Shown here piece by piece: positions 1-64,000 of a DNA stretch of 64,000 nucleotides. Numbering within the stretch: the first letter of the stretch is position 1; the number at the start of each line of letters is the position of its first letter. The notes beneath the pieces are model-generated. The model ran no database searches. It saw only the letters and a list, made by a program, of their open reading frames with translations, and was not told the DNA's origin. The DNA lies in assembly GCA_964400145.1 (NCBI GenBank), contig CAYNTF010000002.1, forward strand, positions 743 to 64,742. The letters are read 5' to 3'. The translations under genes were made by a program, and so were the position numbers. Source of the DNA: an uncultured Lachnospiraceae bacterium (lineage in GTDB: Bacteria > Bacillota > Clostridia > Christensenellales > UBA1242).

Positions 1-1205
1 AGTATGAAAACTTGCGCGGTATACGCTTTTGTCGATGCCACAGCAACTTCGCGCCCTGCATAAGTTGGCAAAATGAAGTCGGCAATTTTGTTCAGCGTGC
101 AATATGGAACATTCGTCACACACATCACTGACATGCCAAGTTCCTTGACCAAATTAGCGCATGCAATGGTGTCCGCAGTTTCCCCGCTTTGACTGACAAA
201 AACATAAAGGCAGTTTTTGGAAAAAATGTTGTTGTCATATCTAAATTCGCTGGCGATGGAAACTTTGCATTCCTTTTTGCAAAACTCTTGCACAAACCTT
301 GCGCCCAAAAGACAACTGTGATAGGCAGTTCCGCACGCTATAAAGTGAAAACTTTTGAACCTTCTTATTTTCTCAAAATCAAATTCCGATTTTTCTGTAA
401 AAAATTTGAAATATGTCTTTCTCAAAATCACAGGTTGCTCTTTGATTTCTTTAAGCATAAAATATTTTTCCGAATTTTCTTCTTCGAAAAAATCTTCAAA
501 AAAATCAATATTTTTAATAAAAAAGCGATTTTTTTTAATTTTTTTGCCATTTTTATCAAAAAAATTGATATTTTTCTTGCTCATAACCGCAAATTCGTCA
601 TCATCCAAAATGTAACAAAAATCAAAACGCCCAGCAAAAATGGAGATATCACTCCCCGCCATTGCGCCATTTTCATCCACCGCCACCATGAGCGGACTGT
701 GTCTTTTGGCGAGATAGATTTTCTTCTCACCCCTATGCAAAACCGCGATTGCAAAACTGCCAGAAACTTTTTCACACGCCTTCATCAACTTTTCCAAAGT
801 TGTGCCGTTTTGCACCGAAATCAAATTCACAAAAACTTCTGTGTCCGTCTGTGAAAGATATTCAACATCAAGTCCTTTTTTCAATTCTTCAAAATTTTCA
901 ACAATTCCGTTGTGAACCAACGCAAATTCTTCATTTGCCGACACATGAGGATGTGCATTATTTTCGCTGACTTCCCCATGCGTCGCCCACCTTGTGTGCC
1001 CAATCACAACATTTGCATTCAAGAAGGAGTCCAACTTTTTTTCTAAATTTTTAATTTGCCCCACACTCTTAATGGTCTTGATTTTGCCATTTTTCAAAAA
1101 AGCAATTCCACTGCTGTCATAGCCACGATATTCCAATTTTTTAAGTCCTGAAACAACAATCTCAATCTCATTTTCTGCGCCAATGCTTGCACAAATTCCG
1201 CACAT
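1..1205 (-). CDS. glmS: glutamine--fructose-6-phosphate aminotransferase GlmS, N-terminal ~401 codons (3' end lies beyond window start)
   Basis: Absent from the ORF track because it runs off the window. My reverse-strand translation from the ATG (cat at 1203-1205) gives MCGICASIGAENEIEIVVSGLKKLEYRGYDSSG, then VIGHTRWATHGEVSENNAHPH (~960-1020) and LYVFVSQSGETADTIACAN (~160-215). This is the Cys2 class-II amidotransferase head plus the SIS-domain SQSGET motif. AAGGAG SD at 1211-1216. The + strand ORFs 189..854 and 355..615 are antisense shadows. Confidence 0.93.
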   Translation of the reverse strand, partial: MCGICASIGAENEIEIVVSGLKKLEYRGYDSSGIAFLKNGKIKTIKSVGQIKNLEKKLDSFLNANVVIGHTRWATHGEVSENNAHPHVSANEEFALVHNGIVENFEELKKGLDVEYLSQTDTEVFVNLISVQNGTTLEKLMKACEKVSGSFAIAVLHRGEKKIYLAKRHSPLMVAVDENGAMAGSDISIFAGRFDFCYILDDDEFAVMSKKNINFFDKNGKKIKKNRFFIKNIDFFEDFFEEENSEKYFMLKEIKEQPVILRKTYFKFFTEKSEFDFEKIRRFKSFHFIACGTAYHSCLLGARFVQEFCKKECKVSIASEFRYDNNIFSKNCLYVFVSQSGETADTIACANLVKELGMSVMCVTNVPYCTLNKIADFILPTYAGREVAVASTKAYTAQVFI

Positions 1206-1294
1206 ATTTTCTCCTTGCAGTTTTTAAGCAATATATAAAAATATATGCAAGAGTTTTCTCGCATGTTAAGAACAAAATCAAAGTGCGCACATAT

Positions 1295-1834
1295 TCAATC
1301 TTGTTTTTTTATGAAATAAGTCAACATGATGTTGCCGTATCGTTTTTCATCCAGAAGGTCAAAATTGTCACAAACAACCCTGTCTTCTTTGGCATGTTCG
1401 CAGACAATAATCCCGTCTTCATTGAGCAAGTTTCGCTGATAAATTTTTTCCAAAACACTTTCATAAAGCCCGCTTTTATACGGCGGGTCAAGAATGATAA
1501 GGTCAAAACTTTTTTGACATCTATCCAAAAAAATCAAAGCATCGGATTTTATCACCTTTTGCTCAATGCCGATGTTTTTCAAATTTTTCGTTGCCATTTC
1601 GACACTTCGAAAGTCTTTATCAACCATCGTCACACTTTTTGCCCCACGACTGAGCGCTTCAATGCTCATCGCACCCGTTCCACAAAACAAGTCCAACACA
1701 TCCTTGTCTGGCACGAAAAACTGCAATTTTGTGAACAACGCTTGCCTAACCTTGTCCGTTGTCGGTCTTATGTGAGAATATTTATTTTCAATCAGTCTTC
1801 GACCTTTATATTTTCCCGAATCAATTCTAATCAT
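1295..1834 (-). CDS. rsmD: 16S rRNA (guanine966-N2)-methyltransferase RsmD
   Basis: 179 aa. MIRIDSGKYKGRRL...RPTTDKVRQALF N-terminus, SAM-binding DLFCGTGAMSIEALSRGA, catalytic ILDPPY motif; typical RsmD length. Confidence 0.9.
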   Translation of the reverse strand: MIRIDSGKYKGRRLIENKYSHIRPTTDKVRQALFTKLQFFVPDKDVLDLFCGTGAMSIEALSRGAKSVTMVDKDFRSVEMATKNLKNIGIEQKVIKSDALIFLDRCQKSFDLIILDPPYKSGLYESVLEKIYQRNLLNEDGIIVCEHAKEDRVVCDNFDLLDEKRYGNIMLTYFIKKQD

Positions 1835-1840
1835 AAGAAC

Positions 1841-1869
1841 ATATTAACATTTTTGCACATTTTTTTCAA
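1841..1869 (-). promoter_or_regulatory. sigma-A type promoter abutting the rsmD start (candidate leaderless transcript)
   Basis: Minus strand reads TTGAAA (1864-1869), 17-nt spacer ending in TGT, TAATAT (1841-1846), then 6 nt (1835-1840) and ATG at 1834. No Shine-Dalgarno. Confidence 0.55.
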
Positions 1870-1933
1870 CTATTTTAATATTTTTACATATAAGTTGTTA
1901 ATTTTATAAAAATTTACATAAGGGCAAAAATTT

Positions 1934-2932
1934 TTATTTTACCAAAATCTCCCCTCTTAAATTTGAAAATCCTGTCAAAATTTCATACGGAATTGTGCCT
2001 GCAATTTTGGCAAAATAATCGGCATTTGTCATAACTTCAACCTTATCTCCCACCGAAACATTTTCGTCAACTTTAACAAAAAAAGAGTCCATGCAAATCT
2101 TCCCAACCGAATGGTATAACTTTCCCTTGATTTTCACATCAAATCGCCCGCTCAAATCTCGCCTTAGTCCGTCACCATAACCAATCGCCACAACTGCAAA
2201 TTTGCCGTCACATCGCACCCGATAGCCCATTCCATAACCAATATATTCGCCTTTCTTTGCATAAAAAATCTTCGAAACATATGCGCACACACTCATAACA
2301 GGCAAAAGCCCTTTTTGCCCGTAGCCATACATCCCAATGCCCAACCTTAATATGTCGAACTCAAAAGGATATTTATATATTCCACTTCCTCCAAAGCAAA
2401 GCGGTGCGTTTTGCGTGATTTCAGCGCGTATTTTCAAAAAATTTTCATAGTTTTTCACTGTTTTTTTATAATTTTCCGCACACGGAAAATGTGTGCAAAT
2501 TGATTTCAATTTCACGCCTTTATCTTCCAACAATAAGTTCATCCTGTGCGCATTGAGCGATGTTTTGACGCCAAAGCGATTCATCCCACAATTAATCTTC
2601 AAATGCATATTATTTTTGAGCCCGTTTTGAATACATCTTTCAATGTCGCTTTCGTCGTCAACAAACACCTCCAAATTGTGTTTGTTGCATATTTTGAAAT
2701 CTTGCACCTTTGAGCATATCAACACCGTTTTGTCGGTAAGTTTTCTGACCGCCACACCTTCATCAACATTAACAACCCCGAACGCATCAACCGAACTCTC
2801 CACAAGTTTGACAATTTCTCGCAAACCATGCCCATATGCATTCGCTTTGACCATAGCGCAAATTTTTTTATTTTCAAACTGCGACAAATTGAAAAGCAAG
2901 TTGTCCTTATACAAAATTTTTTGAGTTTTCAT
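1934..2932 (-). CDS. alr: alanine racemase (short form, 332 aa)
   Basis: PLP-lysine motif AMVKANAYGHG near the N-terminus, later GIGMYGYG and IGYGDG blocks typical of Alr. About 30-40 aa shorter than most Alr proteins. Confidence 0.85.
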   Translation of the reverse strand: MKTQKILYKDNLLFNLSQFENKKICAMVKANAYGHGLREIVKLVESSVDAFGVVNVDEGVAVRKLTDKTVLICSKVQDFKICNKHNLEVFVDDESDIERCIQNGLKNNMHLKINCGMNRFGVKTSLNAHRMNLLLEDKGVKLKSICTHFPCAENYKKTVKNYENFLKIRAEITQNAPLCFGGSGIYKYPFEFDILRLGIGMYGYGQKGLLPVMSVCAYVSKIFYAKKGEYIGYGMGYRVRCDGKFAVVAIGYGDGLRRDLSGRFDVKIKGKLYHSVGKICMDSFFVKVDENVSVGDKVEVMTNADYFAKIAGTIPYEILTGFSNLRGEILVK

Positions 2933-3282
2933 ATTTAAGATATATAATTTTTATAAACATTTTGTCACTTATTCGCCACTTCTTTTTGAGTTTTATTAAT
3001 GCTTACATTTTTCGCCAATAAAACATCCCAGCCAAATGAAACCAAAATCAATGAATAGCACTTTCATAATTTAAGTTTTTAAAAAATCTGAAATTGATTA
3101 AAAAATGAACTGATAAGGAATCAGTTTACCAATAAAAATTGACTTTAACAAAATATAAATTAAAAAAAATTAAAAAATTGTTGAAAAATACTGACAAAAC
3201 GATATCATCGTGCCATTATAATGCCGTCACTTTTAAGTAATTTTTGTCGAATTCTAGTAAAATCAAAGTTAGGAGGACAATT

Positions 3283-3465
3283 ATGGAAGATTTGCCAAAA
3301 TTTACATTAAGAATTTCAAAGTCTTTACATGAAAAACTCAAATACACCGCAATTTACAACGGCAGAAGCAAAAATCGCGAAATTGAAATTGCATTAAAAA
3401 GATATGTCAGAGATTTTGAAAGATTGCACGGCAACATTGAAATTGATGAAGATTTAGACGATTAA
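3283..3465 (+). CDS. Arc/CopG-type ribbon-helix-helix DNA-binding protein (60 aa)
   Basis: MEDLPKFTLRISKSLHEKLKYTAIYNGRSKNREIEIALKRYV fits the beta-strand/helix/helix Arc-like pattern (F.LR.p..L..kl...A...gRS.N.EI). I prefer the ATG at 3283, which follows AGGAGG (3271-3276), over the ORF-track start at 3244. Confidence 0.7.
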   Translation: MEDLPKFTLRISKSLHEKLKYTAIYNGRSKNREIEIALKRYVRDFERLHGNIEIDEDLDD

Positions 3466-3480
3466 TTTCTGCAAAAATAG

Positions 3481-3509
3481 TTGACAAGAAAAAAAATGTG
3501 TTGTATAAT
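3481..3509 (+). promoter_or_regulatory. perfect consensus sigma-A promoter driving the tRNA unit
   Basis: TTGACA (3481-3486), exact 17-nt spacer, TATAAT (3504-3509). tRNA-Lys starts ~118 nt downstream. Confidence 0.8.
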
Positions 3510-3626
3510 ACATACACATAGTTTTTCATTACACTCAATCAAAAATGACGAAAACTATGCAAAGCCAGCCAAAAATGCATCATATGCACGCAACACGCTG
3601 AGCTGAAAAACCAAACATAATATCAT

Positions 3627-3702
3627 GGACTGCTAGCTCAGTTGGTAGAGCATCTGACTCTTAATCAGGGGGTCCAGGGTTCGAGCCCCTGGCAGTCCAC
3701 CA
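3627..3702 (+). tRNA. tRNA-Lys (anticodon CUU), CCA encoded
   Basis: Manual fold: acceptor GGACTGC/GCAGTCC, D arm GCTC-AGTTGGTA-GAGC, anticodon stem TCTGA/TCAGG with loop CTCTTAA (CTT), T arm CAGGG-TTCGAGC-CCCTG, then A-CCA. 76 nt. Confidence 0.95.
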
Positions 3703-3877
3703 GCCTTTACGGAACTATTCCAAAGGCAAAAGCCCTGAAAGGATTGTCTTTAACAAAGTTTAAAAACATATTCTTTCAAACACACTTCGTCGATAAAACT
3801 TTGTGCTGACATTGGATGTGCTTGAAAAAGACAAGTCATAAAAAGCGACAAAAATTATACGACGAAAGAATAAAAAT

Positions 3878-3963
3878 GCCGAAGTGGCGGAATGGCAGAC
3901 GCACGGGACTCAAAATCCCGCGAGGGCAACTTCATGTGGGTTCGACTCCCACCTTCGGCACCA
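3878..3963 (+). tRNA. tRNA-Leu (anticodon CAA), long variable arm, CCA encoded
   Basis: Manual fold: acceptor GCCGAAG/CTTCGGC, anticodon stem CGGGA/TCCCG with loop CTCAAAA (CAA), ~16-nt variable arm, T arm GTGGG-TTCGACT-CCCAC, then A-CCA. 86 nt. ORFs 3816..4187 and 3892..4080 overlap it and are spurious. Confidence 0.95.
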
Positions 3964-3964
3964 A

Positions 3965-3990
3965 AGTCCGTAACAAATACGGATTTTTTT
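3965..3990 (+). terminator. rho-independent terminator after tRNA-Leu
   Basis: AGTCCGTA-acaaa-TACGGATT hairpin followed by T7 (3984-3990). Confidence 0.8.
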
Positions 3991-4130
3991 ATTTACAGTC
4001 AGACTTACCCCCCACGCATCAGATTTTCCTGTTTCCATGCGAGATTTCAAATCCTACGAATATTTTTTCACTTCTCATGATGCCAAAACGAAAAAATGAC
4101 CAATTTTGTCGAAAAAAATCTATATTTCAT

Positions 4131-4159
4131 TTGAAAAGATTTGAAATTTGTGATATAAT
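4131..4159 (+). promoter_or_regulatory. sigma-A promoter with extended -10 for the GT2/GT80-like pair
   Basis: TTGAAA (4131-4136), 17-nt spacer ending in TGA, TATAAT (4154-4159). GGAG SD and ATG at 4184/4187 follow. Confidence 0.7.
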
Positions 4160-4183
4160 AAATTTAACAATAATTTTGGAGTT

Positions 4184-5485
4184 ATGATGGAAGTTATATC
4201 GCTGATTAATTTTATTGTATCCATTCTTTTTAGTGTTCTGTTTGCATACAAAATTGTTATTGGAATGATTGGACTTTTCACAAAACGAAAATTTCCAAAT
4301 GCAAAAAAGAACCATACTTTTGCCGTCCTGATTGCTGGTAGAAACGAAGAAAAAGTGATTGGACAACTGATTCAGAGTATTGCAAATCAAAAATACGATA
4401 AAAGTTTGATATCAATTTATATCGTTGCAGACAACTGCACAGACAACACTGCTGAAATTGCAAGACAAACATTGCGAAACAATAATTGCAACGGTCAAGT
4501 TTTTGAGCGTTTCAATACAAATTTAATTGGAAAAGGCTATGCGTTAGATTTTCTATTAGAGAGAATAAAAGAGAATCCAGAAATAGATGAAAATCAAATC
4601 GACGCATTTTTGGTCTTTGATGCCGACAATTTGTTGGATGAAAATTACATATTTGAAATGAACAAAGTTCTTGATGCTGGTTATGAAATTTCAACAAGTT
4701 ATCGAAATTCGAAAAATTTTGATACAAATTGGATATCAGCAAACTCTGCAATGATGTTTCTGCGTGAATGTCGTTTTATCCACACCCCAAGATCAATCTT
4801 AAATTCAAGCACTTTCATTTCTGGCACAGGATTTATGGTCAGCACAAAAATTCTGAACACCAAAACAGGATGGAAATACACCACTCTCACTGAAGATATT
4901 GAATTTTCGACATGCCAGATTGCGAAAGGAAAAACAATCACATACTGCGATGATGCTGTCTTTTACGACGAACAACCTGTCACCTTCAAAGCAAGTTGGA
5001 ACCAAAGAATGAGATGGCAAAAAGGTTTTTATCAATGTTTTGCAAAATATTTTTTGTTCTTGATTTCCACATTGTTCACAAGCCACTGGTTTGCCACCTA
5101 TGAGATGATGATAATGATTTTCCCTTTCACAATTTTCTCTTTCTTTTGGACAGTTTTTTACTATATATACGCTTTTGTCTATCACTTATTCTCGCACATT
5201 CAATTTATAGGTTCCACATTTATGGAAATTTTAGTGGGAGGGGTGACACTGCTCATAATTTTCTACCTTTTAATTTCTTTATACGGCTTTCTAATCTTAA
5301 TTACGGAAAGAAAGCGAGTGAAATCAACATTTTGGCAAAAAATAAAATATAGTTTAACTTTTCCAATATTTCTCGCCTCCTATATTCCGATTGCTATTGT
5401 TTGCCTTTTCAAAAAAGTTAAATGGAAACATATCCCCCATGAAGACTCAAGAACAATCGATGAAATAAATCAACTCAAAAAATGA
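4184..5485 (+). CDS. membrane-embedded processive family-2 glycosyltransferase (synthase type: D,D,D,QxxRW)
   Basis: 433 aa. N-terminal TM helix, FAVLIAGRNEEKVIGQLIQSI...IYIVADNCTDNT (GT-A fold), FDADN, TEDIEFS (TED motif), QRMRWQKG (QxxRW, ~5002-5025), then several hydrophobic C-terminal helices. The architecture resembles PgaC/IcaA/BcsA/HAS-type synthases. Confidence 0.85.
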   Translation: MMEVISLINFIVSILFSVLFAYKIVIGMIGLFTKRKFPNAKKNHTFAVLIAGRNEEKVIGQLIQSIANQKYDKSLISIYIVADNCTDNTAEIARQTLRNNNCNGQVFERFNTNLIGKGYALDFLLERIKENPEIDENQIDAFLVFDADNLLDENYIFEMNKVLDAGYEISTSYRNSKNFDTNWISANSAMMFLRECRFIHTPRSILNSSTFISGTGFMVSTKILNTKTGWKYTTLTEDIEFSTCQIAKGKTITYCDDAVFYDEQPVTFKASWNQRMRWQKGFYQCFAKYFLFLISTLFTSHWFATYEMMIMIFPFTIFSFFWTVFYYIYAFVYHLFSHIQFIGSTFMEILVGGVTLLIIFYLLISLYGFLILITERKRVKSTFWQKIKYSLTFPIFLASYIPIAIVCLFKKVKWKHIPHEDSRTIDEINQLKK

Positions 5486-5515
5486 AAAAAGATGTGATAA
5501 AAAAAGGAGAAAAAA

Positions 5516-7231
5516 ATGAAGAAAATTTTGTTATGTTCAGTTTTAGCGATTTTATGTTGCTTTGCGGGATTTGTTTGCATTTCCTGTGGAAGCAACACCG
5601 TCACAGCAAATGTGACATTTGCGCAAGTTGAAGAAGAGCAGTTGATTGCCGTTGATTTTTCTGAAGAAGACGACATTGAAAGCATTGAAATTGTTGTCAC
5701 CCATGATGGTGAAGAAGTTTCAAAAACAACAATAACCAGCGAAGAAGAACTTGCAACCAAAACAGCAGAAGTCTACGCTTATTATGGTCGCCAAAAAGTC
5801 ACCGTCACAATAAATAAAATTGATGGCACCATTGCCACAAAAACCGAAGAAGTTTGTGTTTCGGCAAGTGAATATAACATTGCCCCAATTTCTGGCTCGA
5901 TGCCTGTTTTGTTGTTCACTTTGTCACTTTTCCAAGAAGATGGCGGAGTGAATAATGATGTGCCAACATTTGTTTGGTTAGACAGAAGTGGCGCTTGGGA
6001 TTGGGATTACCTTCCAGAAAATGTTTATCCACTTCCAACTGCAACTGAGGAAGAATACTTAACTGCAAATGTTAATCGAAGTTTGATGTATAACAAAACA
6101 AACGCATATATCAAAGAACTTGCTTCAATCAATGAAAATTCAGTGTTCAATCTCTATTTAAACGATTACGACACCGACCAATTCCTTTATATGATTGTTG
6201 CCAACGGCATTTTGGAGAGATCGACTTGCACTTATCTTTCAGATGGAGCATTCTCATATTCAATGATCAACAATGTGTTCAATGTTGAAAACGCAACCGA
6301 AAAATTTGAGCAAATGGTTGAAGAATATGAAACAACAAAAAATCAAGTGATTGAAAGAGGATATTACAGTTGGGACTCTGGATTTGAAGTGAACGGAAAT
6401 GCACTTCGCTCCTATTTGCTTGTGATTGCAAATGTGGAAGAAAATGTCACATGGGTTTTCCCAAGATTGAGAACTGATCACATATTGATTGACCAAGACA
6501 CAACCGATTTCGTTAAAAACACAATCATAGACACAACTAATGGAACAGTCTATGGACCGGGAATTGAAGAAATTTCCATAACAACAATTTTGACTCAAAT
6601 TCAAGCCGATGAAGATAAGGTCAACGAACTTAAACTTCTTTACAAATTTAACGATGATATGTTTTCAGAAGCATATGAAAACGGGAAAAAAGTTATGATG
6701 CTTTTAGGAAGTTGGGTTACGCTGGAATCTGATTTCGAAGAATACACGGCAATCACAAAACTTCTGTATGGAGATGAGTTTGTATATTATTATAAAGGAC
6801 ATCCAAACACCCCAACAGACATTTATCCTGAAAAAGTTGAACAACTTGAAGCACTTGGGCTTATCGACCTTGAATCAACCATAAACGCTGAATTGATTTT
6901 ATTCTTCTTCCCAGACATTTATATGAGCGGATACACATCAACAACTTTTGGTAGCATAGAAAACGAAGAAATGGCATGTATCTTTTGGGGTGCAACAAAA
7001 GCACAAGCCTTGGCAACTTCCAACCAAAACGCTGACTTGTTTGACTATTACGCATCCAAACTTTCTGCAGATGATAAAACATATGGTGCTCTTTTGACAG
7101 ATTCAGATCACACATATTTCCTGATTGAAACAAATGATTCCTTGAATGTGAGTTTTGAATTTGCGATATATGACAGCACCTGCGGAACAATAACATATTA
7201 CGATTCCAACCGCAGTGCAATCAGTCTTTAA
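5516..7231 (+). CDS. secreted or lipoprotein-like protein with a GT80 (PmST1-type sialyltransferase)-like region
   Basis: 571 aa. Signal peptide MKKILLCSVLAILCCFAGFVCISCGS. Motifs recalled from Pasteurella PmST1: YLSDGAFSY vs LYDDGSMEY; KVMMLLGSW vs KFIFTGTTTW; GDEFVYYYKGHPNTP vs GDHYKIYFKGHPRGG (HP motif, His codon at 6800-6802); INAELILFFFPDIYMSGYTSTTF vs ISFEVLMMTGLLPDKVGGVASSLYF. The family call is from memory of motifs, not from a search. Confidence 0.5.
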   Translation: MKKILLCSVLAILCCFAGFVCISCGSNTVTANVTFAQVEEEQLIAVDFSEEDDIESIEIVVTHDGEEVSKTTITSEEELATKTAEVYAYYGRQKVTVTINKIDGTIATKTEEVCVSASEYNIAPISGSMPVLLFTLSLFQEDGGVNNDVPTFVWLDRSGAWDWDYLPENVYPLPTATEEEYLTANVNRSLMYNKTNAYIKELASINENSVFNLYLNDYDTDQFLYMIVANGILERSTCTYLSDGAFSYSMINNVFNVENATEKFEQMVEEYETTKNQVIERGYYSWDSGFEVNGNALRSYLLVIANVEENVTWVFPRLRTDHILIDQDTTDFVKNTIIDTTNGTVYGPGIEEISITTILTQIQADEDKVNELKLLYKFNDDMFSEAYENGKKVMMLLGSWVTLESDFEEYTAITKLLYGDEFVYYYKGHPNTPTDIYPEKVEQLEALGLIDLESTINAELILFFFPDIYMSGYTSTTFGSIENEEMACIFWGATKAQALATSNQNADLFDYYASKLSADDKTYGALLTDSDHTYFLIETNDSLNVSFEFAIYDSTCGTITYYDSNRSAISL

Positions 7232-7290
7232 TTTGTCATTGTCACTATAATTATAAAATATCATCACAATCACAAAAAGTTAATTTAAAA

Positions 7291-7329
7291 ATTGCTAATG
7301 TTTATCAATCAACATCAGCAATTTTTTTT
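7291..7329 (+). terminator. rho-independent terminator after the GT80-like gene
   Basis: ATTGCTAATGTT-tatcaatc-AACATCAGCAAT (one mismatch) followed by a T8 run. An A-run before the stem makes it potentially bidirectional. Confidence 0.75.
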
Positions 7330-7492
7330 ACATTTTTTTATATCTCGCCATCACCCACACAACTTCGCTCCCATTCAGCACAAACGAAAGCAATAAAAAT
7401 TGCAAAAGAAACTCATATTTTCTTAAAAAATAAGAACTTTTTTTGATAAAGAAGATTTTTTCTATCTGCGATATGCGTTCATTTTTATAGCC

Positions 7493-7524
7493 AAAAAATA
7501 AAGTTGTCAAAACAAGACAACTTT
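7493..7524 (-). terminator. rho-independent terminator after gatB
   Basis: Perfect 9-bp stem AAAGTTGTC/GACAACTTT (7500-7508 / 7516-7524) with a 7-nt loop. On the minus strand it is followed by TTATTTTT. Confidence 0.75.
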
Positions 7525-7592
7525 ATTTATTAAAAACACTTTTAAATAAGATGTATAAAGCCTAAAATACTTATTAAAATAAATCTTATATC

Positions 7593-9014
7593 TTAAAAAA
7601 CTTTTGAAATCAACTCGCGGACGCGTTGAGAATTGGCTTTTCCGCCGGTGTTCTTCATCACATAACCAACAATAAATCCAACAACTTTTTCTGGCGATTT
7701 TTGATAGTCCCCTGCAACTTTGGAATTTTCTGATTTCAATTTGTTTAAAAGTTCCAAAATTTGCTCATCAGAAATTGTCACAAGCAAATTCATTTCCTTC
7801 GCCAGCACTTGCGGGTCTTTCCCCGTTTCAATGCACTTATCCAAAAGTTGCAATCCCACAGTTTTATTTATAACTTTATCTTCCACCATTTTGATTATGG
7901 TTGACAAGTCTTTCTCGCTGATTGGAAAAGAAAACTCTTCTTGCTCTTTGACAAGTTTCATAAGGTCGACCATAATCCAGTTGCTGATTTTCTTTGGCGA
8001 ATTGAAATTTTTGACACAATTTTCAAAATAATCTGAAACATATTTTGAAGATGTCAGAATTTGTGCGTCATACTCTGGCAAACCAAACTCTTCCACATAT
8101 CTTTTTCTGCGCTCACTCGGAAGCATGACCATCGTTTCTTTGATTTTTTGCACATCTTTTGATGATATTTCAAGTGGAAGAAGGTCTGGGTCGGGAAAAT
8201 AGCGATAATCCTGCGTTTCTTCCTTACTTCTCATGGAAAAACTCTCGCCACAATCGTCGTCCCATTTGCGCGTTTCTTGGGCAATAATTCCACCCGACAT
8301 AAGCACTTCTGCTTGACGCTCTGCTTCAAAAACAATCGCCCTTTGCACGCTTTTGAAAGAATTTAGATTTTTCATTTCAGTTCGCGTGCCCATTTTGCTT
8401 TCACCTTTTCGTTTGAGCGAAAGGTTGATATCACATCGCATTCCACCCTGCTCCATTTTGCACTTTGCGATGTCTTCAAACACAAGAATTTCGCGCACTT
8501 TTTTCAAAAATTCCACCGCTTCTTCTGCGGTTGAAATGTCTGGTTCGGTTACCATTTCAATCAGTGGCGTTCCCCCGCGATTATAGTCAACCAAAGTGCC
8601 AACGCCTTTTGAAATGTGCGTGAGTTTGCCAGCATCTTCTTCCAAATGGATACGGTTCAAACGAATTATCTTGCCACTGTCCAGCGCAACTTGTCCGCCG
8701 ATATTTAACGGATGAACCAACTGACTGATTTGATATGCTTTTGACAAGTCAGGATAAAAATAATTTTTACGCTCAAAAACTGTATAGGTCGAAATCTCAC
8801 ATCCAAAAGATAACCCCGCTTTGATTGCCAACTCAACTGCATGTCTGTTCAAAATTGGTAGCGCACCCGGCATACCTGTGCAAACAGGGCAAGTGTTTGT
8901 GTTGGGCTCATCGCCAAACTCGTTCTTACATCCGCAAAAAACCTTTGTTTTGGTGTTAAGTTCGGCATGAATTTCCAGCCCAATCACCACATCAAAATCA
9001 TCTAAAACGCTCAT
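7593..9014 (-). CDS. gatB: Asp/Glu-tRNA(Asn/Gln) amidotransferase subunit B
   Basis: 473 aa. DFDVVIGLEIHAELNTKTKVFCGC...CPVCTGMPGALP, YFYPDL, C-terminal YqeY-like tail. The 4-nt overlap with gatA suggests translational coupling. Confidence 0.96.
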   Translation of the reverse strand: MSVLDDFDVVIGLEIHAELNTKTKVFCGCKNEFGDEPNTNTCPVCTGMPGALPILNRHAVELAIKAGLSFGCEISTYTVFERKNYFYPDLSKAYQISQLVHPLNIGGQVALDSGKIIRLNRIHLEEDAGKLTHISKGVGTLVDYNRGGTPLIEMVTEPDISTAEEAVEFLKKVREILVFEDIAKCKMEQGGMRCDINLSLKRKGESKMGTRTEMKNLNSFKSVQRAIVFEAERQAEVLMSGGIIAQETRKWDDDCGESFSMRSKEETQDYRYFPDPDLLPLEISSKDVQKIKETMVMLPSERRKRYVEEFGLPEYDAQILTSSKYVSDYFENCVKNFNSPKKISNWIMVDLMKLVKEQEEFSFPISEKDLSTIIKMVEDKVINKTVGLQLLDKCIETGKDPQVLAKEMNLLVTISDEQILELLNKLKSENSKVAGDYQKSPEKVVGFIVGYVMKNTGGKANSQRVRELISKVF

Positions 9015-10429
9015 AAATCTCCTCCAAACTTTTCAACTTTTTTAGCAATATCAAGCATCATCGCATCATTCTTCTCATCAGCCAAAAGTTGCACTCCTAT
9101 TGGGAGAGAATTAATTTTTCCGTATGGAACAGATATTGCAGGAATTCCAGCAATATTGGCAGGAACAGTGAACAAATCTTCGCGATACATTGCAACAGGG
9201 TCACCAATTTTTTCACCAATTTTAAACGCTGTGCCGGTGGTTGTTGGCATGATTATACAATCGCAAAATTTGAAAGCATTTGAAAATTCTCTTTTGATGA
9301 GCCTTTGAAGTTTCTTTGCCTTGTTGTAATAAGCATCAAAATATCCGCTTGAAAGAACATAATTTCCAAGCATGATTCGTCTTTTAACTTCCTTTCCAAA
9401 ACCTTCACTTCGACTTTGAACATAAAGACTTTCAAGGTCTTGCGCAGTCGCACTTTGAGTGGTATACTTAACGCCATCAAAACGCGCAAGATTGGAAGTC
9501 GCTTCGGCTGGCGCAATGATATAATAACACGCAAGAGAATTTTTGATGTGAGGTAAATCCACCGAAACAATATCAAAACTTTCGTTCAATTTGTTCAAAA
9601 AACTATAGAATTTTTCACAGCAAGGACTTTGTTTGACAATTTCCATAATTTGTTTGCATAATCCAAGTGTATACTTGCCCTTCTGCACATATGAGAAAGT
9701 GTTGTCCATGCTGGTGCTGTCGTGCTCATCTTTGCCAGCAATGATTTTAAGCACATATTCGCAGTCCTCAACCGTTCTGGCAATCGGCGCACACTGATCC
9801 AAAGAACTTGCAAAAGCAACAATTCCATAGCGCGAAACAGTGCCATATGTCGGCTTCACCCCAACAACCCCATTAAAAGCGGATGGCTGTCTGATTGACC
9901 CGCCCGTATCCGTGCCGAGTGCACACGGCACAAGCCCGCCAGCAACCGCCGTGGCACTTCCGCCACTGCTTCCACCTGCAACATATTCGAAATTGACCGC
10001 ATTGTGACAAACGCCGTAGCAAGAATTTTCACAACTTCCGCCCATAGCGAATTCGTCCATATTAGTGCGCCCCAAAATCACGCCATCTTCATCAAGCACC
10101 TTCTCCACCACAGTTGATGAGTATGGCGAAACAAAACTTTGCAAGAACTTGCTTGCACACCCCATCTTTTTGCCCTTAAACATGATGTTATCTTTGATGG
10201 CAATCGGCACACCAGCAAGCAAGCCAACTTTCTCCCCATTCGAAATTTTCTTATCAATCTCTTTTGCTCTGTCAAGTGCATCATAAAAAATTTCAACAAC
10301 AGCATTCAATTCTTTTTGTTCTTCACATCGTTTAATAAAAAACTTCACAACTTCTTCACTTGTGAATTTTCTGCTAACGATTCCATCGCGAAGGTCTTTG
10401 ATTGACAACTTTGAAAAATCACTCATCAT
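9011..10429 (-). CDS. gatA: Asp/Glu-tRNA(Asn/Gln) amidotransferase subunit A
   Basis: Amidase signature GGSSGGSATAVA and GTDTGGSIRQPSAFNGVVG. I place the start at the ATGATG overlapping the gatC stop (GAATGATGAGT; ATG at 10429) rather than the ORF-track start at 10456. Confidence 0.95.
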   Translation of the reverse strand: MMSDFSKLSIKDLRDGIVSRKFTSEEVVKFFIKRCEEQKELNAVVEIFYDALDRAKEIDKKISNGEKVGLLAGVPIAIKDNIMFKGKKMGCASKFLQSFVSPYSSTVVEKVLDEDGVILGRTNMDEFAMGGSCENSCYGVCHNAVNFEYVAGGSSGGSATAVAGGLVPCALGTDTGGSIRQPSAFNGVVGVKPTYGTVSRYGIVAFASSLDQCAPIARTVEDCEYVLKIIAGKDEHDSTSMDNTFSYVQKGKYTLGLCKQIMEIVKQSPCCEKFYSFLNKLNESFDIVSVDLPHIKNSLACYYIIAPAEATSNLARFDGVKYTTQSATAQDLESLYVQSRSEGFGKEVKRRIMLGNYVLSSGYFDAYYNKAKKLQRLIKREFSNAFKFCDCIIMPTTTGTAFKIGEKIGDPVAMYREDLFTVPANIAGIPAISVPYGKINSLPIGVQLLADEKNDAMMLDIAKKVEKFGGDL

Positions 10430-10698
10430 TCCACCACCAGTGGAGTGACAAAACATCCATCTTTTTTCTTTGGAGCATTCGCGAGAACTTCTTCTCTTGA
10501 CATGCTTGATGTCGGCTCGTCATCTCTTAAATCAGAAAGTTTGACTGACCTATCCTTATCAAAATCGCCAGGCAAGTCAAGTTTTGAAATTTCGTCAACA
10601 AACTTCAAAATATCGTCAAATTCAGATGCAAACTTTGTTTTTTCATCGTCAGAAAATTTCAATTTACTCAAATATTCCAAATGTTCAATCGTCCCCAT
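10426..10698 (-). CDS. gatC: Asp/Glu-tRNA(Asn/Gln) amidotransferase subunit C
   Basis: 90 aa, first gene of a gatC-gatA-gatB series. L..L.F.deE......d...I..fvd.l..ldl pattern. AAGGA SD upstream. Confidence 0.9.
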   Translation of the reverse strand: MGTIEHLEYLSKLKFSDDEKTKFASEFDDILKFVDEISKLDLPGDFDKDRSVKLSDLRDDEPTSSMSREEVLANAPKKKDGCFVTPLVVE

Positions 10699-11021
10699 AT
10701 TTTGTATCCTTTTTACATAAATATTTTAACACAAAAACATCGGAGCGCCAAATAAAATAGTCAAAAAATAAAATTGCCTTCACAACAAAATAAAAAAGAT
10801 TTAAAATAGTGAAAATCATTAAACAAAATTCGAAAAAAATATAAAAAATACTTATATAATTTTCTGTAAAAATTATTTATAAAAAACATTTATAAAAAAT
10901 ATTTAAAAGTTGGTAAAAATCTTTATAAAAAATGTTTTAAAAAAATCTTAAAAATATTTATTTTTTCATATATTCATTTTTTCATATTATTTGTCAATTT
11001 TTTTTAATTTTTGTTAAAAAA

Positions 11022-11045
11022 CAAAAAAACGACAAAATTTGCCGT
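11022..11045 (-). terminator. rho-independent terminator after rpoC
   Basis: Minus strand reads ACGGCAAATTTTGTCGT (6-bp stem including one G-U) followed by T7 (plus-strand A-run 11022-11028). A T-run on the plus side as well makes it bidirectional. Confidence 0.7.
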
Positions 11046-11101
11046 TTTTTTATCTTTTTTCACTAAATTTTTATAATTTAACCAAGTTTTAATTTTATGA
11101 T

Positions 11102-14100
11102 TTAGCCAACATTGACTTCTTCTTTATCAACCTTAACAGGAACGACGGTTCGATATTTTTTAAGCCCTGTTCCAGCAGGAATAAGCTTGCCGATGATGAC
11201 ATTTTCTTTGATACCGATAAGATTGTCCACTTTACCTTTAAGCGCAGCGTCCGTCAAAACTCTTGAAGTTTCTTGGAAAGAAGAAGCAGAAAGGAATGAT
11301 TCTGTTGAAAGTGACGCTTTTGTGATTCCAAGCAAAATTCTTCTTGCAATCGCAGGTCGTCCGCCAGCACGCAGAACTCTCTCGTTCTCTTCTTCGCAAC
11401 GGCTGACATCCACAACATCGCCGGTCAAAAGGTTTGTGTCACCGCTGTCTTCAATCTTAACTTTCTTCAACATTTGTCTTATGATGATTTCAATATGTTT
11501 GTCATTAACCTTAACATCTTGGCTTCTGTATACCGAAATAACTTCGGAAAGAAGATATTGTTGCAGACCTTTAAGTCCTTTTGTGACAAGCAAATCGGAA
11601 GGATTAATCGCACCGACTGTGAGTTGTGTGCCTGGTTCAACACTATCGCAGTTCTTCACTTTCAGAACTGCTGGTTTATGCACTTCATAGTCAATATCCC
11701 CTTCGCCTGTGACAACTGTGAGATAATAGTTCTTTGCATCTTCTTTGATTTTAACTTTTCCAGCAACTTCGCAAAGCAAGCATTCGCCCTTTGGTCGTCT
11801 TGCTTCAAAAATTTCTTCAACTCTAGGCAAACCTTGTGTGATGTCGGCAGCAACGGCAGCACCACCAGAGTGGAAGGTTCGAAGAGTGAGCTGTGTGCCC
11901 GGTTCACCGATGGATTGTGCAGCAATAATTCCAACTGCTTCTCCAAGTGTGACCATATCTTTTCCAGCCAAATTTCTGCCATAGCATTTTGCGCATACAC
12001 CATGCTTGCAACGGCAAGTCATAAGTGAACGAATTTGAACTTCTTTAATTCCGCTGTTTTGAACTCTTGACGCTTGTTCTTTTGAAATCATTGTGTTTGC
12101 AGGCACGATAATTTCTTTTGTTTTAGGGTCAACAATATCTTCAACCGCAACACGACCATAAATTCGTTCTTCCAACTTTTCCATAACAAACCCGTCGGAA
12201 ACAAGTTCACCGACAGTCACACCCTTGACTTTTTCGCCGTTATCAGCAAAACAATCTTCGGTTGTGATGACAACATCTTGCGCGATGTCCACAAGACGAC
12301 GCGTCAAATAACCAGAGTCGGCAGTTTTAAGCGCTGTATCCGACAAACCTTTACGCGACCCACGCGAATTGATAAAGAATTCGATTGGCGACAAACCTTG
12401 CTTAAACGCAGATTTGATTGGAGTGTCATTCTTAACACCAGATGCGGTAACCTTAATTCCAATCATACCACATTCTTGGTTCAACTGAGTTTTATCCCCA
12501 CGCGCGCCAGAAACAACCATCAAACTGAATGGGTTGAAAGTGTCCAAGTCGTTGACAATGGCATTTTGCACTTCGTTTACGGCTTGATTCCAAATGTTGA
12601 TGTTTTCATTGATTTTTTCATCAAGTGTGATAAGTCCACGGTGCAACAATTTTTCATTTTCAAGCGCCTTTTCTTCGGCTTGTTTCATGATAACTTCTTT
12701 TTCTTTTGGTGAATTGATGTCAAAAACACTCACCGAAACAGAGGCAAGAGTGGAATATTTATATCCCATTTCTTTCAAATTGTCAACAAGTTTTGCGCAC
12801 TCAGTTGTGCCAAATCTGTCATAGCAATCTGCCACAATCTTCTTCAAATCTTTCTTGAACACAACCTTGTTTACTTCCAAATCGCAAACATGTTCAGGGT
12901 CAGTTCTGTCAACATAGCCCAAATCTTGTGGAATAATGTTGTTGAACAAAATTCTTCCCACAGAAGTTGTGATGCGTTTTGCATATTTCTTTCCATCAAT
13001 TTCTTTTGTCAAGCGAACAGTGATTTCTGCTTGCAAATCCAAGTTTTTGGTTTGATATGCATAAATAACTTCGTTTTTAGACGCAAAAATTGAACCTTCA
13101 CCTTTTGCACCTGGTTTAATCAAGGTCAAATAATAGCATCCAAGCACAATATCCTGAGCAGGTGTGACGATTGGCTCGCCGTCTGAAAGTTTCAGAATGT
13201 TGTTGGAAGCAAGCATAAGTGTTCTTGCTTCGGTTCTCGCATCAATCGAAAGAGGAATATGCACAGGCATTTGGTCACCGTCGAAGTCCGCGTTAAACGC
13301 CGCGCAGACAGAAGGATGAAGTTTGATTGCCTTTCCTTCAACAAGCACAGGTTCAAACGCTTGCACTGACAAACGGTGAAGCGTTGGAGCGCGGTTCAAA
13401 AGCACAGGATGATCTTTGATGACTTCCGCAAGCACATCCCAAACGATAGGCTTTTCGCGTTCAATCATGCGTTTTGCTGTTTTGATGTTGTTAGATTGGT
13501 TCATTTCAATAAGTCTGTTTATGATGAAAGGCTTAAACAGTTCCAACGCCATTTCTTTTGGCAATCCACATTGATACATTTTAAGTTCTGGTCCAACAAC
13601 AATAACCGAACGACCAGAATAGTCAACACGCTTTCCAAGAAGGTTTTGTCTGAAACGCCCCTGTTTACCGCTGAGCATTGCTGTCAAAGATTTCAAATCT
13701 CTTTGTTTTGAACCTTGAACGGCCTTTCCGCGCTTACCATTGTCGATAAGGTTATCAACGGCTTCTTGCAACATTCTCTTTTCGTTTCTTATGATAACAT
13801 CAGGTGCGCCGAGTTCCATAAGTTTTTTCAAACGGTTGTTACGATTGATGACACGACGATACAAATCGTTCAAGTCACTTGTGGCATAGCGCCCACCATC
13901 CAATGGCACCATTGGACGAAGGTCTGGTGGAAGGACAGGAATGCAGTCAAGCACCATCCAAGTTGGCTTATTTCCACTTTTTCTGAAACTTTCAACAACA
14001 TCAAGTTTCTTGGCTGCCTTGATTTTTCTTTGTCCTTTTGAACTTTTGATTTCTTCTTTAAGGTCAGTGCTTTCTTTGTCCAAATCAACATGAGAGAGCA

Positions 14101-14635
14101 AAATTTTGATTGCCTCAGCGCCCATGCCTGCATCGAAAGAACCGTAACCGTATTTTTCAATCGCATCACGATATTCTTTGTCTGTCAAAACTTGTTTATA
14201 TTCCAAATCAGTCTTTTTAGGGTCAGTTACGATATAATTGATGTAATAAACAATCTGCTCCAAGGTTTTTGGAGTTAAATCAAGAAGAGTTCCAATGCGC
14301 GATGGCACTGAACGGAAATACCAAAGGTGTGTGACAGGTGCAGCAAGTTCAATATGCCCCATTCTCTCACGACGAACCTTACTTCTGGTCACTTCAACGC
14401 CACACTTGTCGCAAACAACGCCACGATAACGAATGCGTTTATACTTTCCGCAATGGCACTCCCAGTCTTTTTTTGGTCCAAAAATCTTTTCGCAGAAAAG
14501 CCCGTCTTTTTCTGGCTTTTGCGTGCGATAGTTTATGGTCTCTGGTTTTGTGACTTCACCATGCGACCACTCTCTGATTTTTTCTGGACTTGCAATTCCA
14601 ATCTTGATTTTTTCAAAGTTGTTAAGTTCAAACAT
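11102..14635 (-). CDS. rpoC: DNA-directed RNA polymerase subunit beta'
   Basis: 1177 aa. Zn finger [23 protein letters not shown], catalytic NADFDGDQM, trigger-loop and bridge-helix regions. GGGGAAGAG SD before the ATG at 14635. Confidence 0.98.
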
Positions 14636-14805
14636 ATCTCTTCCCCTAAAATTATTTTCTATCCAATTTTTTCTCTAATTTTTATATTTAGTATTTTTAC
14701 CTTTAAATCTATCTCACCACGAAGCAAGTGGAATTTTCGTTTGGCAAGAAGTGATGTTGCAAATTTTCACTCCAACGCCCCACGAACCCCAAGCGCAGTT
14801 TTCGC

Positions 14806-17800
14806 CTATTCGTCGAAATCTCCGAAATCATCGAACAAGTCGGCTTCTTCAAGCCCAGCAGGCATTGAACTTTCTTCTTCGATTTCTTTCTGAATTTCTG
14901 TCTTTTCATCGTCGGTGTCACTTATCATGTCATCGATGTCAAGAGTGATATTCTTCAAGTCTTTCTCAACTTCATTTTCAAGGCCAACCTTGTCCTGCTC
15001 GTCTTGTGAGAGTTCTGGCAAGTCGATTTCTTCGTCGTTTTCAGTCAAAATCTTGACATCAAGCGCAAGTGCTTGCAATTCTTTAATCAAAACTTTGAAC
15101 GACTCTGGAATTCCCGGTTCTGCAATCGGAAGTCCTTTGACGATACTTTCAAAAGTCTTAACTCTTCCCATAACATCATCCGACTTCACAGTCAACATTT
15201 CTTGAAGAACATGGCTTGCACCATACGCTTCAAGCGCCCAAACTTCCATTTCACCAAATCTTTGACCGCCGAACAATGCCTTTCCGCCAAGTGGTTGTTG
15301 AGTGATGAGTGAGTATGGTCCAATCGAACGCGCGTGAATTTTGCTGTCAACCATGTGGTTAAGTTTGAGCATATATTTCATGCCGATTGTTGTCTTGTTT
15401 TCAAATGGCTCGCCTGTTCGTCCGTCATAAAGTTGCACTTTTCCGTCTTCTGGGAAATTATTTTCTTTCAAAAGTTCCTTGATTTTTTCTGCATCTGCGC
15501 CGTCGAAGTCTGGTGTTGCAACCTTCCAACCAAGAGCACCTGCAACAAGTCCAAGGTGAACTTCCAAAATCTGTCCCAAATTCATACGCGAAGGAACGCC
15601 AAGTGGGTTCAAAACGATGTCAAGTGGACGCCCGTTTGCCATGAATGGCATATCTGCTTCTGGCATGATAATTGAAATACAACCCTTGTTGCCATAACGA
15701 CCAGCCATTTTATCGCCGACAGAGAGTTTTCTCTTTTGAGCAATGAAAACTTTGACAAGTTGGTTGACGCCCGGTTCAAGTTCGTCCTTATTTTCACGAC
15801 TGAACACTTGAACATCCACGACAACACCGCCTTTACCGTGTTGAACGCGAAGAGATGTGTCGCGAACTTCTCTTGCTTTTTCACCAAAAATTGCACGGAG
15901 CAATCTTTCTTCTGGCGAGAGTTCAGTTTCGCCTTTTGGTGTCACTTTTCCGACAAGGATGTCCCCGGCTCTAACTTCCGCACCGATGCGAATAATGCCA
16001 TTTTCATCCAAATTTTTGAGAGCATCTTCACCCAAGTTTGGAATGTCGCGAGTGATTTGCTCGTCACCAAGTTTTGTTGTTCGACATTTAAGTTCTTCAA
16101 CTTTAAGACAAATGGAAGTGAAGACATCTTCTTTCACCAATCTCTCATTGATGAGAATGGCGTCTTCATAGTTGTATCCTTCCCAATTCATATATCCGAC
16201 AAGGACATTTTTTCCAAGGGCAAGTTCGCCGTTTTCGGTGGAGTAGCCATCAATGATAACTTCACCCTTCTTAACTTTTTCACCTTTGACAACACATGGT
16301 TTTTGATTGAAACATGTTTCGTCATTGGTTTTATCAAATTTTGTCAATTTGTATATGTCAACATTGCCTTTGACATTTTTAACCCTAACTTCGTCAGCAC
16401 TGACATAAACAACTTCACCATCTTCGCGTGCAAGTTGTGTGTATCCACAATCATGAGCAACAATCGCTTCCATACCCGTTCCAACGATTGGTGCTTCTGG
16501 TCTTAGAAGTGGAACAGCCTGTCGTTGCATGTTTGCGCCCATAAGCGCACGGTTTGCTTCGTTTGAGTTCACGAAAGGAATCAACGAAGTTGCCACAGAA
16601 ATGAACTGTCTTGGAGAAGCATCAACAAAATCAACTTGTTTTGCTGGCACTTCGATGGCATAGTCTTTATGTCGGCAAACAATACGCTTGTTGATGAAAC
16701 GCCCTTCCTCGTCAAGAGGTTCTGTTGCCTGAGCGATATATGCCTCATCTTCAATGTCTGCCATGAAATATTCGCACTTATCAGAAACCTTTCCTGTTTC
16801 TTTATTCACGCGTCTGTATGGAGTTTCAATGAAACCATATTCATTGATTTTTGCATAACTTGTCAAAGTGTTAACCAAACCGATTGCCTGACCTTCTGGT
16901 GTTTCAATAGGACAAATGCGCCCATAGTTTGTGTAGTGAATATCACGAACATCGGCTTCGGCACGCTCTTTGCGGATACCGCCAGGACCAACGGCAGAAA
17001 CACGGCGTTTTTGAGTGATTCCAGAAAGCGGATTGACTTGGTCCATAAGTTGAGAAAGTTGCGAAGAAGCCACAAACTCGCGGAGTGCTCTGTTTATTGC
17101 CTTTGGATTGACAATTTGTCTTGGAGTGACTTCGGACAATTCTTTTCCTTGCAAAGTTTCTCTGACATTCGACACAAGTTTATTCACGCCCGAGCGGAAG
17201 TGGTCATAGAACAATTCGCCAACAGTTGCCACTCTTTTGTTTGAAAGGTGTTCAATCTTGTCAACACCTGTCACACCTTCCAAAACATCCAAATACATGC
17301 TTATACCAGCCAAAATGTCGTCCATAGTGAGCGTGGTGATCATCAAATCTTTTGCATGTTCTTTTATGGCGCTAAGTCTTTTCTCTTTTGTTTTGTTATC
17401 TTTGAGAAGTTGAACCAAAACAGGATAATAAACTTCTTCCAAAATTCCCAAACTCTTTTCATCGCAAGGGAATATGTCGGAAAGTTTAACGCGATTGTTG
17501 CCACGCATGAGATATTTATGGTCAGAAAGTTGAATCCAAACCTCATTCACGCCACTTGCTTTGATTTTTTGTGCAAGTTCGTGGTCGGCAACCTGTCCAG
17601 CCTTTGCCAACAACTCTCCGTCAGGAGAAACGACATCTTCCGCCAAAATGTGCCCTTCAATTCTTTTTGCGATTGAGAATTTTTTGTTGAGATTATATCT
17701 TCCAACGCGTGAAAGGTTATACCATTGTTCAGAGAAGAACCATAAATTCAAATAACTTCTTGTTGTTTCAGCCGAAGGAACATCCGCAGGACGAGTTTTG

Positions 17801-18513
17801 CGCGCAAATTCCATAAGCGCTTCTTCCTGAGTGTTGATAGTTTCTTTTTCAAGAACATTCTTAATCAATCTGTGTCCACCAAAAAGGTTGGAGATTTCGT
17901 CAGCAGAATAACCAAAGCATTTAAGGAAAAGCCCCAATGTGACTTTATGCTTACGGTCAAGGACAACTTTCAAAACTTCATTTGCGCCCTGCTCGAACTC
18001 AATATACATACCCCTTTTTGGAATGATTTGTCCGTGCAAAGTTGAATTATCTCTTGCCTTGTCTTTAAGAAGGTAGTAATTTGGAGATTTGATGATTTGA
18101 TTTACAACAACTCTTTCAACGCCATTGAAAATGAAAGAGCAGTCTTCGGTCATATATGGAATATCGCCCAAGAAAACAACATCTTCAACTGCCTGCCCTG
18201 TTTCTTCAACAACAAAACGAGTCTTGACATTCAATGGAATAGAATAAGTTGCACTGCATCTTTTGCACTCTTCTTTGGAATATTTTGGCTCTTTATCCAT
18301 GATGACATCAAGAAAATAAAGTTTTGCCTTGCCCGAATAGTCCACGACAGGAGAAAACTCATTAAGCACTTCCTTGATTCCATTTTGCATGAAATCAGCA
18401 AAAGAATTCTTTTGAATTTCAAGCAGTGGCGGAATATCGATATAATCTTTCAACTGTGAAAAAGTGTATCTTTCCGTTTTCCCAAATTTTTGTTTTTTAA
18501 TCATATTGGACAT
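14806..18513 (-). CDS. rpoB: DNA-directed RNA polymerase subunit beta
   Basis: 1235 aa. Rif-region block SQLSQLMDQVNPLSGITQKRRVSAVGPGG, GRYGNKG, LGGKALFGGQRFGEMEVWALEAYGA. Acidic C-terminal tail ending in EEADLFDDFGDFDE. AAGGAGAG SD before the ATG at 18513. Confidence 0.98.
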   Translation of the reverse strand: MSNMIKKQKFGKTERYTFSQLKDYIDIPPLLEIQKNSFADFMQNGIKEVLNEFSPVVDYSGKAKLYFLDVIMDKEPKYSKEECKRCSATYSIPLNVKTRFVVEETGQAVEDVVFLGDIPYMTEDCSFIFNGVERVVVNQIIKSPNYYLLKDKARDNSTLHGQIIPKRGMYIEFEQGANEVLKVVLDRKHKVTLGLFLKCFGYSADEISNLFGGHRLIKNVLEKETINTQEEALMEFARKTRPADVPSAETTRSYLNLWFFSEQWYNLSRVGRYNLNKKFSIAKRIEGHILAEDVVSPDGELLAKAGQVADHELAQKIKASGVNEVWIQLSDHKYLMRGNNRVKLSDIFPCDEKSLGILEEVYYPVLVQLLKDNKTKEKRLSAIKEHAKDLMITTLTMDDILAGISMYLDVLEGVTGVDKIEHLSNKRVATVGELFYDHFRSGVNKLVSNVRETLQGKELSEVTPRQIVNPKAINRALREFVASSQLSQLMDQVNPLSGITQKRRVSAVGPGGIRKERAEADVRDIHYTNYGRICPIETPEGQAIGLVNTLTSYAKINEYGFIETPYRRVNKETGKVSDKCEYFMADIEDEAYIAQATEPLDEEGRFINKRIVCRHKDYAIEVPAKQVDFVDASPRQFISVATSLIPFVNSNEANRALMGANMQRQAVPLLRPEAPIVGTGMEAIVAHDCGYTQLAREDGEVVYVSADEVRVKNVKGNVDIYKLTKFDKTNDETCFNQKPCVVKGEKVKKGEVIIDGYSTENGELALGKNVLVGYMNWEGYNYEDAILINERLVKEDVFTSICLKVEELKCRTTKLGDEQITRDIPNLGEDALKNLDENGIIRIGAEVRAGDILVGKVTPKGETELSPEERLLRAIFGEKAREVRDTSLRVQHGKGGVVVDVQVFSRENKDELEPGVNQLVKVFIAQKRKLSVGDKMAGRYGNKGCISIIMPEADMPFMANGRPLDIVLNPLGVPSRMNLGQILEVHLGLVAGALGWKVATPDFDGADAEKIKELLKENNFPEDGKVQLYDGRTGEPFENKTTIGMKYMLKLNHMVDSKIHARSIGPYSLITQQPLGGKALFGGQRFGEMEVWALEAYGASHVLQEMLTVKSDDVMGRVKTFESIVKGLPIAEPGIPESFKVLIKELQALALDVKILTENDEEIDLPELSQDEQDKVGLENEVEKDLKNITLDIDDMISDTDDEKTEIQKEIEEESSMPAGLEEADLFDDFGDFDE

Positions 18514-18531
18514 ACTTCTCTCCTTACGCGC

Positions 18532-18569
18532 AAAAAAGGAAACATCGGGAGAAAATCCCCAAGTTTCCT
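18532..18569 (-). terminator. strong terminator-like hairpin inside the rpoB 5' leader (candidate attenuator)
   Basis: Minus strand reads AGGAAAC-UU-GGGG-auuuuc-UCCC-GA(u)-GUUUCCU, about 13 bp with one bulge, followed by UUUUUU GCGCG and then the AAGGAGAG SD. It lies downstream of the consensus promoter at 18628-18656. Confidence 0.7.
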
Positions 18570-18627
18570 TTGTTTTTTAAGTTAAAATGGCATAAAATTC
18601 TTCGACATAGCGCTAATTAACCATCTC

Positions 18628-18656
18628 ATTATAGCAATTATTCACTGAAATGTCAA
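18628..18656 (-). promoter_or_regulatory. perfect consensus sigma-A promoter for rpoB-rpoC
   Basis: Minus strand reads TTGACA (18651-18656), 17-nt spacer tttcagtgaataattgc, TATAAT (18628-18633). The predicted leader is ~108 nt. Confidence 0.8.
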
Positions 18657-18722
18657 TACTTTTTTAAAAATTTTTAAAATATTTTTGCCATTTAATTATT
18701 TTTTCATACATATTTTGACGAT

Positions 18723-21700
18723 TTATGCTTCACTTGAAGTTGCAATCTCGCCGAACAAATTGACATACAACTGACTTAACGCATCATACATTCCTGTGCT
18801 TCCTTGGTATGTGAAATTGTATGTGATATTGCAGGTGTATTTGCATTTCTCTGCCACATATTGATTTACCGAAATGCCAATTCCTCCAGTCAGTCCCACC
18901 GCGCTGTCACTTGTCGATGTTGAAGTTAAACTTGAAGTCAATGTCAAAATTCCAACTCCGTCAGCATTTTGACCTGACACCAAAGTTTCGGTTGCAGTGT
19001 CTGAATATGTGAGATTATACAGATAATTCTGTGCAGTCAAGGTGACATCTGTATAGCAAACAGTGTGCGTTCCTTGTGCTTCATTGAACCCAATCACGCC
19101 CCCAATGCCTATTGTTGCTGATGTGCCATAGTTATATGCCCCAGCGTGAATGTTGACATCAATTTCATTTTTATTTGTTTCACTTTCATCACTTTCTTGC
19201 TCAGCTGTCACATAAATAATCGAACTTGAAGCCACATACCCAGCAATTCCCCCAATGCCAATAAGACTTTGTTTAATTCCAATCGCGTTCAGGTCTGCAT
19301 CAACATAAACATCTTCAAATGTGACAAGTCCACCGCTTGCATTCAGAATATTTCCAACAATTCCACCCACAACAGAAAGCCCTGTCAAAGTGGCATTCAC
19401 AGTGATGTTTTTCAGAGTGACAGGTGCGGAAATTTCGCCGACAATTCCACCCAAAACTTCCACTGCCGTATCCGAACTTTCGGTGCTTACCACAATATCT
19501 TGCTCCATTGAAACATCTGTCAAACTTCCCCCGCTCATCAGTCCAGCAAAACCGCCGACCGCATCTGGAAGATATGGCGAAATCTTGAAGTTAGAGAATG
19601 TTTCGTCGCCAGAGATTGTCACATCGCTGACCATACCCTTACTCTCTCCTGCAACAAAACCTGCGTAGGAATAACCATTGAGCATCATGTCACTTTGCAC
19701 AAAAACCTCAACATTTTTCACGGTGACATTTTCGTCAATAAGCCCAAACATCAAGCCAGCCTTATCCGCAATTACAGAAACTGCTGTGTCAATGGTGCAA
19801 TTATTAATCGTTCCTGTGCCACTCAACACGCCAACAATCGCTCCGGCAAATGACTTACCCGAATAATCTGTTGAACCGTCATAAACATTGTCATTTGTTA
19901 TCACACTGTTTCTTGCAATGGCGCTGTAAGTGGAGTAGACATTTTGTATAGAGAAGTTGCCCGTAGTCAAACCAATCGCACCGCCCACAATGTTCTTTCC
20001 TGACACAACATTTCCTTCTTCGTTGTCGATATAGACATTATACACCACTCCGCCGTCCAATTTTCCAGCAATCGCGCCGACAACATCAGCGGACGCAAAG
20101 TTGACTTCTGACGGATTGTATGTGAAGTTCATAACTGTTCCGATTGCGTTCACATTCGAACTGTTGCCAATTTCGGCAAACAACCCAGCATACATCAAAG
20201 ACGCATCGCTGGAAATCAACTTGATGTCACTCAATGACATGAAGTTGCCTTCCAAATAACCCATAAACTTGACGGTATAAAGATCGCTGTTATACAAATA
20301 TTCGCTGTAATCAATATCATTGATGAAACGATAATAAGAATAGTTATACCCCGCCGAATTGCACTCTTGCAAGATATATTCTTCAAATTCTTCCGCAGAA
20401 CTTATAAGGATTGGATTGTATGTCGTGCCCAAGGCGTCACTTGTGTAGTTATAAACATATGTGACATAGGTCGCACCTGTTGATGAATCTGTTGATGTCA
20501 CTGCACCTGCATACTCTCTTTGTGAGAACGCCACAATGTTTGCTGAAACAAGTTCAATTCTTCCTGTGTTAAATTTTTTGCCCGAGAAGTTGGAAGAATC
20601 GCTGGAATACTTATTGAAGAACCATACGGAATTGATATTTCTTCCCTCAGAAACGGTGTAATTTGAAAAGTATTCATCAATATTGCCAAACTGTTCATCT
20701 GTCAATGCAAGGACATCAGAACAGTTGTTGGAAACATTTTGATTGACGCTGACTGTGTTCTTGTCTTCCGTTTTTGTGAAAGAAAGATAATAGCAATCAT
20801 AAAATCCGTCATCTTCTTCATCAATCTCATAAGTTCGAACAAAACCGAAATTGGACGAGTCGTCATTTCCAAGCACACTTGTTGAGAAACATCTTTCAAT
20901 TCTGCCCGTATTTTCATCGACAAAACCAGATGCGTAATAACCGCTGTTGGTCAAGAGAATGTTGGAATAGCAATCATAGATGCCACCACTGTTGGAGTAT
21001 ACAAACCCAGCAATTAAGCCTGTTGAGCGAATGACATTATCACTGCCTGTGTAATACAAATTGTTTTCATCGCCTGTCCCTTCTCCGCTCACATAAGAAG
21101 TGTAAATGTTTCCACTGTTGGTCAGAACAAACCCAGCAGTGTTGATTGACCTGCTTTGCGTTTCATTCACAAGGCTTCCACCGCGGAAATAAGAACTTGC
21201 AATATGTCCAGAATTTCGTGCGACAAATCCAGCAATGTTAACCTGCGTGTATATTGTGCTGATGCTTGAGCGAGAATTGGTGATATAGCCCGTGTTTTCT
21301 GCCACCAAACCTGCAACATAAGACGAAGAAACACTGCTTGAGAAGATAACCGACAAACTTGCCGTGCCAACTGAACCCACTTCACAATTTGTTATAATTC
21401 CATTGTTTTCACAAGCCAAAAGCCCGATATCAAAGGTTTCCACACTCATGTTGAAAGTGGTGTTTGAAAGAAGTTTAACTGTGACATTTTGCAAAATAGT
21501 GTCCGAACTTACCGTGCTGAACACGCCAACATCTGCTGTGTCAAAGTTATATGTTCCACTGAAATAGATGGAATATCCATTTCCGTCAAGTCCAGCAATG
21601 GCTGTTGAAATTGGTGTGAATTGTTCATAATCTGCATCGCTGGCGTTTGGCAAAACGATGTCTGCCAAAAGGATATACCAAGAGTCTTCTTCCATTGCCA

Positions 21701-24700
21701 AGAAGTCTTCGTATGTTTCAATAGGAATTGGACTGCTTTGAGTGCTTTGTTCATGCACGCTGAACGAAAATTCTGTGTAAATTTGATTTGCATTTGTTGA
21801 AGAAGACGAATAAGAATAGATACCACCCGACATTGTGTAATATGCTTGTGCCGAGAAGTAATATAACTCACTTGAAGGGTCATAAATTCGAATTGGAGTC
21901 ACTGTGAAAGAAGAAATCAAATAATAATCCGAAGTGATTGTCTTGCCTTGTTCAAGCAAATACGATTGATTGTTTTCATGCACTCTCCATTCAATGTTGT
22001 TTGTCATTTCATTCAAGAAAGTGTTGACTTCTGCCACAATGGTGGAATTGGACGAATCATATTCCAAGAAACTTGTGATATCAAATTCCAGAGTGTATGG
22101 ATTGCCAATGGCAACACTGATAACTTCGTTGCTCATTCCTTTGACAATGTCTTCATAGTTGCCATCAACATATGAATAATTGAGCACATATTCCATGATG
22201 TAAAGTTTCATCTCGTTTCTATATGTTTGCAAAACGCCGTCAACCGTTTTTTGAGCGGAGATATTTATTGTGACTTCATAGCCAGGACTGCTTTTGTCAT
22301 AGACAATGCTGGAACTTGTGACAGTGAGCACATAACTTCCAACCTGTCCAGCCACCGCTTGAATTGAAACATATTCACTGCTCACAGAAATGGTTGCATC
22401 TTGAAGTTCTTGCGTGGAGAAACCAAAGGAATCCAGCGTCAAATTATACGAAAGGCCACGCGCAACATAATAATGTTCCCCAAGTATTTCTTTATCTTCA
22501 ATAACAAGTTCAATGTAACTTGTAAGTTTTGTGGTCAAATAGATTGATGTTTCATACAAGTCATCGTTAGAGTCTGATGTCACGCTAACATCAAACGCCA
22601 TTTCAATGCCGTCGTCCACCCCGCTGGAAGAAAGATAGTAGGCAATATAAATTCTTCCATTATAGGTGTAAGTGTAATCACTGTCACCTCTTTCGTTCAA
22701 ACTTTCAAAGAAAGACATCATCTCTTCATAAGTGAAAGTGAGCGTGCCGTCAACATAAGTTCCGAAATTGGTTGCCAAAACATAATCTGTGCCCGTGTTG
22801 TATGCAAATGTCAATGTTGCAATTCCTGCACCAGCATAACTGTTGATATCACTGTTGGAAATGGTGAATGTGTTGAACCCTGCATCTGACGGGTCAAGTA
22901 TAATTTCCAAAAGTCCGCGTTGCATTGGAACGATAACTTCATCGGTCGCAGAAACATCATTTATGCTGGAATAATTGTTCACAGTGATGTTGCCGATTGA
23001 CGCTTCATCCAAAGTGACTCTGAAATAGCACGATTCTCCATTTTTAAGTTCGCTGGCATAGAAAGTGAAGATGTATTCACCGTATATACTTTCGCTGGCA
23101 CGATTTTTGTATGCATCACTTTCTTTATTAACAGAACAAGTGATGTCAAAGACATTTGTTTCTTCGCGTCTGGTGATTGTTATGTCAAACAAGTCAGAAT
23201 TTGTTGTTGAGTTGATGTATTTTTCATAACTGTCAACCGATTTTCCATCAATATAATACATCCCCACAACAGTTGGAATTCTGCTCTGCACTGTCAGTCT
23301 TGTTGGACCTGTGATTTCATAGAACAACAAATCTTCTGGATTGGAAGATGTGATTGAAATTGTTTCCGTGAACGAAGTGTTTGTTTGCAACGAATTTTTG
23401 AGATTTTTGCTGTAAAGCGCCGTCGCTGTTTCTTGGTATTCCAAAGTCAAACTGATTCGAGAAGCCGAAAGATAATAATAGACAGTTTCACCATTGCTGA
23501 GCGTAACTTCAATCACAGGAACAAGAGTGTATATGTCTTTGTCACCAGCAGTTGCACTTGATGACGACTTGAAGAAAGTGATTGTTTGCTTGTTCACTTG
23601 CACAGATGAGAAATTTCCTGATTCATCCAACACATATCCATTTTGGTCGACCTTGATATACTTCCCGTTGTAATAAACATAGAAGTTTCCATCATTGTCA
23701 ACTGCGTAACCGTTTTCATCCTCTGTCACATTCAGGTCATTGATTGTTTCTTCTGCCAAATCGACATATTTCACAAAATAATCGGTGGAATATTGCAAAC
23801 AGGACTCAGCCGAAATTTGTGTGTTTTTCGCCAAGTAATAGCTCACACCTTGATATTGCAAAATTCCATTTTGACTGATTGAATATGAAACTCCATTAAC
23901 ATCTTCGCCATCTTGCAATGAATAAGTTGGCACAACATAAATGCTGGAATAGGAATCTCCATAAATTATTCTTGTGCTTCCGTCACTGATGTTTGTTCCA
24001 GAAGTTGATGTCGAGTCATAGAAAATCGACACTGATATATTGCTGTCAAAATAGTTGACAACATAGATGTAAATTTTTTGCGAATTATTGACATTTAAAA
24101 TGCTGGAAAGCGTGATTTCTGCCGAACCCGTCCCGCTCACCGTGATGTTTCCATTGCTATCAACCGACAAAATTCCCGATGTTGACGCCGAAATGGACAC
24201 ATCTTGACTTGTGAGTGAGAAAGGATAGAACTGAGAATTTGGAGTGAAATAGTTGAGCGCGGTGATGTTATCCTGCGCGGAATTTCCCATTTCTCCTGAC
24301 AAATCGTCAGTCACTTGGAAATAAAACATTAAAAAGGCATAGATGTCAGCGGAATCACTGACTAATTGAAGTCCACCGTCTCCCAACTCAATTTTAACAG
24401 AAGCCGAAGTGAAGCAATAAGCATTTTCAATCACATAAGTTGATTTGTCTATGACAAGATAGTCCCCATAATATAAATCTGTGCTTGTAAAATCCGAAGC
24501 CACATCTTCACCTTCACTAAACTCTATCTTTGTTCGCGATAGATAAGAATAAGAAGAGAAAGTTGCACCAGAACCAGAATATTCGCGCTCGTTTATTGAA
24601 GTCTTATAATTTCCAATCGCATAATAATACTCATAATTCCCTTCGCTCACACTTGACGAAGTGCTGTTTGTTCGAATTATGCTTGCAGCATAGAATGCTC

Positions 24701-27700
24701 CCCTGGCATCATCCACTGCCTGAATGATATTTTCCGTTCCAAAAACGGTCAATCTATCCTCATTATAGCCAGTACTGCCAGATGGATATGTGTCATAACC
24801 AACAATTCCGCCAACATAATAATTCCCACGCAAGAACACACGCGATGTGTTGGCAAGAATTTTGATTCCCGAGATGTTCTTTGTGTCAACAAGCCCGGCA
24901 ATTCCACCCACACTGTCAGTGCCTGAAGTGAAAGAAACACCAAGGGTGTCAATCTCTCCACCCACAAGAAGATTTGAAAGAGTGTTTCCACTGCCACTAT
25001 TTAAGTAGGTCACATATCCAACAATTCCGCCAACATTTATATTGCCAGAAGTTGTGCCGGTCACTTTAATCAGTGTATATGCCGAATAGCCGGTGTATCC
25101 ATACATTTTATAATCAGGATCCTTTGGTGAAATTCGTTTGATGACATAATAAGACAAGCCTGCCACCCCGCCAGCATGGACAGTGGCATTTTCGCTCACA
25201 TCGATGTTAACAAAATCATTAAAATAAGCCAAGTTTTTGGAAGTCATGCCTGTGAAGTTGGTATCGCCATCGGCATAAACGTATGTTCCGTCATATTTGG
25301 TGAAATCTTGCGATATTGTGCCACTATTCACACCAACAAGTCCGCCAAAATAGAGCGTTCCACCACTGACAGTCAAACCGTCATCACTTCCATTTATCGT
25401 TGCACCAACATTGGTCAATGTTCCTTTATTTTGCGCTGCCAAAAGACCAACATATGCTTGCGAAGTTATCTCCGTTTGAAGAGATATTGTCCCTGAAATT
25501 GAAATATTTTCAATGGATGCTCCTTCATTGATAATCGCAAAAAGTCCTGAATACACATTGTATGTGAAATTGCTGTCCGTTATATTCACATTTGTTATTG
25601 CAGACTGTGAACTTGTTCCAACAATCGAGCCACTGAATCCAACCTCTGCGCCATCTATAATGCCAATAGGTGTGGCATTTGTCACACTTGACATATCAAT
25701 CGTCGAACTGATTTCATAATGCATTTGCAAGGTCGTTTCGCTGGAATTTATCGCAAGCAAGTCGGAAGCATCTTCCAAAAGATATGGATTAGCTTTTGAC
25801 CCGTTACGATATCTCACCGAAATCACGATTGGACTGAATTCAGAACTTATCACAGAGATTGACTCGCCCCATTCAGAAGGATAAATATATATAGTTCCAG
25901 AAAGGAGATCTTCTATTGTCATTATGTTATCTATGTTCGCCTGATAGAAACTCTCTGCTGAAAGCGTAACCAAGAACAATCCGCTTCCAAGCGAAGTGAC
26001 TGACGAAGTGACTGACAATGCCACCGAAGCAGAGCTTGAAGTTGAAGGCACAAAATCAACCTTTGGAGCCACCTCGATGTTTGTGGCAGTTGATGGATAA
26101 AGTGACACTATCATGCTGTATGTCAAATCATTGTTTGAAAAATTGATTTCTGTCACACTTGAAAGCAAAGATATATTGGTCACAGGCTGAAATTGGCTGA
26201 TTGTTATATTTGCGTCAAATCTTCTCGTCACACCGCGTTGACTTAACATTGACCTTAAAATCAGGCTATACGCCGAAGTGTATGTGTTTGTATATGTCAA
26301 AGTGTCCACATCAAAAGTTCCGTAATCGCCCGCCAAAGAGAAAGAATTTGAAAAGACAACTGTGATTGTGACTGTTTGTTCGTCTGCTGTGACATACTCA
26401 AAACTAATTTCGTCAGAATAGAACATCAGACCATTATCAAAGGTCAAAGTGACAATTTTCGAAGAAACATTATTGACATAAAAAGTCACTGTCGTCACGG
26501 TTGTGAACGCGCTTCCATCATCATGAAGAGCATAGAAATATATAAATTTCTTGTCATAAGTGCTGTAATTCATCACCTGTGAATAGAAATTGTCATAACC
26601 TTTTGCTTTGGTGATTTCAAATCTTGCGCCATCACTGTAATTTTCTGCGTTTTCATAGATTTGAGTCAAACCAGCCTCAGAAAACTGTATTTGCAGGAAA
26701 TTCATGGCACTGGTGTTGTCAACATAAGCAGAATATTGCACCGAAGAGTCCACCGAAACCGACACATCTGTGGTGTAATAGAGTGTGGTGTTCAAAGCAT
26801 AGTTGCCCCCAACTTGCAAGCGATATTCGTTCACGATGGAATAAGAATAGATGTTCACATAAATGGTGAAAGTTTCTATTGAATAATTAAAGTTGGTTAT
26901 TTGATAGCCACTCACATTAATGGTCATTTGTGCATATCCGTCCGCAATGGTGCTGAGCATGAAAGTTGAATCACTCTGCGTAACAGAAGCCACACCCATA
27001 GGTCTTACAAGAGTCAATTCAGTGTAATTTGCCGAAATCACGAACTTTGCCGTTTGTCCATAGGTTGTTGAACTTCCGTCAAAAACATTTTGAATTTCAA
27101 CAGTGAGCACATTTTCAAAATCTGAGTTTGAGGTTGCACTCAATGAATACGCACGAACAGAACCATTGTCTTCATTTGTAAGTCTGATGCTGGTGGATTC
27201 TGCGTCAAGCACTTGAACACAGTTGAAGGTTATCTGAATGCTTGCACCTGTGTCAAGCAAAATTTTATATACCCCCGTGCCGACAGCCTTTGGAGTGACA
27301 GTCAAGTTTAGATAATATCTTCCCGAACTCTCGTCATAAGTGTATGGCTCGGAAGCGACTGTGAAGTTGACAACATCGGTTTGTCCCACCAAGCTCACTG
27401 AAATCGTTTTGAAAAGAAATTCTGTATAAAGTTGATTGCTGAATTCAACAGAACCGCCAGAATAATCGATATACAAACCATCTGAGTTATAATTATCATC
27501 AATCCAAATTGTTGTTGCAGCGTCGACAATTTCATAGTTTATTTCCACATATCCAGCACCATCCCAAAGTTGTTTCCAATCAGTTTCGTTGGCAATCGAA
27601 CTTTGCACATACACTTTGATTGTCGCTGCGTCGATTGTTGTTCCTTTGCCACGAACATAAATTGACATCGAAAGGTCGGTTATCAGTGTTCCGCTTGAAA

Positions 27701-29111
27701 TTCTGGTGTTATTATACATAACATCAATCAAATCGGAGTCAAACACCAAATATACTCCTTCAATATATGGGTCGGTTCCGCAATCTGAAAGCACATCAAT
27801 TCTCAGTTCTTCCCAACCATAATCTTCAAGCGCATTGCTGTATAGCGTCAAATCTTCAGGAGAAGTCATTTCGTTGACGGTGATTCTTGTCGGAGCAATT
27901 TGTATGGAAACAGAGAAATTTGTGCTGAAATTTATGTTTTCGTCTGCGATATTTTGCGCCAAACTGTAATATATGTTAAGCGAAATCTCGGTTGAAGAAT
28001 TCACCTGTGAGTTTTGAGAAATAAGAAAATACAGCACCTTGTTATCGCCGTCTTCTTCGTTGCTGTCGTCAAAATAGTATCTGTTTATCTCCACATTAGA
28101 GTTTGATGAACTCAATGAAAAGACAATATCAAAATCGTTGTCAATATCCGACATTTCCACTTTCACAAGATAACTTGACATATATGTGCTTCTTGGCACA
28201 ATGACAATTTCTTCTGGAACATCTTCGAATACGATTGAACTTGGGTCAGTCACAGTTTCATCACTTTGCAAATAAACTCCCTGCACAGTTGCAGAAAGGT
28301 CAGCAAGAACATAGACTGTGGCATGAGCATATATAATATCCCCCTGTTCAGCCTGCATTGAACTTGTGTAAACTGCCATAAATTCAATTTCACTGTCTTT
28401 GCTGATTTCGGTCGTTTCACCGTTATAGACCAAATATAATGCGCCATCTTCACCGATAGTCATGCTTTCAAACTGATAGATGTTGCGTTCAATCGGTTCG
28501 GCAGAACCATCATTGAAATAACCGACACCGCTTTCAACATCAATGCTGACCAAATCGTATCTCGCAAAAAATGTGGCATAATCTGTGTCATTGATTTCGC
28601 TGAGTTCAACATAAAAATACGACAAATCTCTCACCGTGGTGTTTGGGTCAAAAGTGAACATGTTATAATTCGGAACAAAATCGGTGCTTTCAGAAACATA
28701 AAGCACTTGATTGTTTGTCGTCATTGAACTTGTCAGTTGCGTCACAGAAACTTCAATGTCACACTGTTTTTGTCCTTCCACTGAAACAACAGAAAGCGTT
28801 CCAGACCCACCAGCAACTGCCGTCACAGTGATTTGAAATTGCGTGTCGCTCACATAATTTGGCTCGCTATACGAAAAGACATTCACATCACCATTCACTT
28901 CAACTTTGTTACTGAACCCGCTTTGATAGCCTTCAATAGTGAAAGTTATCGTTGTGCTTTCACCAACCGACAACTCAATTCCGCCGTCAACATTGGCAAC
29001 AATTTGTATTTTGGAATAATCAACACCACATCCGGCAATAAAAACGCCTGCAAACATGAACATGAATGCACCCAAAACACTTATTAAAACATTTTTCAAT
29101 ATTTTTGCCAT
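18723..29111 (-). CDS. giant surface lipoprotein with Ig-like N-terminal domains and three GLUG-type repeat modules (GP1, 3,462 aa from the ATG)
   Basis: The ORF-track start at 29162 is a GTG without an SD. I prefer the ATG at 29111 (MAKILKN), preceded by AGGAAAC. Signal peptide with lipobox FIAG-C (Cys codon 29028-29030). Big_2-like segment ELSVGESTTITFTIEG...TVTAVAGGSGTLSV. Repeated GLUG-like units (YFGGLVGVNSGTISQDF, IAGFVARNSGHIASSYF, TAGFVLTNSGNIYTSYV, IAGFVYSNSGGIYDCYS, SGFVDENTGRIERCFS, VGGAIGLTTGNFSIQNVYS, GGIVGNILNASG). No LPXTG or other C-terminal anchor seen. Confidence 0.8.
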   Translation of the reverse strand: MAKILKNVLISVLGAFMFMFAGVFIAGCGVDYSKIQIVANVDGGIELSVGESTTITFTIEGYQSGFSNKVEVNGDVNVFSYSEPNYVSDTQFQITVTAVAGGSGTLSVVSVEGQKQCDIEVSVTQLTSSMTTNNQVLYVSESTDFVPNYNMFTFDPNTTVRDLSYFYVELSEINDTDYATFFARYDLVSIDVESGVGYFNDGSAEPIERNIYQFESMTIGEDGALYLVYNGETTEISKDSEIEFMAVYTSSMQAEQGDIIYAHATVYVLADLSATVQGVYLQSDETVTDPSSIVFEDVPEEIVIVPRSTYMSSYLVKVEMSDIDNDFDIVFSLSSSNSNVEINRYYFDDSNEEDGDNKVLYFLISQNSQVNSSTEISLNIYYSLAQNIADENINFSTNFSVSIQIAPTRITVNEMTSPEDLTLYSNALEDYGWEELRIDVLSDCGTDPYIEGVYLVFDSDLIDVMYNNTRISSGTLITDLSMSIYVRGKGTTIDAATIKVYVQSSIANETDWKQLWDGAGYVEINYEIVDAATTIWIDDNYNSDGLYIDYSGGSVEFSNQLYTEFLFKTISVSLVGQTDVVNFTVASEPYTYDESSGRYYLNLTVTPKAVGTGVYKILLDTGASIQITFNCVQVLDAESTSIRLTNEDNGSVRAYSLSATSNSDFENVLTVEIQNVFDGSSTTYGQTAKFVISANYTELTLVRPMGVASVTQSDSTFMLSTIADGYAQMTINVSGYQITNFNYSIETFTIYVNIYSYSIVNEYRLQVGGNYALNTTLYYTTDVSVSVDSSVQYSAYVDNTSAMNFLQIQFSEAGLTQIYENAENYSDGARFEITKAKGYDNFYSQVMNYSTYDKKFIYFYALHDDGSAFTTVTTVTFYVNNVSSKIVTLTFDNGLMFYSDEISFEYVTADEQTVTITVVFSNSFSLAGDYGTFDVDTLTYTNTYTSAYSLILRSMLSQRGVTRRFDANITISQFQPVTNISLLSSVTEINFSNNDLTYSMIVSLYPSTATNIEVAPKVDFVPSTSSSASVALSVTSSVTSLGSGLFLVTLSAESFYQANIDNIMTIEDLLSGTIYIYPSEWGESISVISSEFSPIVISVRYRNGSKANPYLLEDASDLLAINSSETTLQMHYEISSTIDMSSVTNATPIGIIDGAEVGFSGSIVGTSSQSAITNVNITDSNFTYNVYSGLFAIINEGASIENISISGTISLQTEITSQAYVGLLAAQNKGTLTNVGATINGSDDGLTVSGGTLYFGGLVGVNSGTISQDFTKYDGTYVYADGDTNFTGMTSKNLAYFNDFVNIDVSENATVHAGGVAGLSYYVIKRISPKDPDYKMYGYTGYSAYTLIKVTGTTSGNINVGGIVGYVTYLNSGSGNTLSNLLVGGEIDTLGVSFTSGTDSVGGIAGLVDTKNISGIKILANTSRVFLRGNYYVGGIVGYDTYPSGSTGYNEDRLTVFGTENIIQAVDDARGAFYAASIIRTNSTSSSVSEGNYEYYYAIGNYKTSINEREYSGSGATFSSYSYLSRTKIEFSEGEDVASDFTSTDLYYGDYLVIDKSTYVIENAYCFTSASVKIELGDGGLQLVSDSADIYAFLMFYFQVTDDLSGEMGNSAQDNITALNYFTPNSQFYPFSLTSQDVSISASTSGILSVDSNGNITVSGTGSAEITLSSILNVNNSQKIYIYVVNYFDSNISVSIFYDSTSTSGTNISDGSTRIIYGDSYSSIYVVPTYSLQDGEDVNGVSYSISQNGILQYQGVSYYLAKNTQISAESCLQYSTDYFVKYVDLAEETINDLNVTEDENGYAVDNDGNFYVYYNGKYIKVDQNGYVLDESGNFSSVQVNKQTITFFKSSSSATAGDKDIYTLVPVIEVTLSNGETVYYYLSASRISLTLEYQETATALYSKNLKNSLQTNTSFTETISITSSNPEDLLFYEITGPTRLTVQSRIPTVVGMYYIDGKSVDSYEKYINSTTNSDLFDITITRREETNVFDITCSVNKESDAYKNRASESIYGEYIFTFYASELKNGESCYFRVTLDEASIGNITVNNYSSINDVSATDEVIVPMQRGLLEIILDPSDAGFNTFTISNSDINSYAGAGIATLTFAYNTGTDYVLATNFGTYVDGTLTFTYEEMMSFFESLNERGDSDYTYTYNGRIYIAYYLSSSGVDDGIEMAFDVSVTSDSNDDLYETSIYLTTKLTSYIELVIEDKEILGEHYYVARGLSYNLTLDSFGFSTQELQDATISVSSEYVSIQAVAGQVGSYVLTVTSSSIVYDKSSPGYEVTINISAQKTVDGVLQTYRNEMKLYIMEYVLNYSYVDGNYEDIVKGMSNEVISVAIGNPYTLEFDITSFLEYDSSNSTIVAEVNTFLNEMTNNIEWRVHENNQSYLLEQGKTITSDYYLISSFTVTPIRIYDPSSELYYFSAQAYYTMSGGIYSYSSSSTNANQIYTEFSFSVHEQSTQSSPIPIETYEDFLAMEEDSWYILLADIVLPNASDADYEQFTPISTAIAGLDGNGYSIYFSGTYNFDTADVGVFSTVSSDTILQNVTVKLLSNTTFNMSVETFDIGLLACENNGIITNCEVGSVGTASLSVIFSSSVSSSYVAGLVAENTGYITNSRSSISTIYTQVNIAGFVARNSGHIASSYFRGGSLVNETQSRSINTAGFVLTNSGNIYTSYVSGEGTGDENNLYYTGSDNVIRSTGLIAGFVYSNSGGIYDCYSNILLTNSGYYASGFVDENTGRIERCFSTSVLGNDDSSNFGFVRTYEIDEEDDGFYDCYYLSFTKTEDKNTVSVNQNVSNNCSDVLALTDEQFGNIDEYFSNYTVSEGRNINSVWFFNKYSSDSSNFSGKKFNTGRIELVSANIVAFSQREYAGAVTSTDSSTGATYVTYVYNYTSDALGTTYNPILISSAEEFEEYILQECNSAGYNYSYYRFINDIDYSEYLYNSDLYTVKFMGYLEGNFMSLSDIKLISSDASLMYAGLFAEIGNSSNVNAIGTVMNFTYNPSEVNFASADVVGAIAGKLDGGVVYNVYIDNEEGNVVSGKNIVGGAIGLTTGNFSIQNVYSTYSAIARNSVITNDNVYDGSTDYSGKSFAGAIVGVLSGTGTINNCTIDTAVSVIADKAGLMFGLIDENVTVKNVEVFVQSDMMLNGYSYAGFVAGESKGMVSDVTISGDETFSNFKISPYLPDAVGGFAGLMSGGSLTDVSMEQDIVVSTESSDTAVEVLGGIVGEISAPVTLKNITVNATLTGLSVVGGIVGNILNASGGLVTFEDVYVDADLNAIGIKQSLIGIGGIAGYVASSSIIYVTAEQESDESETNKNEIDVNIHAGAYNYGTSATIGIGGVIGFNEAQGTHTVCYTDVTLTAQNYLYNLTYSDTATETLVSGQNADGVGILTLTSSLTSTSTSDSAVGLTGGIGISVNQYVAEKCKYTCNITYNFTYQGSTGMYDALSQLYVNLFGEIATSSEA

Positions 29112-29189
29112 ATGTTTCCTTTTTTTGTCTTTTGGTTTAAGTTTTGTCACATATTCTTTCACATTTAAGCCACAAAATTTTCATGCATA

Positions 29190-31880
29190 TCAACCGCCAA
29201 AAAGTTGCTTGACATAGTCTTGCGCAATAATTTGCACCGTCGTTCTTGATGTTGGACCGGTAATCAAAAACGCCTGTCCAACGCCGGCAGTCACAATGGA
29301 GTTTTGCTCTTCTTCATTGATACCACCCGACTTGGAATAGAGTTCAACCAAGTCATTGATATCACTTGGCGAAAGAGAGAAAATGAGAGAATATTGGCAA
29401 GCATTGATAACGGCAGTTGATTGACGCTTGATGTCGTCCGAACCAACGAAGTCGGAGATGTTCTGCGTGATGATAATCTGCATACCGCCATATTTTCTGA
29501 TACGCTTTGCCATTTGTGCCATGAAATCCAAAGCGATTGGATATTTTGGATTGATGAAGATGTGCGCTTCGTCAACCGCTACGATAATTTTTCTGTTTTT
29601 GCGATATTTCTTGTTGAAATCTTTGTTGTTGATGATTTCGTTGTTCAAATATCTGAACACCAAAAGCATTTGCGCGTTGGTGAGTTGAGCATTATTTCCC
29701 GCAACAAGCGATTGGAAGTTGAATGTAACAAAGTTTTCATTGGTTTCAATGGATGTTGGACCATTCCAAAGAGCACTGTTTCTGCCACCTTTGGCAAACT
29801 TTTTGATGTAAGTTTCCACAGTCATCAAGTTACGGAGAGAAAACTCATCCCTTGCCGTCTTAATTCTTCGCAAAATAAGGTCATAAAGCGAGTCAAAAGT
29901 TGGATAATCTTCTGGTTTTAAGCGGGAAAGATTGGTGCGATAGTCAATTCCTTTCTCTTTATACATATCGATAATCACCGAGTTGAGCACTTCAAACGCA
30001 TCCGAATTGATACCTTCCAAAATAACTCTGAAAAACTGTTCCAAGAACTGCAAGTGTTGTGAGAAAGAGTCATCTGGTGCAGTGACAACTTCTTTTTTCT
30101 TTTCAATAGGTCTGCCAAAACTGTCGTATTCTTCCTCTTCTTCCTCTTCGTCTTCCGACGCTTCCAATGAAGAAATGACATGGAAAGGATTGATAATTCC
30201 GTGAATGGACGAACCAACATCGATGAACTTACCGCCCAAATTTCTTGTCAAATCTTGATATTCATTTTCTGGGTCAAGAATGAAAATCTTACAGTTGTCG
30301 GCAGCAAAATTGGTCAAAAGCGTCTTTGTGGCATAACTCTTTCCCGAACCAGATTTTCCAATGACCATCATGTTTGAGTTTACTCTTTCGCGGTCGCGCT
30401 TAAAGAAATCGACAAAAACAGGATATTCATTATCGCCAACATAAATGCCGTTTGAATCTTGCAAAGAGTTTGAAATAAACGGAAAAGTTGCCGCCAAAGT
30501 GCTTGTTGGAATTCCTCTCAAACCGCTCTTGACAACATCACGACGCGAAACATTTGAAGAGATGAACCCATCAATTTGTCGCGAGAACAATTCGGAATAC
30601 TTGAACCCCTGCTGTTTGAGCATCGCTCTCACATCCTTTTTGACTGCATCTTCCGCAACGATAAAAGTGTTGACATTATAAAGTTGCTGGTTGTTGTTCT
30701 TCAAGTTTTGAAGCAAACTTCGCAGTGTTTCAACATGAGTTTGCAACTCAATCTGCGTGGAACTTCTGCCCGCTTTATAGAGTTTTGTTTCCATTTCCAT
30801 GATTGCTTTATCAATCTGACGCTCTGCATCCAATTTTGGAATTGGATTGAACTTCATGACCACTTTTGTTCTGTCAAGAAGGAAGAATTGCGCACCCCAA
30901 GCATTGCCGACTTGAATTGGATAATCCACCAAATTGAAGCAACGATAACAAGCGTCATCGACGAAATATCGAGCAATATTGAAACGAATCTTGTTTGGAG
31001 TTGCCCAATTCATATACTCAGAAATTGATGTCACTTCCAAATCACGCTCATCAAAGTCTTTGCCGAAATTAGATTTCAAAAAGACAACAAGGTCATTGCC
31101 TGTGACCAAATGTGATGAAATCGGGTTCAAAGAAGACGCCATGGCGGAAATCATACCAGAAGTGGTGTTATCCAAAATTTCACGGTCCTTGTCGTAAACA
31201 ACAAGATAGAAATGGTCTTTGAAAACCTTTGATTGTCTGTTCATGAACTCATAAAGCGAAACACGCTCTTCAAAGATTGGTGCACGCGCGTCAATTTCCT
31301 GCTGTGTTATCTGCCCGTCATACTGCATGTCATAAAGCACATCGTATTTTGAGTTTTCGTTGTGTATGTATCTGTCCAAAATCATAGGCTTTGACATCTT
31401 GACAATAGAGCAAGTTTGGTCGCCGTTCAATCTGCGAAGAGCATTGGCGAAACTTTCAATAACATTGTCTTGATAATATTCAGTGAGCAAAGTGAAGAAC
31501 ATCGGTTCAACTTCAATCACCTGCGCATAATAGAGTCCAAAGTTGATAAAACGGTCTTGATACAATCCTTCATAGGCAATCATTTCTTTTATGTCGCCCT
31601 TTTTCTTTTCTCCGCCTTTGGAAAACTTTTTCTTTTGAGCGGAATATCTCAACAAAAAGATAAGCGTGTTATAGAACCGAGTTTCGTCGGTGAATTTGAA
31701 GAACATGGAAACAGCAATAATGCACCAAGCGATAGCAATCCAAATGTGAAACTCAAAGTTGGCAAGAAAAAGGATGATTGCAATGGCAACAAAAATCAAT
31801 GCCAAAACGACATCAAGCCCTGTGACACCTTTAACAAATTCTGATTTAACCTTTGTTCTTCTTGGAATAATTCTGACCAT
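29190..31880 (-). CDS. VirB4/TraE/ConE-family type IV secretion ATPase with a fused N-terminal VirB3/PrgI-like membrane hairpin
   Basis: 896 aa. N-terminus RRTKVKSEFVKGVTGLDVVLALIFVAIAIILF...IWIAIAWCIIAVSMFF (two TM helices). VirB4 N-domain YYAQVIEVEPMFFTLLTE. Walker A MMVIGKSGSGKSY (~30331-30372) followed by FILDPENEYQDLTRNLGGKFIDVG...INPF. Walker B KIIVAVDEAHIF (~29551-29590). RIRKYGGMQIIITQNISDF. GGAGAAG SD before the ATG at 31880. Confidence 0.85.
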   Translation of the reverse strand: MVRIIPRRTKVKSEFVKGVTGLDVVLALIFVAIAIILFLANFEFHIWIAIAWCIIAVSMFFKFTDETRFYNTLIFLLRYSAQKKKFSKGGEKKKGDIKEMIAYEGLYQDRFINFGLYYAQVIEVEPMFFTLLTEYYQDNVIESFANALRRLNGDQTCSIVKMSKPMILDRYIHNENSKYDVLYDMQYDGQITQQEIDARAPIFEERVSLYEFMNRQSKVFKDHFYLVVYDKDREILDNTTSGMISAMASSLNPISSHLVTGNDLVVFLKSNFGKDFDERDLEVTSISEYMNWATPNKIRFNIARYFVDDACYRCFNLVDYPIQVGNAWGAQFFLLDRTKVVMKFNPIPKLDAERQIDKAIMEMETKLYKAGRSSTQIELQTHVETLRSLLQNLKNNNQQLYNVNTFIVAEDAVKKDVRAMLKQQGFKYSELFSRQIDGFISSNVSRRDVVKSGLRGIPTSTLAATFPFISNSLQDSNGIYVGDNEYPVFVDFFKRDRERVNSNMMVIGKSGSGKSYATKTLLTNFAADNCKIFILDPENEYQDLTRNLGGKFIDVGSSIHGIINPFHVISSLEASEDEEEEEEEYDSFGRPIEKKKEVVTAPDDSFSQHLQFLEQFFRVILEGINSDAFEVLNSVIIDMYKEKGIDYRTNLSRLKPEDYPTFDSLYDLILRRIKTARDEFSLRNLMTVETYIKKFAKGGRNSALWNGPTSIETNENFVTFNFQSLVAGNNAQLTNAQMLLVFRYLNNEIINNKDFNKKYRKNRKIIVAVDEAHIFINPKYPIALDFMAQMAKRIRKYGGMQIIITQNISDFVGSDDIKRQSTAVINACQYSLIFSLSPSDINDLVELYSKSGGINEEEQNSIVTAGVGQAFLITGPTSRTTVQIIAQDYVKQLFGG

Positions 31881-32137
31881 ATCTTCTCCGTTGACTGATT
31901 TTCTATACTCAAAATTATTCTACTACAAATCATTTCAAAAATACAAATAAATTGACGAAAAAACAGAATATAATTAAAAAATAATAAATAGAAAATAAAA
32001 AACAATATAAATCGCAAATAAAAAATTAAATTAACCAAAAAAAATATCAAAATCATTTTCACAAAATTTATTCTTCTCTTATCTTTTTGTGGAAAAATAA
32101 TTAGCATAAAAATAAGAAAAAAATGGAATTTTTTAAT

Positions 32138-32174
32138 AAAAAATACAAAAAAATCACTTTTTTTGTATTTTTTT
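32138..32174. terminator. 16-17 bp almost pure A/T inverted repeat (bidirectional terminator-like) separating the PRC-barrel gene from the ATPase gene
   Basis: AAAAAATACAAAAAAA-tcac-TTTTTTTGTATTTTTT(T), perfect arms, single G:C pair. It lies inside a 369-nt very AT-rich spacer (31881-32249). Confidence 0.5.
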
Positions 32175-32249
32175 GATATTTTTTTATTAATTTTTGATAT
32201 TTTTCTTTATTTTTCTAATTTTATTTTTTAACATTTTTCTAAGTCAAAA

Positions 32250-32912
32250 CTATCTTTTAATGGCGAAAAAAAGTTGATTAAGTTTGTTGTGAATCTTCGC
32301 TTTTTCCACCGTCACTTTGGTGATAATTTCTCCTTTGCGAACAATCTTTTCATTGTTATACCCCATGATGTCTTCATTCGAGATTTTTCCAAGATAGGAA
32401 CTTGGAGACAAAAGAATTCGCTCTGGCACAATCGGCGGTTCGACACTTTGAACTTTAACTTTCACTTCCAAATCTGTGCGCGGAAAAGATTGAGTAGACT
32501 TCATTTTCTTTCGCTTGAAATTGACAAGGACAAAATCATCACCCACTTTTTTGACATACTTTGTCAAAATTTCACACTTTTCTGTGATAAGTTTTTCGCA
32601 CTTTCTTTTCTTAAATGACAAACCTTGCACAAATCCATAACTTAAACAGTTGTCATCCAAAATCTCTTTTCCAAAAACCGATTTTCTTTCTGTCGCAAAC
32701 TCCAAGACGGAAACATCTTCAATCAAAAGAAAATCCGAAGATTGAGAAGTGATATCTTCACACCTAAGCAAAAATTCGCTTTCTGTTTCTTCGTCGACCA
32801 CAAAATAGCCTTGTTTTTGCATATCATCAAAATTGACTGCAACATCCAAAACATAGCCCACCTTTTTACCCTTTTGCGTCAACACAATTTTTGAAATATT
32901 CTCCACTTGCAC
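32250..32912 (-). CDS. tandem PRC-barrel domain protein
   Basis: 220 aa. IVLTQKGKKVGYVLDVAVNFDDMQKQGYFVVDEE...FLLIEDVSV, and a second similar unit GKEILDDNCLSYGFVQGLSFKK...GDDFVLVN, both fit the PRC-barrel pattern (G..lG.v.D..fd). The start is a GTG. The AAGGTGG SD lies only 2 nt before it, so the next in-frame GTG (32906) may be the real start. Confidence 0.6.
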   Translation of the reverse strand: MQVENISKIVLTQKGKKVGYVLDVAVNFDDMQKQGYFVVDEETESEFLLRCEDITSQSSDFLLIEDVSVLEFATERKSVFGKEILDDNCLSYGFVQGLSFKKRKCEKLITEKCEILTKYVKKVGDDFVLVNFKRKKMKSTQSFPRTDLEVKVKVQSVEPPIVPERILLSPSSYLGKISNEDIMGYNNEKIVRKGEIITKVTVEKAKIHNKLNQLFFAIKR

Positions 32913-33207
32913 ACCACCTTAGTTTTGTTATATGTCGCAACCCCGCAAAATATATTAAGAAACATAAAAAAGACGAATTAAGGCATTTTTTGACAAATTT
33001 TTCGCTAAATTTTGACAAAATTATCATTTTTTTACTTGATAAACCGCACAAACTGTGATAAAATTATTGTGTCAGAGCCTCTTTGTTACAACAAAATAAA
33101 TAACAAAAAATAAAAATCGTGTTAAGAATTGAGTTTTAAATTAATTTGCAAACAACTTACATAAAACTCGTATAATAAGGTTAATTAAAAATGAAAAGGA
33201 GAATAAG

Positions 33208-33420
33208 ATGAAAAAGAACACGCCAAAAGAAATATCAAAAGACATGACCATTGCTGAAGTGTTGAAAACTTATCCAAATTTGGAAGAAGTTTTTCTGGGT
33301 TTTGGAATGTATTGCGTCACCTGTCCCGTCAGCCAGATGGAAACCATTGAAGAGGCGTCGCAAGTTCACGGCATTGACCTTGATTTCTTGATGCAAAAAC
33401 TGAATGAACATAAAAAATAG
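33208..33420 (+). CDS. DUF1858-type small protein (hybrid-cluster-protein-associated redox disulfide domain)
   Basis: 70 aa. MTIAEVLKTYPNLEEVFLGFGMYCVTCPVSQMETIEEASQVHGID matches the recalled I.evl...P....vf...Gm.C..Cp.a..etleeAa..hgid pattern with a CxxC pair. AAAGGAGA SD. Confidence 0.75.
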   Translation: MKKNTPKEISKDMTIAEVLKTYPNLEEVFLGFGMYCVTCPVSQMETIEEASQVHGIDLDFLMQKLNEHKK

Positions 33421-33440
33421 AAAAATTTTTCTATTTTTTT
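33416..33440 (+). terminator. A/T-rich palindromic terminator overlapping the DUF1858 stop codon
   Basis: AATAGAAAAA/TTTTTCTATT, a 10-bp perfect palindrome (33416-33435), followed by T5. The stem is weak (mostly A:T). Confidence 0.45.
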
Positions 33441-33592
33441 GTTAAAAAAATTACAATTTTATACATGAATCAAGTTGCAAATTATTTATAAAATTTCACA
33501 CATAATTCTTTCTTGCCTACATCCATTTTGTCACTATCAATTCCCTTCGTCGAAACATGTCGCTACAAAAGATAACAAAAAAATTCACACAT

Positions 33593-33625
33593 GAAAAAAT
33601 GCGCAGATGTTCATTCAAGCGCATT
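33593..33625 (-). terminator. rho-independent terminator overlapping the hflX stop codon
   Basis: Minus strand reads AATGCGC-ttgaatgaacatct-GCGCATT followed by TTTTTT. The 5' arm includes the last hflX codons (..N A L E stop). Confidence 0.7.
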
Positions 33626-34690
33626 TTTTATTATTTCTTTCAATTTATCAACATTTTTCTTCGATTTTGCCGAAAAAAGTATCTGATTTTTCTCGATTTC
33701 AATCGGTTTTTTCAGTAAATCACATTTATTCAAAATGACAACTCGATTTTTCGTCGCCTGAATTCCGTCCAAAATGTCGTTTGTGATTTTGATGTTTTTC
33801 TTATAAAATTCATCCGAAACATCCACCACATGCAAAACAAGGTCAGCGTTTTGCACTTCTTCCAAAGTGGCGGAAAAACTTTCAACAAGTTCATGCGGAA
33901 GTTTACTGATAAATCCAACCGTATCAATCAAAAGGCAGAACTTGTCATCGCCCAAAAACATTCTTCGACTTGTCGTGTCCAAAGTGGCGAAAAGTTTGTC
34001 GTCGGCATAAATGTTTTCTTTGGTCAAAAGGTTGAATATTGAACTTTTGCCGGCATTGGTATATCCGCCCAACACCACAGTTTTTATTCCGTTTTTCTCC
34101 CGCAAAAGTCTGTTTTGCCGGCGCGTGTTTTTGATTTTCTCGATTTCCTGTGAAAGCGTCAAAATTTCTTTTTCAAGTTTACGACGGTCAAGTTCCAACT
34201 TGGTTTCACCCGGACCTCTCATGCCAACCCCCGCTCCGCCAAAGCGCCCAGCCGAGCCTTGCATCGACGAAAGCCTTGTCAAAAGATATCGATTTTGTGC
34301 AAGTTTAACTTCAACTTTTCCTTCACTCGATTTTGCGTTGAGTGCAAAGATGTCAATAATAAGCAATATCCTATCCAAAACCTTAACCCCAAGTTCATCA
34401 GAGAGATTTCTCATTTGTGAACCCGTGAGTTGAAAATCGACAACAAGCACATCGCATGGATTGTCTTGCAAGAAATTTTTAATCTCTTCCAACTTACCTT
34501 TCCCCATGATAGTGCGTCTGTTGAACGCTTCAATATTTTGAGAAAAAATCTTAACAACTTCCAACCCCGCCGAAAAACACAGCCTGCTTATTTCCACAAA
34601 CTGATATTCCTTTTCACTGTCCTTTTCAATCGGGCAAAAAACGACCGCCTTTTCCTTAATGTTCTCTTCCACTTGATAACTATGTTTCAT
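33611..34690 (-). CDS. hflX: GTPase HflX (short form, 359 aa)
   Basis: HflX N-domain (LTGSQMRNLSDELGVKVLDRILLIIDIF, GPGETKLELDRR), G1 GGYTNAGKSSIFN, G3 LIDTVGFISKLPHELVESFSATLEEV, G4 NKCD. Confidence 0.92.
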   Translation of the reverse strand: MKHSYQVEENIKEKAVVFCPIEKDSEKEYQFVEISRLCFSAGLEVVKIFSQNIEAFNRRTIMGKGKLEEIKNFLQDNPCDVLVVDFQLTGSQMRNLSDELGVKVLDRILLIIDIFALNAKSSEGKVEVKLAQNRYLLTRLSSMQGSAGRFGGAGVGMRGPGETKLELDRRKLEKEILTLSQEIEKIKNTRRQNRLLREKNGIKTVVLGGYTNAGKSSIFNLLTKENIYADDKLFATLDTTSRRMFLGDDKFCLLIDTVGFISKLPHELVESFSATLEEVQNADLVLHVVDVSDEFYKKNIKITNDILDGIQATKNRVVILNKCDLLKKPIEIEKNQILFSAKSKKNVDKLKEIIKNALE

Positions 34691-34696
34691 ACCAAC

Positions 34697-34725
34697 ATTT
34701 TATCATAAATTTCACCAACAACCAA
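34697..34725 (-). promoter_or_regulatory. extended -10 promoter abutting the hflX start (candidate leaderless transcript)
   Basis: Minus strand reads TTGGTT (34720-34725), 17-nt spacer ending in TGA, TAAAAT (34697-34702), then 6 nt and ATG at 34690. No SD. Confidence 0.5.
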
Positions 34726-34828
34726 GGAAATTACTCTCCAAAACAAAAAAATATCTTTGTTTAAAATGAGAAAAAAATCTCAAAAGTCCCAAACGAAAAA
34801 AAGTCCCAAAATCTGGACTTTTTAATTT

Positions 34829-34941
34829 TCTTAATTTTATCCTTCTTCTTAATTTTTTAATTTATTTTCTTCTTAATTTTCTTTTTTATTTTTCAATTTT
34901 TCTTAATTTATTCCATCTTAATTTTGTTTTTTTCTTAATTT
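34829..34941. repeat. array of six same-orientation TCTTAATTT motifs in an intergenic spacer
   Basis: Copies start at 34829, 34847, 34871, 34901, 34916 and 34933 (spacings 18, 24, 30, 15, 17 nt). Additional bare TTAATTT copies lie between them. The array sits between the lipoprotein stop (34957) and a weak hairpin at 34801-34820. Confidence 0.8.
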
Positions 34942-34956
34942 TTTATTTTTTCTATC

Positions 34957-35619
34957 CTAATTTGTCTTTGCCAGAACCGAACCGTCAGTTGTGGAAATAA
35001 TCACTGAACTGCTTTGACCATTGATGTCCACAACTGTGAAACACCAAAACACTTCTTCAAAGTCGTTGGCTTGCTTGTCAAGCACGCGAAGATAGCATTC
35101 TGAATTTAAAGTCACCCCAGATTTCATTGCAGTGATTTGCTCAACAAGTTCGGCTGTGGCAATTTCAATCGCCTGTTCGTCGCTGACTGAAAAATTTTCT
35201 GAAAGATTAGTCAATGTCACGCTCTCGTCATTATAAGTTATGACAATTTCTTCATCACCAGAAAGTTCGCGTTCCAAATCGACCATATATGCAGTGCTCA
35301 ATCCGTTAATTTCCAATTCTTCCAAACTTTCTTCTCCGTCAATGGAAACTGTCGCCTTAATCACTTGCCCTTCATTTTCATTCAGCACCACCGAAACAAG
35401 AGCAAACCCAACATTTTCTTCACTTTTGCCGTTAACGAGATAAGTGCTTTCGCGTTCGCCAGACGAGAGCGTCACATAGAAATTTTCTCCTGCGCCGTAA
35501 TAATACACCTTTGTCCATTCACTCATGTTTTCCCTGACATAATCGACAGTTGACGCACATCCAAACAAAGCAATCCCCGCAAGTGCAATCATCGCCCCAA
35601 GAATGATTTTTTTCTTCAT
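34957..35619 (-). CDS. lipoprotein of unknown function (possible PepSY-like C-terminal domain)
   Basis: 220 aa. Signal peptide with lipobox MKKKIILGAMIALAGIALFG-C. C-terminal SDEQAIEIATAEL...FWCFTVVDINGQSSSVIISTTDGSVLAKTN resembles PepSY-type ends (weak). GAGGTGA SD. Confidence 0.6.
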   Translation of the reverse strand: MKKKIILGAMIALAGIALFGCASTVDYVRENMSEWTKVYYYGAGENFYVTLSSGERESTYLVNGKSEENVGFALVSVVLNENEGQVIKATVSIDGEESLEELEINGLSTAYMVDLERELSGDEEIVITYNDESVTLTNLSENFSVSDEQAIEIATAELVEQITAMKSGVTLNSECYLRVLDKQANDFEEVFWCFTVVDINGQSSSVIISTTDGSVLAKTN

Positions 35620-35779
35620 TTTTTCACCTCACAAAAAAAGTTTTCTCCATATAATATGTTTGAAAATTTTGCAAAATGTGTTAAAATGAATATGTTTATG
35701 TCAGAATTTATCAATTTTAAAAATTTTAGCAAAAAAAACTTTCAAATTTATGAATTAAGTTGATAATTTGGCAAATTAA

Positions 35780-36715
<936 letters not shown>

Positions 36716-36742
36716 ACACAACAAAAAGCCACAGGAGAAAAA

Positions 36743-37459
36743 ATGGAAAAAGAAAATTTTGATGTCAAGCACGACGGTCACCGCATAAGATTGTCCGAAC
36801 TCGTGTCAAAAGTTGGACCCATGAATGTCAGCGACATTCAATCAATAGAAGATTTTTTGTTTTATATCATTCCCCGTAAAGATGTCAACCCGCTTGCACA
36901 CAGACTTTTGGATAAGTATGGCAATTTTGCAAATATACTTGACGCGGATGTCAACGAACTTTCAGAAATCAAAGGTTTGGGCAGACACTCCGCAACCAAA
37001 ATCAAAAACTTTAAGAACTACATTGAACTTTATTTTTGCCAAAAAGCATCAAATCACATCAGTTTTGATAACAGCAAGGAATTTTTAGATTTTCTTGAAA
37101 CAATACTTTCAAACAAAACGACAGAAAATTTGTTTATATTTTGCATCAACAATAATTGGCAACTGACGAAGGTTCGCAAGTATGAAATGGATTTCGTTCG
37201 CTCAGTCGGAATTCCTGTATACGAACTTTTGAACATCATCAATGCGTATAATCCTGCATACATCGCCCTTGCACACAATCATCCTGGCGGTTCTGCACGG
37301 CCGTCGCAAACTGACATTGACGCAGTTGAATATATCAGCAAAATATTGAACGGCTTTGAATGCGAACTTGTGGACAACTTCATTCTTGGAATTGACGGAA
37401 TATACAGCGAAATGCAAGGCGGTTTCGTGAGAAAATACGACGCCCAAACAATAATATAA
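36743..37459 (+). CDS. radC: RadC-like JAB-domain protein (UPF0758)
   Basis: 238 aa. N-terminal GHRIRLSELV, helix-hairpin-helix LSEIKGLGRHSATKI, JAB/MPN+ motif IALAHNHPGGSARPSQTDIDAV. Confidence 0.9.
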   Translation: MEKENFDVKHDGHRIRLSELVSKVGPMNVSDIQSIEDFLFYIIPRKDVNPLAHRLLDKYGNFANILDADVNELSEIKGLGRHSATKIKNFKNYIELYFCQKASNHISFDNSKEFLDFLETILSNKTTENLFIFCINNNWQLTKVRKYEMDFVRSVGIPVYELLNIINAYNPAYIALAHNHPGGSARPSQTDIDAVEYISKILNGFECELVDNFILGIDGIYSEMQGGFVRKYDAQTII

Positions 37460-37561
37460 ATCAAAAAAGTAAAATGATTAAAATCAAATAAAAAAATAAA
37501 AATTAAAACAAAACTTAACAAGCAACCCTAAATTAACTAAAAATTGGAATTAATCGCAACA

Positions 37562-37589
37562 AAAAACCAGACTTAAACATCTGGTTTTT
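37562..37589. terminator. bidirectional terminator between convergent radC and the MBL hydrolase gene
   Basis: AAAAACCAGA-cttaaaca-TCTGGTTTTT, 10 bp. The core GC stem is only CCAG/CTGG, so it is moderate. Confidence 0.5.
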
Positions 37590-37593
37590 ATAT

Positions 37594-38376
37594 TCACTTT
37601 AACTTAAACAGCGTCGTCGGTCTTGTCAGCGCAACATCAATGTTGAAAGTTTCCCCTTCAATCAAACCATGTTCCAACAAAATTTTTGTTATGTAGTTGA
37701 AAGCAAACTCAGGCGAATTGTTTTCTGTGCTTAAATGCGAAAGCACAATTTGTCGCGTGCCAGAATTTACCAATTTTTCAATAAACATTGCCGAAGCATC
37801 GTTGGACAAATGCCCATTGTTCCCCGCAATACGCATTTTTGTGGCAAGCGGATATCTCTCGTTATTTTTCAACATACTCAAATCATGATTGGCTTCGATA
37901 TAAACAAGTTGACTGCCCTTCACAGCATTAAAAATTCGTTCGTCCGTATGCCCCAAATCTGTCAAAATGCTCACTCTTCTTCCATCTTCATCAAGAGAAA
38001 AACCGAAACACTTGACATCATGCGGAACTTCCACAGGATTGACCAACAAATCTTTAATCTCAAAAGCGCCTTCAAAAATATTTTTATTTTTATCTGGAAT
38101 GCGCTTCAATTTGTCATACATCGTGCGCCAAACTTCGTCGTGAGCATACACAGGCAAATCATATTTCCGCGCAAAGACATCCACCCCTTTGATGTGGTCC
38201 GAATGTTCATGCGTGATGACAATGCCATCAATATCCTTTCCACTTATATTGAGCAATGAAAGACGCTTATCGGTTTCCTTGCACGAAAGACCATCATCAA
38301 TCAAAATTCGTGCGTTTTCCGTTTCCACATAAGTCAAATTTCCATCACTTCCAGACGACAAGTTGATAACTTTCAT
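37594..38376 (-). CDS. MBL-fold metallo-hydrolase (YycJ/WalJ-like)
   Basis: SGSDGNLTYVE, VITHEHSDHIKG (HxHxDH), ILTDLGH, HLS. I prefer the start at the second ATG (MKVINL, 38376) because the -10 box directly abuts the ORF-track ATG at 38385. Confidence 0.88.
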   Translation of the reverse strand: MKVINLSSGSDGNLTYVETENARILIDDGLSCKETDKRLSLLNISGKDIDGIVITHEHSDHIKGVDVFARKYDLPVYAHDEVWRTMYDKLKRIPDKNKNIFEGAFEIKDLLVNPVEVPHDVKCFGFSLDEDGRRVSILTDLGHTDERIFNAVKGSQLVYIEANHDLSMLKNNERYPLATKMRIAGNNGHLSNDASAMFIEKLVNSGTRQIVLSHLSTENNSPEFAFNYITKILLEHGLIEGETFNIDVALTRPTTLFKLK

Positions 38377-38385
38377 AATGTGCAT

Positions 38386-38415
38386 ATTTTATCACATGCG
38401 CACACATTTTGTCAA
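38386..38415 (-). promoter_or_regulatory. promoter abutting the MBL hydrolase start (near-leaderless)
   Basis: Minus strand reads TTGACA (38410-38415), 18-nt spacer ending in TGA, TAAAAT (38386-38391), then 9 nt and ATG at 38376. No SD. Confidence 0.5.
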
Positions 38416-38703
38416 CAAACAAAGTCACAGATAAAATTCGTTTTTATAAAACAAAATTAATTAAAAAAACTAAAAAATGTTTATTTTTTATTAAAAAATC
38501 GCAAAAAAATATGTTTTTTTAAATAAATTTGCTATAAAATCATTAAAAATATTTTATTTATTAAAAAAACTATTAAAAATATCTTCCTGAAAAAACTATT
38601 AAAATATCTGCTTATATAAAAACAATATTTGTTACTAAATTTTCAAAAAAATATTAAAAATATCGTTTTTTTTATTAAAAAACTCAAAATAAATTGAAAA
38701 ATC

Positions 38704-38731
38704 AAAAAAATAGGGTGTTTTTAGCACCCTA
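38704..38731 (-). terminator. rho-independent terminator overlapping the uvrA stop codon
   Basis: Minus strand reads TAGGGTG-ctaaaaa-CACCCTA (perfect 7 bp; the 5' arm contains the codons ..L G C) followed by T7. Confidence 0.8.
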
Positions 38732-41537
38732 ATATTTTTTTCAAAAATTTTCCGGTATGACTATTTTCGTTTTTGGCAATGTCCTCAGGTGTTCCGGTTG
38801 CAACAATCGTGCCTCCTTCATCTCCGCCTTCTGGCCCAAGGTCAATGATGTAGTCCGCGCACTTTATGACATCCAAATTGTGTTCAATCACAACCACAGA
38901 GTTGCCATTTCCAATCAACCTTTGCAGAATGGAAATAAGTTTTTTCACATCATACATATGAAGTCCTGTCGTTGGTTCGTCCAAAATATACATCGTTTTG
39001 CCGGTATCTTTTCTTGAAAGTTCTGTGGCAAGTTTCACGCGTTGTGCCTCGCCCCCAGACAAAGTTGTTGCAGGTTGACCAAGTTTGATATATGACAACC
39101 CAACATCATACAGCGTTTGAATTTTGCTTCGTATTGAAGGAATGTTCTCAAAAAACTTGAGCGCTTCTTCCACCGTCATATCCAGCACATCACTGATTGT
39201 CTTGCCCTTATATTTAACTTCCAAAGTTTCGCGATTATATCTCTTGCCGTGACAAACTTCACAAGGCACGGTGATGTCTGGCAAGAAATACATCTCAATT
39301 TCTTTCACACCCGCACCTTCGCAAGTTTCGCATCGTCCACCTTTGATGTTAAACGAAAATCGTCCCGCTCCAAAACCACGCGCATTGGCATCTGGCGTGC
39401 CCGCAAAAAGTTCTCTTATTGCCGTGAAGACGCCGGTGTATGTTGCAGGATTGCTTCGCGGAGTTCTTCCAATCGGGGCTTGGTCAATGTTGATGACCTT
39501 GTCCAAAACTTCAATGTTTTTAATCTCTTTAAAATCACCAAATTCAATTTTGCTGTTGTTTAAATTGTTTGAAAGATATGGAAAGAGAATGCCGTTGATT
39601 AAACTTGATTTTCCACTCCCAGACACACCCGTTATGCAAGTTAAAATGCCTGTTGGAATTTTGATGTCCACATTTTTCAAATTATTTTCTTTTGCGCCAA
39701 TGACTGTGATAAAATCCCTAGGCTCTCGTCGTTGCGCTGGAACTTCAATTTTCTCTTCTCCGCGCAAAAATTTTGCGGTAATGGACTTTTTGTTCTTCAT
39801 CACCTGTTCCACAGTCCCCGCAGCAACAATTCCTCCACCATGAATTCCTGCATATGGTCCAACATCGACCAAAAATTCAGCCGACCTTATGGTGTCTTCG
39901 TCGTGTTCAACCACAATCAAGGTGTTTCCCAAATTTTTCAAGTTTTTCAAGGCAGACAAAAGTTTTTCATTATCGCGTTGATGAAGCCCGATGGAAGGTT
40001 CATCCAAAATGTAAAGAACTCCCACAAGTCCACTTCCAATCTGCGTTGCTAGACGAATTCTTTGCGCTTCGCCACCAGACAGACTTTCTGCCGAACGATT
40101 CAGTGTCAAATATGACAGCCCAACATCTTGCAAAAAGTTCAATCGCGACAAAACTTCTTTAAGAATAGGCTCAGCAATTTGCATTTTTGTTTTGTTGAGC
40201 GGAATATTTTCGAAAATTGGTATCAAATTCTTTATTGAATTGTCGCAATAGTCAAAAATGTCCTTGCGATTGATTTTCACGGACAAAGCACTTTCATTCA
40301 GGCGTTTTCCGTGACAAACCTGACATGTTTGTTCACGCATAAATCGTCCAATCTCAAATTTTGCCCATTCGGAAGTCGTTTCGTTATATCTTCTTCGCAA
40401 ATTATTGACAATTCCTTCAAATGTGACAGAAATCATATGTCGCCCGCGCTCGTTGTCCACTTCAACATCAATCTTGTCACTTCCTGTGCCATAGAGCAAA
40501 ATCTTCACCTTATCTTTCGGCAATTTTTTGACAGGTGTGTTCATGTCAATTCCATATTGTTTAGAAACAGCAGTGAGATAACTGCGTGCCATAGACCCTT
40601 CGTCCATTCTCCAACCTGTCGCGTTGAACGCACCTTCGTTGATTGATAGGTCGGAATGTTTAAGCACGATGTCTTCATCAATATCCATCGTGAACCCCAA
40701 CCCCGAACAGTTTGGACACGCACCATACGGCGCATTAAACGAAAACAATCGCGGACTAATCTCTTCCAATGTCCACCCGCAATTTGCACAAGCGTAATTC
40801 GTGGAAAAAAGTTCAGTTTTTTCATCGGTCGCCACATTGACAAGTCCATCTGCCAACTTCAAAGCAGTTTCAACGCTTCCCGCCAAACGAGCGTCCTTGC
40901 CTTCTTTAAGCGTGATGCGGTCAATGACAACACTTATGTCATGCTTTAAATTTTTGTCAAGTGTGATTGTTTCGTCCAAAGTGAATATTGCTCCATCAAC
41001 TTCAACACGAACATAACCGCTACGCTTCAAACTTGCTAAAAGTTTCTCGTGTCGACCCTTTTGCCCCCTAACAACCGGCGCAAGAATGGTGATTTTTGTG
41101 CCTTCGCCATATTCCTTGATTGCATCAACAATTTGGTCAATGCTCTGCTGTTTAACTTCAAGGTGACAGTGCGGACAATATGGAGTTCCAACGCGCGCAA
41201 AGAGCAAACGAAGATAGTCATAAATCTCCGTCACTGTGCCAACCGTTGAACGCGGATTGCGATTGGTCGTCTTTTGGTCGATTGAAATTGACGGCGAAAG
41301 CCCTTCAATGGAGTCCACATCAGGTTTTTGAGTTGAACCCAAGAACATACGCGCATATGACGACAAACTTTCGATATATCGCCTTTGCCCTTCTGCAAAA
41401 ATTGTTCCAAACGCAAGTGAACTTTTGCCCGAACCACTCACGCCTGTAAAGACAATAAATTTGTCGCGTGGAATTTCCAAGTTGACATTTTTGAGATTGT
41501 TTTCCCTTGCACCTTTGATTATAATTGAATTTTTCAT
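38721..41537 (-). CDS. uvrA: excinuclease ABC subunit A
   Basis: 938 aa. Two ABC modules (GVSGSGKSSLAF and GVSGSGKSSLIN; LSGGEAQRIRLA and LSGGEAQRVKLA), CxxC zinc modules (CPHC, CANC...CPNC, CETCEG...CEVCHG). Confidence 0.98.
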   Translation of the reverse strand: MKNSIIIKGARENNLKNVNLEIPRDKFIVFTGVSGSGKSSLAFGTIFAEGQRRYIESLSSYARMFLGSTQKPDVDSIEGLSPSISIDQKTTNRNPRSTVGTVTEIYDYLRLLFARVGTPYCPHCHLEVKQQSIDQIVDAIKEYGEGTKITILAPVVRGQKGRHEKLLASLKRSGYVRVEVDGAIFTLDETITLDKNLKHDISVVIDRITLKEGKDARLAGSVETALKLADGLVNVATDEKTELFSTNYACANCGWTLEEISPRLFSFNAPYGACPNCSGLGFTMDIDEDIVLKHSDLSINEGAFNATGWRMDEGSMARSYLTAVSKQYGIDMNTPVKKLPKDKVKILLYGTGSDKIDVEVDNERGRHMISVTFEGIVNNLRRRYNETTSEWAKFEIGRFMREQTCQVCHGKRLNESALSVKINRKDIFDYCDNSIKNLIPIFENIPLNKTKMQIAEPILKEVLSRLNFLQDVGLSYLTLNRSAESLSGGEAQRIRLATQIGSGLVGVLYILDEPSIGLHQRDNEKLLSALKNLKNLGNTLIVVEHDEDTIRSAEFLVDVGPYAGIHGGGIVAAGTVEQVMKNKKSITAKFLRGEEKIEVPAQRREPRDFITVIGAKENNLKNVDIKIPTGILTCITGVSGSGKSSLINGILFPYLSNNLNNSKIEFGDFKEIKNIEVLDKVINIDQAPIGRTPRSNPATYTGVFTAIRELFAGTPDANARGFGAGRFSFNIKGGRCETCEGAGVKEIEMYFLPDITVPCEVCHGKRYNRETLEVKYKGKTISDVLDMTVEEALKFFENIPSIRSKIQTLYDVGLSYIKLGQPATTLSGGEAQRVKLATELSRKDTGKTMYILDEPTTGLHMYDVKKLISILQRLIGNGNSVVVIEHNLDVIKCADYIIDLGPEGGDEGGTIVATGTPEDIAKNENSHTGKFLKKILGC

Positions 41538-41594
41538 TATTTTTCCTTTTTTCGTTTTAATCCTTTAAATCTTAACACTTCAAATTCGCCAATT

Positions 41595-41623
41595 ATTATA
41601 GCACATTTTGTGAAAATAAACAA
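41595..41623 (-). promoter_or_regulatory. extended -10 promoter for uvrA
   Basis: Minus strand reads TTGTTT (41618-41623), 17-nt spacer ending in TGC, TATAAT (41595-41600). A ~55-nt leader with AAAGGAAAAA SD follows. No GAAC-N4-GTTC SOS box seen in 41538-41753. Confidence 0.55.
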
Positions 41624-41753
41624 AAATTGTGTATGTTTCTATTTAACTTTTTCAAAATTCTATTTTTTCATATTTGACCCTAAAAATGCAAAAAACACAA
41701 TATTTTTTTCGTTTTTTTATGTTTTTTTGCTAAAAAAATATATTTTTTCAAAT

Positions 41754-43724
41754 TCACTCAATTTTATCTTTTCGATTTAAGCGCTTTTTCAACTTATCAA
41801 TTTTGTTTCTAAGTTCAATGGCGCGCTCAAAATCAAGTTGCGACGAAGCGATTTTCATCATGGAAGTCAAGCGGTCAATTTCCCTTGGAATATCCTTTTT
41901 GGCAATCGTTTTGTCTTCCACCTTTTTGGATATGTCAAGAGTGTTTTTGATTTCTTTGATTATCGTCTTTGGCACAATTCCATTTTCTTCGTTAAATTTT
42001 TCTTGAATGGAACGACGACGCTCGGTTTCGTCAATCGCCTTTTGCATAGACTTGGTCACAACATCTGCAAACATGATCACACGACCATTTGCGTTTCGTG
42101 CCGCTCTTCCAATCGTTTGAATAAGCGCACCTTCGCTTCGAAGAAACCCTTCTTTGTCCGCATCCAAAATACACACAAGTTCCACTTCTGGCATATCAAG
42201 TCCTTCTCTCAAAAGATTGATGCCCACCAAAATATCAAACTCGCCCTGTCGCAAACCGTTGATGATTTCCACTCTTTCCATTGTGTCGATTTCGCTGTGC
42301 AAATATTTCACCTTAAACTTTCGGTCAGCCAGATATGTTGTCAAACTTTCCGCCATTTTTTTTGTTAAGGTTGTGACAAGCACACGCGCACCACGGTCAA
42401 TCGTCTTGCGACATTCTTGCATAAGAACTTCAATTTGATTTTTGATTGGTCGCACTTCAATTTTTGGGTCAAGAAGTCCTGTTGGACGAATGACCTGTTC
42501 GACAACCTGCCCTGCCTTGCTCAACTCGTATGGCCCCGGCGTTGCCGAAACATAGATTGTTTGCTTCAACTTTTTTTCGAACTCATCAAATTTCAAAGGT
42601 CTGTTATCACGCGCCGCTTCCAAGCGAAAACCATATTCCACCAAAGAATTTTTGCGTGCCTTGTCGCCGTTATACATCGCGCGCACTTGCGGAATGGTCA
42701 TGTGGCTTTCATCAATGATTGTCAAAAAATCATTTGGAAAATAATCAATCAGCGTGTATGGTGCTTCGCCTGGTTTTCGCCCATCGAAATAGCGGGAATA
42801 GTTTTCAATTCCACTGCAATAGCCCACTTCTTTCATCATTTCAAGGTCATAAGCCACGCGTTGACCGATGCGCTCTGCTTCCAAAGGTTTTCCATGCGCT
42901 TCAAAGTCCTTTATCGCCTTTTCTCTGTCAGTTTCAATTTGAGCAATGGCATTATGCAATGTGTTACTGCCAACCGCATAGTGTGTTGCTGGATAGATAG
43001 CCACAAAACTGACTTCGTTTAACAAATTTCCACTGACAGGGTCGAACTCATAAATTTTTTCAATTTCATCACCAAAAAATTGCACACGAATTGCCATTTC
43101 GCTGGAATTTGCAGGGAAAATATCCACCACATCTCCCTTCACCCGAAATGTCGTGCGCTTGAAATCAATGTCGTTTCGCGTATATTGAATCGAGATGAGA
43201 TGATTGATTAACTCATCGCGGTCAAACTCTTCACCTTCACGAAGCGCTATGTGAAGGTTGCGATATTCTTCTGGACTTCCCAAACCATATATACAAGAAA
43301 CTGATGCCACCACAATGGTGTCCCTGCGCTCCAAAAGCGAAGAAGTGGCGGAAGAGCGCAGTTTGTCGATATCTTCGTTGACACTCATATCTTTTTCGAT
43401 GTATGTGTCCGTGGAAACGATATACGCTTCTGGTTGATAATAGTCATAATAAGAAACAAAATATTCCACACGATTATTCGGAAAAAACTCCCGAAATTCA
43501 TTGCAAAGTTGTGCCGCCAATGTCTTGTTGTGCGCAATCACAAGAGTCGGCTTTTGCACTTTTTCAATGATATTCGCCATTGTGTAGGTTTTTCCAGAAC
43601 CCGTAACCCCCAAAAGCACTTGGTCTTTCAACCCATCTTCAATTCCTTCCACCAAATTCTGAATGGCTTGCGGTTGGTCGCCCGCAGGTTTATATTTTGA
43701 AACCAACTTAAATCTTTCTTCCAT
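41754..43724 (-). CDS. uvrB: excinuclease ABC subunit B
   Basis: [42 protein letters not shown], helicase C motifs, C-terminal UVR domain ([13 protein letters not shown]). The ORF-track start at 43742 is a TTG. I prefer the ATG at 43724 (MEERFKL). Confidence 0.97.
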
Positions 43725-43730
43725 GCCAAT

Positions 43731-43739
43731 ATTATACCA
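43731..43739 (-). promoter_or_regulatory. extended -10 element 6 nt upstream of the uvrB ATG (candidate leaderless transcript)
   Basis: Minus strand reads TGG-TATAAT (43731-43739), attggc, ATG (43724). Poor -35 (ATGGCT). No SD. Confidence 0.45.
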
Positions 43740-43931
43740 CAAAAAACATAAAAAGCCATACCAAATCGTCTTTTTTTATCATTTGTTTTTTCTATTTTTC
43801 AAATCTCAAACACAATTTTGAATTTCAAATTCGCTTTTCAAAATTAAATTCAAGGGAAAGGACGCCCTTTTACTATGGAAAAACATTCTGTGATAAATTA
43901 ATACATCACACTCAAAATACAAAAGTGAAAA

Positions 43932-44318
43932 TTAAAGAAAATTTAAAACATAATAGCAAATCACAATGCCCAATGTTGTCCCCAAAAGTGCCGAAAAAAA
44001 GGAAAGTATCACCCAAGCCCAATTAATATTTTTCGATTTGTGTTTTGACTGTTTAATTTTTTTAGGTTTTTCGTTCTCCAAAATTTCAAAGCCATAGGGC
44101 AAAATCGAAAGGCAAAAGACATCATCTTCGTCATATTTTATCGAAATGATGTCTTGGCGCTCCAAATATGTCAAAATATGCTTGACCGCCTCGCTATCCA
44201 TACGAAAACGCTTAGGCAGTGCCATTATGATATCCGCAATTTCAACAATTTTATAACTCCCGTCACCCGCCTCTTTCGCCAAAATTGAAAGGACAAGTCT
44301 TGATTTGGTGTCAATCAT
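43932..44318 (-). CDS. small winged-helix-like protein with a C-terminal transmembrane anchor
   Basis: 128 aa. N-terminal ~80 aa has a wHTH-like pattern (SRLVLSILAKEAG..YKIVEIADIIMALPKRF..SEAVKHILTYLERQDIISI), a basic linker KPKKIKQSKHKSK, then the TM helix WAWVILSFFSALLGTTLGIVICYYVL. Family not recognised. Confidence 0.55.
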   Translation of the reverse strand: MIDTKSRLVLSILAKEAGDGSYKIVEIADIIMALPKRFRMDSEAVKHILTYLERQDIISIKYDEDDVFCLSILPYGFEILENEKPKKIKQSKHKSKNINWAWVILSFFSALLGTTLGIVICYYVLNFL

Positions 44319-44463
44319 ACAAATTATTTTTGCGTAAAAGCGCTATTCTTATTCATCAAATTATTTACATAAAAACACCGTTCTCACTCATCAAAATTGA
44401 CGCCGAATATTTTTGATATCATAATGGAAAAATAAAAGAAAAACGCGGAGGGAAAAGATATAA

Positions 44464-44823
44464 ATGACCAGAAAAGAGCGCATGGTTATGTCATATCTAT
44501 GCAACAGATGTCAGCAAAAGCGGACATATCTGATTTCTCCGCAAGAAATAACCCAAGCGCTGTCAAAGCGATTTGTGTTATCTGTGGAAGAAATTGACGA
44601 AATCATGGTCACTCTTGCCAACGAAAATTTCATTGATTTTGTCGTTTCGGAAAGTAAAAAGGGATATTATTATTGCGTAAACTTGAAAAAGAGCGGACAG
44701 ACATATAACGCTGACACAAAAAAGAACCGACGGACTTTTGGTCTGTTGGTTCTTCGTAGCATTTTTCTTGCCACAGTCAGTTTTGTTTTTGGCGTAATAC
44801 TCAAAGCCATATTCAAAAACTGA
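44464..44823 (+). CDS. paralogous small winged-helix-like protein with a C-terminal transmembrane anchor
   Basis: 119 aa. It aligns by eye with the 128-aa neighbour (KERMVMSYL / KSRLVLSIL; ALSKRF / ALPKRF; then a basic linker and the TM helix LLVLRSIFLATVSFVFGVIL). GGAGGG SD. Confidence 0.55.
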   Translation: MTRKERMVMSYLCNRCQQKRTYLISPQEITQALSKRFVLSVEEIDEIMVTLANENFIDFVVSESKKGYYYCVNLKKSGQTYNADTKKNRRTFGLLVLRSIFLATVSFVFGVILKAIFKN

Positions 44824-44943
44824 ATTTTTTTGAAAAAATAGGAAAATTTGCACTTTTGCACATATGAAAATATGTTCAAAAGTTTTTATTTGTTGCAAGT
44901 TCATCATTGCTCAACATGAAATTATCGCATAAAAGCAAAAATG

Positions 44944-45765
44944 TCAATTTTTGTCAGCACTGGCAATTTCCAAAAATGCCTTTTTCAAATCTTCGACATC
45001 ATAATAGACGCGAACCATTTTGCCGTTTGCCATGCTATACACTCCGTCTTGACCGACAATGTAAGAATCAATCAGTTCCACGCCACAATTCTGACAAAAT
45101 TCTTTGATTGAATCGAAAGAATCTGCGTCCGCAACGGAAGGCAATGCCGTGCTGTATGGATGACAATGAGCAACAACCAAAGATGCAGGTTTTGACTGAG
45201 CGAGAAAACTTGAAATATCTTGCAAAGTCACAGTGACATTTGAAGAACTACTCAAATTGATAATTCTCTTGTGAGTGATGTATCTTGAAGGACTGATTGC
45301 AATAAACAGCAAATTTTCGACAGTTTTGAAACGCAAGTGTTCTTCAACGATATCAATAATCAAACTCAGATTGTCAAGATAGACCTTCTTGCTCATATTG
45401 GCGGTTGAATAGTAATAAAACAAATCTTGAAAAATGGAAATCATTTGTGCAGAGCGTTCATTTATGCCACGAACGCGTTTAAGTTCATCAACAGAAGCGC
45501 AGACAATTTGCGTGAAATTCCCAAACCTGTCAATAAGCCTGTGCGCCAAAGGATTGACATCTCCACGCGGAAAGATGTAAGTCAAGAACAACTCCACCGC
45601 CTGAAAGTCGGAGAGATTGTCGATACCAGCCTTTTTGACCAGTTCCAACAATCTCGTTCTGTGTCCAGCGTGAATGTTGTTTTCTGAAGTTGGCTTCTTC
45701 TTGGGCTTTTTGTGAGTCTTTTTGACATCAAATTCAGTGACATAAATCTTCTCTTCCTTTTCCAT
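44944..45765 (-). CDS. RadC-like JAB-domain protein, divergent paralog, immediately downstream of GP2
   Basis: GHRTRLLELV, DVNPLAHRLIDRFGNF (compare DVNPLAHRLLDKYGNF in the radC at 36743), HhH ELKRVRGINERSA, variant JAB motif LVVAHCHPYSTALPSVADADSF. I prefer the ATG at 45765 (MEKEEK), preceded by AAAGGAGAAA, over 45804. Confidence 0.8.
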   Translation of the reverse strand: MEKEEKIYVTEFDVKKTHKKPKKKPTSENNIHAGHRTRLLELVKKAGIDNLSDFQAVELFLTYIFPRGDVNPLAHRLIDRFGNFTQIVCASVDELKRVRGINERSAQMISIFQDLFYYYSTANMSKKVYLDNLSLIIDIVEEHLRFKTVENLLFIAISPSRYITHKRIINLSSSSNVTVTLQDISSFLAQSKPASLVVAHCHPYSTALPSVADADSFDSIKEFCQNCGVELIDSYIVGQDGVYSMANGKMVRVYYDVEDLKKAFLEIASADKN

Positions 45766-45814
45766 AAAAGTTTCTCCTTTGTTTTTCTCAATTTTCACAA
45801 ACATTCATGTTCAC

Positions 45815-48800
45815 TCAACTTGAACTTGAATCTGCATTTGGGTTCAAAACACCCGAACTTCCAAAACTTCCAGCAGAGTTGACGGTTTCGCCAGAGTTCC
45901 AAGCAATGCCAAGATCTCTAGGCCACAAAGTGCGATAGGTTACTACATGCGAGAATATGTAACGAATTTGGACCTGCCCTCCTGCACCAGAATCTTCACC
46001 ATTTCCTGCACTACCGCCAGTGCCACCCAATCCACCATTATTTAAAGTAAGCCCTGAAAAATTATTATAAATATTATTCTTGATATGATTCATTGTTCCT
46101 GAATAACTATTAGCATCAAATGTAAAATCTCCAGCTAACTTATATGCCGTTCCATATAATTTAAGCCATGCATACTCCTTGTACCAATTAGTTTTTGTGA
46201 TAGCTAGATAGTAAAGGTTTAGAGCCTTACCATCTCCACCTTTTCCACCAGCACTAGTTCCGCCAGCGCCACCGCCACCGCCGGATGTATAAAAGTATCC
46301 GCCAGAATAAGTAGATGTTTCCGCTTCTTCAGGTTCAATTCCAATTGGGTCACTCCTGCTGCTAACAGGATCTCCAGCATATTCAGCTCCATAGCTTGAT
46401 GGATTCTCTAGTTCGTCAATACTATTACCATTGCTGATATAATAGTAATAATATCTTCCAAGACCGCCGATGCCGCCGTTGCCACCAAATTGAGTTTTTT
46501 CATCATCTTCATCATCTTCATCATCAAAATATGATGTTCTTGTGCTGTCTGTGCCGTCTGAATCTGCCACTGTCAATGTCCCTGCATCGCCATTGTCAAA
46601 TGTTCTACCGCCACCGCCACCACCGGTTACAGATCCATTACTAAAACTTCCATTAGCGCCATTTCCGCCATAACCACTTATTCCGCCAATTCCTGAACGA
46701 CAGAATGTCCCTTCAGATTGAACTTCAATGCTTCCGCCCTGTCCGCCTTGTTTACCTGCTCCACCATCAGAACCTGCAGTTGAACCATCTGAGCCATTTC
46801 CACCATTTCCGCCACTGCCAGCGATAATAATGTTATAACTTTCAAAAGTATCTGTCGATGATAAAGAATTTAAATCTGAAAGTATTCTCTCGACATCATT
46901 ACCAGCACTAGAAACAGACCCATCCTTACCATCCAAGCCATCGGCACCGTCAAGTCCATAGAGCGTAACACTGCTTTCCAAATTCGTAATCTTACCACTT
47001 CCAGAATTACGCAACACATAAGTGGTGCCACTATATGAGTAAATATTCCTGAATGTTCCGTAAACCTTGATGTTTGAAAGGCTTCCAGAATTGTTATAAA
47101 TCAAAAGTGCAGAATTGCGTGTCGATCTCGACGGCGATGCTGTGTCTTTCACACTTCCAACAACAACCAAATTGCTTATTGAAGCGGAATTGCTGTTGAA
47201 CAATCCACCAAAATTGTTACCGTCAACACTGTTGGAATATCTCAAAACATAATTATTTCCAATGTAATTTTTGTCATTTGCATCAAAGGAATAATCACCG
47301 ATTGAGATGTCATTTTTAAGCACAATATAGATGAAACTTCCGCTAGAATCACTTGATCCAGTTGTCTCATATAACCCCGACATTGTTTTTGGCTCTTCTG
47401 TGATTTTTAGTATCTCATATGTCACTTCTTCGTAAGGGGTATCTTCGTCATATGTTAATGTCGCACCACTTTCATCAACACTTGTATACGAAGATTCGCC
47501 GTCAACTCTGTAACTATAACTTGTTGTTTCGCTGTTTTTGAGCGTCTCACTTTCAGAATAACCTATGTTGAATGAAGATAATGTCAATGTATCGTCCGCT
47601 GGAATAGTTCCATTGGAAGTTAAGGTGTTATAATCATTTCTCGCAAAATAGATGTTCTTCTCATCATAGTCTGCAACAACCACATCAACAGAAATATCAT
47701 ACTCGCCCAACGATATTTTTTCAAAAACACTTAAATCAGTATTCAATGAAGAATCTTCTTCCCATGTAATCTCAATATCTTCAGATTCACCTATGATAGT
47801 TTCCCTGTATGAATATGCTTTCACACTATTATCGTAATAATCATACTTTTCTGCAGTTATAAAATACAGCTCGGTTCCAGTGGTTGCATTATACTGTAAT
47901 ACATAATACTCAACTGAAATTGCGCCACAAGAATATATGGTATATTCATATTGATATGCCACAGAAGCTGTTTCATCGTCGTTCCAATTTACCACCGACC
48001 AAGATGTCGTCACAGCAGTGCATTCTTCATCGCAGTATGAACAATCGACAACTTCTTCTTTTGTGACTGTATAATATTTTTTTGTTGCGCCATCTTCGCT
48101 TTCAACCGTCAATGACAAAGTGTCCAAGAATTTCCATTGTTCATTGACAGCCTCATCGTCACTTTCGTCACAACTATATTCATTCGAATTTAGAGTGATG
48201 CTCAGAGTATATCCGTTTTTAATATAATCTGAACTGATTGACAAACTGCCTGCCCCTTGCAAGAACGCGACGAGAGAGTCTCCGTCTTTAACTTGAATTT
48301 CATAACCTGTTCCTTCAGTGATGTTGAGTGTTCCACCTTCGAGTTTATAGGTGTATTCAACTTCATAAGTATAGAATTCAACTCCAAAATATGTGTCAGT
48401 TAAGACATTCACTTCTTCAGAATTTATGTCAGAGCCATAATATATCGCCACATTTTCTTCTACACCAAAATTTCCTGAGCCTGAAATATTATAATTTAGA
48501 GTATATCTCAAGTTTTCTTCAACACAATATTCAACACTGTTTGACAGAGCAGAAGTTTCAAACTCTCCCATAAGATTGTAATATACTGTCCAATCAAGCA
48601 TGTTATTAATGAATTCTTGCAGGTCGTCAGAAGTTGCAGAATCGGCAGTGATTGTCAAAACACCACTACTATCATCAACCGAAATACTGATTCCGTCATC
48701 AGCATCGTCCGACACCTTCCATTCTTCGCCATTATAAGTGACTGAATATGAGTCATTGCCAAACGCAAGTTTTGTGGTGCCATTAAGTTTCGAAAGAAGG

Positions 48801-51800
48801 TCTGACAAATCAAGTGTATAACTGTTGTCAGATGATTCAACAAACGAATCTGTCAAAATAAACCTAAGAGTGCCAGAAGAATATTCCTTAAATGTGACAA
48901 CATTATTGGTGTCTTCCAATGTCACTTCATAAGTTTTTGTTGTTGTCTTAACAGAAATGTCTGCATTCTCAGTCGTTGTTGTTGAAACATAGTTGATTAT
49001 AAGAGAATAACCGCCACCGCTGAACACATTCAAAAGGTTTTTTCCACCTTGTACTTGATCGCCAATCAAATAATATCCGTCAGTATCGTCATATTCCAAC
49101 TCAAACTCTAATGTAAGATCAGTAACATCATCATCACTTGATGTGCTTTGCAATGTGTAACTAATTTTATACTCATTCCAACTTTCCAAAAGTTCGTCAT
49201 CAATTTCGCTGTAATAATCAAGCAAAATCTTGATTTGACCATCTCCATAGTCAAAAACATTGTTCTTGGAGAGTGTGATAGTTCTCGAACTTTGATAAGA
49301 AACCGTCACTGTTGCAGTTAAATTTGACTGCGCTTCACCAAAATACGATGTTCCAGAAACTTTCAAAGTGCTGTCAGAATAACTTGTGGTAACACTTGTA
49401 TATTGCGCACTCACTTCCGCATTTGTTGAAGAATTACGCCAAGTTATTGTCACTTCGCTGTTGGCTTCGACAAAATCAGTGTCATCGATTGTAACTTCAA
49501 AATCAAAATCAATATAATAAGGCGCGATCGCACTGATCAGTCCTGATTTGTTCTTGACAATCGCTGCGCTTTGTCCATTGATTGTTGTTTCAACAAGGCT
49601 GTCACTGCTGTCTTCCACCATTTCGTCAATGTCAGAGATTTTTTCTTCAATCGTGGAAGGTTCTCCGTCAATTTCAACACCGTTGGTTCTGTCATATTCT
49701 GTTATATTCATTGAACCTTCACCAGCAACATAGCCAAGCAGACTGATGTCTTCCGAAGTTCCATCCAAAATACTCTCATATTGCACAAAAGAAACAGAAG
49801 AGTAGTATGTCGTGTCCGCAGCAAGGTAATAAACTAACTGAGAAACTTCAGTCACATTTACTACATAAGATTCATCAGATTCATCAGATTCATCATAGTA
49901 TGACTCAATTATTTGACCTAATAAAGAGTTTACAGTAGTATTGTTGCCGAAGCTATTTTGGTCATACAATATATTATTTTCTACATCATACACATTTGCG
50001 TATCTATTATTACTAGTACTATTATCTATTGTCGCAATCGCTGTGTTATAATCGACAGCATAGTATATCATTCTGCGGGTCATGGTGTCTTCAAGATAAA
50101 TTCTTGCAGGCATGCCGTATGCATCATAACCATTGATATAGAATTCTTCCAGGTCGCTTAAAGAGAACTTCCCTGTAACCATATTCTCGCCATTTAATGT
50201 ATATTGGTCAAGCATTGTTTTTCTGTCAAACTTCATATATTGCGTGTCTGAAACTTCACCTATGTTGCCATCATTTTTGATGTTGTCAGTTGATGTTGAG
50301 CAATCTTCAATACTACCATCCCCACCAATGAAACCAATGCCGTATGCATACACATGTCGATTTTCGCCGCCATTATATGTTATAGTGTATTTCACAATCA
50401 CACATTTAGGTTCTGGATTGTAGCCAGCGTCTGCCTCACCCGAAGTGACTTCGCCTTCAATTTCATACTTGGTTGTATCCATCTTCCCAATCGCTTCAAC
50501 AGCGCCGTCATTGATGCAACCTCTGACAGAGGTTCCACCTGTGCCATAGCCGAAAATTCCGCCAGCATAGTTATACGCGGAGTCATATTCACTTGAATAA
50601 TTCCCCGCACCAATCGTGCCGGTGTTGTATGAATTCTCTATTGTCGCACCAGCTGAATAACCAACAATTCCACCAGCCACAGAATTTGCATTAGTGTTAG
50701 CATTTGTATAATTCGCCAATACTGCATTTTCGTTATACGAATTATCCACAGTTGTGCCAGAAGATGCATAGCCCACAACACCACCTGCAATGAGATTAAA
50801 ACTATCTGACGACTCAGACCCAGTTATTTCACCATCGCTATTGATATATAAGAAAGACGCAGATGAAAGAGATGTACTTCCTGTTGCCACAATTTCTCCG
50901 GCATTGGAAGAATATGAAACTCTTCCCGATGTCAACTGTCCCACAACACCGCCAACAATTCCGACATTATTTGATGTGACATTGACAACGCCATAAACTG
51001 CTGTTGCATTTCCATTCAAAGTTCCAACAACGCCACCAGCCAAAGATGAAGAAGTTGACAATGACAAACTTCCAACAACAGTGATGTTGGTCAAATAGCC
51101 CACAAAAGTTGTGGCAAGCGTGCCTTGTGCACCAGAAACATTTATGTCATTCAATCTCAAATTCTCAATCGTTCCATACACAGTGTCAAACAACGGTGAT
51201 GTCAAATCAGTGAGACTTGAAAAATCAAGAGTGTGATTTGCGCCGTCGATTGTCAGGGTGTAAGAACTTGAACTTGAACTTGACCCAATGTTTTTATTTA
51301 TATACGAATTTGTATCCGAACTCAAATACTTAGAAGACATGTCGATGTCATACAAAATCACAAAATTCCAATCTTGATCATCTACCGAAGCTGAGCCTGT
51401 TTCTATCACATCAAGCATTTGCTGAAATTTTTGAGCATTTGGCACGCCCAGGAACCATTCTGACACATTTGCAGAAGTCAACACATCTAAATATGAAACT
51501 GCCGTATATTCATATTCTGTCACAACAGTTGAACCATCGTCCAAATCGTCAGGATTGCTGATTTTTCTCGTGTATGCGGTGACATTTTTGAGATAACCAA
51601 AGCCGTGCGAAGCATATCCATAGTTGACATATGGATTGAAATACCAAGTTGTGTATCCAGAACTACTGCTGTCCGGATTAATTTTTTGATCTGAGTATGC
51701 CTCCTTGTTGTAAGCAAGAGCCCATGTATCGGTTCTGGTATACAAATCAAAAGATGATCCTCGGCTATTAGAAACTTCAGCAAATTTCACACTAGGAGTC

Positions 51801-54800
51801 TCTGTATCTCCCGAGATTGATGTTAATTGAACATTTGCTATGGAATAACAATCCGTTAAAATTAAACTAGGCACTGCAGCAAAAGTGTAAACTTCGTTTG
51901 AGGTTGAAGTGTAATAAACTTCAATCAATCCAGCAGAATATGTGGATTTGATGGTACTTTCTTGCCACCAACCAGATGAAGAATTGTAATATAATGCAAT
52001 CCCTGCAACACCCGCATTATCACCATCTCCACCACGATATGTGATTGTGGCGTCAACATAACAGTCACTAATCATTCCGCCACACATATTACCAGCGATT
52101 CCAGCAAGTTTAAAACTTGAACCTTTACTTTTCACACCGACTGAAAGTTCACCCTTGACAGCAACACCATATATGAAGGAATTGTCATACATGTAACCAA
52201 CAACTCCGCCAAAATAATTTGAAGATATATCATATGATTGAATGTCCAACTCAATCACAAGTCCAGTGATTGCAGAGAAGTAAGCAAGGTCATACCTGTC
52301 ATATGTACCCATAGCATTAAACAAAGCGCCGGTTGCACTGGTTCTTTCTGATGAAAGGTCTGAATCGGAAATTGTTATCGTCTGTCCATTTCCAACAATC
52401 ACTGCATCGCTTAAAGTGCTGCCTGAACTCAACAATCCATCGATAGAAGTTGTCACAGCATACCACTTTATCAGTTCTGAAGTTGAAGTTGTTAAACTTT
52501 TTCCAGCCTCGCTAATTGTCAATGGATTGAGTTTTGACCCCAAAGCAAGGTCGCCACCAATGTTAAAATACTCCAAAATGTCAGTGCTGTACATAATATC
52601 TGAAGTGTCGGTTGTCTCAACCACTGTGGTGTATCCCATATAATCCACACTTGCGCCATATGGTGCATCCACATTTCCGCTTTCTTCTTGATACGCCATG
52701 CAAACACCAGAAGAATAATAATTGTCTTGATATTTCACAAGATCTGAATTTGCACCAACAACTGCTCCAACTTTATAATTTGATGTATCGTTGGTAACTT
52801 TTATATTAAAGTTGGTCATAAGGCTGTAAGAATTTGTTATATCAATGTAAGACGCCTTTCCAACAATTCCGCCGAAATTATATGTGTTAAGCGTATCATA
52901 TCTATCAGGATCATTGGTAGTAGATTCAGTTGTTTCTCGAGCGTTATAACAAATAAAAATATTTCCATAAGAATAGCAGTTTGAAATGGTGTAAGCCGAA
53001 GAAGATTCTGTTCCTATGACACTTTCATAATCGCCACTGTCCTCTTTGTCGACATCAAATTCTCCAACAATTCCACCAACGGTCAAACTTCCGCTATTAA
53101 GGTTATAGCCATATGCTTTCACTGCTCCGCCAAACACCGCTCTTTTGATTGTTATGCTGTTTTCACTGTTTTTGTAATCTGTTCTTGAAACATACCCAAA
53201 AACACCACCAAAAATCAGGGTTTTGATGTCAGAAATGACATTGCCTGTGTATTGAACATAGCCATATGAACTTTCGCTGTCGTTTATACTGATTGTGACT
53301 TCTGTGCTGTCACTTCCCACACTCTCTTCTTTGACTTGAACCCAACCAACAACGCCACCGACATATGCCGTACCGTAACCTTCATATGCTTTATACGTGC
53401 CGTCATTTTCATATCCCTTCACAGAGATGTTGATGGAATTATCGATTGAAGCATTCACTGTAAGCCCTTCATTAATTTTTCCAATAAGCCCACCAACCGA
53501 TATTATTCCATCGGAAGATGTAGATTCCGTAGACACACAAATGGCACCAGATATCTCTGAATCACCCGAAACATAAACAGTTCCACTCACAGAATATCCA
53601 ACAATTCCGCCTATGGCGTTGTCTTGACTGTCACCATTCACAATGAATGAATTTACGGTATATTCCTTATAATTTTTGTCAAATTCCGTGTCATCGGTGC
53701 CGTCTTCATTTGCAACAGTCAAGTCCACTGAGAAACTTTGAACGACGATGTTGCTGTTTGAATATCCAACAAGCCCGCCGATATAGACAGATTTTTTCAC
53801 TCTCGCACGGGTCGCTTGATATATCCCGCCTTTCAAAACGAATAAACTCACACCTTCAATGCTTGCTTGCGTGTTGTATATCGCACCGAAAGCAATTCCA
53901 GCATAGAGAGAGCCAACATTTTCACTTTGCAAAATTTTCATTCCGTTGCCACCCGATGAAGAATCAGAAACGCTGATTTGAGTGACACCGTTGATATACC
54001 CAGCCACACCGCCAACATACACAGTTTCACTTTCCGAGGCAATGTTCAACTGCACATCGTCAATGGTTGTGATATATAATGTCGACCTCATTGCGCCAGA
54101 TTTCACTATCGAACCTGCAAACACGCCGGCATAAAGCGTGACATTTGTGCTGCTCGATGTGTTTTTCAAATTTATCACAAGACCATCACCACTCTCGCTG
54201 ATGACACTCACGCCTTGAATTGTTGTGGAAGTGATTGCACTTTCTTGTTCAATATATCCAGCCAAAAGACCATAATACAACTCTTGCACGGTTGAACTTG
54301 AACTTGTTGTGAATGTGATTGAACTTTCATTTCTCGCCGTGAAAGATATGTTAACAAATGAAGTTGACTCTGCATGGTTTGTGATAAGCCCAGCAGCATA
54401 TCTGCCGTTTGAGTCTGAGCCGAAAGAAGTCGCTTCTATGGAAACATTGTTATTCAAAACTATGTTCACATCGCGTATCACCGAATCTTCAACGGTCTTA
54501 AACAAATTATAGTCGATAACATCGCTGCCAGATTCAACAAGATATATGTTCAGCCCTTGAATTGTTGCATTGCTTAAAAATTCAAACAAACTTTCATCCA
54601 AAATCAAACCAACATCCGATCCAGCGTCACCGCCCACAAGAGTTTTGCCAAGAGTTGTGTCATGATAGACTTCGTTGGTCACATAACCTTCTGCGTGTGA
54701 CTGAACATAGGCATAATACGAAATCAGAGTGCCACTGAATGTTGTTGATAGTGTTTTAAAGTTTGCACTTGCGGACCCTTGCGCTGAATCACTGGTCAAG

Positions 54801-57800
54801 TCGATATCTGACCACTCAGCATTGTTTTCACTTTCCGAAACTCTTCCTCTCACAATAACTGTTATGGAAGGGTTGTTTTCGATTGCAGCTAAAACTTCTT
54901 CCGTGTTGTAAACATCCCAATAAATAGTATCCAAATTTGATGTCAAATCAATATATGGGAAAAGCGTGCTTTGAGTATGCTCCCAATATTGCGACTGCCA
55001 ATCATTTTCAAGGAAATATGAGTTAAATCTGACATACGCCAAATCCATAGATGACAAAGAGCCAATGCTTGTTGCCTGCAAAATGCTTGAACTCACTGTG
55101 CTTGCATCATTACTAAATCCAAAATATCCTGCCAAATCTATCTGACTTCCAGAAACAATGACATTTGAATAACCACCAACCGTGTTTGAACTATATCCAA
55201 CCGAAGTGGAAGTTGAAGTATACACATCAAAATAGTCGCTTGAACTGTCCAAAATATAGAGCCTGTTGTTAAGTTCTTCAATTTCTGTCTTGCCATCTTC
55301 ACCATATGAATAGATTTTTCCAATCAGCATATAATGCTCTCCGCCAGACAAAACTGTCTGCGATGCATTGTCAACTATTGCCTGTTCCACGGAATAATAA
55401 TTCATTGCCATGACATCTTTGAGTGCAATGATTGGAATGTTGCCAGAATCACTTCTTATTGCACCGATAATTCCCCCACTTATGCCATTTTCGCTTGTTG
55501 TGTATAGGTCGCCAGAAGCATAGACATCATAAAGGAAAATGTTGATATTTGAAGTGTTGTTTGTGAAAGTGAGTTCATAACTGTTTCCAACATTTCCAGC
55601 CAAACCAATAATTCCGCCAACTGCTTCTGCCGTGTCGGAGATGACATTGATTTTGCTGTATGCCACGCTGATGAAACCGCCACCCATATATCCAACAAGT
55701 CCACCAACATAAAGCACATTGTCGCCATCTTCGTTGTCAGTTCCGATGTTCTTTTTGTATGAGAAGATGTTTTGTTGCCCGCGTTCCACGCTTGAAGAAG
55801 AGTTGTAATATGAATATTCACTGCTTTCAATTTGGCTTTGCAAATCTTCGCTGTAAGTTGCATAAACTGCGAACAAACCACCATAGTTTTCGCCAATCAA
55901 ACCGCCGGCATAAAGGTTTTTGGAAGTGATATAGGAAGGGTTATCGCCCGACATGTTGGCGTCGAGTTCCAAGCCAGCATCAAAGATGTAGGTCGATTCT
56001 CCCACATATCCAAACAAACCGCCGACCACTTGTCCATAGATATCCACAGAATCGGTGACATAGACGGTTGTAATACCAAAATCGCTCACTTCAAGAGAGT
56101 TGTCATAGCGCACATAGTCAGGAATTTGTGTGTCATAGATGTCCACATAACCCACCAAAGCACCAGCGTATGAAAGAGCACTCACATACGCTTTCAGACC
56201 GGTTGAAACATAACCACGCAAAGTATCGCCCGTCAAATCGTCGTTTGCTCCAACATATTTTGTTCCGTTATAGGTCGATTCAATAACCATGTTACTTGCC
56301 GTGATGTCATGCATTTCGCTGGCACCAAAAATCATGCCAACAACACCCCCGACAATGTTATACCCCGTCACACTTATATCTTCTTCACTTGAAAGTGGTG
56401 AAACGGATATTGCGACAAGTTTGCTGTCAACAGCCGTGCCAGCAAGCGCACCCACAATGCTTGCGTTGGTGTCATTGATAAGTCCGACAGTGAAGTTGAC
56501 ATTCATTATAACCGCGCCATTCAATTTTGCAAAAAGACCAAAATTTTCCAACTCTTCGTCAGAGCGCAAGTTGATGTTGGAAATGGTAAATCCATTGCCA
56601 TCCAAAAGCCCTGTGAAAGTTTTTTCTGTGGTGGTCAACTTAACCGCTCCGTCACCAGAGATATCAAGGTCAATTTCGCTCATGTCAATGTCGTTGACAA
56701 CGCGATAATTTCCAAAAACAGAAGTATCCGAATAATATGCTTGATAAGCAGAAATTGGTGTTGAAGTGGCATCACCCGTTGCCACAGCAAAGTCATAGGC
56801 ATCTCTCAAAATGATTGGGTTGTTTATGCTTCCATAAGAGATGTCAATAAGTTCAAGTGTTGATGCTTCAAGAATTGAACTGGTGTAATAGATATATGTC
56901 ATGTTATTTACAGTGACAGCATAACGGTTTGAAAAAGCAATTTGGTTGGCAGAAACAAGTGTGATTCCGTTTGAAGTTGTTGTCCAAATGCCGTCATAAG
57001 CATCTTCACTTGACGCGAATGTGAAGCCATAGAGGTCGTCTTCTGGCGTGTTTTTGATGCTCAAACTGTTCACCGCAGTGACACCCGTTGTTATCGACGA
57101 CTGATTTGTGTTATCTTCGGTGCCAGAGTTAAAATAGTAAGATTTTGTGATTGTGCCTTCATTCAAAGAGTTCAACTGCGCATCAACGCCTGTGAAAGGC
57201 ATTTGATATCCGTCAGTCGTGTCAACATAACTTGCCGAATAGCAAAGCGTGATTTGTCCACTCGACTGGTTGATGTAAACAAATCCAGAAGCCAAATATG
57301 GTTTGTAAGTTTCGTCATTTGCAATGGCAATGTTGGAGTATGAATTCTTGACAAGCCCACTGTTTGTATAAACAAAGCCGGCAGCAATGCCCATTGTGGA
57401 CAAGTTTGTTTTTTGGTTTTGCACATCTTCGCCGTCGCCAACGCTCTCAACATAACTGCCTTGAACATTGCCCGAGTTTGTCATAACAAAACCTGCTGTT
57501 TGAGAAGTGGTTGATTTGGTTTGGTTATAAATCTGCAACGATTTTGCGAAAGACGCACTCACACTTCCAGAGTTTGTTCCAACAAAACCTGAAACATTGC
57601 CCTGTCCAACGATTGTGAAAGTGCCAAGTGATTTTGATTGAAGATATGTCGAACTGCCAACAGTGACAATTTCACGATAACTATCTCCACCAACACGGCT
57701 GTTTGTGATTGAAGCGGTGTTTTCGCAAACAAACCCTGCAATGTTGATTGAAAGATTATATTGACTTATTTGTTGTTCCGTCAAAAGCACAGAATCGGTG

Positions 57801-60800
57801 TTGTCGCCAATGGTAAAGTTCACCACAATGCCGTTGGTGGTGTATTGAACCGATTGATTTTCGGACATATACGAAATGACTTCGCAGTTATATATAATTC
57901 CATTGTTTGTGATTGCAAAGCCCGCTATGTTTATGGTGCTGTAATCTTGAACATCGACATAAATCTGCCCACCTGAATATATGTTCACTCGAACATTTTT
58001 CAATGTGGTGTCTTCACTCACCGTATCAAACAATGCAAGTGATAGCGTGCTGGAATCTTCCGGATAAGCAAAACTGTTGATATGAATGGTGTATCCATTT
58101 CCGTCCAAACTTGAAACCAAATCGGTGTCGAGCGGTGTGTAGTCAGTCAACACTATGTCATTCATCAAGATGTAATCATCCGCTTCGTCCGAATTTGTGA
58201 GATAATCAACAAATTCTTCCGCTGTTGTGATTTGTGTTGGAATGTATTCATCTGAATAAACGCTGACAACCACATAGAAATAATAATCATACTCGTATGT
58301 GATGTTCGCATAGACAATCGTTGTTCGAAGTTTCATAAGTTGATAGCCCGTTCGTTTGCCCGTCAGTTGCAAGAGCGTTCGCCCAGAATTTTCGCTTTCA
58401 ATAATGTTGAAGTAGTCATTTTCTGTAATTGTTGAGCCGTTGTAGATTGAATGTGAAGTGCTGTCGCCCGAACTTGTAATACTTGTGACATAAGAAAGTT
58501 GTTGTTTGAGTGTCAGTCCTTGATCGTTGGAATAGTTGATATAATATCCTGAGTTTTCATCTGCGTAATAATTGTTTTGCTCAAATTGGCTTTGTTTTGC
58601 AAGCAATTCGTTGACTTTCGCCACTTCGCTTGGATTGGTGCTGTCATATATATAACTTTCTGGAATGATAGGATAGTTGAAGGACAAAATGTCAGTCGAA
58701 CCCAGATATAGATTGAAAACATCTGCTGTGAAACCATTATATGTCGCTTGTGCACCCGTTGAATTGACAGAGATGTTGTTGGCATCAACCGTGAAATCAA
58801 CAAGACAAACCGTTGCTTTGCTTTGTTTGATTTCCTGAGTGCCATTAATCACCCTTTGCACATCGGCGCAGATATAGAATATGCCGGTATCCTTTATGCC
58901 GGTATCGCCGCCACTTAACTCAGCATCAACATACGCCGTGACAGTGGCGGTGTAGACCTTCACATTGCCTTGCACTTCCATTGTCCAAGGAGAAATGTCA
59001 ATGTTTGCGCTGACATTGTTTGTGTAGAGATTATAAAGAGTTTGGTCAAGCCCAACTGTCACAGTTATGGTTGCCGAGTCACCTTTCGCCAAAAGGTGCG
59101 TGCTTTCGCCGTCCACCTTGACTTGTGCTTCTTGCAAATAGTTGACATTCAAATCGGTTGAGCCATAATAAATTTCGTTGTTATTTTGGTCATAGAAGTT
59201 GACTGTGATCTTGATGTCGCTGTCGATTGTGAAAGAACTTGAAACATAAACTCTGAAATAATACACGCCGTCGCCCTTTTTGTCGTCGTCAGTCAAGTTG
59301 ACTCTAAGTCCATTCGTTATAAATGTTGTGTTTGCTGAATTGATGTAATAACCATAAGTCCCAGAAGAAAGTCTGGAAATTGACAAAGTTCCAAGAGTGC
59401 CAGAAGTGGTGTCGCCTGTTGCAGAATATGTGATTGTGAAGTATGACATAAGCGCATACGCTGGGCTGACAGTCACCGCCACAATAACATCGCTGGACGG
59501 GCTTATGGTGTTCAAAATTGCGTCCGAAATTGTGTAATATGTCACATTTCTCACACTTGACCTGCTGGCAATCGAATATGTGTGAATTGATACATCATTA
59601 ACTGACTGCGTTTCAAGATTAAGTGTGACATCAACCGACGGACTGCCACTTGCCATTTGACTGAGTGGAGTGACCGTGAGTGTCATGCCATAATAATTTT
59701 CTTCAACAAGATGCAAACAACTGTCATCAACTTTGACAACAACATGATAAAGCTGTTCGTCATCACTTGCCCCCTTACTTTTCGACCAAGTCACCTTGAT
59801 GAGAAGGTCACTTTCAAGTTTGAAGTATGCCACAGATGTGTCTTTGTCAAATGTCAGTGCATCGCCATTTTCGTCGACAACTTCCAAAGTTATGTCGCCA
59901 TAAGTGAGAGCGAAAGTGAGATTGTCATTACTGTTGTCAGTTGTCAGTTTGAAATCAAACTCTGCATATTGTGACGCAGTGAATGTGACATTTTGAGAAT
60001 TTTGCAATTCCAAAGTGCGCGCGCCATCATATATCGTCACATTGAAACTCTTTTTGGTTTTTTCATTGATAACGGAATTATAAGTTTCGCTCAACCCACT
60101 CAATGTGATGAAAGATGAAATTTCAATATCATCTCCATTTACTTTCAACCCTTCCAAAAAGATGTTGGAGCTGTTCTTGGAAATCGAGATATAAACGCCA
60201 ATATCATCAGTATATGATATGTCAAAAGTATAGTCATTTTCTGTTGTATACATTGTTCCATTGAGAGAAATTCGGCTGTCCAAATTGTTGACAATCTGGC
60301 TTGAACTGCCCGTTTGAAGCAAAATGGTGCTTCCGTCTGAAATTGTGTTGTCATTTAAGGTCAAGTTGAGTGACGGCAAATTGTTTAGCACAACAAATGT
60401 GAATGTTTTGGATGAAGTGAAGTCCATTTTGGAATATACCGTCACTTCAAACGCTGTGGTTGACACGCCATTCAACAACAAATCATTGGTGTTGATTGAA
60501 ACCAACGAAGAAGTTGTGGAAAGCAGAAGCGTTCTTGCCTGTTTTGAACTTGAAAGATTGAACAAATCAACATATGAAATTGTGTTGCGCGCAGTCAAAG
60601 CCGACTCTTCCGCCGAAGTGTTTGTGCTTTGCGTCAAACTTGTGTAGAACAAAATTCCACTTGTTGAATCAACGGCAAGCGCTTGGATGTAACTTTCTTC
60701 AATGTCATTTATCACCAAAGTTCTGATATCAACAGCAATGGTTTGAGTGATTGCAGAAAGATAGACAAATCCAAAGTTGACATCTTCGTCAATCTCACTT

Positions 60801-63800
60801 GTCACCCAAATGGATGAGTTAAGCCCTTGAAGCAATGTCTCCCAAGAACTAACTCCCGATGCTGAAACTGAAACACCATCCGAATTTTTTGTGATAGTCA
60901 CATTAATATATGAATTGTTGTAACTTGCAGAAAGCATCTGCATTGTCAATGTTGAACTGCTGCAATAGAGATAATACGAATTGGAAAAAGTAATTGTGCC
61001 TGAACCCATGTGTGTTGTCGACAAACTTCCCAAGAAAGCAAAACTTTGGTCAATCGTGTTCTCGCCGTTTGAATAGCCCACAAACAATGAAACAGAGCTC
61101 ATTCCATTCAAAATTGACGAATAGTCATCGCCACCATCGGTCAAATCGGTCAAAGGATATGCATAGACATAGGAAGTGGAAATTGAACTTTCCGACTCTG
61201 CTTGTCCAACAATTCCGCCGAAATAGGTGTTGCCTGCGCCCGTTATGGTGTTATAACCGCTTTCGAATTTATAGAATTCCACACCTGAGCCAGAAATTGT
61301 TCCCGAATTTTGTCCAACAAGTCCGCCAATATATGTTGCATTTGTTGCCGAAATAGTCAACCCCAAAACAAACGAATTTGTGATTTTTCCCGTGTTTGAA
61401 CCAACAAGTCCGCCAACATAGGTTCCTGACCCTGTTGTCGTCGTGAGCGTGCTGTAGGAATATCCATTTGAAGAATAGTAGACATCCACATACACATTTT
61501 CGATTGTGCCACTGTTCTCATCAGCAACAAATCCAGAATATGCTGAAGTTGTTGTCACTTGTCCTGCAAAAGTCAAGTTTTTGATTGTTCCTTTGTTTGT
61601 TGTCACAAAATTGTCGCTTGAACCTGTGAAAGTGAGCGTGATGGTTTCATCAGCACCAAAAATCATTCCAGAAAGTTCGGAAAAACTTGTCCAATTATTG
61701 AGTGTAAGGTTGTTCATGATTTGATAATATTTTGCTGTGTTTATGGCTTTAAGTTCGTCAACGCTGTAAATTCTCAATGCGGTTTCTTCTGTCAAACCGT
61801 CAGCAACGGTCACCTTAATTCTCAAAAAGATTTGCGAATAATAAATTTTTTCGCCGTCATTATTGAGAAAATATGTGGCAACATTACCGTATGAAGCACT
61901 GTCAGTTCCATCACTGATTAAATAATCATAGTAATACGGCAAATCTTCCCAATCTATATATGTTGGTGTTTCTTCAACGATATTTCCGTCACTGTCTGTC
62001 GAATAGATATACAGCAAAATTTTTGTTTCCCCATCCACAGACTTAATCATGTCGGTCGGCAAGATATAGAGATATCCCACCCCACCTGTTTCGGTGTTGT
62101 TCACAATGCTTAAATTGAAAGTTTCGCCACTGCCCTGCTGAACGATATTCAAAAACCCACTGTTTCCAGATGTTGGAAGGAAATAGTAACTCAAAGTCTT
62201 GTCATTCGCGTCAGACGGAGAGATGACAGTTGAAATTGTCGCCGTTTTGTCGTTTGTGTTGGAAGAAGTCAAGTCAAGATAAATCTCATCGCCTTCTGTG
62301 CTGTTTGTCCAAGTGACACTTTCAACGCGGTTCACATTGCGAATTTGAATTGTGATTTGCGTCGAGCGAGTCAGTCCGTTCGGGTCAGTGTATGTTATTG
62401 TCAAAACATCTTCAAAATATGTTTGCAAATTGGTGGAATTGGCTGTGATTGTGAATTTCAAATATCTTCCCGAATTGGTGTATTGCACATTGCTTATGGT
62501 GTAATAATTGTTTGACAGCACTTGATCTGATGTTGTCACATAAGCCCCCGATGTTAACACTGTCGCGTTCGAAAGTGCATCTTGCGCCGAAGTGAAAGTG
62601 AAATATTCCAAACTGTCCGTGTAGGTCGGTGTTTTGATGTCCGATCTAAACGACAAAGTTATGTCAACATACGAAAGCGACAAATCTGAAATCGAAAGTG
62701 TTTCGGTTGTGTATAACAATTTTTCGCGAATGCTTGGAGAGATATAAGAAACGGAATAGAAACTTTCAATCGCAAAAATTCTGACAATCAGCACTTCATC
62801 GTGATTGACATCATAACCACTGAAAGTTGCAAGAATATAGCCTTTAAAAACATTTTCTGTCAAAGTCAGTCTGCTTTCGGTTATAGAGAAATAGGAATTG
62901 TAAGCATCGACAGAACTGAAACTTGTGTATAGATTGTTCAAAACATATTCCAAATTATCATTATTGAAAATTTCAAGTGCCCTCGCCTGAGCCTCTTCTG
63001 CTGTGCCCCCTTCCGTATTTTGAATGTAATCCACCAAACTATCAAACGAAAGGTATGAGAACGAAATTCCATTATTTGACAAAGTTTGATATTCACTTAT
63101 CAAAGGCAAAATCGCCCCCGCCTCAATCAAAAGATGTGAAAGGCTGGTGTTGGAAATGGTCGAACTTGTTGAAACAGAGTTGTTCTCTGCGACATAACTT
63201 TGAGTGGAAGTGCGACTTATGAACACATTTGTGGAAGAAGCATTTCCGTTTGAAATGGATACGGATGTCACAGGCATAAACGCTGAAACAGTGAACTGCG
63301 CTGTGGTTTTTCCGGTCACATGTTCAAACCAAAAGTTTGTTTCCGATTCAAAATCTTTTCCATTTATTGTGACAGTGAAAGTGAAAATGACATAAGTGTT
63401 TGAACTAGACGATGAAGAACTAAGTGTCGTTAAGGAAGAGAATGTGAAAAGTTCATTTCCATCGCTGACAAGTTCAAGTCCGCTTATGGACGATATGCCA
63501 GAGATTTTGAGAGTATATGTGGCAGTGTTTGAAGACAAGTTTGTGGATATGTATTGTGTTTCAACTTCCGTAGATTCCCCTGTTTCAACGTCATAACTTT
63601 CAACATTCAACTCGCCGTCGGTGATTTTATACAAATTCAATGTCAAGGATGCACTCACCGCCGATGTACTGCAAGAAACAAAATTAATTACAACTCCTGT
63701 CAAGTCTTGCACCAAACTACTGCTTGCCAGAATGTAGACACTTGCATTGTTGCTTATTGCATCAGTTTTATAGATTATGTCACCGTTTACGCCACTTAAA

Positions 63801-64000
63801 TTGTAGGTTATATTTCCAACATAAATAGTGAAATAGTCCGAAACATCCCCACTGAAATTTGAGATTTGGCTGGTGTCAAGAGAGATGTAGAACATGCTGT
63901 CATCCAAAGCCACTTCGGTTGGCTCAACCAAGACCTTGACAAGATAGCCGTTGCTGTTTTCATAACTTGAAAAAACATCAATTTCGTTGCCATTAAGCGT
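45815..64000 (-). CDS. giant GLUG-repeat surface protein GP2, at least 6,061 codons, 5' end beyond the window
   Basis: The M at 63931 in the ORF track is a TTG codon. My translation of 63932-64000 in the same frame (TLNGNEIDVFSSYENSNGYLVKV) has no stop, so the ORF is open to the window edge. Many GLUG-like units (YVGGLVGSNTGKITNSFV, YIGGLVGQNSGTISGSGV, VAGGIVGYSAGATIENSYNTG, YAGGIFGYGTGGTSVRGCIN, YVGGLVGYMGGGFISVAYS) are preceded by entry modules of the I.T.EEF....Y.L.NDI.L....F.G.LDGNG.TI type. Glycine-rich C-terminal ~380 aa. Confidence 0.8.
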   Translation of the reverse strand, partial: TLNGNEIDVFSSYENSNGYLVKVLVEPTEVALDDSMFYISLDTSQISNFSGDVSDYFTIYVGNITYNLSGVNGDIIYKTDAISNNASVYILASSSLVQDLTGVVINFVSCSTSAVSASLTLNLYKITDGELNVESYDVETGESTEVETQYISTNLSSNTATYTLKISGISSISGLELVSDGNELFTFSSLTTLSSSSSSSNTYVIFTFTVTINGKDFESETNFWFEHVTGKTTAQFTVSAFMPVTSVSISNGNASSTNVFISRTSTQSYVAENNSVSTSSTISNTSLSHLLIEAGAILPLISEYQTLSNNGISFSYLSFDSLVDYIQNTEGGTAEEAQARALEIFNNDNLEYVLNNLYTSFSSVDAYNSYFSITESRLTLTENVFKGYILATFSGYDVNHDEVLIVRIFAIESFYSVSYISPSIREKLLYTTETLSISDLSLSYVDITLSFRSDIKTPTYTDSLEYFTFTSAQDALSNATVLTSGAYVTTSDQVLSNNYYTISNVQYTNSGRYLKFTITANSTNLQTYFEDVLTITYTDPNGLTRSTQITIQIRNVNRVESVTWTNSTEGDEIYLDLTSSNTNDKTATISTVISPSDANDKTLSYYFLPTSGNSGFLNIVQQGSGETFNLSIVNNTETGGVGYLYILPTDMIKSVDGETKILLYIYSTDSDGNIVEETPTYIDWEDLPYYYDYLISDGTDSASYGNVATYFLNNDGEKIYYSQIFLRIKVTVADGLTEETALRIYSVDELKAINTAKYYQIMNNLTLNNWTSFSELSGMIFGADETITLTFTGSSDNFVTTNKGTIKNLTFAGQVTTTSAYSGFVADENSGTIENVYVDVYYSSNGYSYSTLTTTTGSGTYVGGLVGSNTGKITNSFVLGLTISATNATYIGGLVGQNSGTISGSGVEFYKFESGYNTITGAGNTYFGGIVGQAESESSISTSYVYAYPLTDLTDGGDDYSSILNGMSSVSLFVGYSNGENTIDQSFAFLGSLSTTHMGSGTITFSNSYYLYCSSSTLTMQMLSASYNNSYINVTITKNSDGVSVSASGVSSWETLLQGLNSSIWVTSEIDEDVNFGFVYLSAITQTIAVDIRTLVINDIEESYIQALAVDSTSGILFYTSLTQSTNTSAEESALTARNTISYVDLFNLSSSKQARTLLLSTTSSLVSINTNDLLLNGVSTTAFEVTVYSKMDFTSSKTFTFVVLNNLPSLNLTLNDNTISDGSTILLQTGSSSQIVNNLDSRISLNGTMYTTENDYTFDISYTDDIGVYISISKNSSNIFLEGLKVNGDDIEISSFITLSGLSETYNSVINEKTKKSFNVTIYDGARTLELQNSQNVTFTASQYAEFDFKLTTDNSNDNLTFALTYGDITLEVVDENGDALTFDKDTSVAYFKLESDLLIKVTWSKSKGASDDEQLYHVVVKVDDSCLHLVEENYYGMTLTVTPLSQMASGSPSVDVTLNLETQSVNDVSIHTYSIASRSSVRNVTYYTISDAILNTISPSSDVIVAVTVSPAYALMSYFTITYSATGDTTSGTLGTLSISRLSSGTYGYYINSANTTFITNGLRVNLTDDDKKGDGVYYFRVYVSSSFTIDSDIKITVNFYDQNNNEIYYGSTDLNVNYLQEAQVKVDGESTHLLAKGDSATITVTVGLDQTLYNLYTNNVSANIDISPWTMEVQGNVKVYTATVTAYVDAELSGGDTGIKDTGIFYICADVQRVINGTQEIKQSKATVCLVDFTVDANNISVNSTGAQATYNGFTADVFNLYLGSTDILSFNYPIIPESYIYDSTNPSEVAKVNELLAKQSQFEQNNYYADENSGYYINYSNDQGLTLKQQLSYVTSITSSGDSTSHSIYNGSTITENDYFNIIESENSGRTLLQLTGKRTGYQLMKLRTTIVYANITYEYDYYFYVVVSVYSDEYIPTQITTAEEFVDYLTNSDEADDYILMNDIVLTDYTPLDTDLVSSLDGNGYTIHINSFAYPEDSSTLSLALFDTVSEDTTLKNVRVNIYSGGQIYVDVQDYSTINIAGFAITNNGIIYNCEVISYMSENQSVQYTTNGIVVNFTIGDNTDSVLLTEQQISQYNLSINIAGFVCENTASITNSRVGGDSYREIVTVGSSTYLQSKSLGTFTIVGQGNVSGFVGTNSGSVSASFAKSLQIYNQTKSTTSQTAGFVMTNSGNVQGSYVESVGDGEDVQNQKTNLSTMGIAAGFVYTNSGLVKNSYSNIAIANDETYKPYLASGFVYINQSSGQITLCYSASYVDTTDGYQMPFTGVDAQLNSLNEGTITKSYYFNSGTEDNTNQSSITTGVTAVNSLSIKNTPEDDLYGFTFASSEDAYDGIWTTTSNGITLVSANQIAFSNRYAVTVNNMTYIYYTSSILEASTLELIDISYGSINNPIILRDAYDFAVATGDATSTPISAYQAYYSDTSVFGNYRVVNDIDMSEIDLDISGDGAVKLTTTEKTFTGLLDGNGFTISNINLRSDEELENFGLFAKLNGAVIMNVNFTVGLINDTNASIVGALAGTAVDSKLVAISVSPLSSEEDISVTGYNIVGGVVGMIFGASEMHDITASNMVIESTYNGTKYVGANDDLTGDTLRGYVSTGLKAYVSALSYAGALVGYVDIYDTQIPDYVRYDNSLEVSDFGITTVYVTDSVDIYGQVVGGLFGYVGESTYIFDAGLELDANMSGDNPSYITSKNLYAGGLIGENYGGLFAVYATYSEDLQSQIESSEYSYYNSSSSVERGQQNIFSYKKNIGTDNEDGDNVLYVGGLVGYMGGGFISVAYSKINVISDTAEAVGGIIGLAGNVGNSYELTFTNNTSNINIFLYDVYASGDLYTTSENGISGGIIGAIRSDSGNIPIIALKDVMAMNYYSVEQAIVDNASQTVLSGGEHYMLIGKIYSYGEDGKTEIEELNNRLYILDSSSDYFDVYTSTSTSVGYSSNTVGGYSNVIVSGSQIDLAGYFGFSNDASTVSSSILQATSIGSLSSMDLAYVRFNSYFLENDWQSQYWEHTQSTLFPYIDLTSNLDTIYWDVYNTEEVLAAIENNPSITVIVRGRVSESENNAEWSDIDLTSDSAQGSASANFKTLSTTFSGTLISYYAYVQSHAEGYVTNEVYHDTTLGKTLVGGDAGSDVGLILDESLFEFLSNATIQGLNIYLVESGSDVIDYNLFKTVEDSVIRDVNIVLNNNVSIEATSFGSDSNGRYAAGLITNHAESTSFVNISFTARNESSITFTTSSSSTVQELYYGLLAGYIEQESAITSTTIQGVSVISESGDGLVINLKNTSSSTNVTLYAGVFAGSIVKSGAMRSTLYITTIDDVQLNIASESETVYVGGVAGYINGVTQISVSDSSSGGNGMKILQSENVGSLYAGIAFGAIYNTQASIEGVSLFVLKGGIYQATRARVKKSVYIGGLVGYSNSNIVVQSFSVDLTVANEDGTDDTEFDKNYKEYTVNSFIVNGDSQDNAIGGIVGYSVSGTVYVSGDSEISGAICVSTESTSSDGIISVGGLIGKINEGLTVNASIDNSINISVKGYENDGTYKAYEGYGTAYVGGVVGWVQVKEESVGSDSTEVTISINDSESSYGYVQYTGNVISDIKTLIFGGVFGYVSRTDYKNSENSITIKRAVFGGAVKAYGYNLNSGSLTVGGIVGEFDVDKEDSGDYESVIGTESSSAYTISNCYSYGNIFICYNARETTESTTNDPDRYDTLNTYNFGGIVGKASYIDITNSYSLMTNFNIKVTNDTSNYKVGAVVGANSDLVKYQDNYYSSGVCMAYQEESGNVDAPYGASVDYMGYTTVVETTDTSDIMYSTDILEYFNIGGDLALGSKLNPLTISEAGKSLTTSTSELIKWYAVTTSIDGLLSSGSTLSDAVIVGNGQTITISDSDLSSERTSATGALFNAMGTYDRYDLAYFSAITGLVIELDIQSYDISSNYFGGVVGYMYDNSFIYGVAVKGELSVGVKSKGSSFKLAGIAGNMCGGMISDCYVDATITYRGGDGDNAGVAGIALYYNSSSGWWQESTIKSTYSAGLIEVYYTSTSNEVYTFAAVPSLILTDCYSIANVQLTSISGDTETPSVKFAEVSNSRGSSFDLYTRTDTWALAYNKEAYSDQKINPDSSSSGYTTWYFNPYVNYGYASHGFGYLKNVTAYTRKISNPDDLDDGSTVVTEYEYTAVSYLDVLTSANVSEWFLGVPNAQKFQQMLDVIETGSASVDDQDWNFVILYDIDMSSKYLSSDTNSYINKNIGSSSSSSSYTLTIDGANHTLDFSSLTDLTSPLFDTVYGTIENLRLNDINVSGAQGTLATTFVGYLTNITVVGSLSLSTSSSLAGGVVGTLNGNATAVYGVVNVTSNNVGIVGGVVGQLTSGRVSYSSNAGEIVATGSTSLSSASFLYINSDGEITGSESSDSFNLIAGGVVGYASSGTTVDNSYNENAVLANYTNANTNANSVAGGIVGYSAGATIENSYNTGTIGAGNYSSEYDSAYNYAGGIFGYGTGGTSVRGCINDGAVEAIGKMDTTKYEIEGEVTSGEADAGYNPEPKCVIVKYTITYNGGENRHVYAYGIGFIGGDGSIEDCSTSTDNIKNDGNIGEVSDTQYMKFDRKTMLDQYTLNGENMVTGKFSLSDLEEFYINGYDAYGMPARIYLEDTMTRRMIYYAVDYNTAIATIDNSTSNNRYANVYDVENNILYDQNSFGNNTTVNSLLGQIIESYYDESDESDESYVVNVTEVSQLVYYLAADTTYYSSVSFVQYESILDGTSEDISLLGYVAGEGSMNITEYDRTNGVEIDGEPSTIEEKISDIDEMVEDSSDSLVETTINGQSAAIVKNKSGLISAIAPYYIDFDFEVTIDDTDFVEANSEVTITWRNSSTNAEVSAQYTSVTTSYSDSTLKVSGTSYFGEAQSNLTATVTVSYQSSRTITLSKNNVFDYGDGQIKILLDYYSEIDDELLESWNEYKISYTLQSTSSDDDVTDLTLEFELEYDDTDGYYLIGDQVQGGKNLLNVFSGGGYSLIINYVSTTTTENADISVKTTTKTYEVTLEDTNNVVTFKEYSSGTLRFILTDSFVESSDNSYTLDLSDLLSKLNGTTKLAFGNDSYSVTYNGEEWKVSDDADDGISISVDDSSGVLTITADSATSDDLQEFINNMLDWTVYYNLMGEFETSALSNSVEYCVEENLRYTLNYNISGSGNFGVEENVAIYYGSDINSEEVNVLTDTYFGVEFYTYEVEYTYKLEGGTLNITEGTGYEIQVKDGDSLVAFLQGAGSLSISSDYIKNGYTLSITLNSNEYSCDESDDEAVNEQWKFLDTLSLTVESEDGATKKYYTVTKEEVVDCSYCDEECTAVTTSWSVVNWNDDETASVAYQYEYTIYSCGAISVEYYVLQYNATTGTELYFITAEKYDYYDNSVKAYSYRETIIGESEDIEITWEEDSSLNTDLSVFEKISLGEYDISVDVVVADYDEKNIYFARNDYNTLTSNGTIPADDTLTLSSFNIGYSESETLKNSETTSYSYRVDGESSYTSVDESGATLTYDEDTPYEEVTYEILKITEEPKTMSGLYETTGSSDSSGSFIYIVLKNDISIGDYSFDANDKNYIGNNYVLRYSNSVDGNNFGGLFNSNSASISNLVVVGSVKDTASPSRSTRNSALLIYNNSGSLSNIKVYGTFRNIYSYSGTTYVLRNSGSGKITNLESSVTLYGLDGADGLDGKDGSVSSAGNDVERILSDLNSLSSTDTFESYNIIIAGSGGNGGNGSDGSTAGSDGGAGKQGGQGGSIEVQSEGTFCRSGIGGISGYGGNGANGSFSNGSVTGGGGGGRTFDNGDAGTLTVADSDGTDSTRTSYFDDEDDEDDEKTQFGGNGGIGGLGRYYYYYISNGNSIDELENPSSYGAEYAGDPVSSRSDPIGIEPEEAETSTYSGGYFYTSGGGGGAGGTSAGGKGGDGKALNLYYLAITKTNWYKEYAWLKLYGTAYKLAGDFTFDANSYSGTMNHIKNNIYNNFSGLTLNNGGLGGTGGSAGNGEDSGAGGQVQIRYIFSHVVTYRTLWPRDLGIAWNSGETVNSAGSFGSSGVLNPNADSSSS
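46500..46526. repeat. in-frame 9-bp tandem repeat (TCATCATCT x2 plus TCATCATCA) encoding DDEDDEDDE in GP2
   Basis: Read directly at 46500-46526. Confidence 0.9.
49869..49895. repeat. in-frame perfect 9-bp tandem repeat (GATTCATCA x3) encoding DESDESDES in GP2
   Basis: Read directly at 49869-49895. Protein context YYDESDESDESYVV. Confidence 0.9.

Follow-up and report, generated by a model that had tools for sequence, protein, structure and literature searches.

GP2, which lies at the edge of the 64,000-nucleotide stretch of DNA that we analysed (the window), is on its sequence a real, intact chromosomal gene for a pre-lipoprotein of 6,449 amino acids. The encoded protein probably has a lipid at its N-terminus that holds it to the membrane, and we consider it moderately likely, by analogy with other giant surface proteins, that it is a surface fibre serving adhesion or contact, with a binding domain at its distal end.

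The visible coding part comprises 6,061 sense codons on the minus strand, ending in a TGA stop codon at 45815-45817 with the frame still open at position 64000. The probability of such a stop-free frame arising from base composition is about 1e-182, while the other two frames on the same strand contain 295 and 500 stops. Genetic code 4 was rejected, as TGA is used as the stop and never occurs in frame. Codon count and open frame agree with the initial annotation, which had described a single ORF of at least 6,061 codons open at the window edge, had correctly treated the TTG start listed at 63931 as internal and had noted, again correctly, that the gene shares its strand with rpoB/rpoC and uvrA/uvrB; all of the peptide strings that it quoted are present in the GP2 translation. 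Since GP2 is on the minus strand, the part missing at 64000 is the N-terminus, as the initial annotation had taken it to be although it gave no strand. The complete protein (P0006, 6,449 aa, from a gene of 19.3 kb) ends exactly with the window translation at an offset of 388, and its first 388 residues fall outside the window, past 64000.

45815-64000, minus strand: visible GP2 coding sequence, residues 389-6449 of the 6,449-aa protein
61793-64000, minus strand: N-proximal region, residues 389-1124 of the full protein, with no detectable domain, colinear in all orthologs at 28-53% identity

Whether a signal peptide or lipobox would be found at the true N-terminus had been left as a check, and both are present: the protein begins with a Sec signal peptide and a lipobox, MKKITLGILSVLMVVGGLFLFTG directly preceding C24, with a lipobox also found in 7 of the 7 orthologs whose 5′ end is visible. 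The signal-peptide region used in testing for lipoprotein membership, MKKITLGILSVLMVVGGLFLFTGC, with its positively charged n-region and hydrophobic h-region ahead of the lipobox Cys, places GP2 among the predicted lipoproteins, and its lipobox passes PS51257-like and G+LPPv2 patterns. The GP2 lipobox, FTGC, is non-classical in having Phe at -3; at the aligned position the orthologs carry the classical LSAC, LTAC or LAAC. The signal peptide is the sole hydrophobic segment in 6,449 aa. The C-terminus is polar (...NPNADSSSS) and lacks an LPXTG sortase signal with hydrophobic segment and basic tail, the only LPXTG-like string being internal at residue 996, and Pfam searches found no SLH or other wall-binding domains. 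The mature protein is predicted to be 6,426 aa and 694 kDa with a very acidic pI of 4.05.

Colinear orthologs with 35-44% identity were identified in at least nine other independent assemblies, always positioned between spoIIID and radC-uvrBA within the conserved order M23 peptidase - spoIIID - GP2 - radC - uvrB - uvrA. The relatives of GP2 come from Clostridia MAGs and metagenomes, and its host lineage, itself within Clostridia, is known mainly from MAGs. Word-indexed protein searches returned one match for the N-terminal 1,000 aa, none for the C-terminal 562 aa and four for M3, one of the modules described below. A second giant lipoprotein in the same region, GP1, is a GP2 paralog, residues 2017-3117 of which align with residues 1421-2617 of the GP2 window translation at 27% identity.

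Several relatives are short or split in the databases (P0001, 1,054 aa; P0008, 1,682 aa; P0009, 293 aa; P0014, whose entry has a 2,175-aa neighbour and is an apparent split version), as would be expected if GP2 were a pseudogene or an assembly artefact, such as a chimera or a repeat collapse or expansion, from which no 6,449-aa product is made. We regard this as extremely improbable. Fragments in L010 and L011 adjoin runs of N at scaffold gaps, and the open frame of L009 borders directly on an unrelated, truncated gene. P0001 was rejected as a true short homolog, as L003 leaves the 98.6%-identical L005 abruptly just before the stop; P0009 as a stand-alone C-terminal domain and L011 as a split gene were both rejected on account of an N-run at the junction. 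In contrast to these fragments, the orthologs in L001/L006, L002, L004, L005, L007 and L008 are conserved in protein sequence and run to the locus edge without a stop, over 3,006 to about 4,765 codons, colinear with GP2 and with no module gained or lost; L011 is colinear from residue 2684 through the stop. Independent assemblies with stops or frameshifts had been named as the observation that would overturn a single reading frame, and the short versions prove to sit at gaps or abrupt contig junctions. The GP2 DNA contains no repeat longer than 42 nt, those present being 62-81% identical, and no repeats able to cause assembly collapse were found in it. At the protein level self-BLASTP gave no internal match at E ≤ 1e-3, near-identical tandem repeat units (the criterion for tandem-repeat giant adhesins such as Ebh, SRRP and RTX/BIg) are absent, and the GGxGxD string is present just twice.

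Upstream of the GP2 orthologs in L002, L005, L007 and L008 are a conserved sigma-70-type promoter and a conserved, strong ribosome-binding site, which suggests vegetative expression from a predicted promoter of its own. The neighbouring gene was found downstream of GP2 in 4 of the 4 loci that show the 3′ end:

44944-45804, minus strand: radC-like gene with a JAB domain, its start separated from the GP2 stop by 10 nt

No terminator-like site is present from the GP2 end until 43869-43852, and radC and GP2 are probably co-transcribed.

Identifiable sequence families within GP2 are confined to GLUG modules. Our own unit HMM detected 26 strict GLUG units in five clusters, to which one AGF-variant cluster was added by eye. 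Profile-profile comparison of the modules (hhalign) supported five, left one marginal (30%) and gave no support to a seventh, and the count of at least eight modules in the initial annotation could not be reproduced, although its observation of a recurring entry segment ahead of the modules was correct.

60965-61792, minus strand: M1 GLUG module, residues 1125-1400, with entry segment RIYSVDELKAINTAKYYQIMNNLTL and three GLUG units
57125-58252, minus strand: M2 module, residues 2305-2680, with entry segment ITTAEEFVDYL...ILMNDIVL and AGF-variant GLUG units
55295-56842, minus strand: M3 module, residues 2775-3290, with entry segment NPIILRDAYDFAVA...LDGNGFTISN and eight GLUG units
52685-54937, minus strand: M4 module, residues 3410-4160, longest of the modules, containing nine or more GLUG units
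51815-52552, minus strand: M5 candidate module, residues 4205-4450, with one strict GLUG unit and a best hhalign match of 30% (to M4)
50390-51382, minus strand: M6 module, residues 4595-4925, with entry segment WNFVILYDIDMS...IDGANHTLDF and five GLUG units
46925-47392, minus strand: GLUG-like cap seen by eye, residues 5925-6080 (...NNFGGLFNSNSASISNLVVVG...), not backed by profile comparison

The five mutually homologous modules make up 35% of GP2 (hhalign M1 to M2 94.5%, M1 to M6 94.2%, M3 to M4 96.4%). Long GP2 queries scored only 17 bits against Pfam Glug (PF07581), below threshold, and tiles were needed; M1 tiles scored 30.3 and 31.1 bits against a cut-off of 20.5, with M6 falling just under it at 19.2 bits. 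Conservation among the orthologs peaks at the module entry caps and is lower in the distal half; of all 100-aa windows in the protein, the one at the M2 entry cap is the best conserved (69%).

An AlphaFold2 model of M3, the sole GLUG module modelled, matches a right-handed beta-helix, with a pTM of 0.67 and an all-beta core at pLDDT 70-90, although the mean pLDDT is only 56.5. Foldseek searches of the PDB with this model returned IgA1 proteases at the top (probability 0.99-1.0), followed by tailspikes and pectate lyases; the TM-scores are low (0.1-0.33), though all of the top matches are beta-helices, and matches in BFVD were likewise beta-helix proteins. Ortholog profiles of M1 and M3 gave nothing usable against PDB sequences and no IgA1 protease sequence. 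P0003, a distant sequence relative of M3, carries Peptidase_M26_N. GP2 was itself considered as an M26 IgA1-specific metallopeptidase (ZmpA/B/C) and rejected, there being no HExxH motif in the whole 6,449 aa and no Peptidase_M26 match.

IgA1 proteases apart, nearly all of the fold matches to M3 are carbohydrate-active right-handed beta-helices, including tailspikes, PL6 alginate lyases, a fucoidan lyase, polygalacturonase and members of the pectate-lyase superfamily. The modules might then constitute a surface-tethered glycan-active array that binds or cleaves polysaccharide of plants, mucin or the capsules of neighbouring cells, so that GP2 would harvest or remodel polysaccharide rather than merely adhere, on the model of pectate lyases, alginate lyases and phage tailspike depolymerases; the origin of its relatives in Clostridia MAGs and metagenomes would fit such a role. 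However no CAZy-type or lyase Pfam family was detected anywhere in GP2, tiles included, the closest fold match (NTD2 of IgA1 protease) is a non-catalytic gating domain (PMC9637739), conservation is highest in the entry caps and not in a groove, and the TM-scores are too low for active-site transfer. We judge a glycan-active role to be improbable.

The remaining 65% of GP2 has no match in Pfam, the PDB or GP2 itself. The N-terminal 1,130 aa belong to no Pfam or PDB family, whether searched as single sequences or as a profile of seven orthologs, and the suggestion that some of the spacers read like Ig-like strands found no support in Pfam or PDB searches. Secretin_N, CGDB, FlgD_tudor, Mannosidase_ig and CBM_6 appeared as sub-threshold Pfam matches, each in one tile or ortholog only, and were set aside.

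58253-60964, minus strand: spacer between M1 and M2, residues 1401-2304, with no domain or internal repeat, part of it paralogous to GP1
47393-50389, minus strand: acidic region, residues 4926-5924, 17-23% Asp+Glu, with no domain and a CxxCxxxC cluster

In P0008/L009 and L011 the acidic region has colinear counterparts, 10-25% identical. The composition of the whole protein, with 23% Ser+Thr, a richness in Asn and 99 N-x-S/T sequons in addition to its extreme acidity, is compatible with a structural or protective part of the envelope, for instance a coat resembling mucin, or a spacer layer, with no specific ligand (compare halomucin and giant proteins associated with S-layers). The paralogous giant lipoprotein GP1 in the same region, the constitutive appearance of the GP2 promoter and the vertical inheritance of GP2 at a core locus would all suit a coat of this kind. 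Against this, GP2 is non-repetitive, strictly colinear and furnished with a discrete, conserved terminal domain, an architecture which argues for a defined molecular machine over a bulk coat, and the lack of SLH or other wall-binding domains in it also tells against such a coat, which we therefore consider fairly unlikely.

The C-terminal ~365 aa is, as judged from its sequence and that of its relatives, a discrete, conserved orphan domain.

45818-46912, minus strand: C-terminal glycine-rich domain, residues 6085-6449 (~365 aa)
46547-46831, minus strand: conserved core of the C-terminal domain, residues 6112-6206 (IIIAGSGGNGGNGSDG...GGQGGSIEV...GIGGISGYGGNGANG)

This domain is shared with P0007/P0014, P0008 and P0009, the alignment having 27 invariant columns, mostly Gly, and nowhere in the distal third of GP2 is conservation higher than in its core. 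Glycines recur at a lag of three residues in all five members (p ≤ 0.0014; counts 3-5 SD above shuffles), which suggests that they form polyglycine-II helices. AlphaFold2 prediction from a four-sequence alignment gave a pLDDT of 32. A collagen-like triple helix was rejected, as the longest regular runs amount to 4-5 triplets (GLDGADGLDGKDG; GIGGISGYGGNGANG) broken by strands. No relatives were detected in Pfam (E ≤ 10, with no glycine-rich family matched at that level), the PDB (phmmer and profile), PHROGs, viral contigs or JGI metagenome contigs; designed PPR proteins returned as PDB matches were dismissed as spurious sums of tiny repeat scores. The initial annotation had recognised no enzymatic domain, toxin tip or cell-wall anchor in GP2. 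Searches indeed gave no enzymatic domain and no sortase motif, and the signal peptide is the only hydrophobic segment, but the annotation, in recognising no tip, had overlooked this domain.

A giant filamentous stalk ending in a distinct C-terminal domain, with a distal third that evolves fast, recalls polymorphic toxins and contact-dependent delivery proteins, in which the stalk would present a toxic domain to neighbouring cells. The C-terminal core is however conserved and not a swappable cassette, every locus that shows the 3′ end has radC downstream instead of a variable immunity gene, and searches of GP2 for toxin, Rhs, LXG and pre-toxin domains were negative. The protein is moreover lipid-anchored at the opposite end with no recognisable release site, and we consider toxin delivery very improbable.

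An N-terminally lipid-anchored contact fibre remains our preferred reading of GP2. Since searches of GP2 revealed no domain from any known binding or adhesion family, its adhesive function is proposed from architecture and analogy only; proteins with GLUG motifs and giant proteins of Clostridia are usually read as mediating adhesion (PMC9723798; bioRxiv 10.1101/2023.11.21.568195). GP2 would be made vegetatively from a promoter of its own that also serves the downstream radC, and after export would be processed by Lgt and signal peptidase II, the chain being held at the outer face of the cytoplasmic membrane via diacylglyceryl-Cys24. The membrane-proximal ~1,100 aa may span the wall, beyond which rigid beta-helix modules alternating with beta-rich spacers would form a long stalk, ~100 nm if extended (a rough estimate). 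At its distal end this stalk would carry the ligand-binding part, made up of the acidic region and the glycine-rich C-terminal domain; the latter would probably be a polyglycine-II helix bundle.

GP2 has been kept intact at one site across species only 35-44% identical, despite its 19.3 kb in a small-genome, low-GC lineage, and such retention implies that the cell bears a large cost. If GP2 is the main contact organelle of these bacteria, it would give access to the means by which an uncultured lineage attaches itself to surfaces or cells. About two thirds of the protein, the conserved terminal domain included, falls outside the families and structure libraries searched and may contain new folds. 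The locus also carries a warning for annotation, in that public assemblies and gene calls break GP2 orthologs, where scaffolds have gaps or contigs join abruptly, into pieces of 293-2,175 aa posing as independent proteins. More tentatively, and as a possible rather than a likely outcome, the C-terminal ~365 aa could be an undescribed cellular polyglycine-II domain, acting as the ligand-recognising tip of a ~0.7-MDa lipid-tethered fibre, with GP1 and GP2 together forming an N-anchored giant-adhesin family particular to a lineage of gut Clostridia; if so, ~4,000 residues without detectable homology would hold several new folds.

Among known systems, Ebh/Embp and the serine-rich-repeat adhesins resemble GP2 in being very large, acidic, Ser/Thr-rich and presumed to project as fibres. 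The beta-solenoid binding region of the L. reuteri SRRP (PDB 5NY0) ranked 34 among the beta-helix fold matches to M3. Ebh/Embp and SRRP consist of near-identical tandem repeats and have a C-terminal anchor (LPXTG or a C-terminal membrane segment), whereas GP2 is non-repetitive in both DNA and protein and carries an N-terminal lipobox anchor. With GP2 anchored N-terminally, its polarity would be reversed relative to these adhesins and its C-terminus would be distal.

The best fold match to M3 is NTD2 of the M26 IgA1 metalloproteases of Streptococcus pneumoniae and Gemella haemolysans (PDB 6XJB, 7UVL, 7UVK), a domain which is itself a beta-helix (PMC9637739) and has the GLUG motif (PF07581) in common with GP2. 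GP2 has five or six GLUG modules, putatively beta-helical, in place of the one in these proteases and, in contrast to them, has no HExxH, M26 Pfam or catalytic domains, G5 or LPXTG. The giant proteins that West-Roberts et al. reported from gut Clostridia (bioRxiv 10.1101/2023.11.21.568195) come from the same bacterial class as GP2 and are likewise presumed to act in adhesion. They have 10,000-30,000 aa or more and consist of identifiable repeats, namely RCC1, Listeria-Bacteroides repeat, YG and dockerin (bioRxiv 10.1101/2023.11.21.568195), whereas 65% of the 6,449 aa of GP2 is without a family and GP2 has a lipoprotein anchor.

Polyglycine-II bundles are known from the phage S16 gp38 tail-fibre adhesin, the snow-flea antifreeze protein and the Obg N-domain (reviewed in PMC8409303), and the GP2 C-terminal core is like them in its short Gly-rich runs and three-residue periodicity. 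There is no sequence match between the two, and the likeness is a lead from periodicity, not from fold. As with gp38, the GP2 domain is placed, in our proposal, at the distal end of a fibre, and a polyglycine-II tip, if true, would give bacteria an independently evolved counterpart to the glycine-rich tip found on tail-fibre adhesins of T-even phages.

The giant gene GP2 lies on the minus strand. Its frame covers 64000-45818 with 6,061 sense codons and is closed by TGA at 45815-45817. This agrees with the initial annotation, which had described a single long ORF still open at the window edge (64000); the local base composition predicts one stop per ~15 codons and a probability of ~1e-182 for 6,061 codons lacking any, and the other two same-strand frames contain 295 and 500 stops across GP2. 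The TTG start of the ORF track (63931) is indeed internal, all of the peptides quoted from the translation are found in it, and GP2 shares the strand of rpoB, rpoC, uvrA and uvrB as had been stated. Because GP2 is on the minus strand and open at the edge, the absent portion is the N-terminus. An exhaustive HMMER search using the last 1,200 GP2 residues as query retrieved the complete protein, P0006, of 6,449 aa. The window translation matches its final 6,061 residues exactly, placing 388 codons (1,164 nt) outside the window. P0006 is encoded on a 234-kb NCBI contig; neither it nor RpoB of the source genome clusters with another protein at 90% identity. The protein begins with MKKITLGILSVLMVVGGLFLFTG followed by C, a predicted signal peptide with a lipobox, so that the complete sequence appears to carry both of the N-terminal elements raised as a question in the initial annotation. 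The signal peptide is the sole hydrophobic segment in the entire protein, and the predicted mature chain comprises 6,426 aa (694 kDa, pI 4.05).

Relatives of GP2 were drawn from species-representative genomes and metagenome contigs. Loci containing the 5′ end of the gene include L001/L006 (a MAG labelled uncultured Catabacter sp.), L002 (Clostridiales bacterium SIG414) and the further loci L004, L005 (a 266-kb contig), L007 and L008. These share the protein start MK/RKFA.GILS...L.AC, and none of their frames is closed within the fetched DNA (3,006 to about 4,765 codons). Their products align colinearly with GP2 residues 1 to about 4,530-4,780 (35-44% identity), or to 2,929 in the shorter locus L002, with no module gained or lost across them. 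The 3′ end is visible in L009, L010 and L011, where the giant gene is followed by radC, small ORFs, uvrB and uvrA, the arrangement of the window, and the upstream order in L002 and L003 is M23 peptidase - spoIIID - giant gene, with spoIIID immediately upstream of the giant gene and, in L003, a small acyl-carrier-protein gene between the M23 peptidase and spoIIID. Across species, GP2 and its orthologs are strictly colinear and the chromosomal locus is fixed.

Where database proteins of this family are short or split, the cause is an artefact or an unresolved junction. In L011, ten N (about 6500-6510) stand between two ORFs that are colinear across the gap with GP2 2684-6449, and a 293-aa 'protein' in L010 begins directly after a ~100-N gap (about 1770-1890). 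L003 (protein P0001, 1,054 aa) follows L005 at 98.6% identity until just ahead of the P0001 stop, where it diverges, with an abrupt junction at 5778 to an unrelated Aldedh gene fragment, while the frame of L009 extends open upstream of the called Met into GLUG units and adjoins a truncated phosphatase fragment (His_Phos_1) at about 930. A pseudogene or assembly artefact was rejected given the open colinear orthologs, the absence of DNA repeats >42 nt within the GP2 gene and the position of the fragments at gaps and junctions, and we regard an artefact as scarcely credible. The 'proteins' that the broken assemblies (L003, L009, L010 and L011) yield measure 293 to 2,175 aa and resemble independent short homologs; L003 and L009 come from ENA assemblies with neighbouring accessions, ERZ16268042 and ERZ16268089.

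A near-consensus TTGACT-N17/18-TATAAT sequence is kept in L002, L005, L007 and L008 ~50 nt ahead of a GGAGG RBS and ATG (promoter and RBS at about 8690-8767 in L002, 8759-8836 in L005 and equivalent positions in L007 and L008), with the remainder of the upstream region divergent around it. This is the phylogenetic footprint of a predicted sigma-70-type promoter and points to expression of the giant gene from its own promoter. At the other end radC begins 10 nt past the GP2 stop, the corresponding gap being 9-26 nt in L009, L010 and L011. No terminator-like site occurs on the GP2 strand before 43869-43852, so GP2, radC and the 128-aa ORF are probably co-transcribed. The features of the window outside GP2 include:

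44944-45804, minus, RadC-like JAB-domain paralog adjoining GP2, an adjacency kept in L009, L010 and L011
43932-44318, 32250-32912 and 34957-35619, minus, three ORFs of 128-220 aa without a Pfam match
36743-37459, plus, second RadC-like JAB-domain paralog, between fructose-bisphosphate aldolase and metallo-beta-lactamase-fold genes
29190-31880, minus, VirB4/TraG-like P-loop ATPase of 896 aa (PF19044, DUF87, AAA_10)
18723-29111, minus, GP1, a giant gene of about 3,462 aa
3627-3699 and 3878-3960, plus, two tRNA genes (Rfam RF00005)

The second RadC-like paralog has the same position in L009, and both L009 and L010 have small ORFs between radC and uvrB, at the position of the 128-aa ORF. GP1 is a predicted lipoprotein (MAKILKNVLISVLGAFMFMFAGVFIAGC) that shares with GP2 a paralogous stretch of ~1,200 aa at 27% identity; its C-terminal end is a GLUG module and, unlike GP2, it has no Gly-rich C-terminal domain. 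Tiles of GP1 gave no Pfam match. The ATPase gene ends directly upstream of GP1, with which it is probably co-transcribed, and nothing else nearby was recognised as a conjugation or type IV secretion gene. Rfam matched no RNA families in the window other than the two tRNAs. Core housekeeping genes make up what remains of the window, including alanine racemase, a GT2 glycosyltransferase, GatA/GatB, RpoB/RpoC, HflX and a class II aldolase.

Long GP2 queries gave almost no matches in Pfam and NCBIfam. On tiles, the Pfam GLUG motif passed its threshold of 20.5 bits in module M1 (30-31 bits) and fell narrowly below it in M6, and a unit HMM built from GP2 itself identified 26 GLUG units in five clusters, with an additional sixth cluster of A-G-F variant units recognised by eye. 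Seven candidate modules (M1-M7, N- to C-terminal) were bounded by the previously noted entry segments and their ortholog profiles compared with hhalign. Probabilities were 96.4% for M3 with M4, 94.5% for M1 with M2, 94.2% for M1 with M6, 75.6% for M1 with M4 and 74.9% for M4 with M6. M5 is marginal (30% with its best partner, M4) and M7 has no support, reducing the 'at least eight' GLUG modules of the initial annotation to five supported ones, which span 2,250 aa (35% of GP2). The other 65% has no Pfam match; the inter-module spacers, the acidic region and the C-terminus matched neither any module nor each other by hhalign, and profiles of the C-terminal domain and of the first 1,130 aa found no real match among PDB sequences. 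The best-conserved 100-residue windows across orthologs are the entry caps (55%, 69% and 57% identity in M1, M2 and M3), and in the distal half identity falls to 25-35%. GP2 contains 26 Cys in its 6,449 aa. One cluster within the acidic region, CSYCDEEC (CxxCxxxC; window 47855-47878, full residues 5708-5715), could form a small metal-binding knuckle; the L009 ortholog keeps part of it as CPRC.

AlphaFold2 modelling of M3, from a 6-row alignment including four distant matches and the GP1 paralog, produced a core made up entirely of short, regular beta-strands (core pLDDT 70-90, pTM 0.67); the unmodelled tail lowers the mean pLDDT to 56.5. The best PDB matches to the model are the S. pneumoniae and G. 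haemolysans IgA1 metalloproteases (probability 0.99-1.0), in which the NTD2 domain is a beta-helix gating the active site (PMC9637739). Many further matches are right-handed parallel beta-helices, including phage tailspikes, alginate, pectate and fucoidan lyases and an SRRP adhesin, and a viral structure library likewise gave beta-helix matches. Since TM-scores are low (0.1-0.33) and ortholog profiles found no match among PDB sequences, we describe these as beta-helix modules of GLUG type and not as members of a protease family; HExxH and M26 domains are absent from GP2. The model suggests that M3 folds as a beta-helix, a fold which homology would extend to the other four supported modules. 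With lyases among these matches, GP2 could be a glycan-active beta-helix array, which we consider unlikely.

The last ~365 residues of GP2 align with the C-termini of P0007/P0014, P0008 and P0009, the 3′ ends of orthologous genes, with 27 invariant columns, mostly Gly, in the pattern I.I.G.G.NG..G...G..G..G..G.I...G..G..G.G..G.NG...G..G....GR. This core is a conservation peak (31-44% identity vs 10-25% over the rest of the distal third). Its Gly residues are in excess at lags 3 and 6 over composition-matched shuffles in all five sequences (3-5 SD, p<=0.0014), which is a sequence signature of three-residue-per-turn helices. As the Gly runs are short, at 4-5 triplets, and split by strands, a polyglycine-II bundle is favoured over a collagen triple helix, and the domain may form such a bundle, of a kind that occurs in the phage S16 tail-fibre adhesin, snow-flea antifreeze protein and Obg (reviewed in PMC8409303). 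Its AlphaFold2 model has a pLDDT of 32. Searches of Pfam, the PDB, PHROGs, viral contigs and JGI metagenome contigs gave no relative of the domain.

GP2 would be exported and lipidated at Cys24, its lipidated N-terminus holding it on the outer face of the membrane, with rigid beta-helix modules and spacers forming a long stalk and the C-terminal domain the distal, ligand-binding end. An adhesive or contact fibre is our best reading, at slightly better than even confidence, by comparison with other proteins that are giant or carry GLUG motifs (PMC9723798; bioRxiv 10.1101/2023.11.21.568195). A protective coat without specificity is doubtful, and toxin delivery is highly improbable. Assignment of GP2 as an M26 protease, LPXTG protein, tandem-repeat adhesin or polymorphic toxin was rejected, each failing a tested defining feature.

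As an adhesive or contact fibre GP2 would be likened in its working to giant surface adhesins, with modules of the GLUG beta-helix type, and its proposed polarity is the reverse of that of sortase-anchored Gram-positive adhesins. The known giant proteins of gut Clostridia are larger than GP2 and built of recognisable repeats (bioRxiv 10.1101/2023.11.21.568195). What is new in GP2 is about 4,000 residues without a detectable family, an orphan conserved Gly-rich terminal domain, and the combination of a predicted N-terminal lipid anchor with a non-repetitive 6.4-kaa chain.
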